DNA of 64,000 bases from Podarcis vaucheri (lineage: Eukaryota), in assembly GCA_965113315.1 (NCBI GenBank), contig OZ220369.1; one strand, given 5' to 3'. Both the position numbers and the translations under genes were made by a program. Numbering within the stretch: the stretch's first letter is position 1; the number at the start of each line of letters is the position of its first letter. Positions 1 to 64,000 of the stretch are shown here, piece by piece. The notes under the pieces were generated by a model. It did no database searches. It was given only the letters and a program-made list of their open reading frames with translations, and was not told the origin of the DNA.

Positions 1-1807
1 TTGTGCAGGTATTGTCAACCCTTTCAGGCCCAGGACCCACTTTTAACCCAGCCATGCAACTGGGGACCCATTTATTATCCTTTTACCATAATTTGCATGA
101 TGGTAGTGCTCCTTTTATGACCCACCTTGGATCAGGCTGCGACCCACTAGTGAGTCCTGACCTGCCAGTTGAAGATCAGATCAGTGTGCTGGAGGATAGC
201 TGTGTTTTGCATATATATTTGAAAGGCTGCTGATAGTGGTTGCCTATAGAATGAGTAAGGTTTAATTACAGGAGAGGACCTCTTTTAGTTTAGAGGGAAA
301 AGAGCCTTTTTGGATTTAGCTGGGCTGTGCAAAGTTCCCACCCATCCCCCCAGTCTGAAAATAGGACAAAGAATATGCAGAGTCTGAGCAAGCAGTAATT
401 ATCCTTTAGCTGCAGAGGCAAAAAAACTACCTGATGTATTGCCGGACATAAATGGCAGGCATAGCCAAATACTAGCCTCTGTTAGCAGCAAAAGGTAAAA
501 AAAGGTTAGCAGCACACCACTGTGAAATGTAGTCATTCTAGTTGGTATCAGTGATACATTCTCATTTCAGAAGAAAACACATTCAAGTTGTTCATTCCAG
601 GGTTCTAAAAAAAATGTATTCTAAAAAAAGTACATTTAGGAATGACTCGTTAAAGAGGAAAAAAAATGTTTCCGAATGGGACTCCTAACTCTAAAACCTT
701 ATAAAGGGAATTGAGGAGAGAGGATGGGAAGTCTCAAGTAAACTTCCTTTTCCATAATGCCTTTATTAGGACCAAGCAAAATGTCATAAAGTTGTAAGCT
801 TCTGAATTCTGTAAAATGAATCTGGATACATACCATTTTTATTAGTTTGTGTAAATTTGTGTTTTTGTATATTTGGGGCTGTTACAATACTATCCGAATA
901 ATGTTTTGCCTGTAATTTTGACAGTTCTTGTGATCCTTTTTTTTTTTGGAAAACTGCCCTGAGGTTTTGTTTGTGTCAAAGATACTATTTTATTCTTCTT
1001 ATACATACAGTGCCCTTTATGTACACAGCACTTTACAGAGTTTTAGAAGGAAAAAACAGATCTTTTACCCCAAAGAACGTAGTCTAAAACATGACTGCTA
1101 GTAAGGGGGCTATGTGATAGGTATGGTGGAGGTGATATTGTAATTCTGGAAATACAGATATTTTCTTTTTTTTAAGTCTCTTTAAGTTGGTGCATACAGA
1201 TTATACGTTGTATTTAAAACGGCATCTGAAACTGCTAAGGTACCTTCCTTTCATGGTTTCTGTTCAGGGCCTGAGGAGTTGATTAGTTGCAACTGAAAGT
1301 GTTTCGCTAGTGTAAATGCATCCAAATCATTTCAGTCATTGAAGTACTGAAGCAATTTCCCACTGCTGAAACAGAAGCATGGCAGCCTGCAAAGAGAAGG
1401 AGGCTAAATATAGTAACATTTTTCCTCTGCACAAATGCCAAATGTCCACGTTTCTCCATGATTAACTTGAGGAGAAAAATAAGAACCTTTGCTCTCAACT
1501 ACTTCTGTTTTAAGTACATAAGATAATGTGTGTGTTTAGTCCATTAATAAAATGGTGACTGTTAAAGATGGGCGTCACAAACATAATGAGTGCTTCTCAA
1601 GAGCTTGTGCTGCTTCATGTTCACAAGATGCATGAAAAGTGACATTTGAGGTTTCCCATTTCATTTTACCCTTTTTAGGCCCTGAGTCTTATTGTGGGAG
1701 AAAAACACCAGTTTGGTATCCTTTAAGACCTGTTTTTCCTTAAGGCCTTTTTCTGTACATTCTTTATTTTTGGTGACTTCAAGTCGCATACTGTTCCCTC
1801 CTCCTTT

Positions 1808-1942
1808 CTACCAATGTGGTGCCCTCCGGTTGCTGTTGGACCACAGTTCCCATCATCCATGACGTGCTGGCAGAGGTGGGGGCGAGGGGGCTGATGGGAG
1901 TTGGAGTCCACAACATTTGGAGGGCACCATGTTGTCTACCTT
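1808..1942. mobile_element. Palindromic MITE-like repeat (squamate hairpin family); a partial copy lies at ~45590-45665
   Basis: Arms tggtgccctcc...ttggaccacagttcccatca and tgatgggagttggagtccac...ggagggcacca are near reverse complements. Confidence 0.65.
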
Positions 1943-4900
1943 TGCACTAATGCACATAAGCAGCGCAAGCTGCGTGCCTTCTGGCATTTTCATCCCCCAC
2001 AGACAGGAGTATGTACAGCTGGATGCTAGCTGTCTAGTCTCTCTGTTCACTGTTCTGCCTCTGCATGACTAATGAAAGCCTAAACACGCTTCCAAGGCTG
2101 TACCGATTGAAAAGGCTGGATCTGGATCTTGTACATGGCTCCCTAAGTAAACTACCACCTTCATTTAAATTTTGCAGCTGCGTGGTGTTGCGTACCCTGT
2201 TTTGCAAGTGACTTGACAGAAGGAGGATTTGGTGCAGAGAGGGAATGAGTCATTGGGAAGGATGTAGCAGAGAAAGTAGGCTTTCCTTCTGAAGACGGAC
2301 AGAGATCCCCATGAGAATAACTGCAATTGTAATTGGCAAAGTTTGGTTTGCTGCCTTAATGCTATTGTGTTTTGAATTCTACCCACACCCTCATTGTTAT
2401 CTTTTGGAGGAAGAGGAGCAGAGTGTTCCAGGTTCTAGGTAGCTTTGGGATCATTGCTATGCTATGGCTGACAGAATTGTTCTGCTCTCTGCCACTTCAT
2501 GATGTGTAGGATTCCTCAGATCTACATGCTTGTTACACAGCTTGAGGCTGCTGGTGCGTTTCCCCGGAGAAATCCTTGGATGCTTCCTTCCTGCCAGCCC
2601 ACTGGACATGAAATGAGTGTTTGAACAGGAGGGGCAGCCTCACATCGTCTGATTCAGCTGTGGATTTTTGGATAGCCTTGAGCAAGCCTCATGCCCGTAA
2701 AGTGGGGGCAGCCTTGAAATTTCCTTTGGGGAGCAGTTCTTTGCATTCTGTGACAGTGTTCTATAAATAACATTTCAAAACGCATAAAAGCCACAAAGCA
2801 GCCAAACCTCTAGAAAGTTTGTGTCAACGGGTGAAACTTCATGGGCTGTATTTTTCTTAAACTTCCCACATAGCTGCTTTGTTTCTTGTTCTAGAAGAGC
2901 CTGCTTCTAAATAGTCATGATACCATAAAAGCGATACCATGTCTGACATTCCGCAATGTGATCTGCACCCTGTTTTGCAAGTGGCTTGGCTATTTGAGAA
3001 AGGTACGCACTGAAGCACATAACCTTCCCAAAGTCAGCCTTGAATTCTGATCCCAAAACTGATTACGCAGACGCAAGCCCTGCTGCATTAAATGGGACTT
3101 GATTCCTAGTAATTGTGCTAGGATTTCAGCCTTTTGTATTCTACAAATTTCTAATTAACCCAAGTGAGCTCCAGGAATCTTAGCTGACTTTTGTGAAACT
3201 GGACATGTCTGATAAGGAGGTAATTAAATGAGCTGAGAGAGAAGGCAATCATTATAATCTCTAGCTGTAAACTATCTCCTTGTCTGCCAGATGTAAAACT
3301 TCTAGGAAGGCTGAAATTCTTTCAGGGGCAAGAAATATGATGCTGAGTTCATAATATCTCTGTTGCGGTTGGTTGTATGCAGTAAAGCTTTAGACAAAGG
3401 TCACTTGTGTTGCAAGATGGGCTCATGGGTTCCTTGTCGCAAAGCCTGAAGTCTTTGAACTATAGAAGTAAATGTTCTTATTCCGCAAACATTTTTGTGT
3501 TTTTGGCGTGGGAGGGGAGTGGTGGTCATACTCTCACTCAGTGTGACTAAACTTGACGAACTAAGTTGACTGCTAATTACATGCATTAATGATCTGTTGG
3601 CTTCATTTTTACAAATGAATAGATAAAGAAAGGGTTGTGTATCTGTTTACTTGAGATACTGAAGGGCAGTGGTGTAGGCTAGTCATTACTAATGGCATAT
3701 GTGCATGTATGTCCCACTGTGGCCTCTAGTTAAGCTAGTGTTGCATCATGTTTTGGTGCATCAAATTGTATCCTGAAACTGGAAGCATGACTAGTACTTG
3801 TAGACGGTCTTACTTAGATCCCTGTTGGATAGTGTGTATGAGAGATAATACGCCTGCCTAGCATGGAGAGGAATCCCTCAGGTTGCATACTTCCTTGGTT
3901 AACCTTTTTTTTTTTGGGGGGGGGATGCCAACAGTGGGCATGGCAAAGACCAAAGTAGGTAGAGATACTGAGCACAGACATGCAACATACACATTCACTC
4001 TCCCTGCTTAACAGTTAGGCTTGGAAAAAGCATTTGAGCCTTTATGGGAGCCCAGTTATGTGATCTTCCTGGAGATTACAGCTGGGAGGCTTGACCTTTC
4101 TTTAGCTGCATTCTCCATCCCTCCCCCCAGAAGAAACCCCAACAACTACTCTTGGAAAAAACATTCTGTTTGAGCCACTAGACAGATTTCCCCCAAGCTT
4201 AATTGTGGTGGGGGTGAAAAGGGGACACTGGGGGCTGGGTAGGGAGGCCCCATGGGCTGCATCCATACCACTGACTTATACACACACATTCCCAGAGCAC
4301 TTCTTGAAAGGTTTCTTTAATTTATTTTTAAAACTAATATTCCACCCTTCGTCATAAGACTCCACGGTGAGGTACAATAATAAATGCATAGAATAAACAT
4401 TAATAAAACAACACTTGTAAAATGGAGTTGTTCTTGAGATTAAGGCATCCCTCCTAGTGTATTAAAGGCTGGGTACCCTATTTTATTAATGGTTGTTGGT
4501 TTATATTTTGCTATATATTGCCTTGGCTCTTAAAAAGTGGTATGGAAAACTAACATGATCATATGTTCCTTATCTGATGCAAGGAATTTATTTCATTCTC
4601 TTCCCCCACCCCCCACCCTACTGTGTTGTTCTTCAGTGAGCTTGGGTCCCAGTTCCAGGAGCTGTAAGCCTCTTACAGCAACACTCGCCAAGGAAAACAA
4701 GGTTGAAGGTGCAGTCCAGTCCAAACAAACCAGGGTCAGACACCTGGAATCAGTTCAGGTGCAAAGCATGATGCAGAGGCTATGCCAGGCAGCAGTCCGA
4801 GGTCAATACCTCAGAGAGTCCAGGCAAAGTGCAGCACAACAAGGAGGGGACATGAGGCTTGGAAACAAGGAACCAGTGATATGGGAAGTTACTTGCAACT

Positions 4901-6479
4901 CGGAGGCTCAAGAGGCAGACTTTGTGTACTCAGACCTCCTAGACCACACCCTAACCACAGTTACTGGTGGTGAAGGAGTTTCAGGGATTACTTGCTCATG
5001 AGGATGCCCTTGACTCATGAGGCTCTGTGGACTTTGGGTCCACAGAGTATGCTCTGTTGTCAGTCTGGCCCAGAACTGGACCTTTTGGTGCCAGCAGATG
5101 CAGGGAGCGGGGCTCCCGCCTTCTCCTTTGATCCTCAACACTGATTCTGGGGGACACTGCCTGATCCCCAAGGGCCTTGGCTTGTGGGAAATCTGGTTTG
5201 TCCTTCAAAGACAGCACTTAGTGTCTGCTATTGGGTCAGGACTAGTCTTGACATACTGCCTCCAATCTCTTGGCTTATATGGGGAAGTCATTGCAATTTG
5301 ACTCCTTCATAATTGCTCCCATGGTACTAGCTCCGAGTTAGAACTATGCAGAGGCAGTGTTAGAAACTGAAATATGAAATATTATGTTTGTTTTTCACAT
5401 GGTTTAGTCCTTCCCTCTAATATTCTTCAGAGGGGCTCTTCTCCAGTTTTCAAAGAGTAGTTGGAAGTGGGAAGGCAGGAAAAAGGTCCTCCTTTCCTTC
5501 CACTCTGCAGTTTTAATCTGAAATCTTAGGCTTACTGAAATTTTACTGCACCCAGAGCTCAGAAACTGCTTGCCCTAATGAAATTCCCTGTCACAAAATG
5601 CGCCTAGAACAATGGGAGTTTTGAACACTGTGCAGAGGTCATGGGGGCCTTGCTTCTGTCAAACCACAGATGTAGGAAGTATGTTGCCTTAATGGTGGCA
5701 AGCTATGTTATGTTTTGTAGAAAGGGAAACTTTTTTAAAAAAGCAAAAGTGCTGAGTATCAAAACATTTGAAAATTAAACCTAGTAAGTTGGTCATGTCC
5801 ATTAATTTCCATGGGTCTGTTCTTAGTAGGACTAATGTTCAATACAACCATATAAGGTTGCAAGTTGATTCACTTGTGAAACATTTTCCAAAGCAACAGA
5901 AGCTGTTTTGACATGTGTTGTGGTACCCTGAGACTTTCATTGTGGTCTGTGGACAGCAGCCTTGAGCAAGTGCAGCCCCACAAGTGGTAACGGTCTTTGG
6001 TTTCGCCATCAGTCTGAAGAAACACAATTTTTTAAGGAAAGCAAAAGAGAATCTCTAAAACCAGTAGGTGGGGTGATCTCCCTTTTGGCTAACTTTCCCC
6101 ATGTTAGGGAATTCTCTTCACTTGGGAACAGGACATCTCTGATGAGGCTGTGCCAAGATGGCCTTTAGGACACTTGAGTGACATCAACCTGACTGTGAGC
6201 TACATTCAGGTAGATATGGCTGGGCTGTCTTTTGGCTGATGCATTTGATGGTTCCTGCTCCTCCCTCTTGATTTTCAGAACACCTCTTTTCTGTTTGTGT
6301 AAGTCTCCTTAGCCTCATGTTACAATGGGAAAACACAGGACTCTGACCTATTTGCTTCTCCCTATACCAGTGCAAGACTTATGCAGTCCCAACTGGTGCC
6401 ATGACATGTTCAGAAACGAACTCTCGTTCTCCGTGGCGGGAAGTCTCGTGTCAAAATGATTGCTAGGCTCATGCCTTGC

Positions 6480-6665
6480 CTTTAGTCTTGTAGTGCTTGA
6501 ACTGCACACCTATGACCTGGGAGAGCTGGATTTGAATCCCCACCCAGCCATAAAGCTCACTGAGTGACCATCTCTTAGCCTGACCTGCCTCAGAGGTTTG
6601 CTGTGAGAATGAAGTAGAGAGGAAGAGAACCATGAGATCATTGGAAGATAAAGGTGCTGTATAAA
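6480..6665 (+). mobile_element. Old Squam3/MIR(Ther1)-like SINE
   Basis: tRNA-like head (tgtagtg...gacctgggagagctggatttgaatcccca) and body similar to 17865-18063. Confidence 0.55.
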
Positions 6666-7636
6666 CCAACCAACCAATATTTCCCCCACTCTGAATTGAT
6701 GCATTGGCAAACTAATCAAAAACCTCAGTCTTGCATACTTGCACCTTCACTGTCTCCCCTCCCCTTAAAAAATATATATGCCTGTGCTCTTTCGCTTCAT
6801 GGGAGGTGTGGGGTGTGTGTGTTTTAATTCCAAACTGGTGCACTGATGATCCTTGAGGGTGGGTGGGTTGTATACTGCATTTGAAAATAGCTGTCATCTG
6901 CCATTCTTTCGAGGATAGACTGGAATGATGCACAGTCTGAAATTCTGTCAGCAGCTTGAAAACTGGCACTGGCCACCCAGATCTGTGGATGCCAGGAAGA
7001 GCTGCTGTGTGCTCCTTATGTGTCTGTGGTGAAAGCCAAAATGCACTGGCAGCTTAGAGCTGCAACCAGTTCAATTTAATGCCACTGAAGACTTCTTTGG
7101 AACTGGGCTTTCTTGTTTTTTCAAAGGCATGCCACCTCCAGCTAGTTATCCCTTGATGTGAGGGAAAATGTGAAGTGTTTAATCCGGCTAGAGGGTGAGA
7201 GCTATATGGAATGGCCTTTTTATTTTTATTTTTTTTTGCAACACCTCCCTTTTAGGTTAACCAAACATGCCCTGGATGTTGAGGGCATTGAACTTAAGCA
7301 TAGTTTTTGAAAGAAGGATGCACACTGTCCCGGAGAACAGTTCTGAGGATGGCCAAGTGCCATTTCCTTTACAGTAATGCTTTTTTGCTATATGTTCAGC
7401 ATTTATCGCAGTGCGGTCAGTGTGATAAAACTAGCCGCTTGCTACATGCCTGTGACAACAACTGCTTAGCAACTAACTGTAACATGAAACAAGTGTTTGA
7501 TGTTTTGATGGAGCTTATAGTGAAGAAGTAGGTACTGTTACTCTTTGCCTGGAAGACCTTCAGCATGCCTAACTCCTCTGGATTTATCATCTTAACTGTG
7601 TAAATTTTATGTGATATAGAATTTTCTCTTGAGCTA

Positions 7637-7819
7637 GGGCAGATCCACACCAAACATTTAAAACAGATCCAACATACATTTCAAGCACACAACTTCCTCA
7701 AAAGAATTATGTAGTTTTCACCATACAGACCTACAGTTCTTTGTACCCATAACAAACTACAGTTCCTGGTATTCCTTGGGGAAAGCCATGTGCTTTAAAT
7801 GTATGGTATGGAGCTGCCC
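7637..7819. mobile_element. MITE with 26-bp imperfect TIRs (GGGC... ends, possibly PIF/Harbinger-like)
   Basis: Left end GGGCAGATCCACACCAAACATTTAAA versus reverse complement of the right end GGGCAGCTCCATACCATACATTTAAA. Confidence 0.6.
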
Positions 7820-10800
7820 GTACTTGCCTGAAATTAACATAGATAATTACTAGGACTCCAGTAAATATGGAGGAAAGAGCTTGCAACTTCCTTACCTATT
7901 TTTATAGACATATACAAGCAGACTAATGGGAAATGGTAACAGGGAACATAAGATTATTGCCCTGCTCTGTGCATGCCATTAAATCAGTGTATCTGTAGGT
8001 GTTCCAGGTCTGCAATACCTATAATTTGTTTGGGCATTGGTTTTTTTTTTAATGCGTGTGTTGCTAACCAGCTTATCTGCCCATGGGATATTGTTTGTGT
8101 GTGTGTGTGGAGATAGAGATTTTAATTGAATAGAATATATGCATTCACATTGTTAGTAGTGCTGTTGACCTCACTTGGTTGGGCTGTGTTTGCATGAACA
8201 AAGATGAGCAATATGAACACACCTATAGTGCTTAGCAAGAGCCTGTAGTACCTGTACATGTGTCTACGCACCCTCCTCCAATTCCGTGATAGATTTGAGC
8301 AAAGCTGGTGTTTGTCTAAAGAAGAGTGACTTGTAAAAATGTGAATGGCAGGTTCTGGAATCTCCCCCCCACAACTGCCACATTTAGAACACTTTCTTTT
8401 TGGTTAAACACACATTGCAGCAGTTGTGAATATGGTTTTCTCCTAATCAGTGTTGTTAATTAAGCCAATTTCTGCCTTGAGCCCTTGGAATCTGTTGCCA
8501 GCAAATAAACAGCAGCAGTTTAGTTCTGCTTTCAGTAGCTTGGGAGAACCTAGTTTTGCAAACCACACGCTCTCTTTCACAGCTATGCTTTAAAAAGGAC
8601 TAAATTGACCAATAATGACTGTATAAAATGCATGTGTGAAATCTAGATATTGTGTTAGTCTTTGGAATGAGTACTAACTAAGTCAGATTCAGTGATGGAA
8701 TATTGACTTTTAAACTTCCGGTCACCATATCCCTGTTACCATGAAATTCCTATTTTTGGAAAACAGCCCCATATTGGCTCTTGCTCTTTCCGTTTATATT
8801 TTGTTAAGCTGTCCTATTTTTTTCTGGTGGCCTTTGCAGACTTCTGCCTCCCCAGATTTAATGTCCTCAGTGTCGTAATCTTTTGTAATCAGTTTTACTA
8901 ATTATAGTTAACAAACAAAAATGCTAACATGCACATCATTAACTTAGGTTGCTATGGAGTGTGATGATGGATTATTGCAGACAGTTTCCTCAGGTCTCCC
9001 CATTTCCCCAGTTCAGCTGAGGCTTGTCTCATGGTGACACGTAGCCTAAGGATGACAATGAAGAAATCTACTTAATTAAGCCTGGAAAAATACCACCTGC
9101 CCCAGGATCCATTGTGGAGGAAGAAAGAGGAGAGGGGGCAGCTGTGCTGCCCTGTTGGCTTCTTTGTGGTAGCCTGGTCTAAGGTGAATGTGCTGATCAT
9201 GTTTAAGTCCAGAAAAACTGGCTTAGTGTGGCCTTGTGGTTGAGTAATTGACAAGGGGCCCTGAGTCCCAGTTTTGCTGTTCTGTCTTCTGGAGCCTTCA
9301 GGTGCCTTAAAGGAACAGATCAACTGAAAGGTCTTACACTTGTTCCAGAGAACTAAGAAAAGGGCTTTATGCCCCCCAGAGGATTCTACTTGCAGAAAGA
9401 GCTTCATAGAAGCCACTGAAAAGCAAACCATACAATGAGACCAGCTTGTCTGACATGCTGCGAGTTACTTACTGATTAACATGAATTATGCAAGGTGGGG
9501 AAGGTTGCTAAAAAAGAGCAACAAGAGGAGCTTTGTTTTCATGGGGATCTTTAGAGCCAGCATGCAGCAAATCCCCCCTCTCCCCCCTTGCTCTGTTTTT
9601 TATCTGTTTGCTTCTTGGAAAGGCTGAAGTAAGTAAAGAGAGCTGGAGGAAGCGTTTTCACAAGGGCTCTTTTCAGCATGGTGAAGGTCATGATGGCTCC
9701 TGTCCTCTTTGTGTCTCTTTCCCAACGAAGGTTACCCTCACAAAAGCTTTTCTCTGCTGTTTCTCCTTCCTTGTTGTGGCTCTTGCAAATGCCACCGTGA
9801 AAAATGCTCTCCCTTTCCTCCATTGCCTGTCCTCCGGCAGCCCTTCAGAAAGCCTCTCTTCTCCTTGCCGTGCATTGTTCTGCTGCAGTAAATGATCCCG
9901 TGATGCAACATTGCAGATCTTTTCCCTCCCCTCCCTTCGGGATCAGATAGCATGAAGCAATGCAGCTCCCCTCCCCACGGGAACTGCCACCACAGGAGCA
10001 GTTTGGAGAGTAGCCAATGGGTGGGGCTGGGCTGGATCACTAGGCAGATTAATCTTCACGGTGGGTGACTAAAAGGTATGTGCAATTAAAAAGGCGCAGG
10101 CGATGCTAGGGCACAGAGCGTTGAAAGCCTTCCTGCTCACACAGCTGCTTTGTCTTGAGGGTTGTTGTGTATGTTGCTGAGGATGTGTAACTTTTACTCT
10201 CTCCTCCTCGAAAAGCAGCTGCCACACGCATCCCAGTGGCTTGTTGCATGAGAAGACATGCTGTGCCAAATAGTTACACAGCCCTGAGATTTAGGTGTGG
10301 GCGAACAAGTATTGTGCAATCTGTGTTAGGGCTGAAAAAAATAGGGCAATCTCTGTGGTAGTAATCTGGCAATAGTGTCTCCAGCTGTGCCTGGTTTTTA
10401 AAACTGTAGATGGAGAAATTGGACTGCATAGGTTTCCTTCCTCCCACAGATATTGTAAATTTGGCCTTTGCCTCTGATTATAGGAAAGTTCCTTAAACCA
10501 GCACAGACCATTTATCCATCTAGCCTAGTATTAGGCTCTCTGACTGGCTGTGGCCCTTTGGGCTCTTGGATTCGGAGGCCTTTCCCGTCACCTGCTTCTG
10601 AAATCTCCAGGCATTGAGCCTGGGACTTGCTACATGCAAAGTATGTGTTCTGCTACGGAGCTGTGGTCCCCCCCCCCCCTCCTTTGATTGGCTGTGCTGA
10701 TTTCTCCAATGCAGCCAGTGAGCTTTGTGTAGCTAGCAGAGATTTCAAGGCTGGGAGTCCTACATCGCCCCATCAGTTGTTTTTGAAAACACTTAAGAGT

Positions 10801-12584
10801 CATCTGAACAGAACGTGCTCTACTACCCCTTGCACTGTACGAGGTTTCTGCACCCCATGAGTCTTAGACCAGCTAGCATTGGAGAACTTGAAGCAAGTAA
10901 TAACCCTCAAATTCTGTGGCGGGATTTCTGCTTCTACTGAAGAGCATTAGTGGCCCCCTTGTTCCCTGTGGCAGAGATGTAGGGCCTTTCCTGGCAATAC
11001 TCAGCAGGTTTCCCTTCCTGTGGAACTTCTTTGGTGGTGCCAGTTCTCACACATGGATGAGTCTGTGGATTTCGCTAGTGTCTATGAGCCTGGAGAGAGA
11101 ATGACGCTGAGGGAATTGTGCTGCTGACACATTGTTTTTGCCATGTGGCTAGTCCATGTAACTGTGTTTCTGGGTTTTTGACTCTTGTTCTTTCACTGCT
11201 TGGGCCCAAAACGTCTAATTCAGACTCTTGAAAATGGAGTCAGGTGTGTCAAAATTGGAAGCTGGATGGTTCTTTTTCTCAGCTATAATTAAAGGGTAAT
11301 TAAAGATACATGAAGGTTGTCTGACAACCTTGGTTGTTCTTGCACTTTCTCTAGTGAGATAGCACTGTTTTGTCATCTTTCTCCAGGTTAGTTTATTTTC
11401 TGTTTTGAAAAGGAACATTTATAGAACATCTGTGGAACTGTAATACTTACAGAATAACTTATTTTGTTCAAAGGAGCTGGGAGTTCAGTTAAAGGGTCTT
11501 TACAGGTGGATTTATTAAAACTGGATTATTTCAGAACTTCCATCTTGTCTATCCCGTTTGGGAACATTAAAAATCTTTCCAGGGGCTGTGTCAAATTAGT
11601 CATACTCAAAGCAGACATGTCTGTTGATTTCAATAGGACTATCTTGTGTATTGGCTTCAAACCCACATTTGTAAATTAGTGGTCAAACAGATCCCCTGCT
11701 CGCTGGGGTTGCAAAAAACACAGAAACTTCCTTGGTTGACTGGTGTGTGCAAACTGTGGTGCTGATATCCAGGGATATGAAATGTTTTATCTGGTTTTTC
11801 CTAGGAATTCCCAACTATTCTTCCAAACCTGGCTGAAGCTGCGATTTACAGCATTGTCTAGATAGTAAGCCCATGGGCAGGACTTGGTTATTAGTTCTAT
11901 TTTTTAAAACTGTATAGCAGTGCCTTGCAAATAATAAATATTATTACTAAACTGTGAGCAAGTTGGAAAATACACACATTCAATAAATCCTTTGATCTGG
12001 TTACTTTTAAGGCTGATTGAACTGAAGCATATTGGAGCTGTGGCATACCTTTATGTAAAAGACTTTTTCTTTCAGTATAAAGCATAATTTAAAAAAAATA
12101 TATATTTAGGGGTATTCAAAACTGAATATTGTATCACAGCTTTGTTTGTTTGTTTACTTACTTACTTATAAAGTGTGAGGGGAAGGATAGGAGCAGCTGA
12201 GTAAAAAAGCAGTTTGTTTGAAACTTTGTTTCTAACAGACTAAAGCCATGATGTGAAGCACAGTTACTGCATTGAAAGTTTAACAGGAATAAATTCAAAA
12301 TAAATATGCAAGTCAAACTTTTATTGTGTGCGCCAATGGTTGCGACATCATCCCTAACATCGACAGACACTAAATACACAATAAAATCATAAGCAAATCT
12401 AACAGAAACCTTTGTTTACAAGGACAGATAAAACAGAGGGGAGTCACATATGGATTGCAGAATAAATATGCTTAGCATCACAGCCTCAGTGCTGGAAATT
12501 TCAGCCAACTAAAATGTGGTTTGACAACATGTTCTGTCTGTGTGAGCCTTTAATACATATTCTTTTTCTTTCTTTCTCCCCTAG

Positions 12585-12905
12585 ATATGGACGTGTTGAA
12601 AGTGTCAAAATTCTCCCCAAAAGGGGGTCAGAAGGTGGCGTGGCAGCCTTTGTGGATTTTGTGGACATCAAGAGTGCCCAGAAGGCACACAACTCTGTCA
12701 ACAAAATGGGAGATAGAGACCTTCGGACGGATTATAATGAACCGGGAACCATTCCTAGCGCTGCTCGGGGATTGGATGATACAGTTTCCATAGCATCTCG
12801 TAGTAGAGAGGTTTCTGGGTTCAGAGGAGGTGGTGGTGGGCCCACGTATGGCCCACCACCATCGCTTCATGCACGGGAAGGACGCTATGAGCGGAGACTT
12901 GATGG
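12585..12905 (+). CDS. SPEN: SPEN exon 2 (321 nt; C-terminal part of RRM1)
   Basis: Acceptor tttctcccctAG|ATATGG, donor GATGG|GTAAGT; encodes YGRVESVKILPKRGSEGG...RYERRLDG. Confidence 0.96.
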
Positions 12906-14080
12906 GTAAGTTCCAAGGTTTCACTAGGCAGGTATTTTGTATTTGATGTGGTGAGAAACACAAACTCCTGTATAGGGCCCCCAGATGGATTTAAAATTTG
13001 GGGATTTATCTGCGTTTCCTATTTTGGGTTTGGAAACGGAAGTGATTCCCGCCCCAGTGGCTGGTATCTTGTGGATCTGTAGAGGATATTTCCTGCAGCT
13101 GGTTGGATACTTGGTCCTAAGACGGAAGACTTCCGATGGTCATCCTCGATTATGGAGCTATTCTTCTAGAACTTCTAGAACAATCTCATTCTTGGATAAC
13201 GTTAAGGCTTTACTCGGATGTATCCTTATTATCAAATGGAGCTATTTCGTTACTGCAAGCCTCAAAACCCAGTATGGAGTATCTTCAGAATGTAGAACCT
13301 ACAAAGTCTTGGAGAAGCTTCATGGCTAGTTTTTTCAGGGTTTTTCTGGTGTGCATAGTTTATGTATAGAATTGGATTGATTCCAAAAATTTCTAGTAGG
13401 CTTTTTAAAAGTTATGCATTCATCGTCTTGGATTCTACAAACAACCTCTAGCCATGGGAATACATTGTGGTATGGTGAAGACAGCAGAAGGCAGCTTTTG
13501 ATGTTTCCACTTTTGGATCTACACCACTTCCGTATATCTTGGGATTACTGTTCCTCATGGTATTGGCAAAAGTGAAGGAGATGGACACTGCTAAATCTTG
13601 GAAATTACAGGCCGTCTGTTAAGGTGCTGGAATAATGGCTACTACCTCGAATTTGTGGGATGGTACACAGCCAAGATCCCAGTGGCCCAGGGGAGTGGAT
13701 TACTATCTAGACTTGTTAAGAGCGCACTTGTCACTGTACAGTTAAAAGGCACTTTAGCTTTAAAGACTGTTTATAATCAGCTTGTGGATACATAAAGAGA
13801 AAATTGACTTTGTTGGATGGTTACAAAGATGGACAGAGGATGTCTGCTAGCCAGCAGTGAGACATTCATCTATTCATATATTGGTGTATTTTCTACCAAC
13901 TGTTTGATTCAGACTTAGAGCTGGAGTCACTCTCTTTTGTTGGATATACCTAGACGTGATTTGCTGCCTGAAGAATGAAGTCTGGGGGTTACAGAATCCT
14001 CATGTCAATCTGGGACAACTGGCTTCCAGTGGATTTTTTCCCCTGTTTGTCACTAAGATTTTTTTTCTTGCTCGCTCATC

Positions 14081-14244
14081 NNNNNNNNNNNNNNNNNNNN
14101 NNNNNNNNNNNNNNNNNNNNNNNNNNNNNNNNNNNNNNNNNNNNNNNNNNNNNNNNNNNNNNNNNNNNNNNNNNNNNNNNNNNNNNNNNNNNNNNNNNNN
14201 NNNNNNNNNNNNNNNNNNNNNNNNNNNNNNNNNNNNNNNNNNNN
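14081..14244. other. Assembly gap (164 N) in intron 2
   Basis: Run of N. Confidence 1.
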
Positions 14245-16049
14245 ATTAGCTCCTCTCCTAACCCAAGTCAATCCCTCTTTCCACTAACTCCAGTAGTAAT
14301 TAGTACTAATAGATAATCAGCTGCTGTAGTCATTAGATTTTCAGCTCTGCTAGTTCTTTTGTCTGTCTTCTGTGTCCTTCTAATGGATAAGGAGCTCTTT
14401 TACTATACCAGTAACCCTCTAGGAGTATTGCTTCTGTTCCTTTATTACACCAGCTCTCACTGGCATAATGTTCCATAGGGTGCAAAGTGCTGCTTGTTTT
14501 TCTTCTTTTAAGGAAGAAGACACACATGCACACACACGTGCACACATTTGGAAACAGTTTGCTGCCTTATTTGCATGTAGCTGCAAATAATTGGAAATGT
14601 ATATTGTGCATTTTGGAATTTTGCTTTGCATTTCTGTTAAGACAACTCTGAATTGCTCAAGAGGCAGGAATTCAGAGAAAAGAAAGCCTTTAAGATTCAT
14701 CAAGCACCTTCATCTCAGGGATTACTAGCCCTGTGCTTGACATGCATGTGTAGGAAGAGAGAGAAATTTATAATCAAGGAAGATTCTAATCCACTTTTAA
14801 GACTAAACAAAAGAAAAATACAAGAGAGTTCAAGCTTTTGAGAAGATCTGTCCTGGGACCCAGCAGAAGAGGAGGAACTGTGGGGGTGGAGGTGGGAGAG
14901 GATTGAGTGCCTAGAACTGAAGTAGCTGTGAATTGGTTTTCAAAGAAGACTGTTGAAACAAAGGGAGATGGCTTAAAACCCTTCTTCCTAAAATGGGGCT
15001 TTAAATTTTGCAACTAACTCAGGCTCTGGCTTATTACTAAATCCACAAACATTTCCTGTTGAATTACTATTTTTCTTGATTAGCCATGCCGCTAAAGATT
15101 GGCCATCATTTTACTTTTAATAAATTAGAGTACTAAACTATTGGAAGCCTTCTGGGTCATTCTGCTTTCTGTTTTGAAATACTATCCTATGAAAATACTC
15201 ATCAGTGTTCTGGGCCATAGAACTGAGTCACAGGCACAGTGTTCTCATTAACTCTGAAGTACATAGTAGAGCAAACTGCTGATTATTTATGTGGAGTATA
15301 GAAACTGTGGCAATTAGCTTTATTCTTTAAATATTAATACCCCACTTTTCTTTGATTCAAAGCTGCTTACAAAAATGCCCACAGCTTACCAGTAAATCTT
15401 GCTTTGGGGACTTAACGCCTTTTGTGGGCATGGCTTTGTCTCCACATTGTCTGTGGCACTTAAAAGTACCTACCTCTTGGATAATTAATAGGATCAATGT
15501 ATTGAGCATTCGCTGTTCTGACATTATATCCAAGGAATCTTAGCAACTAACTTGCCTTTTCTGGACTCATGCTTTTCTCAGGGGCTTTCATGGCCAGCCA
15601 AACATTTAGCAAAAGATCTTCAGCATACCCATGCAATGAAAAATATGAATAGTTGTAATTATTTAGAATCCTAGAGCATTGTGCTCCTAGAATAATTATA
15701 TTTTAAATTGGTGGTTTTTCAAAAAAAAAAAACAAAACTATATGAAAATCATTCAGGGCCCAGAAGATCATTAGTTTGTTCTGTGATGCAGAACTCTGGT
15801 CATGAAAGCCCAGTTTATTCAGTGAAGCAGAATCAGTGCCAAGCTGTGCTGTACCTAGATGTAACTGAGGAGTTGTGTGGAAGAACCAAGCTCATTGGTT
15901 TTGCTTTATAGTCATTATAGTCATTTAGAGTCATTTATTATTAATATTACTTGTGAAGATCGCCAATGCCACACTAAATGTTTGCATGATGTTGGGACCT
16001 TCTCCTCCATCTCTGATTGACATAAATATTTTCCCCCTCCTAAATGCAG

Positions 16050-16526
16050 GGCTTCAGATAACAGGGAGCGTGCTTATGAACATAGTGCCTATGGACACCA
16101 TGAACGGGGGACAGGAGGATTTGATCGGACAAGACATTATGATCAGGATTACTATAGAGATCCTCGAGAGCGGACTTTACAACATGGACTCTATTACAGT
16201 TCTCGGAGTCGCAGCCCGAGCCGTTTTGATGCTCATGACCCCCGTTACGAGCCTCGGGCCCGGGAGCAGTTTACTTTGCCCAGCGTGGTACACAGGGATA
16301 TCTACAGGGATGATCTCACACGGGAGGTACGAGGCCGGAGGCCAGAACGGAATTACCAGCACAGCAGGAGCCGGTCACCACATTCATCCCAGTCTAGGAC
16401 CCAGTCTCCTCAGAGGTTGGCGAGCCAAGCGTCAAGACCTACTAGGTCCCCTAGTGGCAGCGGCTCTAGGAGCAGATCATCAAGCAGTGATTCAATCAGC
16501 AGCAGTAGCAGTACCAGCAGTGACAG
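16050..16526 (+). CDS. SPEN: SPEN exon 3 (477 nt; Arg/Asp/Ser-rich)
   Basis: Acceptor aaatgcAG|GGCTTCA, donor GACAG|GTATGT; encodes ASDNRERAYEHSAYGHHERG...SSSSTSSD. Confidence 0.95.
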
Positions 16527-17597
16527 GTATGTAAACGCCCCTGTCATATTTTCATCCTGGAATATGAATTCCCAAGGATTACCTATGGGATATTGCAGTG
16601 TCCTTTTCTTATTGCTCTATTCCCCTGTGCCCCCTGAAGACCTGTACCTTCAGCATTTGAGCCCCTGCTTAAGAATGAAGTTGTTGACATTTATATGTAC
16701 TACATTTCAAAATGTGTCAACTTAAATGGTGCCTCATGGAACAAAGTTAATATGATTGGTTTCATACGGCTTTCCCACTTCTATTTAAAATCCAGTGCCA
16801 ATTATCAGTCATTGTCTGCCTTGCTTTCTCTTCTCCCACCCCCTGCCTGCATGTGTTTTTTCCAGCAAATTTTGTTAGTTTAAAGGAGTAACCTTCTCTT
16901 AGTAATGACGCCTGAGAGATGAATGGAGTGTTGGTTTTAAACTGTGGCTGTAGCTGAATGGATTACTGTGGCAAAATAATGTTGTTCAAGCTTAGCAAGG
17001 ACTTGATAGAAGGATTTTTTTGTTTTGTTTTTATTTTTCAATGAAGAGCTGTGGGAGAATGAGAGAATTTTTGGAATAGAATGTGTATCATATGAAACTG
17101 GTTTTAAAGGACTGTATCTTCCTTCCCAGTCAAATTGCATGTGTGTACAGGCGACAGCCATTTTAGGCATGTCCAATTGATGAACGGGGGTGGAACGGGA
17201 CAGGGTGAGGCACACTTGTATGTACTGGCACACTTGCTTGTCCTCGCAAAGCCATAATTTGCCTATGTGTTTTATGTGAACCATGTCCTAATGTTCATTA
17301 CAGGTACTTGGGAAAAGTGCTATAGATGCTTGTAAATAATTGGTAGCTCTGAAAATTAATTTTCTCCAATCAGCAAAGGACTTTGCAAAAGAAGGGCCCA
17401 ACATTGCAATGTTATCCTCTATTGGTGTCTATAAAAATCTCACCAACTGAAATGTGTTTTCAGTGTTTCATCAAACTAATTTTTGTCTTCCTTATTCTAG
17501 TTAGTGCTTGACCACAAGTACAAGGTTTTTGCAGACTTGACTCTGGCATACTTGCCTGAAATACTGATTTGTGTTGCTGAATGTATTATTTCCAGCA

Positions 17598-18099
17598 TTA
17601 GATATATAAGCTATTTGCCAAATGGCACCTTAAATCTAGGTTACAATCCCCATTTTTTTGCAATGAAATTATTATTATTATTAATTTCATTTGTATACTG
17701 CTTTATATTTCAAAGAGGAAAAAAAATCTCAAAGCATTTTACAATACATTAAAACAGAAAATTAAACAACCCAGAATAAAACAAATGCAAGTTTCAAGGG
17801 AAATATTCCCTATATTTATTTACCTGCTTAATTTATATAGCTGCCCCATATCAGAAGTACTCTAGGAAGCCAGTGTGGTGTACTGGTTAGAGTGTCTGAT
17901 TGGGACCTGGGAGGTCAGGGTTCAAATCCCCATTCAGTCATGAAGCTCACTGGGTGATCTTGGGCCACTCACAGCCTCCTAACCCCTACAGTGACCCTGT
18001 GAGGTAGATTAACTGAGGAGCAGGATGAACCATGTATTCAAAGGTGGGATATAAATGCAATAAAGACTGTAAGTTCTTCTGCTCACCTTCTTAAGAAAG
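17598..18099 (+). repeat. Composite repeat copy A: unclassified AT-rich element plus an embedded Squam3-like SINE (17865-18063)
   Basis: Colinear with the reverse complement of 32315-32860; its 5' module is also present at 21669 and 36343. Confidence 0.75.
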
Positions 18100-18889
18100 C
18101 TGGAGGGGCCAGTCAGATGGAGATGTCAGAGGTCAACCTCTGCAGTTGGACCCGTAGCAGTTGCAGAACGTGCCTAGTGCCTGGGGAATTTCAAACAGTG
18201 ATTATTTCACATTGGGCTTGTGATACTCACATACTTGTGGTGAAGCCCAGCTTTCAAGTAATGTTACTGTAGAGACCACAGAGCTTCTTTTTATCTAGAA
18301 TGTGTTTCGAGAATTCCACTTGAATTATTTCTTGTGTTTTCTAATGTAGTTGCTGTGATTAATGGACTATGACTCTTTGGTTAAACCAGATGAACTTTAG
18401 AAAGAATTTGTCTTCTTTGTTGAAACTTGCCCTTGTCATGGATTTTTAAAAAATTGATTACTTGCATGTATCCTGAAACATGAAGATGAAAATTACTGTA
18501 GTGAAAGGTGCTAGAAAAACCACCATGACTTAACATTCGGGCTTCCTGAGACTTGGCTGAAGAGATTGGTTGCTGTCTCTTGCTTACCAGCCTCCTCTCC
18601 TGGAGTGAAAGTAGACTTTGGCAAACTTTATTGCATTACATAATACTGGCCATTCCCTCCTGTGGCACCCCCTCCTTTCTTTCCTGCTCTGGAATTTGCC
18701 AACTAAGGATGAATCACTTGCTTAAAATGGTATTTAGTGGAGTGTGGGTGGGTTAGGTGCTTCCTGTTCATGGGGACAATTGGGGAAAACTGCTTCAGAA
18801 CTTAGGCTCAACAAAGGCCATTTTCCATGTGCTTTTGCTCCTGGAGAAGCAATTTGAGTGGAGAACTTCAGCAGGAACGGTATGGTCTG

Positions 18890-18891
<2 letters not shown>

Positions 18892-18977
<86 letters not shown>
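18892..18977 (+). repeat. Compound microsatellite (GT)n(GA)n
   Basis: Seen directly. Confidence 0.98.
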
Positions 18978-20567
18978 TTAGCCTTGTATAAAAGATCTGA
19001 ATTGTTTCTGTTGCCTGTCATCCCCATGCTAATGGTGCAAACATTCAGGAACATAACTAGTTTCTTCCTTCCTTTCTTAATTTAATATTGGATGTCCCTG
19101 CCCCCACCCCTCCATGCATACACACAGTTCTTCAAGAGAAAGAGCCCTGTTCATTTTTACATATTACGTTGTTATGATATTTTTATGTATTTCTTTTAGG
19201 ACAAAGAGAACTTTCTTAAGCCAGAAGCTGAATGACTAAAACGCCTGTTGGCTAGCTTCGGTTGCAGGGTTGTAAACTGCGGATTGTGTTAGCTTCTCTC
19301 TAGAAAAGTAATTTCAAAAGCTGCCCTGTCAGATATGCCTTTCTCTTGCTCTTTAAGGCTCTCCTTAGCTGCTCAGTCTCTTCCAGAGGTGTTAACATTC
19401 CTTGCCTTAAGCTGTCCCCTACTGTTCAGCAGTGTGGAGTGTAGCTATCAGGCATGTTGATTTGTGTGTCTGTGTTTAGCCTTTCTTTTCAAGGCTGCTT
19501 GCTAGGATGTTCTGTTCCTGTTCATTCAGATGCTTTGCATTCAAAAGCATTTCTTGAATAATTCCGTCTTGAGGCTTTGTTTTCATTTGTACAGGTCTAA
19601 GTCAAGGTGCATTTGCATATCAGCCATGTTTGCAGGGAGTTTATTTGATTTCTGTCTCACCCTTTAGCAAGTTCCCAGTGTGGCGTAGCAAAAATTATAA
19701 TTACAGTGAAACGAATTAAAAGAAAAACACTGGTATTCCACCTTCCCCCACTCAGATAAGGTGGCCAGAAAAATGTGGGCAAACCAGGCCTCAGGTCTCC
19801 ACAGCTGATAAGGGAGGAGTAGCCTTGTATGCTGTGGGAGCTGCTGTGTCCAAATAGTGTCGACTGTGCAAGGACCTCCTTGTTTGTGTTCCCAGAACCA
19901 GTCTGAACTGGAATCATCCAGTCGGATTTGGCCGTGTGCCACCTCCCAAGAGGCTGTGTTAGATGTAGGTCCTGCCGGCCTGGTGTTTTGTTTGTACAAA
20001 GCAGAAAGTTGTGGGAGAGAGCTGAGAGCAACAAGCAACTCCTCAGCCGCTGTGACAGACAGGGACCTCTGGCCATCCCTAGAAGGGAAGGGCTGATCCC
20101 TGGATTTGAAGGGGTGGCTGCTTTAACCTGGGATGCGTACTCTCCGAGGCACACAGCAGTGCAGAAAACCTTTAATTAGGCACACGCTAAAGAGCCAGCA
20201 TCTTTTGAAGTGCTGACTGTTGCACCTTCTATGCTTTATTCATCTTTTGTGTTCAGTCATTATGAACGCTCTCTCTTTATTAGCCCCTGCTGCCTTCTCT
20301 GCAGCAAAGGACTGAAGATTTATTTCCTTTTTTTCTTCCAGTTTTGAATTTTGCTGTTGAAAGTAGTGAGCTTGGGCAAAACAACCCCCAACCAGAGCTA
20401 GGAGGCCTAACTTTAGAACTTGTTTATGTGACCCCCCACTCCAAATATTATTTGATGTGGAGAGTTAGAATTTTTGCCTGATTGACCTGTTTATATTGTC
20501 AGGTCTTCACCCCTCACCCACTGTTGTCATCTTCTACTTTCTCTTTTTCAGGTTTGGCTGAGCACAT

Positions 20568-20737
20568 TTATTTATTTGTTTTATTTATCCTATTTTTGCC
20601 CCCCCCCCTTCCTCCATGAAGCTCAAGTTTGCACACATAATTCTCCCCATTTTATTTGTGAAGGGGGAGTGACTGGCCCAAGGTTGCCCAGTGAACTTCA
20701 TGGCTGATGGGGGAATAGTATGACACTCAACTCCTGA
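20568..20737 (-). mobile_element. Degraded Squam3/MIR-like SINE
   Basis: gtgactggcccaaggttgcccagtgaacttcatggctga core with an A-rich tail on the minus strand. Confidence 0.55.
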
Positions 20738-21668
20738 TACTTTTGAGTTAATTAATGCAAGAAAACTGATTAATTTGATCATTGTGTAGTTTGTGTGTTG
20801 TGTACCTCAGATAGAATTGCTATAAAATTGTTATTGTTTTTGTTCTTGGCAGAAAGAGTTGCAAAGTGGTAGTGATGGTATTGGTAGCATTGAATTAGAA
20901 AAGGGACATACAATTCTTGTTTTCCAGTATCTCTTCTGTTCTGTGATGGTAGAGTTTCTACTTAGGAAGTTAGATACATTACAAGAATTCTTGTAATGTA
21001 TCCTTACTCTTACAAAGGATATAGAGTTGAATGAGAATACTGAACTGTCAGAAAGCTGGCAAAATCTGTAGCATCTAATTCTCTAGGTTGGGGTACTGAC
21101 TCAAATGCAAGCCTGGTACCCAGGAGCTGGCAATAATGTTGCCTTATTTTTGTGCAGCATTGGCAGATGTGATGACACTTAAAGGCACAGAAAATTAGTT
21201 TGGCATTGGAGTGCAGATGTTTAAAGTGACAATGACCAACAAGAGGCTTTGAAAGTCACCACTCCCACTTGTAAGTTGAACAAGACATTTCAGATCACAC
21301 CCCTGTTGTAATCTGCTGTTTGAGGAGTAGTGAAGCTTTTGTCTCCCTCGTTGACAGAATCCAGATTAAGAAAGATCAGGATCCAGTCTTTAGATTAAAA
21401 TAAGTGTAGCTATATCTTCTCCCACTCAAAAACACTCTCCATCTATCAGGATTTGAATAAAGGATTGACCTTATGGATATCGGTAAGACCAGTTTTGAAC
21501 TGGAAAAGTGTTTTCACAGCTGAAACTCTGGCTTTAGATCTCCAGAGCAAGTGAGAGAACACTGGTCATTTAATAATATTGGATTGTGTGAATTGTAGGC
21601 AGCTTGCACAACTGATCTTCCCTTGAACTCCTCACCAAAAGCCTCTCTAAAAGGCAAGGCAAGGCACA

Positions 21669-21790
21669 CAGTGTTAGAAATGCCAATCGAAATATAAGCC
21701 AATTGCCAAATGGCACCTTAAACCTAGGTTATGAGCACCACAACAGAATGCCTAGGTGCTGTTCCTCCCCCAGTAAAAATAATAATAAGT
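21669..21790 (+). repeat. Composite repeat copy C (5' module only)
   Basis: cagtgttagaaa...tataagccaattgccaaatggcaccttaaacctaggtta matches 17598 and 36343. Confidence 0.7.
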
Positions 21791-21829
21791 ACCTGAATGA
21801 GTGTACTAAGATTTTGATTGAAAATAAGG

Positions 21830-22960
21830 GATTGCCAAATTTGCCCTATTACTACATCAGGAATGACATAGCACACATGATTAACCTGATGGCAAAATGG
21901 CCTACTCTGTGAGGACCATAACGCCTTACTCGTCACTTCTACCTAAGGAGTATTGCTACTTAAGGTCAAACACCTCATATAAAATTATCACTGTTGCCAT
22001 GAGTGAAACTGAGGGAGAGGGCAAGGATATAGGCGTGCCAGCAGATTGTGAGTTAAGCGAGGTAAGAAGAATGCAGTGAAGTATGTCTTCTGGTTCCATA
22101 GAAAGGCGCCGTTGGGAAGCTTTCACAATTACGGCAAAGGAAATAAAATAATACTGTCGCCACAAAGGTTGTTCTGGAACTAGAAGTAACCAGCAAATGC
22201 TTCTAGACAATGTTTCACATTTGATTCCACTGTGGACAGCTGTGATGGTCCCATTCTATGGGTATAGTGGTGTTACAGCTGCAGTGCTTCCAGTCAGGCT
22301 TATTTCGAGTGTACAGAATTCAAACATACGACTCTACCTGTGCATCTGGGTGACTTCATTTTCAGGCATAGTCAGTCATTAGAGGGTACCAGGAAGCTTG
22401 CTGCTGCAGCTCAAACTACATCTGTGATCATTGAGGACGATAGGAAAGAAATGGTTCAAGAAAAGGTGACTACTTGATGTGCTTCTGAACCTAGTGGGGG
22501 AGGATTTCTGAACATTCCCAGGATCACATGTTATTCAAGACAATGCTCAACAGAAAAGCAAATACAGTAACAATACCTAGGAAAGACAGATAATGTACCG
22601 CGTCCAATTTCTGAGAAGGATGACAAAGAGAAGGTGATTCACACATGCCAGAGTATCATCAATGTGCTAGAAGTGATAAAGTCACACTGTTTGTATACAA
22701 CCAAAGAAGTGCATGGAAACATCCTAGCAGAAGAACCTCTGATGCTCTGTGTGGCAGAGTTGAAGGACAATGAGAACTGATTTTAAAATTGATTCTTAAT
22801 CTCAAGTAACAAAACATTCCCATACAAGGAAACTAGAGCTTAGCAGTTGTACAGAAAAGAAAGAAAAATAGGAGCTGATGGTGGTATTAGACGGTCTAAG
22901 CAAGGCAGTCAAGTCCTTAAGGTTCCATGAGTCAGTGGAGGGTGAAACCATGTTCTGTTG
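21830..22960 (+). mobile_element. Possible highly decayed Gypsy-like pol (RNase H/integrase) remnant
   Basis: Only faint motif echoes: LIPLWTAVMVPFYGYSGV resembles VIP..LR..VL..LH.GH.G, and QTTSVII resembles integrase TTS..VI. No intact frame. Confidence 0.25.
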
Positions 22961-23314
22961 TCTTAACAAAGTTAATAAAAGGACACCATGTCATATAAAA
23001 GGTGTGAGTCTTACCCCTGCCCCCGATAAATGTAAGATAATAGGGTTAGTTTTGGGTCTGGTTGTAGCAATTGTCCTATCATTTGATTATTTGTTTGAAA
23101 AACTTCTTTCCTGAAAAGCGAATGATTTTTGGGCAAAACCACCACATGTGTGGTGGTGTTGTTAATTTATTTTTGTATTTGCACACTACCCTTTATCTGC
23201 AGATCTCAGGGCTGTTCACAACATACTAGAGAGCCTGGTAAATTGCATTTCTGCCAGCAAAGGTTGAATGTGTTATGATCACTTCTCTATAGTCTTGCTA
23301 GGCACGTGTACCAA

Positions 23315-23669
23315 GAGACACGGGTGGCACTATGATCTAAACCACTGAGCCTCTTGAGCTTGCTGATCATAAGGTCAGCAGTTTGAATGTGCGTGATGGG
23401 GTGAACTCCTGTCTCTTTGTCCCAGCTCTTGCCAACATAGCAGTTTGAAAGCAATACTGCTGCGGTGGGAAGGTAAATGGCATTTCTGTGTGCTCTGCCT
23501 TCCATCATGGTGTTCCGTTGAACCAGAAGCTGTCTAGTCATGCTGGCCACATGACCTGAAAAAGCTGTCTGTGGACAAACACCGGCTCCCTTGCCCTGAA
23601 AGCGGAGATGAGTGCCGCACCCCATAGTTGAATTCGACTGGACTTAATTGTCCAGGGGTCCTTTACCTT
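23315..23669 (+). mobile_element. Sauria SINE (POM-type), diverged copy
   Basis: gagacacgggtggcac...aaccactgagcctcttg...tcatgctggccacatgacc...caggggtcctttacctt; homologous to 33022, 46470 and 63421. Confidence 0.88.
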
Positions 23670-23689
23670 GCCTATCTTTACAGCATTTT

Positions 23690-24890
23690 CTCAAGTTCTA
23701 ATTGAGATTAATCCAAATGGTAGTTTATTCCAAATTTGTTCCCAGAGTTGTTTCTCTAATTTTTCTCCAAAGTCTTTCCCTGTTTTAGTCTTAATGAAGT
23801 GAGAGGAAGGGTAGCCAATTGTGTGAGGATTTTATATAGTTGGGAGACGACCTTTCTCAGTGGATGAGTTGGTTGAGTTGAGTAGATGCTCCAAACTGTT
23901 TAAGCTGCATAATGCTTGGGTCTTTATATTTGATTGATTTAGAAAATGTAAAATCTGGTGTACCTCTAACCAGCCATATTATCTGTCTCCCAATTGAAAA
24001 TAATAATTCTGGAGCTGTAAGGAGCTTTTGATTAGTGTAGAAGTCTCTGAGTTTATATAATCCCACTGTTTCCCACCTAGGAAATCAGCCTGATTTGGCT
24101 GCTGTGTGAAAGGAAGTGTTGAGTTATTGGGACTAAAGAGTGAATCAAAAGGTAGAAGTTCAGTCTCCATTACTTCCATATGGTAAAATCTGATTTTAGA
24201 AAGTGGTTAATAGCAGATTTGACCAAGGTAAAAAGCAGGAGAGACAGTGGGCAGCCCTGCTTTGTGCCCTGACCAATGGGGAATGTCGAAGAGAGTTCCC
24301 CATTCACCAAAACGTGGACTAGTAGTATAAATTATAAAGCATATCAACCCAGAATGCACTAATGCCAAAGGAACATTGAATTGTAAAGATATATTGCCAG
24401 TTTAAACCATTAAATCCCTTTACTGCACCCAGCATCAAGAAAACAATACATTCTGGATGTGATTAACTCTAAAAAAAATTGTATTGAATCCTTCTAATAG
24501 AGAAGGCCTTAAGAATCTGACTTGGTGATGGTGGACATAGTTGGGTGAAATTTTTGAAAGTCCTCTGACCATTATGCCTGTAAATAATTTAGCATCCACA
24601 TTAATCAATGAAATAGGTTTATATAATTCAACTTGTTCAAGTTCTTTCTGTGGTTTGGGTATGACTGTGATAAACGAGATATGCCAAGTTTCAGGAATTT
24701 GGCCTCTATTCAGTATGTCAAGAAACAATTTCAGAAGAAAATGTGAGATTTTTCTGTTTTGGATTTCTGCTAAGTCTTATTAAATTTTGGATTTATTTTT
24801 TTCTTCTAGGAATTTTGTGAAGATTTGGGAGTCCAATGGTTCAGATTTATAGAGTTTTGTACAATTTTTTTTAATCCCGTAGAACTTACT
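23690..24890 (-). mobile_element. L1-clade LINE ORF2 (reverse transcriptase) remnant
   Basis: Minus-strand translation ITVIPKPQK...YKPISLINVDAKLF...VHHHQVRF, and GTKQGCPLSP (~24240-24270), match conserved L1 RT motifs. Confidence 0.8.
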
Positions 24891-25599
24891 TTTGTCTGTA
24901 GATTCCCCCCTCCCCCCAAAAAAAACTTTGGGCATTTTAAGAGAGTGCATCACTTGTTTTGCTGTGTGTGACATCTTCTTAAAGGTGCTATGCGTTTCTG
25001 AGGGAGCCAATCAATCCTTCTGAATGTCATGGAGCATTATGTAGCATATTCTCAGAGACATGATGACATGTGGGAGGAATACAGTGACCTAAGGAACAAG
25101 AAGTCATTATGCAGTAAAAATAGGCAAATCGTTTGTCATATACAGATTTACACCTTTATAGAAACATACAAATTTGGCACTAATCTTTCTGTAACCTTAT
25201 GAAACTGGAACACAGAAATATTTTGGCAACTGAGCCAGTAAACGTTTTCAGTGGATGTTCCCAGGAAACATGCTATCTTCTTGGAGACTAAATTTTACAC
25301 TATGTTATAATTTCTAAATAGTGTCTTACAGCTTTAAAAACAATGAATCAGTGCATATAAAGCTCCCACATTCTTCAGTCTGGTCTATTTCATTTACTGC
25401 CCACACATTATACTTCTGGAATTCTTGCAGATCTTGGTGATAACAACTTTAGCTAATAAATACTTTTCTCAATAATTGACCATGTGTATGTAGATGTGTA
25501 TGTGTATTTGCAGATATTTGCAGCTGATGCTGGTATGTATGTTTACATGAATGTTGAATGTGTGTATAAATGTTTTTGTTTTTCGTCAATTTCTGGAAG

Positions 25600-26115
25600 A
25601 GCACTGCAAAATGCTGAGAACAATTACAAAAATATGGCACAGGTTTGGAGTAAATCACTGATTGAACTTTGGCACCAGTTTGGAGTAAATCAAGACTGTT
25701 GGATTCTGAGTGGTGTTAACTAGGGGCCCTGGTTAGATATATCACTTACTGTACTTTGGGTGGGGGGAGGGGGGAGGGCACGAGCTGCAAAGTGTAGAGT
25801 TTGCCCTACAAAATGCTGCAAAGCAGCTGCAAAATGTTGATAGTGGTTTGGAGTGAATTGGACAGTGTTGGTTTCTTGGGTGATACCTGTGACCCCCGCG
25901 GGGTTTGAGTACCAATTACTCATTTTTGGAGTGCTGCAAAATGTGGGTTTTGCACTGCAAAACAATTGCAACCGCTTGGCACCAGTTTGGAGTAAATAGG
26001 AGGAGAATGATGTATTTTGAATGGTGTTGATGACAAGCTCCGGGTTGATGTATCACTTACTATGCTTTGAGCATGCTTCAAAAAGATTGCAAAAATTTTG
26101 TGCCTGTTTGGAAGG
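25600..26115. repeat. Decayed tandem repeat/minisatellite
   Basis: Recurrent gtttggagt(a/g)aat at ~25643, 25678, 25846 and 25985; tatcacttact twice ~310 bp apart; many ctgcaaaa. Confidence 0.6.
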
Positions 26116-27311
26116 GGTCCCAGATTTCAGGATTCATAGTTAATGGAGCTATTGGTACGAACAGTGTACTGTTTGGTTTTGGGCAATATAACCCTGTCCC
26201 GTAGCCTAGCATGTCATTGACAGACACTAAATAAATACATAAATAGTGTGACAGTCTGGCTCTTATGACTATCATTTCTTGCTGGGTCTTTTGCTGCTGT
26301 TTTTGCAACAGCAGGTGTGGGTGGCAATCTTCTGTGCTTTCCCCAAACCTTGTTCAAGGACAACTCTGATCAAAATGGTCTGACATTTGCTGTCCATGTA
26401 TCTACACATAGCTATATCTGGAGGATGCTGTTCTCTGCATGGATGTTTGCTACTTGCATTTAGAAATTTTATTTGTGCATAAGGTGCCCATGAGTGTATA
26501 TATTGGAAAAAGCACTTTTACAGCTTGGTAGACTAAAAAACGGTTGTGCCACATCACTACTGTTGCTGCTTATCGCTAGAACACCTGAACCTGGGTTTTG
26601 TAAATAGCTGCTCACATGATTCCCATGAGGAAATGTCTTCAGGTGATCAGGTTGAAAATTTTTCTGTAAACTTGTAGGGAGTGTGGCTAGTAACTTCTAA
26701 GGACATACTGTCTGAACCTGCTCAGTTTTCACACCAGGTTTTCAAAAACAGGCCTTAGGGTTGGGAATGATTCTTTTCTGCTATGCTGGCTGAAGAAAGA
26801 CAATTCTCAGAAGTTCTTGGAAAGTTTGACCATAACCTTGGGTTGCTTTGGTTACTCATGTTCCCAGTTGGGGAATTAGACTGTGGATGAACTCAGTTCC
26901 AGATATTGGTGTGAATTTAGCACTACTTGTCATAAATAGAAAGAATGTTTCCAAGAGATCCGAATTTCAAGCTTTCATGGCTAATTAGCAGTGGAGCATT
27001 ATGTTTTGCATGTTCACAGTTCTAGATTTAATACCTGACATCTCTACCAAAAGGATTCGGGGAATGGGAAATCTCTGTCTGAAATCTTGGGAGAGCTGAT
27101 ATCATATTCAGTTGAAAGCTTATTGGGCAGCTGAACTGGAAAGATTCCAGGAGAGCTGGTGCTAGTCAGAGTAAGCCATACTTGCTGAGTATTCTGAATT
27201 GCAGGCCCAAAAGAGAGCCTGAGTGAGTGGTTTGATGCAGGGATACCAAACAAGGATGTCAAAAACGCCAGACTGGCCATTTCTAGTGTTTTATTAAAGA
27301 AAGGTGTAAAC

Positions 27312-27699
27312 CAGGGGTCAGCAGGGCTTACTGGGCATGGGCTGGATCACTCCCGCGGAGATCCTCTGTGGGCTGAACTGGTGCAGTTGGAAATTGCGCC
27401 TGCGCATGTCCACAGCGCCGGAAAATGCTTCTGCGCATACCCAGGCGCCCGAAATCATGCCTGCACAGAAGCGATTTCTGGCGTTTGGGCATGGACAGAA
27501 GTGATTTCTGACATCGCAGACATGCGCAGACGTGATTTCCGGAGCCAGGGAAGAGAGTCCCCGCGCCGTGCTGTGCCAGTTTAGCGCAGTGTGCGGGGAC
27601 TCACCGAACGGGCAGCTCGGTTCAGGGGTGGCTCATAGGCCGGTTAAGTGACCCTCATGGGCCACTTCCGGCCCATGGGGCTTAGGTTGCCGACCTCTG
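27312..27699. mobile_element. hAT (Charlie-like) MITE with 8-bp TSD GTGTAAAC
   Basis: TIRs CAGGGGTCAGCA / CAGAGGTCGGCA; TSD at 27304-27311 and 27700-27707; CpG-rich internal inverted subrepeats. Confidence 0.88.
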
Positions 27700-29099
27700 G
27701 TGTAAACTTACAAAGCCTCACTGGCTTTACAGACCTGGGACCGGACACCACAACAGTGAGAGGTTACTGTGATTTGTCCACAAGGTGCTAATTTGTATAA
27801 TGTAAGCATTACTTATACAAACAACAGCATAAGTAAATTTGACCAGAACCTCCCATCAAACCACCTGACCTATGAGGGCATAGGTGGAAAATATCCAAGG
27901 CTTAATGATAGCTTCCCTCTCTGGGCCAAGAGCCCAGCATCCCAGGGCCCAGAGATAAGCATAGCATCAAAGCAAGCAAATATGATTATATATCAGCTCA
28001 TTCTTGCAACAACTACCAGTTAAAGTAATTGTAGAGTTAACTTGACTATCCAGATGGTGTTTGCAGAGCTCCCAGAACATCTCAGCTTTGGTACAACACA
28101 TCTAGATGAACCAGTGGGCTGACAAAGAAGGACTGTAGGTTCCCGGTCTATTAGAGATGGCAGGCTCAGACTATGGTTGAATCAGAGTGGCTTGCTGAGG
28201 CCCCGCAGTTAGTGCATGGCAGAGGTGAGAGATGAGCATAAGATTTCCAGCTTAAAACATGCTCGCAGCTACTATAACACTTCAAATCATGTATAAACAT
28301 AAAGTGAATCAGAAAACACATATATCCTCTGTTTTTAAAGACTTTTTTTAAAGAGTGGGACAGGTTTGTTTGTTTTTTTAAAAATCATCTCTACATTTTA
28401 GCACAAACTGCTAAAACCCCTGCCAACCCACTCCAGATATCCATCATATGTAATCCCCACCCCCCTTGGCTTGGTGTTGCACCTTATGTAAATCAATACT
28501 ACTAGAGTTTTTGAAATAATAATAGTCCTAAGGAAGACCTGGTATCTGGGTACTGGAAGCATTTTGAATATCTCTTTTAAGGCCATTCTGTACAAGAATA
28601 CCAGGTGAAATAACACACTTAAATGTATTTCACCACCCGCTTCAAATTAAGGCAGATGTGCTTACCTGTAGGATGTGTTCCAAATTCTGCTTATTAGACA
28701 CAAGTCCAACATTTGGAGGTCATTAACATGCTTAACCAGTCCTTTACTGCTGCCTTCTAATCAGTATGTAAATCAAGAAACCGGTGTGTTGTGCTCACCT
28801 GACTAAGAATCTCTGGACTCTGCCTGAGCACTGGCCTATTTTTAGCTAGGGGGGAATTACAGTAGTTGTTTATCGACACAGTCATATGACAATATTAACT
28901 AGTAGGACGTGGCCACCAGCTGATTCCTCCGTCTTATGTAGGTCAGAGTTGTGAGGACAAAGTTAGTTTGCCTAGATGAAAGGATATGTTGGATCTTCAG
29001 ACCATATTCTCTTGTATGCTGCTTGCTTGTTTCCTGAATTTACATTTCACTCTGTTTCAAAGACATGATGGATGTTAACGCTTCCTTATTCTTTTCTCC

Positions 29100-29256
29100 A
29101 GTATCCCTCTGAGGTAGGTCACCAGTTTTTCCCATTCTACAGGTAGAGAAACTCAGGTTTAAGTAGCTTGCCAAGGAAACAGGTGAATTCTCAAAGCCGA
29201 TCCTGATCTTGTTTCAAAAGTCTCACATGCTTCATTTCACTCTACTGTGTTGTCTC
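29100..29256 (-). mobile_element. Ancient MIR-like SINE core
   Basis: cctctgaggtagg...cccattctacaggtagagaaactcagg...aagtagcttgccaagg resembles the CORE-SINE consensus. Confidence 0.55.
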
Positions 29257-31484
29257 CTATACAAGTATGGAGGCTTTGGGAGAAGGATGGGACTTGTGTG
29301 TAGGAATTAGTTGTAATTACTTCTGCCTACGTGTGTCTGAAAACAAACTTTGATTATTGGATCACTTAAGATTGGCTCTTTTACAATGTATCGGCTAATC
29401 AGATTAGACTTCATTAGAAAGGCACGTAAATAAAATTCTTCTGAGGTCACTGGTCCTCCTCCCCCTGGCAGTAAGTGTATATGAAGAGCGAATCAGAGTC
29501 CAATAACCTGTTTGGGGTTTGGAAGGGCTTGAATTTCTGGAGTTTAAGGGATTACAGGGAAATTTTGCTATCTCTCCTGATGAAAACAGAATTGAAAATG
29601 ATACACCGAGTTTAGAGCTGTGTTAGTGCTCTATGCCAGAAAGAAATCTTAAGTTCTGTCTTAAAGAAATGTGTAAAACCAGTTCTGCAAATTATGTAGA
29701 TTTGCATTCATGCCTATGATCCTTCTGCAGATTACTTGGCTGATAGTGCAGTAGTTCAGTTTATCTTTTGATTTCTAGTTACAGCTTTTTGGTTACATCC
29801 AAGGATAAGATTGATAAGGGGCAGGAGCCATGGAAAAGACTGTGAAGGGAGGGGTATGGAGCATGGAAACTTCTCTTCCCTCTCCCATACACTGTCAGCC
29901 ACCCCCCACCCAGGCCCCAATTTGAATCTTCCACAGAACATAGAATATTCTCTCAGTTCCTCTCTGCAGTTCAAGCCCTAATAGTTTGCTTTACTTGAAA
30001 ATGAAAAGTGAGAGGCTTAGGAATCCCATCTGGTATGTCAGCTTGGGGAAAACACACTGTTTGGTTCGTGTACCACTTTGAGGTCTGCTGTCCTCCCCCA
30101 AAATCAAGTAGTATATAAAATTTATGGACTGAATGAAAGAATGCATCTAATCTTCATACTGCATGTTTGGCACCTTGTATGTACCCCAGGGTGTTGCGGA
30201 AAGGTTGACTGCACAAATGTGGGGGTCTGCAGATGGTTTCCCCCCCACCCCAATCCCGAACAAGCTCTGTGGCTTGGTTGGTCTTGGCTTGGGAGGGACC
30301 GTTTCCATTCCGTGCTTCCCTCTGTGTCCCCCCCATTTAGTTAACTGATTAACCTGCTGTTATAAAGTGTGGTGGTATTAAAACTGGATTGTGGAGTGCT
30401 TTCCTCTGCAGCTCAGTTTGCAGCTTTTAAAAGTGTTCTCTTGCCTGCAAGCACAGTTGCTTTTAATGTGTCATGTGTTTAAGTGAGTGTTTTATTCTCA
30501 GTTCTGCCTTATTTTTACATCTGAACTTCCTAGAGAGCATCTTCGCACTTTCCTTTTCAACACTAATAGATCAGCACTAATAGAAAACTAGGTCACCTCA
30601 GGTACCTGTGCTCTTGGCATGTTTACTAAGCTATTAGGTTCAGAGGCTGTTTGAGTTAATTGACTTGTACAAGACAGTAATGCTTTAGTTTTGCAGATGC
30701 TGCTGAACAGAGGTGTTTGACCAAGGAGCTAAAGCTAACTTAACTATTCAGCAGCTTTAACTCTGTTTTGTGTGTGTCACCTAGCCTGAAAAAGCACAGT
30801 CCATGTCACAAAGTGAACATATGGCAGGTTCTATCAGCTCAAGTTTTGGTAGCAGCAAATCATTAGCCTCACTTCACATATTCCTGAGAGTGAGAAGAGA
30901 ATATTGGAGGATAAATCCCAAATTCCTAGGACACTTGCTGGTGTTAGTTGTTTGTGGTCCAGGCCAGGGGGAGCTTGGGGAGGCGTGTTGCAGGGGGCAT
31001 GCAGCGTTGAGGGAGAGATCAGTTTTAAGTTTTAAAAAGTTTCCTTGGTTGGTTGCCTGGAGGCCTGGAATAATTATTCCCTGACCCACAGATCCAAAGT
31101 GCTACTTTAGGCAAACCCAAGTTGGATGGATATTTGAGGTGGGTTTTTTTTGTGATTGACCCGTAGGAGGGTCTGGAAATAGAGATATGGGACACATATG
31201 CTGTTATTTCTAATAGCAATCTTCTGAAATAGGTTAGTTACAGCAATTACTAGCCCAAGGCCACCAAGGTCATGTTTGAATGGAGCTGAAGACCAGGGTT
31301 TAACATTAATACATTGGACACCTGCCAGCTACACAACACTGGCCTTCAATGAGCCCATGAGACAAGCCTCCCCATCCCAGGCCATATCCCATAATGCTTT
31401 TGTAACTCCCCTTAGTTTGAAAGCAGATTTCCCTGTGGAGTTGATGTGTTAATGGACTGAGAGAACCAAATGCTGAAACTAAGT

Positions 31485-31793
31485 GTTTGGATTTGGATTT
31501 GATATCCCGCTTTATCACTACCCTAAGGAGTCTCAAAGCGGCTAACATTCTCCTTTCCCTTCCTCCCCCACAACAAACACTCTGTGAGGTGAGTGGGGCT
31601 GAGAGACTTCAGAGAAGTGTGACTGGCCCAAGGTCACCCAGCAGCTGCATGTGGAGGAGCGGAGAGAGACTTCAGAGAAGTGTGACTGGCCCAAGGTCAC
31701 CCAGCAGCTGCATGTGGAGGAGCGGAGACGCGAACCTGGTTCACCAGATTACGAGTCTACCGCTCTTAACCACTACACCACACTGGCACCACA
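31485..31793 (-). mobile_element. Young Squam3-type SINE with 12-bp TSD CTGAAACTAAGT and an internal 63-bp tandem duplication
   Basis: Minus strand begins gccagtgtggtgtagtggttaagagcggtagactcgtaatctgg; TSD at 31473-31484 and 31794-31805. Confidence 0.88.
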
Positions 31794-32147
31794 CTGAAAC
31801 TAAGTTTTTCTTCTTTCTTTTAAAAGGGGGCAGGTTACTGTGAAAGGCAGGGGGTTACAGACCTTTGAGAAACCACAGTCCAAAGCTCCAGTGAGAGGTG
31901 AACTGGGTATAAATTCATGTTTTTATTAAGTAATGATGCTTTCCCATGCAAGGAAAGAACCTGCATTTGGCAGTGCCCATCTTCTTTGTTACTGTGGTAC
32001 GTAATCCTCGAGTTCTTCTGGAAATGACTCTTGACTTGCACACCAGAGTGGACGTATTGGTGGGGTGAGACATCTCAGGGGAAAAACAGTGGGAAGCAGT
32101 AATGTGATAAGTGAATGTGATACCTGTAATCACCAGCTCACAGCACT

Positions 32148-32314
32148 TAGAATCATAGAATTTTATTAGAAGGCACCCCGAGGGGCCCCTAGTTCATACC
32201 CCTTCCACGCAGGAATCTCAGCTAAAGCATCCATGACAGATGGCCATTCAACCTCCAATGAAGGAGTGTCCACCACCTTCCAGTGAAGGCCATTCCACTG
32301 TCAAATAGCCATAA
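32148..32314 (-). mobile_element. CR1 LINE 3' end fragment
   Basis: tagaatcatagaa, the reverse complement of the CR1 (ATTCTATG)n tail; similar to 45971-46130. Confidence 0.75.
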
Positions 32315-32860
32315 CTTTCTTAAGGAGGTAAGCAGAAGAGCTTATGTACTGCATTTATATCCCACCTTTTTCCCCAAGGAGTACATGGTTCACTCCCCTC
32401 CTCAGTTAATCCCTACAACGACCTTGTGAGGTAGTTAAGAGGCTCTGACTGAGCTTCATGACTGAGTGTGGGGATTTGAACCCTGATCCCATGTCCTAAT
32501 CTAACCACTACATCACACTGGCTTTCTAGAATACTTCTGCTATGGGGCAGCGATATAAATTAAGTAGGTAAATAATATGGGGAAAGCAAGATGTCACTTA
32601 GAGAAGGATCTGAAATATTTCCCTTGAAGCTTGAATTTGTTTTATTCAGGATTGTTTGATTTGACGTTTTAATGTGTTGCAAACTGCTTTGAGATTGTTT
32701 CTTTAAAACATTGAGCAGAATTGAAATGAAATTAACAACAACAAGAAGTAGTTTCACGGGAGGCGGGGTGAGAATGGCACCTAGACATACTGTTGTGGTG
32801 ACTTTAACCTAGATTTAAGATGACATTTGGCAATTAGTTTATATATCTGAGAAGATCTAA
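32315..32860 (-). repeat. Composite repeat copy B (inverted homolog of 17598-18099) with embedded Squam3-like SINE (~32347-32526)
   Basis: The reverse complement aligns by eye with copy A across the module, spacer, SINE and SINE 3' flank. Confidence 0.75.
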
Positions 32861-33021
32861 TCAAGCAGGGTCTGTTTACCTGGTTTTGGGCTCAGAGTAG
32901 CCAGGACTGAATGATCATCAGCTGGAATAAGAGTTCTGTATTTTATATTTACAATGTATTGTTTGCTGAGAGTTAGAATAAGAAAAGTGGCTTTGTAATT
33001 TTGCATGTGTAATCGGTGAAA

Positions 33022-33387
33022 GGGACGCGGGTGGCGCTGTGGGCTAAAGCCTCAGCGCCTAGGGCTTGCCGATCGAAAGGTCGGCGGTTCGAATCCCCGC
33101 GGTGGGGTGCGCTCCCGCTGCTCGCGGTCCCAGCGCCTGCCCACCTAGCAGTTCGAAAGCACCCCCGGGGGCAAGTAGATAAATAGGTACCGCTTACCAG
33201 CGGGAAGGTAAACGGCGTTCCGTGTGCGGCTCTGGCTCGCCAGAGCAGCGTTGTCACGCTGGCCGCGTGACCCGGAAGTGTCTTCGGACAGCGCTGGCCC
33301 CCGGCCAATAGATGTGAGATGGGCGCAGAAACCCCAGAGTCTGTCAAGACTGGCCCGTTCGGGCAGGGGTACCTTTACCTTTACCTT
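33022..33387 (+). mobile_element. Young full-length Sauria SINE (POM-type) with 12-bp TSD TAATCGGTGAAA
   Basis: gggacgcgggtggcgctgtgg head, B-box ggttcgaatccc, (ACCTTT)n tail; TSD at 33010-33021 and 33388-33399; CpG-rich. Confidence 0.93.
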
Positions 33388-33871
33388 TAATCGGTGAAAA
33401 GGAATGAAAAATGGCTGCAGAGAAACACTCACATCTTCAAGATAAATGTCTTTGGCACTCTCATGTTAACTGATGGGGAGCATTTTGCCAACTGACTGAG
33501 AATTAAGTGAACAAATCTGAATCATTAGCTGCCTCCATGCTTCTGCAACAGGTCATAGGGCTACCCTCTAAAAGGGCACTTCCAGGAAGGCTTCCAATTG
33601 CACAAGGAATCAGATTCCACACTGATGGTAAATTCCCAGATACATACTCTTACTTCTACACCAATGTCACACAATTTTTATATATTTTTTCTCATAAATA
33701 TTTACTAGGCATTCTATTCGGTTAGCAAATAAGGCACAGCTTAGCTTTGTGTAAGGGGTGTGTGTTGACATGCAGTAGTTCATTATTTTCATCCTGTGAC
33801 AGCAAAGAAGATGAAAGATTCTGCAAATAATTCAGCGTAATAGGATGCCTGCAAGCCTCTCACAACATGCC

Positions 33872-33874
<3 letters not shown>

Positions 33875-33902
<28 letters not shown>
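33875..33902 (+). repeat. (GT)n microsatellite
   Basis: Seen directly. Confidence 0.95.
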
Positions 33903-34714
33903 CTTTCTCGTGCACGCACGCTGTTTTGAGGAGCCAGGCTATGAGCATTTCTTCAAACTGATTTCAGAACAGAGACCGCTTTTGCTGCTGTTCTCTGTTC
34001 CCTGAAAAGAGAAGCTAGAAGACACTGCAGCCTGTTACAGAACACGCTGGCAACCCCCCACTGAAAGCACCAGGCTAAGGAACCCTCTCCAGTTATTCCT
34101 ACTGGAAAAGGGCACCGTGCTTCAATATTTAATCAAAATAATATGTAATCCGTTTATAAATTGGGGTTCTTCCTTGAGCTCTGATAACAAAACAATGTCT
34201 GAACAAATTTCTGTTAGGAAAAAATGATCCAAGTCTGAGAACTAGATAATCAAATCTAGATGATGTCTGGCCCAGGACAAAGCTATATCTGTATTTTTAG
34301 GACTGTGACACAATTAAAAGAAATGATAATGTCCATCAATCTAACTGAATCTGCCTGCAGCTTGAAAAAAAGTTAATGCTGTTAACTTTTAGAAAAGAAA
34401 AAAACTGTTTCTGGATGGTATACGTATGTCTCACAGAAGAAGCCATCCTCATCACAAGATGCTCACCATCTATGTTTTTTTGTGTACTTCTCTTGCTATG
34501 CGTTTCATGGCTACCAGGAAATTGTTTTCCGCTATCATGAAGGTTTACAAGATTAAACCACAAAGTAATACAATAAACTAAACTCAAACCCAAACAACAG
34601 AATAAAAAAAAAGAACCAGAAAGTAGGGTAGAGGGAGGGTAAGAAGTCCCCTTGAGATAAGCTTTTTTTTGTTGGGGGGTGGGAGAACATTGTTAAGCCT
34701 ATTGGGGGGAAATT

Positions 34715-34824
34715 TAAAAAATCCAGACATTTAGGTGATTGTCTGAAATCCCCCCCCCGGACACTAATTCTGGCATTGGAATCCCATACATGTCCAGGAA
34801 AATCCGGATGTATGGCAACCCTAC
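34715..34824. mobile_element. hAT (Tip100-like) MITE end remnant
   Basis: Ends in TGGCAACCCTA, the reverse complement of a TAGGGTTGCCA TIR, with ccgga subterminal repeats. Confidence 0.45.
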
Positions 34825-35508
34825 CTTGAGAGATCCCCCCACTAGAACACTTTCCACCCCTCTGATTCCTTCCAGCAGCCAGAGCAGATTTGCAGGATCA
34901 AAGCAGTTGATGGAACAAATATGTTTGAGCAGCCAGAAAGTATGATGTTCAAGAGTTTAATTTATCCACTGTATTTTGAGATCCTGAGTAACAAATCTTA
35001 AGCAGTTTATGGCGCAAGGGGGAAATCTGGCAAGAGAAAAGCTGCCAGTGGCAGGTGATTTTTAAATTCAAAACACACACAGTGAGAACAGAGGAGCATT
35101 GCCATCTAGTGGTAGGAGGGGAAATGATGCAGGAGATTGGAGCGTGACACGAAAAAGCAGGACTGTCAGGAGCCAAGCTGTGTCTCTGGAACCTAAAAAT
35201 CAGTTCCATGTCCTCACCTCGGATACCAGTTCCTGGCCAGAGGAGCAAGTACAGTGGTTACAGGCCTCAGAACACACCAAGTGGAAGATAGTGCACAGAA
35301 CGATTCCTGCAGTCCCCAGAGGAGAGATGTGTGGTGACTCCCAATGGAGGGAGACAGAGGCAGCAGTGTGAGAATGAATGACTCCTGGTTTCAGTTGTCT
35401 CTACAGGAATGCCCAGAGTATGGAAAACAAGCAAGAAAAACTTGAACTCTTAATACAGGATGGCAAACATGACCTAATACTGAAAGCTGGTGAGATGAGA
35501 CTCATGAC

Positions 35509-35597
35509 CATAGCTGTCAAATTTCCCTTTTCTTGTGAGGAATGCTATTCGGAACAAGGGAATTTCCCTTAAAAAAAGGAAAACGTTGACAGCTATG
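35509..35597. mobile_element. 89-bp hAT MITE with 8-bp TSD CTCATGAC, nested in CR1
   Basis: Perfect TIRs CATAGCTGTCAA / TTGACAGCTATG; TSD at 35501-35508 and 35598-35605. Confidence 0.9.
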
Positions 35598-36056
35598 CTC
35601 ATGACTGGAATGTAGAAATTGGGGGGTACAACTCACTCAAACGAAATAGAACAAAGGAGCAGGAGTAGCATCATATATAAAGGATGTTTATGCTTGTGAA
35701 GAAATCCATGACCTGGAGCATGGAAGGCAGATTGGAAGTATATGGGTAAAAATTGTAGGAGAGGAAAACAGCAGTGACCTTATTGTGGGTGTCTCCTTAC
35801 AGACCTCCAAGCCAGATTGAGGACTTGGATGAGATATAGTAGTCATGGCAGACTTCAGTTACTCCAATATCTATTGGAACTCAAACTCCACCAAGAATGA
35901 AAGGTCGAACGAATTCCTCGGTTGCCTCGCTGACAATTTTGTTTCCCAGAAGCAGGTCATCTCTCTTTGACCTGGTGCTCACCAACAGGAAGGAAAGAAA
36001 TGAAAGTACAGGGAACCTTGGGAAGAAGTGATTATCTCCTCCTGGGTTTCATTATA

Positions 36057-36251
36057 CAGTGGTACCTCGGGTTACATACGCTCCGCTAACCTAGAAATAG
36101 TACCTTGGGTTAAGAACTTTGCTTCAGGATGAAAACAGATATCTTGCTCCGGCAGCGCGGCAGCAGCAGGAGGCCCCATTAGCTAAAGTGGTGCTTCAGG
36201 TTAAGAACGGACCTCTGGAACGAATTAAGTACGCAACCAGAGGTACCACTG
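36057..36251. mobile_element. Tc1/mariner (Tigger-like) MITE with TA TSD, nested in CR1
   Basis: TA|CAGTGGTACCTCGGGTTACATAC ... GTACGCAACCAGAGGTACCACTG|TA. Confidence 0.9.
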
Positions 36252-36342
36252 TACACAGGCAAGGGAAAACTGAGTGTAGTTGGACATGCACTGGACTTTA
36301 AGAAGGCCAGTTTCAAAAAGCTTAAGGAACTGCTGGTAACAC

Positions 36343-36570
36343 CCGTGTTAGAAACTTAGATATATAAGCTAATCACCAAATAATGGCACCTTAAACCTGG
36401 GTTACAGTTGCCACAAAGGGAATGTCTAGTCGCATTTCTTTTCCTGAATGGAATTTGTTGTTGTTAATTTCTCTTCTATACCACTTTGTATTTTCAAAGA
36501 AAAAAATCTCAAAGTGGGTTACAACACATTAAAGCCATAAATAAAGCAACCCAGAATAAAACATTGACAA
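36343..36570 (+). repeat. Composite repeat copy D (5' module, no SINE)
   Basis: gtgttagaaacttagatatataagcta...atggcaccttaaacctgggttaca...aatctcaaag...caacccagaataaaaca matches copies A and B. Confidence 0.7.
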
Positions 36571-37352
36571 GGCATCTCTACAGATCGGCTGGTTGTCTGG
36601 CGCACAGCAGCGTCTTTTGAACACTGAATATAAGGTGAATGAGGGTCTGGACCCTTGGAATGTGTGCAATTTTGCATTCTACTTCCTAACTGGAGCTGGT
36701 TTATTGGCCTCATTCCATTATGCCTGAAGCATTCAACCTGAACTCCCTGCCTTTGGCAGAGACGTGATCATGGCTCAGTGATGCTACCAGAGTGTTGGCT
36801 ATACACCTTATTCTTGAAATGAGTCATCCATTGGAAAGGAATGGGATCTTCCAGGACATTCCTTTCTCGCAAGACAATAATCTCTCATTAATGTATCGAA
36901 TCACCGGATGCCATCCATTTGTACATAAAACCATAATTTTCATGCCATTGATAGGTAACCCAACCCAGTTTTAAGTTGAGTTGTACTACCAAATAATTGT
37001 GCTTAGCAGAATCCGTTAACAGGGCACCTGAACCGAAACTTGGCTAGTAATTTAAAATTAGTGTGAAATTCAGTCATACCATCTCTGCTGCTTCTTAGTC
37101 TTTGTGTCGCTGTCCCTCTGCTTGCCAGGCTCACAGTGCTGCAGTGATAGCAGAGGTCATAACTGATGAAATGTGTCTGTATAGGCAAAGCACCCATATG
37201 CCCCCTTGGCTGCTCCCTTTATTCCTATGTAAAGTACCCAGACCCTCCTGTCTCTAACACTCCCTTTCCAACTCCCATGTCCCTACCATCCATTACTTCC
37301 TCAGGCCACTGTCTACTTTGTTCCCTCTCTTTTCTCTATCATGTTTCTAGAT

Positions 37353-37661
37353 CAGGGGTTCCCAAACTGCAGTCCACAGACCATTCACACTTCATTCAGG
37401 TGATCCATGCCATGATGTGGCTGAAGACATGAGACGGCACATCCATCACATTAAATACTCATATTGATTTTAATTATATTTCTCTTGCTTCTTTTGTTTC
37501 TTATATTTTGCATTTTATTGCATTACAGTTTGAATTCCATAAAATTGTAATGCACAGTGTGTTACAGTTCCTAAACAACAGGCAGAAAAACCATTAAGCG
37601 GTCCACCATGACGCTCAGCAGTTTTCAAGTGGACTGTGGGTGGGAAGTTTGGAAACCACTG
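37353..37661. mobile_element. hAT-Charlie MITE with 8-bp TSD TTCTAGAT
   Basis: TIRs CAGGGGTTCCCAAACT / CAGTGGTTTCCAAACT; TSD at 37345-37352 and 37662-37669, matching the NTCTAGAN target typical of Charlie elements. Confidence 0.9.
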
Positions 37662-38692
37662 TTCTAGATCATTCTCCCTAGTTTTTCTTCCACCTCCCAA
37701 ATAAAATTCTACTTGTCTTAAGCACTGTGAAATTCCTCCTGGGATTTAATTTCTCCTTGTTGCCCTTTCATGCCTTAATTCCCCCACTCCTACTCTACCT
37801 TCAGGTTCTTCCTCCTCCTCTTTACTTATTAAATGTACTAGTCCCTTTTTTGCCATGGGAACTCAAAGCGACAATATTTTAATCAAAAAACAAAACCAAC
37901 ACATACAGCTAAACTGGCATTTAAAAAATGCAATTTTAAATGTTTGTTTCCCCACTGTGCACCTTCATATAGCTTTCTTTTCCTCGGGGCTCCCTGTCCA
38001 TTAGCTTCTCTACCTGCTCTCAGGGCCATCAAAATTTTCAACCATAACCCTGCAATGTTTTAATCTCAACTAACCAACGCCCTTTTTCTCATGGAAGGTG
38101 GACCGTGAAGTGCTCTAAACTGTCCCAGCCATTGCACCAATCAGCCTATCGTAGTCAAGGTGTCACCATGATTAGCAGTTAGCACCAGTTCACGTGAGGC
38201 TGTGAGGAGGGAGTTTTTCCAAGACAAGTAGAGTTGCTTGGATTTGTGAAGATCTTTGTTTATCTTCTTCCTTTTCCTTTTCACATGATTGGGGCTTTAA
38301 GCTTATGCCCAAAAGGGTGTGCGACTTATTCCATGCCCCCGTGACCAATTTATTGAGAACCATTACTTTTGTTTAGTAATTAACAGTCTTCTGACAGCTC
38401 TGGACATTTAGTTGCCAACTAACTTTGTGTTGGTTTGTGGCCCTTTTCTTCAGGCAAGTCATTTTGCCTTGTGTCCTTGTATATGTACAGAAAAGGCAGA
38501 ACATTAATTTCCTAATTATGAGCTTGTCTGTAAGCAGATATGATGTGGGAGTTGCGTTCCGAGGCACCCAACATGCCAGTGAAATTGAGTACAATTGACC
38601 CACTGAAAAATCCTGCAAACACCCGATTCCTCCTCTGCTCTGCTCTGCCCTGCCTCGTTCTGACCTCCCTTGCCCCCATTCTGCCTTTTTAG

Positions 38693-38820
38693 TGATGTTT
38701 CAGTGATGTCTTTATGATGTTTCTGGGTCACTTCCGGGTTCGGCATGATGCTCGTATACACAGTTGTACACATACTGAACTCGTGTAAACATTTGGTTAC
38801 CTGTATATAGTGCGAAAGAC
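38693..38820 (+). other. SPEN: Candidate 128-nt poison (PTC-containing) cassette exon in SPEN intron 3
   Basis: Branch point CTGAC (38660-38664), long pyrimidine tract, ~100-nt AG-free zone, acceptor tttttAG|, donor GAC|GTGAGT; in-frame TGA at 38715-38717. Confidence 0.6.
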
Positions 38821-39329
38821 GTGAGTTGAATGACTAGTTTTTGGATTTAATGTATTAATTGTTATAACAATTAAAAATTCACTTTTATTCAGGAAACCTG
38901 TGAATTGAGACATTGGAATCTTGGATTTAACTTGCAGGCAGCAACCAGTATGCCCAGATTTACAATAAACTTTTAAGAGTCTATATAACTCCCCAGTTAT
39001 TTGACTGTATTGGGTTTCCTTAATCACAGGATAGTTTCATAATTATTTTGTTAATGCCAACCCTGCTTAGGACTAAAAAGAGATCTCAAATTTCTAATTG
39101 CCCTATGACCAGACCCTTGAGTTTTTCCCAGGTACAAAAAACAAACCATCTCCCACACCCTTGATTATTCTTCAGGGAAGACGTTGGCATCCTCATGCTA
39201 TTCTCAGATACATATGCTGCTTTTCTGCTGATGGGTAAAAGAATTTGGCCTTGGGCACCTTTTTGTTTCAAGGCAATGACCTGACAGCCTCCCTCTGCTG
39301 AATTTTGCATTCTTTTTTCCCTTCCACAG

Positions 39330-39490
39330 CAGTGACTCCAGCAGCAGCTCAAGCGACGAGTCTCCGGCCCGTTCAGTTCAATCCACGGCAGTTCCAGCAC
39401 CCACCTCCCAGTTGCTTCCATCTCTGGAAAAAGATGAGCCCCGCAAAAGTTTTGGGATTAAGGTTCAGAATCTTCCAGTGCGCTCCACAG
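39330..39490 (+). CDS. SPEN: SPEN exon 4 (161 nt; start of RRM2)
   Basis: Acceptor ttccacAG|CAGTGAC (NAGNAG), donor ACAG|GTAAGA; encodes SDSSSSSSDESPARSVQS...SFGIKVQNLPVRST. Confidence 0.95.
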
Positions 39491-40225
39491 GTAAGAGCTA
39501 AAGAGGCTTCATCCATAATTAATGCTAAACCAAAGCAATATTGTGACTGCCCATAATATTCCACTGGAAAACGCAAGCCCTGTTTAATGAGCTTTGAACT
39601 GCATTGGTAGGCTACTGCTGACGCAAATGCTGGTGGAAAATATGTCATATTGCAAATGGGGCAGCATTAATTTTGAAAGAGGGTTTTTTAAAGCAGTCTG
39701 GTTCATCAATCTAAGGTGCATGGAATTTTCGTACCACAGGTGAAAAATATATAACAGTCAAAGCAGGGTTGTGTATGTGCCTTTAAATCAAAATTCTGTG
39801 CTCAGTTTTGCACAAAAGAGGACTGAGCAAATTTGCACAGTTCTGGTTCTGCTCATCATGGAAAAGGGCAAGAAGCAACAGAGCAATACCTGTGGAGGTT
39901 GTATTGAGGTTCCCTTCTGCCAGGGTGATTCTGCTAGGCTTCTCCCAAGTGCAGACTACACATTGCTCTATGCAGGGAATGGTTCACAGTGAAAAGAGGG
40001 GAATTGGGGAGGAGAGGTGGCATGTTTGGTTGGGAGAAGGGTGAACCCAAGCAGCTTGTTCTGCGGGTGGCAGTTTTGTGTGTATGTAACACTATACATT
40101 TTAAAAAAGAAACTCACAACACGAAAGAGTACAAACTGCAACCTTTGTGCTGCATTTTCCAAAAAGGCTACAGTGCCTTCTGTAACCATCAGCATGAATC
40201 TTCTGCTTTGCTTCTTGGGGTGTAG

Positions 40226-40426
40226 ACACCAGCCTTAAAGATGGTTTATTCCACGAGTTCAAGAAGTACGGGAAGGTGACATCTGTGCAGATTCACGGAG
40301 CCTCTGAAGAGCGATACGGACTGGTGTTCTTCCGGCAACAGGAGGATCAGGAGAAAGCGCTCAATGCTTCCAAAGGGAAACTCTTCTTTGGCATGCAGAT
40401 TGAAGTGACTGCTTGGATAGGGCCAG
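40226..40426 (+). CDS. SPEN: SPEN exon 5 (201 nt; RRM2)
   Basis: Acceptor gtgtAG|ACACC, donor CCAG|GTGAGC; encodes TSLKDGLFHEFKKYGKVTSVQIHGASEERYGLVFFRQQEDQEKAL...WIGP. Confidence 0.96.
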
Positions 40427-41076
40427 GTGAGCGCAAGGAGGTTGTTGCTGGCCCTTGAAAATGGCAAGTAGCCTTGTGCTGGCCCCTTAAAGGAAAATCC
40501 AAATAACAACAGTTTGGCCCAACTGAAGCACAACAAAGCCATGAGCTGGTTTTTAAGTTCTCCAGAATGGAGAAAATTCGTGAAAAAGGCTAGCTTGCTG
40601 TTGCTTTACATAGGAAATACTGAATCCAGGAAACTTGGAGTTGTTGGAAATTGAACATGGGGCCTTCTGTTTTCAAAGCAGATGCTCTGCCAGTGAGCTA
40701 TGGCTCTTCTTCAGGTTTAGCGATGCTTAAGTTGGCCCTAACAAAAACATTAGCCAGCTGGTCATTTTTGGTGCATTGGCACCATCCATCAGGAACCTCT
40801 TCACAAATCCCGTTGAAGTGGGCGGGAGCTCTTGTTTCAGTTTTCCCTCCAGATTCGTCTGTTGAATTTAGTTTCTGCTTACTGAATAGGAGTTGGTAGA
40901 CTGCTTTGACCTTTAAATTGCTGGCATTACTAGATCCATAATCACTTAAAATGGGGTGGGATGAAGCTCAGTCCTCCTGACATGGCACTGTAGAGAGATT
41001 TAGACACCACAGAATGTTAAAGAGAGAAGACACCACAGAATTTTAAAAGAACTTTTTTTAAATCACCTGCCTCCAG

Positions 41077-41228
41077 AAACAGAGAGCGAGAATGAATTTC
41101 GGCCTCTAGATGAAAGAATAGATGAATTCCACCCAAAGGCAACGAGAACTCTGTTCATCGGCAATCTAGAAAAAACCACCACATATCACGACCTTCGCAA
41201 CATCTTCCAGCGTTTTGGAGGGATAGTG
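41077..41228 (+). CDS. SPEN: SPEN exon 6 (152 nt; start of RRM3)
   Basis: Acceptor cctccAG|AAACA, donor GTG|GTATGT; encodes TESENEFRPLDERIDEFHPKATRTLFIGNLEKTTTYHDLRNIFQRFGGIV. Confidence 0.96.
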
Positions 41229-43071
41229 GTATGTACAGTGTGCGTGTTTGTATCAGTTCATTTGAGAGAGAAGCATGTTTCAGCTCATTAATTCTAAGCT
41301 CTGAAGGTCCATTAATCTGACAAGTATCACTGGATCTTATTGAGCCATGATCTAGAAATAATAAATTTGGAAGGGGGAAAAGGCAGCTTCCGTATCCCTG
41401 GGTAGCAATGTCTTAACAACCTTACATTGAAAACAACCCTGTTTGCTCTGCTGAATACTCTGAGCCCTACATGTGACTGCCTCCTTTGCTGTGCAAGAAG
41501 AGGTGGCACTTGAGGAAGATGGTTAGAAGGCTTGCCTGGCCCTTCCCACCTACAAGGGCCCAAGGAGGAAGAGCACTGGGGGCAGCTGGGACTTCCCTTC
41601 CTGAAGGGTGCAGCTCTTCTCGCTTTGTCTTGAAGAGGTGGAGCCTTTTCACTTGCTTACTAGGCATTTGCTAAGCTCAAGTCCATGGCTGAACAATGCA
41701 AGTCTGGTTCAGCAGAAACTGCTTCCGCTTCTGTGTGTTTGGCATTGGGGAAGGAGAGTGTGTTAGCAAGCAGGACCGAGAGCTGCCTGGGTTGAGTGTT
41801 GCCAGGCCTTTTAATCTCCCACCTGCATGCAAACTCAGGAGACATCCGGGAGAAAAGAGACTGTCATTTGCGCACACTGACCGTGGCAGTGGGGTATGTT
41901 GCAGATCCACTGTTGTGCGAATGCCTCATCATTAATAGGAAAGTGACCCCTAGGGGTGTGGCTGTTTGTTTTTGCTTTAATTGCTTGCTCACGGCAAGTC
42001 AGTCACCCTAAGTTGGAAGCTCCTATGCTGCTATGTCACTAGAACAAAGACTGACCTGTGTTAGAGAAGTCCCCTCTTTGGGCAAGTCTTTGCTTCCCCA
42101 CCTTTGTTTGGAGCCAAAGGCTTCTGGGAATGGAAGTCTTCTCTGGATCTTTTCCTCTTGTCCTTGGACTTGTTGAAGGTGCTGGAGTCTCCTTCCTTGC
42201 CTGAATCTCCTAACACACTGCTCACAAAGGCAGAAGTGAGTGTTGTTTTGCAAAAATAGAAAGTGTCCCGCTTCTATTTCTAGCTTGGGAGGATGACTCG
42301 TCCTACTCAGAGAACATTGTGCCTGCCTCGGCTCCTAGTCATCAGAGTGAAGGCTGGCCAAAATGTTGTTTATCCTTCTGCCTGCCTAAGCCCATTAAAT
42401 CCCCAGGTAGATAATTTTCTCTAGGACAGGCTTTAAATATTTCCAGAGTATCTTAGTCACTACTTAGATTTCAGCTGTTGCTAAAGATATATATATATAT
42501 ATAAACTAATGCCAGCATTCAGATAACTAATCAGCATCACAATGTTGTTGCATTGTTGCTGTTGTTCATCTGGATTTTATTGTGTGCGTCATCTTGGTTT
42601 AGAATGAGCTGCAAGATGAGGAAGGGAGGGAAGAGTGGATTGTTGTGGTTTTCCATGAGCAGTATTTTTAAGAGCATAAAAATAGGACAGGAACACTGAA
42701 GGGTTTGGGGACATTGTCATTTAGAAAAAGAAGCTGAGGAGGGGAAACTGCTTCTGTCACTTGTTTCCACACCCCAACCTGACCTTGCTGGTTTAGGAAG
42801 CAAAAGAGAGTCCACAGGTGTGAGTGGATACTTGACCTAGGACCACCAGTTGCAGACTCCCACTTATGTTGCTGAGCTTTAGCGGGATGTGTGTGTTTTT
42901 GACTTGCCAACAATTGCTGTAAACTGGGGTCCAGCTGCATCTCTGAGGGCTAACCTGCAAAACTATGAGCCTGCTTCCTCCTTAGCAGGGTGTTCTCTTT
43001 GACCAGCAGTCCTCTTGGTGCCCTGTGGCCTAGTCTGTCTCTCAGTGTGAACTGCTTTCCTTCCCCACCAG

Positions 43072-43197
43072 GATATTGACATCAAGAAAGTGAATGGGGT
43101 TCCCCAGTATGCATTCCTGCAGTACTGTGATATTGCAAGTGTGTGTAAAGCGATCAAGAAGATGGATGGGGAATATCTCGGAAATAATCGTCTCAAG
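43072..43197 (+). CDS. SPEN: SPEN exon 7 (126 nt; RRM3)
   Basis: Acceptor cccaccAG|GATATT, donor AAG|GTAAAT; encodes DIDIKKVNGVPQYAFLQYCDIASVCKAIKKMDGEYLGNNRLK. Confidence 0.96.
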
Positions 43198-43713
43198 GTA
43201 AATTTTCTCCTAGAAGTGCTGCTCTTTGAGGGGGTTTTTTGTTTCCAGTGATTTTAAGTGATTCTTGTCAGCTTGAGTCGTGAAGCAAGGATAAGATGCC
43301 CTTTCTGTTTGCTTGTAGATGAGATTGAATTGTTTCTGGGATTTTTCAGTCCCTCCAGATGGCACGAATGGGCAAAGTTGTTTGACCATCTTGGTGCAGA
43401 ACCTGGAAACTGAATGGGCGTGGAGGTGGCATTTGTTTTCTTGCCCATTCACAGTTTTCTCTCCAGCTCCTTGTCCTGTACAGACTGCAAGTTGCACTTG
43501 ATTCACTTGCCATAGGAAGGGGCCACACTTTGTGTCCATTTAAGCTTCTGGAATTTATGTTAATTAAAACTGGCTTTTAAAAAAACCAAAACTGGCTTAG
43601 TACTTGCTCGCACCTGCTCTACGGGTCTTAGTTTAGAATTAGGCCTGCTCTTGTTAAATGAGCTTAATTGTGAATTCTTTGACTGACTGGAAGTTTTGCC
43701 CTTTTGTGTCCAG

Positions 43714-43827
43714 CTGGGCTTTGGGAAGAGCATGCCCACCAACTGCATGTGGTTGGATGGTCTTTCGACAAACGTGACGGATCAGTATTTAACGCGACAT
43801 TTCTGCCGCTATGGTCCTGTGGTGAAG
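43714..43827 (+). CDS. SPEN: SPEN exon 8 (114 nt; RRM3/RRM4)
   Basis: Acceptor tgtccAG|CTGGGC, donor AAG|GTAGGT; encodes LGFGKSMPTNCMWLDGLSTNVTDQYLTRHFCRYGPVVK. Confidence 0.96.
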
Positions 43828-44845
43828 GTAGGTGGGAGGCTTTCTGCAGCACGAAGAGGTCTCCTCTCTTCCTTCCTCAATAAACCTGCTCTTTTCTGAC
43901 CCCACATTCAAGCTCCGTCCTGAAGACCTGCTTCTGTCTCTATATTTCTCTCTCTCTCCGGGCTGAGCCTATCCTTCCGAGAGGTCCAAAGCTCTCGCCA
44001 CCTTTTTTCCAGTTGGGGAAATGGCATGTTAAGGCAAGCCAAACGTGTGCAGAGAGTGCTTGGTGTGTCTGCCCACCTTCTCTTCCTCCCCTGCCCCCCC
44101 TTTGCAAAACTGTGACTCCCCCTAGAATTGTGGGTGCATGGCCCACTTCAGTGGCAGGGCTCAGATTAGTCGCATTAGATACAGAAGTTGTCTTATGGCT
44201 CCCATTCTAAATGCAGAGGCAACTGACTTCTCCTGCCTCCCCCCTTTAATCTCGCCTCTTCCCCCTTGCAGGTATCTCAGGTACATGCACTGAGCTGCCT
44301 TTTAATCTCTGGAGCAGAGGTTGATCTTAAAGTCATGTAGCACCTCTGCATGAATGAATCATGCAGGGGGGTTGGACAAGCTTGAGCCAGGAATGCCTCC
44401 TGCATAATCTCTGCAGGGAGTGGGTGGGATTTTGAACTCTTGGCATTACTTCCACAGAGCCTGCTGGTGCCTTGTGTCTCAAGCAGCACACGTTTATCTC
44501 CTTAGTGAAACTGTGGTTTGTTCTGTTTTTTAAACAGAATTTGTACTCTCCGGGCATAAAATTTGCAACTGCAGGGAAATAAGTAAAATACAGAAAAACA
44601 AAATAAAGGCCTACCAATGCCTCAAGCCACATGATTCTCAACCTAGAGCAGTCCCTTTCGCCCCTTTTTATTGTCTCTCTTACAAGATGCCTTGTTGCGG
44701 GGAAGGCTGAAAACGCCTCTAAATTTGGTGTTGTAACCGTATCTATTCTCCCTGCCCCTAGTTGCATTTGTTTGCTGGGACTGACGTTTCTGTCCTGTGG
44801 ATGAGGCTCTTATTTTGGTTTTGTTTTGTTTTTTTGTTCTTACAG

Positions 44846-44959
44846 GTGGTGTTTGACCGCTTAAAAGGCATGGCTCTCGTTATCTACAATGAAATTGAAT
44901 ATGCACAAGCTGCTGTAAAAGAGACCAAGGGGAGGAAAATCGGTGGGAATAAAATTAAG
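44846..44959 (+). CDS. SPEN: SPEN exon 9 (114 nt; RRM4)
   Basis: Acceptor ttcttacAG|GTGGTG, donor AAG|GTCTGC (weak); encodes VVFDRLKGMALVIYNEIEYAQAAVKETKGRKIGGNKIK. Confidence 0.95.
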
Positions 44960-46469
44960 GTCTGCAAAATTCAGTTCCTAAAGATTAGTAGTAATGATAA
45001 TAACCAATAGTAAATAATAGGCCAGACAGGGGAATTGCTTAATGACACAGAATGCTTTGCCAAAGTTTTTCTAAGATTGATTATTGTCCCGTCCCCGTCC
45101 CCCCTGCCGAGTGGAGCTGTGCGGGCATCTCCAACTGCTGCTTGCAGCCTTTCCCTTCCTGTCATTTGCTTTGCTCAGTTCTTCTCCTTTCCTAAGTTCT
45201 TTGGCTGCTGGACCTTGTGCCGCTAACATCTCTGCAGCTGTAGAATTTCCTTGGCCCTCTTGGCTCACAGCATTCTTCCCAAGGAGAGATCACCTTGAGC
45301 GCAGGAGTCTTGCCTTGTGTACATGGATGTGCCAGGTGCAATAACCACCTGGCCTGTGCCATTTGGGGCATAGCAAAGGCATGTGCTGTGTCCCATGGTG
45401 CTTTTTCCGAGATGGAGATAAGTTCTACGTCAGAGGAAAGATGTGGTCCTTGTGGTGCATTGGGCACTGTCCAGGACGGCCTTTGAAATGTCGTCTCCTC
45501 TTGTCTTGCTTGGTTATCTGCTTCCAAATAAGACATCCTACCTGATGACAGAAGTGTGGGTGGGTGCTTGCGCACACTCAGTAGGATAGCCCTCCCCAAC
45601 CTAGTGCCCTCCCAGTGTTTTGGACCACAACTCACATCAGCCCCAGCCATCAGGAAGGCACCATATATTTGGGGGGGGGGAGGTAGGCGGGGCAGGGGAC
45701 TGCACTAAGAGGTGAACACCTTAAAGGTGCATTGTAAAGGATGAATTTAACATTGAGCCTCCTGTGTGTTAGTTCTGTAGCTTGTGTGGCTTCAGTGAGT
45801 TTGATGTCTGCCTGCCCTGTTGCTGTGGAGTATTACAAAATGTCTTCCAGTGCATCCGTCTTAAACCTTTTAATTACTGACCTTTGATTAAAATTAGCCG
45901 TTTGGGTTTTTTGACATTGTAACAGGTGTTTGAGGGTTGTTTATTCAACTTCCTGAGAGAGGGATTTATTGAATCTAATTTATAGAGTTGGAAGGGACCC
46001 CTGCAGTGCAGGAACCTCAGCTAAAGCATCCATGACAGATGACCACCCAACCTCTGCTTAAAAACCTCCAAGGAAGGAGAGTTCACAACCTTCCGAGGGA
46101 GGCTGTTCCACTGTTGAACATCTCTTACTGTCAGATCTCAATCTCCTTTTTTGTGACTTGAAGCCATTGGTAGGAGTCCTACCTTCCAGAGCAGGAAAAA
46201 ACAAGCTTCCATGTGACAACGCTTTAGATATTTGAAGATTGCTATTATATCTCCTCTCAGTCTCCTCTTTTCCATGCGAAACATACCTAGCTCCTTCAAC
46301 CGTCCCTCATATAAGGCTTGGCTTCTAGACTCTTGATCATCCTAGTTGCCCTTCTCTGCACACGTTCCAGCTTTTCAACATTCTTCTTAAATTGTGGCAC
46401 CCAGAACTGGACACAGTATTCCAGGGTTGGTCTGACCAAGGCAGAATAGAGTGGTACTATTACTTCCCT

Positions 46470-46793
46470 GTGACGCAGGTGGTGCTGTGGTCTAAACCAC
46501 TGAGCCTCTTGGGCTTGCCGATCAGAAGGTTGGCAGTGCGAATCCCCACGATGGGGTGAGCTCCCGTTGCTCGATTCCAGCTCCTGCCAACCTAGCAGTT
46601 TGAAAGCACGGCAAAAAGTGCAATTAGATAAATAGGTACCACTCTGGCGGGAAGGTAAATGGCGTTTCTGTGCGCTGCTCTGGTTCGCCAGAAGCTGCTT
46701 AGTCATGCTGGCCACATGACCCGGAAAAACTGAGTGCCGCAACCCCAGAGTTATTTGCAACTGGATTTAACTGTCAGGGGTCCTTTACCTTTT
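46470..46793 (+). mobile_element. Sauria SINE nested in CR1, 12-bp TSD TATTACTTCCCT
   Basis: Homologous to the 33022 and 63421 copies; TSD at 46458-46469 and 46794-46805. Confidence 0.92.
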
Positions 46794-47346
46794 TATTACT
46801 TCCCTTGATCTAAACACATCCGTTGATGCAGCTTTTTTTCCTGCTGTATCATACTGTTGCCTCATGTTAAGCTTGTGGTCCACCAAGATCCCTAGATCCT
46901 TTTCACATGTACTGCTAATCACTCAGGTGTCCCCCATCCTATATTTGTGCATCTGGTTCTTCTGTCTAAGTGCAGAACCTTACATTTATCCCTATTAAAA
47001 TTCTTTTTGTTAGCTTGCACCCAGTTCTCCAATCTGTCATTTTGAATTTTGAATTTTGATTCTGTCTTCTGTGGCATTAGCTACTGCTCCCAGTTTTCTG
47101 TCATCTGCAAATTTGATGAGCATCGCCTCAATTCCTTCATCCAAGTCGTTTATAAAGACGTTGAACAACAGGCCCAGGACAGAACCCGCGGCACCCCACT
47201 TGTCACTTTTTTCCAGGATGACGAGAAACCAAAAATGAGTACTCTTTGGGTTCAGTCAGTCAACCAGCTACAGATCCACTTTGTTCAACCTACATTCTAC
47301 CAGCTTCCTTGCAAGAATATTGTGGGGGGGTTAGTCAAAAGCCTTA

Positions 47347-47591
47347 CAGTGGTACCTTGCAAGACGAATGCCTCGCAAGACGAAAAACGCGCAAGACGAA
47401 AGAGTTTTCCGTTTTTTGAGTCGTTCCGCAAGACGAATTTCCCTATGGGCTTGCTTCGCAAGACGAAACGTCTTGCGAGTTTGTTTCCTTTTTCTTAAAG
47501 CCGCTAAGCCGTTAATAGCTGCTAATAGCCGTGCTTCACAAGACGAAGAGACTCGCGGAACGGATTAATTTCGTCTTGCGAGGCACCACTG
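47347..47591. mobile_element. Tc1/mariner (Tigger-like) MITE with TA TSD, nested in the CR1 RT
   Basis: TA|CAGTGGTACCTTGCAAGACGAA ... TTCGTCTTGCGAGGCACCACTG|TA; internal GCAAGACGAA repeats. Confidence 0.92.
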
Positions 47592-49350
47592 TACTGAAAT
47601 CAAGATACACTATGTCCACAGCATTTCTCTGATCCACCAAGTTTGTAATTCCATCAAAAAAAGAAATCAGGTTGGTCTGGCATGACGTATTTTTGAGAAA
47701 CCCATGCTAGGTCTTAGTAATCACATCATCCTTTTCTAAATGACCGACTGTTGAATTATCTGTTCTAGGGCCTTCCCTGGCATTGATGTTAAGTTCACCG
47801 GTTGGTAGTTACCTGGGTCTTCCTTTCCCCTCTTTCTAAGGATGGAGACAACATTTGCTCACCTCCAGTCTGTAGGGACCTCACCTGTTCTCCAAGATTT
47901 CTCAAAGATCATAGACAAAGGCTCTGAAATTACATCCACAACCTCCTTTAGTACCCTTGGATGCAGCTCATCAGGCCTTGGAGATTTGAATTCATTTAAA
48001 GTAACTAGGTGTTCCCTAATACCTCTTTTCCTATCTTGGGACGCAGCTCTCTCCTTACATCATTTATTCTGTTATCACCAGGTTCGGCATCGCTTTCCTT
48101 TTGGGTGCCGACAGAGACAAAGTAGGTGTTGAGTAGTTCCCCCTTTTCTCTGTCTTCTCCAAGGAGAGGATCCACCACTTTCTTGTTCTTCTTCTTACTT
48201 TGGACATAGCCAAATAAACCTTTTTAATTATTTCTAACCTCCTTTGCAAGCCTGAGTTCATTCTGAGCTTTAGCCAGCCTGACTTCCCCCCTGCAACTGT
48301 TGGAATCACACCCAGTAGTTCCTTAAGCTTTATAAAAAATTGCCTTTTTCAAATCCGGAGTGTGTCCCCGACTGCACAGTTTCCCCTTGCCTCTGTATCA
48401 TGAAAGCCAGAAGAACATGATCACTTTCTCCCAAGTTTCTTTGTACTTCCACTTTGTCGATCAGTTCCTCTTGATGATCCCCTTGATGCTTCTTCCACCT
48501 TCTGGGAAATTAAATTGTCGGAGAGGCAATGGAGGAATTTGTTGGACCTTGAATTCTTAGCAGAGTTAGTCTCAACAAATATCACGGAAATTGAAGTTCC
48601 TCTCTTCCTCTTCGGTTTATTCCTTTTGAACAGGTTATACCCTACAATTCCTACATTCCTGTCATGAGTCTCAAGCCACCTGTTTTCAGTAATACCTACC
48701 AGGTCATATTAGCTATCCTGTGCTAAAAGCTCCAATTCATCTTGCTTGTTTGCCATACTCTGTGCATTTGGGGATTTAGTATCTGTGGATTTAGTATTCT
48801 GGGTTTGGCTTGCTGTGTAAGATTGACCAGAGGCATTTTAATTGTAGTTCTTGGGAAAAGCAACAGTAACAGCAAGAACAAGAACAACGTTTCACTAGTT
48901 ATACATGCATTCATGATTAGCTGGTGATCCTTTTGACTAAAACCATACAGAAAAATCACTCTCACATTAACATGTTGAAGAATATAAGTGGCTAAATGCA
49001 CCCTGTCTTCCCCACCTTCCTTATGATATTCTCAGATGTATCTGGTTGGTCATTGCTGAATTGGCCCAGCATGGTTGCTGTTCTTTTTTCATAATGTGTA
49101 TGGCATTATGATACTTCCACACCCACATCTAAGCTGTGAAGTACCATATTCTATTAAAACTAGCATCTACGTTAAACCCCACCAGCAAGCAAAGTTCTCC
49201 TCATCTGATGGTTTAATAGGGCGGGGGGCACTTTTAATCATGTCACAGATCTGCTCTCCTTTCCCTGTGTCTTAAATGCAGATGATGAACCTTTTTTCAT
49301 AATTGGGTGTTATTGGGAGTAACGGGCCTTTAAAAATTCTTGTTTTTCAG

Positions 49351-49451
49351 GTGGATTTTGCAAACCGTGAAAGCCAGTTGTCATTCTATCAATCTATGGA
49401 GAAAACGGGTCAAGATATCAGAGACTTCTATGAAATGCTGGCAGAAAGAAG
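49351..49451 (+). CDS. SPEN: SPEN exon 10 (101 nt; end of RRM4), GC-type donor
   Basis: Acceptor tttttcAG|GTGGAT. The phase-2 donor required to join exon 11 is AAG|GCAAGT. Encodes VDFANRESQLSFYQSMEKTGQDIRDFYEMLAER. Confidence 0.92.
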
Positions 49452-50157
49452 GCAAGTGCCCCTGATGTCTTTACAGCAGCCCAACATGGGTCTCTGGAGG
49501 TTGGGTGGATCTACCCAGCAATTCCTAATTCTATTTTTTTTTGCATTTTTCCTGCCGTCATTTTAATTCTTTTTGGCTTTTTTATTTTTACAATGGATAT
49601 CCAAAATACCATTGTGAGTTGGGGAAGGGGTTAGCAGCCAGTAGCAATTCTGTTTAAATGACTGCAGCTCATAACCAACAGGGGGACATTTTGAGGGAGA
49701 GGCCCAGAGTGCTGTCTCAGGGTGTACATTGGACCAAGAGACATGGATGATGAGGGAGCTGCTGCAGGGACCTGCAACACCTGTGCCATGTTGGCCTTCC
49801 TTCCTGAGAAGGTGCAGAATTGCACCTGCAACAGATATCGCCCAGCCCTGCCAGACACATTCCATGTATAGCAAGGGACTACGGGATTCTGGGCTGGAAG
49901 CTGAAGGGCCTTAGAGCAGAAGGGTTTTTTTCCATCACTCATTCCTGCTGAAGGTCATGGCTTAGGAAAAGCCTCTGAAGCCTCTCTTAGCAGTGGGACG
50001 TGGGGTGGGGGCTATTGAACTAAAGGATCAGCTGCCTGCTTAGAAAATAGCTGTTCTTTTTGTCTTTTGATTGAACCTGTAGCCACAGTAGTCGAGCTGT
50101 ATATGATGGTCTTGATCTGGGGAGAAGCTGACTTTTTTATGTTCCTGGGTTTGGCAG

Positions 50158-53100
50158 GGATGAAAGGAGAGGATCTTACGACTATGCTGCTGACCGTACC
50201 TACTATGAGGCTGTTCGCACCCCAGGAACATATCCAGAAGATCCTCGGAGAGAATATCCAGCCCGTAGCAGGGAGTTTTATGCTGACTGGGATCCTTACC
50301 AAGCAGAGTATTACGACCCACGGTATTACGACGACCCACGGGAATACAGAGATTACAGGGGTGACCCTTATGAGCAAGACATAAGAGAGTATAGTTACAG
50401 GCAACGGGAGCGGGAGCGATTTGAATCAGACCGGGACCATGAAAGGAGGCCCATTGAAAGGAGCCAAAGCCCAGCTCACTCCCGGCGGCCCCAAAGCCCT
50501 GGAGCATCTCCCTCCCAATCAGAGAGGCTGCAGAGCGATTCTGAGCGGAGGATCTACAGCCGTTCCTCGGAGCGGAGCGGCAGCTGCAGCTCCCTCTCCC
50601 CACCCCGCTATGACAAGCTGGACAAAGCCCGCCTCGAGCGCTACACAAAAAGCGAGAAGCCCGAAAAAGAGCGGGCCTTTGAGCAAGAGAGAACGGACAA
50701 AGACAAGCGCCTGGTAAGGAAGGAGAAACCAGAAAAACCTGAGAAGGATAAAGCGGAGAAGCAGAAACGGAGGGCCAAAAATCATTCTCCCAGCTCTCAG
50801 TCGTCGGAAACAGACCCAGAAACCGAACGGGAGCCCACCCCTGAGAAGGTCAAAGGCAGCAGCAAAGGGAGTCGGGAGAGAGCAGATAAAGAAGGAGCTG
50901 CGAAGAACCGCCTGGAGCTGATGCCATGTGTCGTGTTAACACGAGTCAAGGAAAAGGAAGGGAAAGTAATCGAACAGCCTGCTTTGGAAAAGCTGCGTGG
51001 GAAGCAAGAAAACGACACGCTCAAGTCTCCTTTGCTTGAACAAAAAATGCAGATTTCTCAGGCAGACCAAACCAAGTCAGAGCAGCTGAAATTTGAACCC
51101 GCCCGAGTGAAAGTGCCAAAAGAGAAGGTGCTTGCCAGTCACATTGAAGTGGTCGAGAAGGATGCAAAACTGAAGCCTAAGAAGCACCTGAAGGCAGAGC
51201 TGCCCAGTGAAGTGACTAACCCAGTAGATCTAGAAAAGCTGGAAGCTCGCAAAAGACGCTTTGCGGATGCAAACCTCAAGCCAGATAAGCAAAAAATGGA
51301 CTTTAAAAGGAGTAGTCAGGAGGAGGAGGAAGCGCGTGTGGTTTTGAAAAAGCAGATTGAGTTAACAAGTAGTGAATCTGAGAGAAAGCCCTTGAGGAAA
51401 GAGACTCTTAAAAGGGAATCCAAGAAAACCAAGCTGGAAAGGCTTTCCTCGGTGACCAGCCCCAAGGAAGCTCAAGAGCCAGCCAGTATTTCTCTGGGGA
51501 TTGGTTTACGGCCCAGTTTAGAGCTGCAGGCTAGGCTTGGGGAGCTACTTGAGGAACCTGGGGAAGCCCCTGAGATCCCTGTAAGGAAGGTCAACTCCAT
51601 CAAATTGCATCACAAGCATACACAGCTGTTAGATGACCAAGGAACTGAGCGAGAGGACACATGGAAAACCTACTGCAGTCTTCCCGATGAAGTGCCCGAC
51701 CACAAGCTAGCTCAAGAGAAGCCTCCATCATCCGATATTGAGAAGATTCCCATTGACATTGATCACACGCAGAGTTATCGGAAGCAAATGGAGCTGAGTC
51801 GCAGGTTGAAGCAGCAAATGGAAATGGAAATTGCAAAGCACGAGAAGTTTGGCAGCCCAAAGAAAGACCTTGATGAGTATGAGAGGCGTAGCCTGGTGCA
51901 TGAAGTGGGGAAACCCCCGCAAGATGTGACAGACGACTCTCCTCCCAGCAAGCGGAAGAAATCCTCTGACGCTTTCGACTTTGAAATTAGCACAAAGAGA
52001 GAGAGAAACTACAGGAGCTCTCGGCAGGTGAGCGAGGACTCTGAAAGGACGGCCTGTTCCCCTAGCCTCAGGCCCTTCCCTTTCCATGAGGATGAGGAGA
52101 TGCTGGAGTCCCCGAGGCTGGTGCCTGTGAAAGAAACCAAAGAGTCACCTAAAATGGATGAAAAGGGTCCTCCATATTCTAATGTGGCTGTAAGGGAGGA
52201 TTCTTTGAAATTTAACCCCTACGACTCCAGTCGAAGAGAGCAGATGGTAGAAATGGCTAAAATAAAACTATCTTCTGTGAGTTGTGAGGAGGAATTGAAC
52301 CGATGGGAGTCCCAAGTGAAGCAAGAGCCTGGGAGGGTGGACATCACCTTCCCAAGCAGCATTGTCAAGAGAGATGGCATAAGGAAGCGGTCAATACGGG
52401 ATCTGGAGCCAGGAGAGGTGCCTTCAGACTCTGACGATGACGGCGATAATAAAGCCCATTCTCCAAAAACCCCTTCATTGCTGGAGAGCTCCAGGTTGTC
52501 TTTTTTATTACGGGACAGGGAAGAGAAGCTTCGTGATCGAGAGGAGAGGCTGCCAACCTCTTTGGAAAGGAACAAGTTTTATTCCTTTGCATTGGACAAG
52601 ACAATCACTCCTGACACAAAGGCCTTGCTTGAGAGAGCCAAGTCTCTCTCATCCTCCAGAGAAGAGAACTGGTCTTTCCTTGATTGGGACTCGAGATTTG
52701 CTAATTTTAGGAACAATAAGGACAAAGAGAAAGTGGATTCTGCTCCAAGGCCTATCCCCTCGTGGTATATGAAAAAGAAGAAAATCCGAACCGATTCTGA
52801 AGGGAAGCTGGATGATAAGAAGGAAGACCACAAGGAGGATGAGCAAGAGAGGCAGGAGCTCTTTGCTTCGCGCTTCCTGCACAGCTCCATCTTTGAGCAG
52901 GACTCGAAGCGCCTGCAACACTTGGAAAGGAAAGACGAAGACCTTGACTTCCTCTCTGGTAGATTGTACGGCCGGCAGGCATCCCTGGATGGGAACATTG
53001 GCATGTCAGACTTTGTGCCGGAGCCAGTGGTTCTCTTCCACAGCAGGTTTGTGGAGCTCACAAGAATGCAACAAAAAGAAAAGGAGAAAGACCAGAAGCC

Positions 53101-56100
53101 CAAAGAAGCAGAAAAGCAGGAGGAGAAGGAGAGTCAGCCCAAAAGCCCAGAAGCAGCAGCGCCTGAGGACAAAGTGGCAGAGCATAAGAATCTGCTTTCA
53201 GCTGGGCCATTTCCAGCTGCTCTTGTACTCCAAGAACCAGGGCCAGCCATGCCGGAAAAGGTCACGAACGAGAAGTTGCCGGTCATTGCGCCCTCTTTGA
53301 GAGAAGAGAAGCCTCTGCTAGAACTTGGTCCTGTGGCTGAAGAACCAAAGCCTCTTCCAGAACTCCTTGCTGCTGTCAAAACTGAACCACCTGAGCATAT
53401 GGAAGCACCGCCAGGAATAGACAGCAACAAGGACCCTGCTCTTTCTGCAGCAACTCCTCCTGAGGAAGACTCTGTATCCCTAGTGCACCCTTCCTATTTG
53501 GACACAAAGCCACCCACGCCCGGATCTTCCTTCTCTCAAGCGGACATCTGCACAGATCCAGAACCTGAAATAATCCCACCACCACCACCACCACCACTCA
53601 AACCAGCAGCAAGGTCCGAGGAACTGCCTGAGCTGAAAGAAGAAAATGTTTCACCATCTCTGAACTCTGAGGCTGGTGCAGGGCAGAAAGCAGAGCCAGC
53701 TGTGGAGGTCCTGCCTCCAGTCTCCGACACGGAGATGGAAGCAGAACCACTTGTTGTCATCAAAGACAAGAAGCCGAACAAGAATAAACGTTCCAAAAAC
53801 CCTGTCCAGACTTCGGTTGCAAATGTTGCAGAGAAGCCTGTCACAAGGAAGAGTGAAAGGATTGACCGCGAGAAACTTAAAAGGTCGGGCTCTCCCCGCG
53901 GGGAAGCACTGAAGGTGGAAACAGAGAAGGTTTCCCGAAACGCTGCTAAATCTCCAAGTGCTGCACCAGAGCTGGAAAACCCAGAGCCTAGCTTGCCAGT
54001 GGGCAGGACAAGGCGCAGGAATGTGCGGTCAGTTTATGCCACCACAGGGGACCACGAAGGCCCATCGCCTATGAAGGATACTCTGGAGGTCACCAGATCT
54101 ACCAGGAAAAGGGTTGAAAGGGAGCCACCAGACTCTGCCTTGACTCCAACCCCTCCAAGAAGAGGCAGGCCTCCCAAATCCCGTCGCAAGCCTGAGGAGG
54201 AAGTCTCTCCCGTGAAGGTTGAACCAGCTCAGCCAGAGGTAGAAGAAGCAGAATCAAAAGAGATGTTGGAAGTCCCGAAACCTGTGGAGGGGTGGAGGTC
54301 ACCTCGATCCCAGAAGCTGGCACACAGCCACTCTCCAGCAGCCAGCACTCCTCAAGCCAAGAAAGGGGGGAAGAACGAGTCGAAGGTTGAGAATTTGGCG
54401 GAGCCAGAAGAGACCCCTGACCTCTCTGGCCAAGGCTCGAATGGAAGTGAAAACGGTAACAAACCCAAGGTGGAGAAAGAGCCTCTTCTGAGCGACCAGA
54501 AGCGAGAGAGGAAAGAAGTCGAGCTGGAGAAAAATGTCCCCGAAGCCTGCACTGTTGAGATTGTGGAAAGAAAGCCTGTCTCTGAGAGAACTCCAAAGTC
54601 CAAACGTGGAAGATCCAGGAACGTCAAGGCTGTCGATAAAGCCTCCTTGATGAAGAGCTTGAAAAGCGTTGAAATCCGGCTTAATGTGGATGAAGTCAAA
54701 GGTGCTTTGCGGCCCAGCGAAGAGGACACGGAGCCTGTGCCAGCATCGTCCCCCAAGAACAAAAGTCCCCGGAAGGAAGACAAATTGTCACCCCATTTCA
54801 TAAAGACAGAGGCAGAAGACCCCTTCCAGGAAGCAGAGAAAGATCTGGCTTGTGAGTCGACACAGTCTCCTGAAGCAGACCAGCTGGCCAAGCAGATCGA
54901 ACTGGAGCAGGCCGTGGAGAACATTGCAAAGCTCACCGAAAGCCAGACGATTGCAGCCTACAAGGAACAGGCGGCTGAAGTGTCAGACGTTCGCCCGGAG
55001 GAAGACGGGGACAAGCCTGCTCATCAGGCCAGCGAAACAGAACTCGCAGCTGCCATCGGCTCCATCATCTATGACATCTCTGGAGAGGCTGAAAGTTTCC
55101 CTGCTCCACCAACGTATCCTACCGAATCCGAATCAGAAATGCCCGCAGAACCGTTGGTGCTGCCGCCCGCGCGAGAAGAGATGGAGCCTGAAACTGATCA
55201 AGCCGTGAGCAATATCTTGGAGTCGGAAGCCACTTCAGTTGAGCCGCCTGCCCCACCAGGCCCTGGCACTGCCCCAGAGGCAGACTCTGCCAAAGAGGCG
55301 GAAGTGAGTGTGAGCGAATCCTCCAATTCGGCACAAGAAGCAGAAACCTTGCAAGAGGCCGACATGGCTCGGAAGGAACGGGGCCGCCAGAAAACCACCC
55401 GGCCGAGGCGCAAGCGGAGCACAAGCAAGAAAGGGGATACAGCAGCAGAACCGAGGACTGTTGAGCCCGAACGAGTACAAAGCAAATCTCCAGTGGCCAA
55501 CGAGGTTAAAGGGAAGTCAGAAGGAGCCTCGAAGGAAGAGAGTCAAGAGAAAAGCTCTCCTCTGGCTTCCCAGCCGGGTCCCCCTGATGCCAGCAAGGCT
55601 GCACCCCTGGAGGGGGCTTCTCCAGAACCTCCTGTGGCAGACAGCATCCCCCCGCCCAAAGCAGTGGACCTGCTATCTCCGTCAGTTCCTGTTGAAGAGG
55701 TGAGCCAGAGCACCTTCAAACTACAGCCGGGGGCTGACAGTGCTCCAGTGACTCCTCCGCCAGGCACCCCCAATACACCTCTGCCAGTAGCAACCCCATC
55801 TTCAGCTGCAGCAAAGCCTGTCTGCGCTGGGTCTGCCCCCCTTCACTCCAGCACAGCAAAGGTGACTGAGTGGATTGTGAAGCACGAGGAGGCCCGGGCC
55901 CGCTCCACCCCACCGCCGGCTCTGCCCCCTGACACAAAGGCATCAGATATAGACACAAATTCCAGCACTTTGAGGAAAATATTGATGGAGCCCAAGTACG
56001 TCTCTGCAACCAGCGTGGCATCAACAACGCATGTCACGACTGCCCTAGCCGAGCCTGTGAGTTCACCTCGTCTGCTAGAGGAAGATCCTCCGCACCCTCC

Positions 56101-58036
56101 AGCAGAGGTTGTCCGGCCAGGATCAGAAGAGAAGCCAGCTGTCCCAGCCATGAACGCTTTGGAGCCGCCAGTTGCAGAGGCCCCTGTTTTCACCGAGAAA
56201 GAGAAGGTCATCACTGTCATTGCTCCCAAGGCCACTTCTGTGATAAGCAGGATGCCTCACAGCATTGACCTCGAGGAAACCCCGCGGATAACCCTGGTGA
56301 AGCAAGCGCCCCAGACGTGCCTAGTCAACGCCCTCTCGCCAAAATACAAGCAGAGGCCAAGCACCAATGACAACAGCCGGTTCCATCCGGGATCCATGTC
56401 TGTAATTGAAGATCGGCCGGTGGAGACAGGGTCCAGCCCCGGTCTTCGCGTCAACACCTCAGAAGGAATCGTGCTCCTGAGCTATTCCCAGCAGAAGACA
56501 GAAGGCCAGCAGCGGATCACAGCAAAGATCAGCCAGATCCCCCCAGCAAGCGCAGTTGACATTGAATTCCAGCAGTCGGTGTCCAAGTCCCAGATCAAGC
56601 AAGAGCCCCTTGGCCCCTCTCAGCCAATCCCAAAGGGCTCTCAGACGCCAACGGGGTACGGGAGTGTCTCAGCCCCATCGTCCCTTCTGCTGGGAGCTCA
56701 GCAGTACAGCCCTTCCCCTGTACTTTCATCCATTAAGCAGGAACGGGGCAGCTTGGAAAAATCTGAGCCCCTGCACCTCTCTGTCCAGGCACCCACTTCT
56801 CAGTCAGGGCCAGTCAAAGTCCTTTCCCAGTCTGCCAACACTCCATCCATCCTCGTCCACAACCAGATGGTGCTCCCACAGAGCATTGCTTCTTCCACCA
56901 ACAAAAAGCTTCCAGACCCAGGTGCCCTGAAAGTGGAGACCAAGACTCTTCAGCCGTCGAGCTTGAGCCCCGGGGTTGGGCCTCATCACCCTTCCTTGTC
57001 TAGCAAGATACACCCAGAGGCCAATCATGTGAGTGCAGGGCCCAGCACCCCAGCAGAGCGGGTGGTGTCTCACTTGGGGGTCACAAAGCAGGAGCCCCTC
57101 TCTCCGCGGACAAGCGGGCACTCTCCGTCTCCCTTCCCAAGGGCTTGTCATCCGGGCGGCCCTTCTTCCCCAGCCCTGTCTGGAAACAACTCCATGCTAG
57201 GGATCCAGGGGTCTCCTTGCCCTGGGATCCCAGTGCCTCAGTACATCTCCAGCATGCACCCCGAGCAGTCTGTGATCATGCCCCCCCACAGTGTCACCCA
57301 GACGGTCTCCCTGGGGCACCTCTCGCAAGGAGAGGTTAGGATGAACACCCCTCCTCTGCCAGGCATGCCTTACAGCATCCGCCCTGAAGCGCTGCACTCC
57401 CCAAGGGCGGCTCTGCAGCCGCAGCGGTCCAGCACGCCGCAGCCAGCCCCCATCCGAGAGATCGTCATGCCACCTCTGTCTTCCCAGCATTCCTCGGAAG
57501 AGGAGATGCACTACCACCACACGGTGTGCCGGGGCTCCGCCCCCGTGCAGTCGGACGTGCTCGTCATGCAGCCAGACTACCGCTTGCACCCCTCCGGCAT
57601 TCGGCTTGATCAGTACAACGTGCCCCGGGACGTGCGGATGATGATGCACCCGCACATGGCTGCAGTGGGAGGCGACCACCACCCAGAAACCCGGCAGTCC
57701 CGCACGCCAGAAGGGAGGTCTGTGAAGACGCCCCCCGCCACAAAGACTCTCCCGTCAGGCAAAGAGGCACCCAAGGCCTCGGAGGTCAAGATGGCTCACT
57801 CCCCCCACAGCGAGCCCCGCCTCCTCAGCGGCCAGCTGCCAGGACTGCCTCTGACGCAACCAGTTGTCGTCCCTCACGGCGTGCAGATCATGCACCCGGC
57901 GGGCACCTCCTTCCACGATTACAGGACGGTCTACGGGGACATGAGGAGCTACCACCCAGCGGCTCAGCTAGGCCACCCTCAGTTTTCCGGGGCCTCGCCA
58001 ATCGGGCTGCCTTCTCGGAGTATGACCCCCTCTCAG
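50158..58036 (+). CDS. SPEN: SPEN exon 11 (7,879-nt giant exon; nuclear-receptor interaction region and RBPJ-interaction domain)
   Basis: Acceptor ttggcAG|GGATGAA. The frame is open from 50159 and is the same frame as ORF 50921..58063. Donor CAG|GTAAGC. Contains ELAAAIGSIIYDISGE and the RBPJ-binding-type segment GLRVNTSEGIVLLSYS (~56441-56490). Confidence 0.96.
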
Positions 58037-58325
58037 GTAAGCCAAAGGCACTGGGATCAATAGGTGGGATGCTTCTGCGTCTTGTACCACCTTGGAGACT
58101 AGTAGCGTTTAGGATGGCTTCATAAGCTTTTGTGGACCAGATTCCATGTCTCCAGGTGTCATAGTGATTGAGAAAAATGCAGTCTGCAAAATGTGTGCAA
58201 AAAAGAAAATCTTGTTCATTGCAAGCTGCTTAGTGAAGTGGGTTCCTCTTTAACTGAGGTCCCTGATGTTGACCCACAGCACCCTCAAACTCCTCTTATG
58301 GTGCATGCTAAGGCTCCTGTGCCTC

Positions 58326-58327
<2 letters not shown>

Positions 58328-58359
<32 letters not shown>
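58328..58359 (+). repeat. (GT)n microsatellite in intron 11
   Basis: Seen directly. Confidence 0.95.
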
Positions 58360-58360
<1 letters not shown>

Positions 58361-59343
58361 GGGGGGGGTTTGTCTGCTGTGTTTTTATTTTGAGGTGTGT
58401 GGAGTTTTCCCCATCTAGTTGTTTTGGGGTCAGGGAAGCATTCTGAGCACCACCCTTCTTTCTTCTGTGAAATCCGTATTTTGTGGTGCCCACAACAGTA
58501 TCAAAAGTGCCCCTGGGCCCCAAAAGGTTAGGGGTCCCTGTGTTGCAAGACTGGCTGTTGTGTTTGCTGCAAGAGACCCAGGTGGGAATTGGCTCCTGTT
58601 CTTTGACATGCCCGGAATCGGACTCCTTCCTCTCCGCAGCCTGGGAGTTGCTCTGCCTGCCCGTCTGCCTTGGGAGTAGGGTGTGCATCTTCCAGGCTGC
58701 CTGTGGCAAGGAAGTGAAGTGCCACCAGCAAGTCCCTCCTTTTATCTTCCGTTCCCACCCCTCCTCCCAGCTTCCAAGCCTGCTCTTGGCTTGTGTATAA
58801 AAACATTTTGGGATTGATGCAGCTGGGATGTGTGTGGCAAGTTCTTGCATGGCTGGGAGGCATGTACCTCAGAAGGAAGTGGAGTGTGCCAGCAGCAGCT
58901 ACCACAAGCATTTGATGCACAGGGTAGCAGGTCACAGGGAGTGTTTTTGGGGTCCTGCAGTGGTCCTTTATTTGTAGCTGTGTGGCGACAGATGTGGGGG
59001 CTTGGAAATCAGGGTCCCGGAAACCAGAGAAGGCTCCTCTGGAAACCAGAACCACCGCCACAGAGGCAGGTTATGGCTGAGCATGCAGACATCCTTGAGG
59101 AGGAGCCATTGTTGAAGACCCTAGGGATAGAAGCCACAAGTTTTTTTAATCTAGAATGATAAACCTGCACTAGTTTGCTTTTCTGGGGAGAGGGTGTGGT
59201 GGTGTTTCTGAGAGCTTGGGAGTTTGCGGCTCCTTTGCTGCCTGCCAGAGCCCTCTTTCAGAGAGCAGGCACAAGGAAGGCAGGAAAAGACCAGTGTTTC
59301 CTCCTCCTCCAACACGCCCTGATTTTGTTTTTGGGCCTCTCAG

Positions 59344-59757
59344 GGTCTGCCAGAAGGGGAACACACCCACCCCAGCCAGCCGGCTCATAGCAAGACTCCC
59401 CAGCACACCCAGGAGCCCAAGGGAGCCCAGGCGGCAGGACCAGACCCCACTCACCACCCCGTGGCTGTCAACCGGCACGTCCAGCAGATCGACCCCCACT
59501 TGCACCTTCAGCGCAGCCAGGCGGACGCAGGCCAGACCTCCTACCCGTCTCCCGTCGCTATCTCTGTCAAGCAGGAACTCCCATCCCCACATCAGGCCCC
59601 AGTGCAGAAGCCGGCGCTCTTTATCCCAACCACCTCTGGGCCTGGGGCTCCTCCGGGGCTGCCCCTCTCCCGGCCCGAGCCCCAGTCGGTGCTCAAGCAA
59701 GACCTTGCACCTCATCCTGTTTCCCAGAGACCGGTGGACATGGTCCAGCTGCTGACC
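59344..59757 (+). CDS. SPEN: SPEN exon 12 (414 nt; Pro/Gln-rich, start of SPOC)
   Basis: Acceptor cctctcAG|GGTCTG, donor ACC|GTGAGT; ends ...QRPVDMVQLLT. Confidence 0.92.
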
Positions 59758-60240
59758 GTGAGTTTTCTGTGCTGGCTTTTGATTGAATTATTGTTGGGGG
59801 GGGTGCAGATGGCGGGGGGAGGCCTGGTGATGAACATTCAGTTGGGAAAGGGGGGTGCAAGCAGGAAGCGAGGGGCTGGTTGTGAAGGAAGAGGGCCCTG
59901 AGTGGGCCACAGAGGCTGGGCTCTGGCAGGGAGGCACTCGCCAATCTTGCACCTAGTTGTTGAAAGCTCCAGGGGTGGGGAATCCTTTTGGTCAAAGGGC
60001 CCCAGGCAACTTCCTGGGGGCCGCATGTCACCGATGGGCAGGGCCAGAGGCAAATGTGCATGGGGCAAGGATACATTTCAGCTGGGCAAAAACACGATGG
60101 GTTTGGGGGGTGCATTTGGGGGCTGGGCCTGAGGTCGCCCCCTCCAACTCTGCCCTGCTTCCTTGCAGTTATTCCATGGCTTTCGTCATTCACACTGAAG
60201 TATTCTCTCTCTCTCTGCCACCCCACCCCCCAATTTGCAG

Positions 60241-60435
60241 AAATACCCCATTGTCTGGCAGGGGCTCCTGGCCTTGAAGAACGACACGGCGGCCGTCCAG
60301 CTGCACTTCGTCTCTGGCAATAACGTCCTGGCACACCGCTCCTTGCCAGCCCCTGAAGGGGGACCTCCCCTGAGGATTGCTCAGCGCATGAGGCTGGAAG
60401 CGTCGCAGTTGGAGGGCGTGGCGCGCAGGATGATG
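60241..60435 (+). CDS. SPEN: SPEN exon 13 (195 nt; SPOC domain)
   Basis: Acceptor ttgcAG|AAATAC, donor ATG|GTAAAT; encodes KYPIVWQGLLALKNDTAAVQLHFVSGN...LRIAQRMRLEASQLEGVARRMM. Confidence 0.96.
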
Positions 60436-60780
60436 GTAAATGGCTGGAGCAAGAGGCTCCTTTCTGAGGAGGGTCTTGCGCCTGCTTAGTCCGCTTGGCA
60501 CGTCTACATTGGATTCCAGCCGCTCAAAGCGTCTGTGAGACCAGGCTTCAGAGGCCTGTTCAATCTGGAGCAGAATTGCACATTGCAGGACTGAGCATGG
60601 CTGCGTCCTGTGGGGAAAGCAGGGGTTGTTCATCAATGCACATGAAATTACGTGTGCTGATGGATGTGCTTTTGCAGGCGCCTGGAATATATGGCGCTGG
60701 TTCCTTGGGAATGCAGGGATGGGGCAGCAAAGCACGTTCACATGAGATGTGCTCTTCAGGGGTCTTGTCCTGCCTTCCAG

Positions 60781-60939
60781 GTGGAGAGCGACTATTGCCT
60801 GCTGCTGGCCTTGCCTTGTGGACGAGACCAAGAGGATGTTGTGAACCAGACGGAGTCGCTCAAGGCAGCCTTCATTAGCTACCTGCAAGCCAAGCAAGCC
60901 GCTGGCATCATCAACGTTCCCAACCCCGGCTCCAACCAG
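60781..60939 (+). CDS. SPEN: SPEN exon 14 (159 nt; SPOC domain)
   Basis: Acceptor ttccAG|GTGGAG, donor CAG|GTATGG; encodes VESDYCLLLALPCGRDQEDVVNQTESLKAAFISYLQAKQAAGIINVPNPGSNQ. Confidence 0.96.
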
Positions 60940-61348
60940 GTATGGGGAAGGGAGAGAAAGATGGGTTTGTTTCCTCCCCATAATGTGTTTAAATGCGAGG
61001 ACTTATTTGGCTGTTGTTAGAATGCAGTGCCTGAGCATATGCAGAACGCATTTCCCTCACCACTGTGTGAGACTTGTCTACACCTGCTCTTCCAGGCAGG
61101 CTTGAGAGACATCCCCACCACATCTCTCCCGCTCCCCAGCTATGCTTTGTTCTTTTGGGGATGCCACAGCTGAACTTGCGAAGCAGCAGCAAGGTGGAGC
61201 CTGTTGAGTTCGATTCACAGGAGCCCAGGCCTTTCAGCACAAGTGGCTGAGGGTCTGCCCTTTGTGCTCCTGCCTGGGGCGAATGTGTTGGCCATTGAGA
61301 GCTTGTGTGGTCACCCTTTCCCTCTCCTTTGTGTTTTCTCTATTCCAG

Positions 61349-61480
61349 CCTGCCTACGTCCTACAGATCTTCCCACCCTGTGAGTTCTCCGAGAGTCACC
61401 TCTCCCGCCTCGCCCCAGACCTCCTCGCCAGTATCTCAAACATCTCTCCTCACCTGATGATTGTCATTGCATCGGTCTGA
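61349..61480 (+). CDS. SPEN: SPEN exon 15 coding part (132 nt; end of SPOC, TGA stop)
   Basis: Acceptor tattccAG|CCTGCC; encodes PAYVLQIFPPCEFSESHLSRLAPDLLASISNISPHLMIVIASV*. Confidence 0.96.
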   Translation, partial: PAYVLQIFPPCEFSESHLSRLAPDLLASISNISPHLMIVIASV

Positions 61481-62143
61481 GTGGCTTACAGTTACGGACT
61501 TCTTTCTCCAAGGCCCTACAGCAAAAACAGAGAGACCGTGAATGACGAAGGAAGGGAGGATGGACGGAAGGGATTGGACCCTCCTGCCCAAAACTCTGGC
61601 TTTGTAGTGGCCGCCATTCTACCTTGTATGTTTACATATTGCTCTAGTGAAGACGGACACCTGAGGCACTTCAACGAGGCAGACTGGTCCTGGGAGCTGG
61701 TGCCTCCTTGGGGGAATGAAAGGAAGGCTATTTTTTTTTACTTACGAAATAACTTAAAAACAAAAAGAGGAGGAGGAACCAGAACTGCCTTTGCACTAAA
61801 TCAGTGACTTTGGACCTTTGCACAGTTAAAGATTTGTTGTGGCGTTCAGGGTGGATGTCTCGATACACGCACGAACTTGCGTTGTGGACTTAGAAAACGC
61901 AGGACCTGGGAACTTCCGCTCCAGTCTGCGGGTCAAGGAGCATTTCACGATGCGTCTCCCCACTCCTTCTCCCGGATGACCCCGCGCGCTGCCCCCCTCC
62001 CCCAATGCTGCAGTTGCCTCCTCTTCCTCCTCCATCATCTGGGATGTACAGTTTACACTGAAGCAAAGCAAAACACAAAAGGGAGAGAACTATTTCCCTT
62101 CCTGGTGGGATATGCAGGACTCTGTGGGTGTGTGTACATAGAA

Positions 62144-62185
62144 ATATATATATATATATAATATATATATATATATAAATATATA
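62144..62185 (+). repeat. (AT)n tract in the SPEN 3' UTR
   Basis: Seen directly. Confidence 0.92.
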
Positions 62186-62499
62186 ATACTGACTTTAAAA
62201 AGAAATCTGATCCCCACAACATACTTTTTTTTAATCTGTGCCAAAAAATGTGTTTTCAGAGAAAATCTTATTTTCATACTCAGACTTTGTATTTGTCACT
62301 CATTTGTAAGTGTGCTTCATTTAGACATTGCCGCCTCCTACCCGCCTCTCCCTGTTCCTTCACATGTGGAAGTGTTATACACTTGTACAGACTTTTTATC
62401 TCCTCCTCCTCCTCCTGTCCTTGTCGTCCTAACAATTAATTTATGGAAATGTTTTCTCAGCGCCGTTTTGTTTTGTGTGTCCATTGGATTACAAACTTT

Positions 62500-62505
62500 A
62501 TTAAA
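62500..62505 (+). terminator. Poly(A) signal ATTAAA of SPEN
   Basis: acaaactttATTAAAaaatacaagaca, followed ~20 nt later by a GU-rich tract. Confidence 0.7.
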
Positions 62506-63420
62506 AAATACAAGACATTCCAGTCTTTGGTGTGCTGTGTGCAGCTGGCGGGGGGACGGGACCGTAATTTATTTATTGATTGTACTTTCAACCTCTTTGC
62601 CTTCTGCTAGCTTGATTCTCATCTGGTACTTTAAAATTATTATACCCACTAGCACCCTTAACCCTAAAATGCCAGGTATCTAATTTCAGGCAGTCAGAGC
62701 CTGCTTTTGCCTGTCACGGGAGATGGAACCCACGGCTGGTGTCTCAGCATTTTCTGTCAGTCACTTGAAATGTGTATATAGGAGAAAAAGGCTGGGGTGG
62801 GGTTTGAGGATGTTTGCTCTTCGTTCTTGTGGATTACAGTGGGGCCTTTAGTGCAGTTTAGTCTGGATCCAACCCTACAAAGAAACTATGCCATTTAAAA
62901 AAATGGAATTACATGAGGTTCTGCAAATATAGCATATCTTTGCTTCAGGGTGGGTTAACTCCTTATTATCCTTTCTGGAGTGCGTCGGAGCAGAAATGTG
63001 GGTGTTGTGGCATTTACCTTACATGGTTTGAGGCCGTGTGAGAGAGCCCAGTTCCAAAATGAAGCGCCCCATCCACACACACACCCGGCTCATGGAGAGA
63101 GAAGCAGCAGCAGATGTACAAGGAGAAACCATTTTGTCAGCCAGAGGAAGTGCTGGGGTTCAATCTCCAGCTTCAAAAATAAATAAATGAGGCTGGTAAA
63201 GTTGTTTTAATTCACCTCTTCCCTAGCTGGAGCATCTTTCTCTACCCTGCCGCCTGCATCTGCCAAAATATTGACCAAATGCAGCTGAGGAGAATCTCTA
63301 GGAGACCCAACACTGATGACCTGCCATTTTTCAACAACCAGCTTCCTCATTTCTCAACCTCGTCGAATAATTGGACACCAGAAAACTTTTTCTTTTAATA
63401 CAGTGCTAAGGGATTTTTAA

Positions 63421-63771
63421 GGGACGCGGGTGGCGCTGTGGGTTTAACCACAGAGCCTAGGGGCTGCCGATCCAAAGGTCGGCGGTTCGAATCCCCATGA
63501 CGGGGTGAACTCCCGTTGCTCAGTCCCTTCTCCTGCCAACCTAGCAGTTCGAAAGCACCTCAAAGTGCAAATAGATAAATAGGTACCGCTCCGGCTGGAA
63601 GGTAAACGGCGTTTCCGTGCGCTGCTCCGGTTCGCCAGAAGTGGCTTAGTCATGCTGGCCACATGACCCGGAAGCTGTATGCTGGCTCCCTCGGCCAACA
63701 AAGCGAGATGAGCACCGCAACCCCAGAGTCGGTCACGACTGGACCTAATGGTCAGGGGTCTCTTTACCCTT
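63421..63771 (+). mobile_element. Full-length Sauria SINE (POM-type) downstream of SPEN
   Basis: gggacgcgggtggcgctgtggg...ggttcgaatcccc...caggggtctctttaccctt; imperfect TSD with core AGGGATTTTT (63409-63418 and 63773-63782). Confidence 0.93.
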
Positions 63772-63851
63772 GAGGGATTTTTCAACAGGCTGCTGAGACA
63801 ATACCCACCAAACAGTGTGCATTTTGAATCAGACGTTAGAAAATAATGGCC

Positions 63852-63857
63852 TTTATT
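63852..63857 (-). terminator. Possible AATAAA poly(A) signal of a convergent minus-strand gene (ZBTB17 expected from mammalian synteny)
   Basis: TTTATT on +, followed by AT-rich UTR-like sequence to the window end. The gene identity is an inference from synteny only. Confidence 0.3.
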
Positions 63858-64000
63858 TTGTTTCTAAATATTAACACAGATGCAGGAGCTTCTCAAATAC
63901 AGAAATAATATTTTTTTTTACATTGGTAACGCCATCATCACCTCCTTAAAATAGCTGCTTGTGAGTGAACAGCCAGCAGCACCTTAAAACCAAACCACAC

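What the first reader, a model, noticed from the sequence alone, without database searches (positions are those of the whole stretch)
12906..50157. Synthesis: serial unproductive-splicing checkpoints all lie upstream of the giant exon 11
The intron-2 UGGA field, the intron-3 poison exon(s) and the intron-10 GC/GT donor switch would each abort SPEN before the 7.9-kb exon and SPOC, at domain boundaries (after RRM1, before RRM2, after RRM4). Inference: a multi-input RNA feedback circuit setting SPEN dosage, present in a lineage without Xist and therefore possibly older than X-inactivation. Each element is visible in sequence, but their coupling is a hypothesis.
Basis: inference. Interest (0 to 1): 0.7.

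Follow-up and report, generated by a model that had tools for sequence, protein, structure and literature searches.

The report
One old SPEN splicing brake
Of three proposed splicing brakes in a lizard's SPEN gene, only the one in intron 2 holds up: it matches a methylation-dependent brake known in mouse and is shared with turtles, a crane and a snake, so it looks older than Xist, while the other two brakes and any link among the three remain unsupported.

Summary
The window holds exons 2-15 of a lacertid lizard's SPEN gene.

(1) The intron-2 UGGA field is real: 22 copies against 8.4±2.5 in shuffles. Gene models of a crane, two turtles and a rattlesnake splice from about 1.3 kb inside intron 2 to exon 3. 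Mouse has a METTL3-dependent donor 1,213 nt into the same intron (published). Any extension of exon 2 meets a stop at once.

(2) No intron-3 poison exon could be confirmed. My best candidate misses a splice-site cut-off that 27 other site pairs in that intron pass, and the mouse LeafCutter table has no intron-3 cluster.

(3) The intron-10 GC donor is real and shared with birds. The GT at +5 is ordinary donor consensus (6 of 13 donors here), scores weakly, and no second donor appears in mouse.

'All upstream of exon 11' is expected, since 95% of intronic bases lie there. Only intron 10 is at a domain edge, and nothing couples the three. No lizard RNA reads were examined.

Verdict: one probably amniote-old, m6A-linked unproductive donor, already known in mouse. 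The serial circuit is not supported.

The parts
12585..12905 (+). SPEN exon 2 (321 nt; most of RRM1); donor TGG|GTAAGT, where read-through gives GGG TAA, so every extension stops at once
12906..14300 (+). Intron-2 5' element: UGGA-rich field (about 1.17 kb readable, then a run of N). The distal alternative donor is inferred about 1.3 kb into the intron, in the part that reads N
   Evidence: TGGA 22 vs 8.4±2.5; crane and turtle model N-termini align at 13864-14079; predicted extension about 1.3 kb; mouse donor 1,213 nt in
16050..16526 (+). SPEN exon 3 (477 nt), acceptor of both intron-2 donors
38098..38159 (+). Weak second candidate for an intron-3 exon (62 nt); unsupported
   Evidence: donor score 3.9; not among the 27 pairs
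38693..38820 (+). Best candidate for the intron-3 'poison exon' (128 nt, frame-shifting, stops in all three frames, long pyrimidine tract, 5 CpG); unconfirmed
   Evidence: no Rfam match; no stable fold, z 0.17; no mouse intron-3 cluster
44846..44959 (+). Exon 9 (114 nt, in frame), the commonest alternative exon in relatives; productive, not a checkpoint
   Evidence: 42 of 231 models lack only this exon among exons 2-10; about 10% skipped in mouse
49351..49451 (+). Exon 10 (101 nt), ends after residue 616, at the end of the RRM2-4 module
49452..49461 (+). Intron-10 GC donor (AAG|GCAAGT) with a weak GT at +5 (49456); use of the latter would give a stop 7 nt past exon 10
   Evidence: GC inferred in skink and bird models
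50158..58036 (+). Exon 11, 7,879 nt

Best explanation
This is an ordinary vertebrate SPEN gene with one conserved regulatory splice choice, in intron 2. Shown here: the first 1.2 kb of intron 2 is UGGA-rich and resembles the same region of turtles and a crane; gene models of those animals and of a rattlesnake use a donor about 1.3 kb into the intron; the extended exon 2 carries a stop right after the normal donor. Shown in mouse (published): this region carries m6A and RBM15, the distal donor takes about a third of new transcripts and halves when METTL3 is removed, SPEN binds its own mRNA, and SPEN loss raises it. Inferred: the lizard donor is the orthologue of the mouse donor; writer activity, perhaps helped by SPEN itself, pushes splicing to the distal donor; the product is destroyed by NMD or nuclear decay; SPEN dose is thereby buffered; and the element dates from the amniote ancestor, before Xist. 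The intron-3 'poison exon' is most likely a pseudo-exon or a low-level event. The intron-10 GC donor is a conserved constitutive GC-AG site whose +5 GT is part of the U1 consensus. The three are not a coupled series.
For: TGGA enrichment. N-termini of 5 models (3 crane, 2 turtle) align to window 13864-14079 (E 4e-6 for the crane; 4e-10 and 0.003 for the turtles) and all 5 predict an extension of about 1.3 kb. Crane and turtle peptides agree at 49 of 51 residues. A rattlesnake model ends an intron-2 piece with the same residues before exon 3. Mouse LeafCutter cluster 1930: distal donor 1,213 nt in, share 0.34 falling to 0.17 on METTL3 loss. m6A and RBM15 on Spen intron 2 (PMC8327914 passages). 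Spen binds its own mRNA, which rises on Spen loss (PMC7282817 passage). Against the other two events: no intron-3 cluster and a single exon-10 donor in mouse; GT at +5 in 6 of 13 donors; 211 of 221 models join exon 10 to exon 11 in frame at the usual place or with one added residue.
Against: No lizard RNA was examined, and the lizard's distal donor lies in unread (N) sequence. Orthology with the mouse donor rests on position (1,213 vs about 1,300 nt), not on aligned DNA. DRACH motifs are not enriched in the readable field (17 vs 22.8). The mouse splicing change has q 0.16, and gene-level 4sU change was +0.38 and +0.47 log2, not significant. The mouse paper's main text does not mention NMD. The negative mouse data come from one cell type with a 30-read floor. 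The conservation of the intron-3 candidate could not be measured. The GC donor and, in 6 of 8 read-through models, the +5 GT are conserved. 21 of 231 models start at the first Met of exon 5, which fits a frame-breaking event in intron 2 or in intron 3 equally.
Confidence: 0.62

Rival explanations
1. One reading: three unproductive events (intron 2, intron 3, intron 10) are all used and are jointly regulated by SPEN, RBM15/m6A and NMD to set SPEN dose.
For: One of the three is real and regulated in mouse. The GC donor is conserved across squamates and birds. The three introns are 3 of the 4 among introns 1-10 that do not split an RRM (hand count with recalled RRM spans; 4/120, about 3%, if picked at random). 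Four-base tandem donors are the commonest tandem class and some are real NMD targets (PMC2423196 abstract).
Against: METTL3 loss moved only the intron-2 cluster; there is no intron-3 cluster and no second exon-10 donor in mouse. The +4 site is weaker than the like sites of introns 3 and 8 (0.5 vs 3.1 and 6.5). Position upstream of exon 11 has chance 0.86. The introns were picked after the fact, and domain edges do not matter for transcripts that are destroyed. A SPOC-damaging skip is on record downstream of exon 11 in human.
Confidence: 0.08
2. Two real but independent brakes: the intron-2 donor plus a conserved, tissue-restricted poison exon (or internal first exon) about 0.5 kb before exon 4.
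For: The 128-nt candidate has a long pyrimidine tract, a GTGAGT donor, a frame-shifting length and 5 CpG in a CpG-poor intron. 21 of 231 models start in exon 5. Mouse ES cells may not express it.
Against: Its donor is matched or beaten by 48 of 1,374 GTs in intron 3, and 27 site pairs pass a cut-off it misses. No mouse cluster. No such SPEN exon in the supplements searched of PMC7347940, PMC8091538, PMC10123112, PMC8361881 or PMC11188260 (these lists are selective). Stops in all frames are normal for intron DNA.
Confidence: 0.2
3. The intron-2 element acts mainly as a nascent-RNA docking site: SPEN binds it and damps its own transcription in cis, or m6A sends the RNA to nuclear decay, and the distal donor is a by-product. 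This can coexist with the best explanation.
For: PMC7282817 reads the rise of Spen mRNA on Spen loss as repression in cis; PMC10274648 states that SPEN binds its mRNA to suppress its transcription; m6A drives Xist turnover through NEXT (PMC12618237 passages). The field is much longer than a donor needs.
Against: The donor takes about a third of new mouse transcripts, and its position is kept in turtle, bird and snake models. Neither passage read places SPEN binding in intron 2.
Confidence: 0.25
4. The intron-2 region encodes an alternative N-terminus lacking RRM1, as the crane and turtle protein models literally say.
For: 5 models carry such an N-terminus, in frame with exon 3, with 49 of 51 residues shared.
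Against: The two turtle models read the upstream part in different frames and align to different lizard frames, which points to DNA-level constraint. Translation would have to restart far behind the stop that ends exon 2. Annotation pipelines assign the longest ORF to such transcripts (recalled).
Confidence: 0.05

Closest known systems
Mouse Spen intron-2 m6A-dependent alternative 5' splice site (Wei et al. 2021, PMC8327914)
   Same: Same gene, same intron, distal donor 1.2-1.3 kb in, joined to exon 3; proposed there as part of m6A-machinery self-regulation with Ythdc1, Wtap and Ythdf1.
   Different: Shown there in mouse ES cells only. Here the element is traced to a lizard, turtles, a crane and a rattlesnake from sequence and gene models, with no m6A, binding or RNA data; the UGGA richness was not seen in the passages read.
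SPEN binding to its own mRNA (Carter et al. 2020, PMC7282817; Wolin et al. SPIDR, PMC10274648)
   Same: SPEN feedback on its own transcript is already described.
   Different: Read there as repression of transcription or RNA output in cis; no poison exon, GC/GT switch or serial design in the passages read.
Conserved AS-NMD autoregulation of RNA-binding-protein genes (SR proteins; Lareau et al. 2007, seen only as a reference, content recalled)
   Same: Highly conserved intronic element, stop-bearing isoform, feedback on dose.
   Different: There the poison exon, the regulator and NMD are shown; here only the intron-2 event approaches that standard, and NMD is inferred.
Four-base tandem donors and background unproductive splicing (PMC2423196; Fair et al. 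2024, PMC11387194)
   Same: A GT four bases downstream of a donor is the commonest tandem class; every intron yields some unproductive junctions, more in long introns.
   Different: These describe the background against which the intron-3 and intron-10 claims would have to stand out; so far they do not.

Membership tests
Vertebrate SPEN/SHARP orthologue | Four RRMs, MINT MID/RID region, C-terminal SPOC, giant exon 11 | tested here: met
   Exon 11 product 96% identical to Zootoca SPEN; that protein maps along the window; Pfam RRM x4, MID, RID, SPOC on the orthologue P0004; PDB 4P6Q, 1OW1
Conserved AS-NMD feedback event: intron 2 | Alternative junction is used in RNA | tested here: inconclusive
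   Used in mouse and in crane, turtle and snake models; no lizard RNA examined
Conserved AS-NMD feedback event: intron 2 | Stop more than 50-55 nt upstream of a later junction | tested here: met
   TAA directly after the normal donor, about 1.3 kb before the distal junction and before 12 more junctions; rule recalled
Conserved AS-NMD feedback event: intron 2 | Deep conservation of the element | tested here: met
   Lizard-crane-turtle similarity at 13864-14079; crane-turtle 49 of 51 residues; rattlesnake end piece. Mammals by position only
Conserved AS-NMD feedback event: intron 2 | Isoform rises on NMD block and responds to the host protein | not testable with these tools
   METTL3 response published; no UPF1 or SPEN splicing data found
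Conserved poison exon: intron 3 | Splice sites stand out from intronic background | tested here: not met
   Not among 27 passing pairs; donor matched by 48 of 1,374 GTs (recalled matrix, crude)
Conserved poison exon: intron 3 | Inclusion seen in RNA | tested here: inconclusive
   No cluster in mouse ES-cell 4sU data; lizard not examined
Conserved poison exon: intron 3 | Conserved across amniotes | tested here: inconclusive
   One exact 22-nt scan of metagenome contigs gave 0 hits, uninformative because vertebrate coverage there is unknown
Regulated GC/GT tandem donor: intron 10 | GC donor is the productive site and is conserved | tested here: met
   Frame requires it; 8 of 221 models read through as R then Q or H, which implies GCA
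Regulated GC/GT tandem donor: intron 10 | Competing GT donor is competitive and used | tested here: not met
   Score 0.5 vs 6.1; single exon-10 donor in mouse cluster 1928 (mouse donor type unknown)
Coupled multi-input circuit | Events co-respond to one perturbation | tested here: not met
   METTL3 loss: p 0.002 for intron 2; p 0.43 and 0.16 for the two other Spen clusters; no intron-3 or +4 event to respond

The most novel reading that the evidence does not exclude
The UGGA-rich intron-2 element is SPEN's ancestral RNA ligand: an amniote-old, RBM15/m6A-gated switch in SPEN's own pre-mRNA. With a tissue-restricted intron-3 poison exon and a leaky GC donor that releases an RRM-only, SPOC-less competitor, it would form a dose-sensing circuit whose recognition code Xist later copied.
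Probability: 0.07. Interest if true: 0.72.

Novelty: new member of a known kind. Interest (0 to 1): 0.3.

Why it matters
SPEN is dose-sensitive (haploinsufficiency disorder; recalled) and is Xist's main silencing partner. If the intron-2 donor diverts a third of transcripts and is as old as amniotes, SPEN's RNA-based self-control came before Xist, and blocking that donor would be a direct way to raise SPEN dose.

Tried and rejected
No whole genome is held for this window, so exon 1 and paralogues were not seen.

Sequencing runs: no RNA holder listed. Fourteen contig rows guessed to be RNA held 0.14-0.28 of the words and four raw RNA runs were offered, but no reads were laid on the locus, so none of this is evidence.

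Rfam: 6 and 6 sub-threshold matches, none at the intron-2 field or the intron-3 candidate. The idea that the candidate is a C/D snoRNA was dropped. The candidate folds no better than shuffles (z 0.17); the intron-2 field was folded without shuffles and is not used. No tandem repeat underlies the UGGA field.

An exact 22-nt scan of metagenome contigs gave 0 hits. A protein-based scan for vertebrate loci was not obtained, so DNA-level conservation of intron 3 and the mammalian exon-10 donor type stay open. A protein search with exon 3 found nothing because of its length window.

N-termini of the 14 models that reach exon 4 without exon 3 (one too short to score, one an exon-3 skip) did not match the two intron-3 candidates. 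An in-frame acceptor 75 nt before exon 11 would carry a stop, but nothing supports its use.

Supplements searched for SPEN without an intron-3 or intron-10 event: PMC7347940 (8 files, 0 hits), PMC10123112 (1 file, 0), PMC8361881 (3 files, 0), PMC11188260 (12 of 13 files, 0), PMC8091538 (2 files, 1 row, another event). File 1 of the PMC8327914 supplement was not searchable; Fig. S14 on Spen was not seen and may bear on the donor's position and effect.

Earlier scan findings: nothing relevant. Two Guttman-lab preprints had no passage on Spen introns.
Full report
Gene and coordinates. The window holds exons 2-15 of SPEN on the + strand. The exon-11 product is 96% identical to Zootoca vivipara SPEN, whose cluster also lists Podarcis and Lacerta proteins, so the animal is a lacertid lizard. 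Exons: 2, 12585-12905; 3, 16050-16526; 4, 39330-39490; 5, 40226-40426; 6, 41077-41228; 7, 43072-43197; 8, 43714-43827; 9, 44846-44959; 10, 49351-49451; 11, 50158-58036 (7,879 nt). The finding's ends are the first base of intron 2 and the last base of intron 10. No whole genome is held and no RNA reads were laid on the locus, so all usage evidence is from other species.

Element 1, intron 2: real. In the 1,175 readable bases after the donor, TGGA occurs 22 times against 8.4±2.5 in 1,000 dinucleotide shuffles (0 reach it). It ranks first of 256 4-mers, and the densest 1-kb cluster (21) was not reached in 200 shuffles of the pooled intronic DNA tested (maximum 19). The reverse word TCCA is not raised (4 vs 4.6), and neither is the m6A motif DRACH (17 vs 22.8), which counts against reading the field itself as an m6A array. 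The donor reads GGG TAA, so any extension of exon 2 stops at once.

Among 231 orthologous proteins (the best 120 of 824 hits plus 111 cluster members), three crane and two turtle models begin inside intron 2 and join exon 3. Their N-termini align to window 13864-14079, crane and turtle agree at 49 of 51 residues, and all five place the donor about 1.3 kb into the lizard intron, in a stretch that reads N. A rattlesnake model carries the same last residues before exon 3 (1 of 167 models with both exons 2 and 3). That such models rest on RNA-seq is recalled, not seen.

In mouse, Wei et al. (PMC8327914; passages, methods section and supplement tables read) report m6A and RBM15 on Spen intron 2 and an alternative 5' splice site. 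Their LeafCutter table gives a donor 1,213 nt into the intron with share 0.34, falling to 0.17 on METTL3 loss, p 0.002, q 0.16. Gene-level 4sU change was +0.38 and +0.47 log2, not significant, and the main text does not mention NMD. Carter et al. (PMC7282817, passage) show that Spen binds its own mRNA and that the mRNA rises on Spen loss. Orthology of the lizard and mouse donors is inferred from position only.

Element 2, intron-3 poison exon(s): not confirmed. The best candidate, 38693-38820, is 128 nt with a long pyrimidine tract, a GTGAGT donor, stops in all frames and 5 CpG. With a crude recalled matrix, 27 acceptor-donor pairs in this 22.8-kb intron pass thresholds that it misses, and 48 of 1,374 GTs score as well as its donor. 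The mouse table has three Spen clusters, numbered consecutively: intron 10, exon 9 and intron 2. None is in intron 3 (4sU RNA of ES cells, at least 30 split reads per cluster). Five supplement sets on unproductive splicing gave no such SPEN exon, though they are selective. Rfam and folding gave nothing. In its favour, 21 of 231 models start at the first Met of exon 5; but exons 3-4 hold no in-frame Met, so the intron-2 event explains these equally. Its conservation could not be measured (one search is uninformative). It stays possible, not shown.

Element 3, intron-10 donor: GC real, switch not. The frame needs AAG|GCAAGT at 49452. Eight of 221 models (skink, quail, five other birds, one unnamed) read through this donor as R then Q or H, which implies GCA and so a conserved GC site; six continue with V, so the +5 GT is conserved too. 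But GT at +5/+6 is the U1 consensus and is present at 6 of 13 donors here. The intron-10 copy scores 0.5, against 3.1 and 6.5 for introns 3 and 8, and below 43% of intron-3 GTs. Four-base tandem donors do occur generally (PMC2423196 abstract). The mouse cluster shows one exon-10 donor and an in-frame 69-nt cassette at about 29%, unmoved by METTL3 (exons assigned by their 101- and 114-nt lengths). If the +4 site were used, the stop would fall 7 nt past exon 10, at the head of a 7.9-kb exon. NMD is weak for stops in very long exons (recalled), so it would not be the same kind of checkpoint and might yield an RRM-only protein.

The synthesis. 48,390 of 50,934 intronic bases in the window lie before exon 11, so three elements fall there with chance 0.86 (0.36 by intron count). 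In orthologue numbering, intron 2 follows residue 134, intron 3 residue 293 and intron 10 residue 616; the solved RRM2-4 module spans 335-620. Only intron 10 is at an edge. The alternative splicing that does recur in relatives is in frame: among exons 2-10, 42 of 231 models lack only exon 9, 9 only exon 8 and 9 only exon 3 (models are not independent), and mouse skips exon 9 at about 10%. A human junction enriched in EJC-bound RNA, which I read as skipping exon 14 inside SPOC, lies downstream of exon 11 (PMC8091538 supplement row). Fair et al. (PMC11387194, passages) find a background of unproductive junctions in every gene, higher in long introns. The one perturbation on record moved only the intron-2 cluster.

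Mechanism I commit to (0.62). The m6A writer with RBM15, perhaps aided by SPEN, marks the first 1.2-1.3 kb of intron 2 and favours the distal donor (shown in mouse). The extended exon 2 stops after RRM1 (shown in sequence) and is degraded by NMD or nuclear decay (inferred), buffering SPEN dose (inferred). The element is shared by lizard, snake, turtle, bird and by position mouse, so it predates the eutherian-specific Xist (PMC11112854 abstract start). The other two sites are bystanders.

Novelty. The event and SPEN autoregulation are published for mouse. I did not find the sauropsid conservation or the UGGA composition in searches of an open-access library. This is a new member of a known kind; interest 0.3. 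The three-checkpoint circuit has about 0.08.

Noticed in passing
window:44846-44959 (exon 9), 43714-43827 (exon 8), 16050-16526 (exon 3): In-frame skipping of exon 9 (cuts RRM4) recurs in lizard, snake, turtle, crocodilian, bird and mammal models (42 of 231) and is about 10% in mouse ES cells; exon 8 and exon 3 skips also recur. A conserved way to tune SPEN's RNA-binding module may be the more interesting splicing story.
   Followed up: partly
mouse intron 10 (PMC8327914 supplement, cluster 1928): A 69-nt in-frame cassette exon at about 29% inclusion; no counterpart seen in the 706-nt lizard intron or in the fetched models, which included no named rodent. Recalled as a rodent SINE-derived exon, not checked.
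   Followed up: partly
window:50083-50157: An upstream acceptor 75 nt before exon 11 is in frame but carries a TGA; many bird models instead add one residue at this junction (47 of 221 models, NAGNAG-like), which the lizard acceptor cannot do.
   Followed up: partly
window:39327-39333: The exon-4 acceptor is a CAG-CAG tandem; 8 of 168 models lack one residue at the exon 3/4 junction.
   Followed up: partly
window:38050-38330: A stretch upstream of the candidate exon holds CCAAT- and CACGTG-like motifs (labels recalled); it could be an internal promoter explaining models that start in exon 5.
   Followed up: no
window:60781-60939 (exon 14): A human unannotated junction that appears to skip this 159-nt SPOC exon in frame is enriched in EJC-bound RNA (0.43 vs 0.12 and 0.06 normalised RPM).
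   Followed up: no
window:44960-44969: The intron-9 donor (AAG|GTCTGC) is the weakest of the 13 donors (3.9), which fits the frequent exon-9 skipping.
   Followed up: partly
window:25001-26000 and 30901-31900: Lesser TGGA clusters (13 and 14 per kb), within the range of shuffled maxima.
   Followed up: yes
window:33020-33390, 46470-46790, 63420-63770, 47350-47590, 31601-31728: CpG-rich SINE-like copies (Sauria type, label recalled), a small element with inverted ends and a short internal repeat, and an exact 63-bp tandem duplication inside a repeat.
   Followed up: no
protein P0127 (Podarcis raffonei isoform X8): A model that reads exons 2-3 out of frame and lacks exons 5-9, probably a long-skip transcript given its longest ORF.
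   Followed up: no
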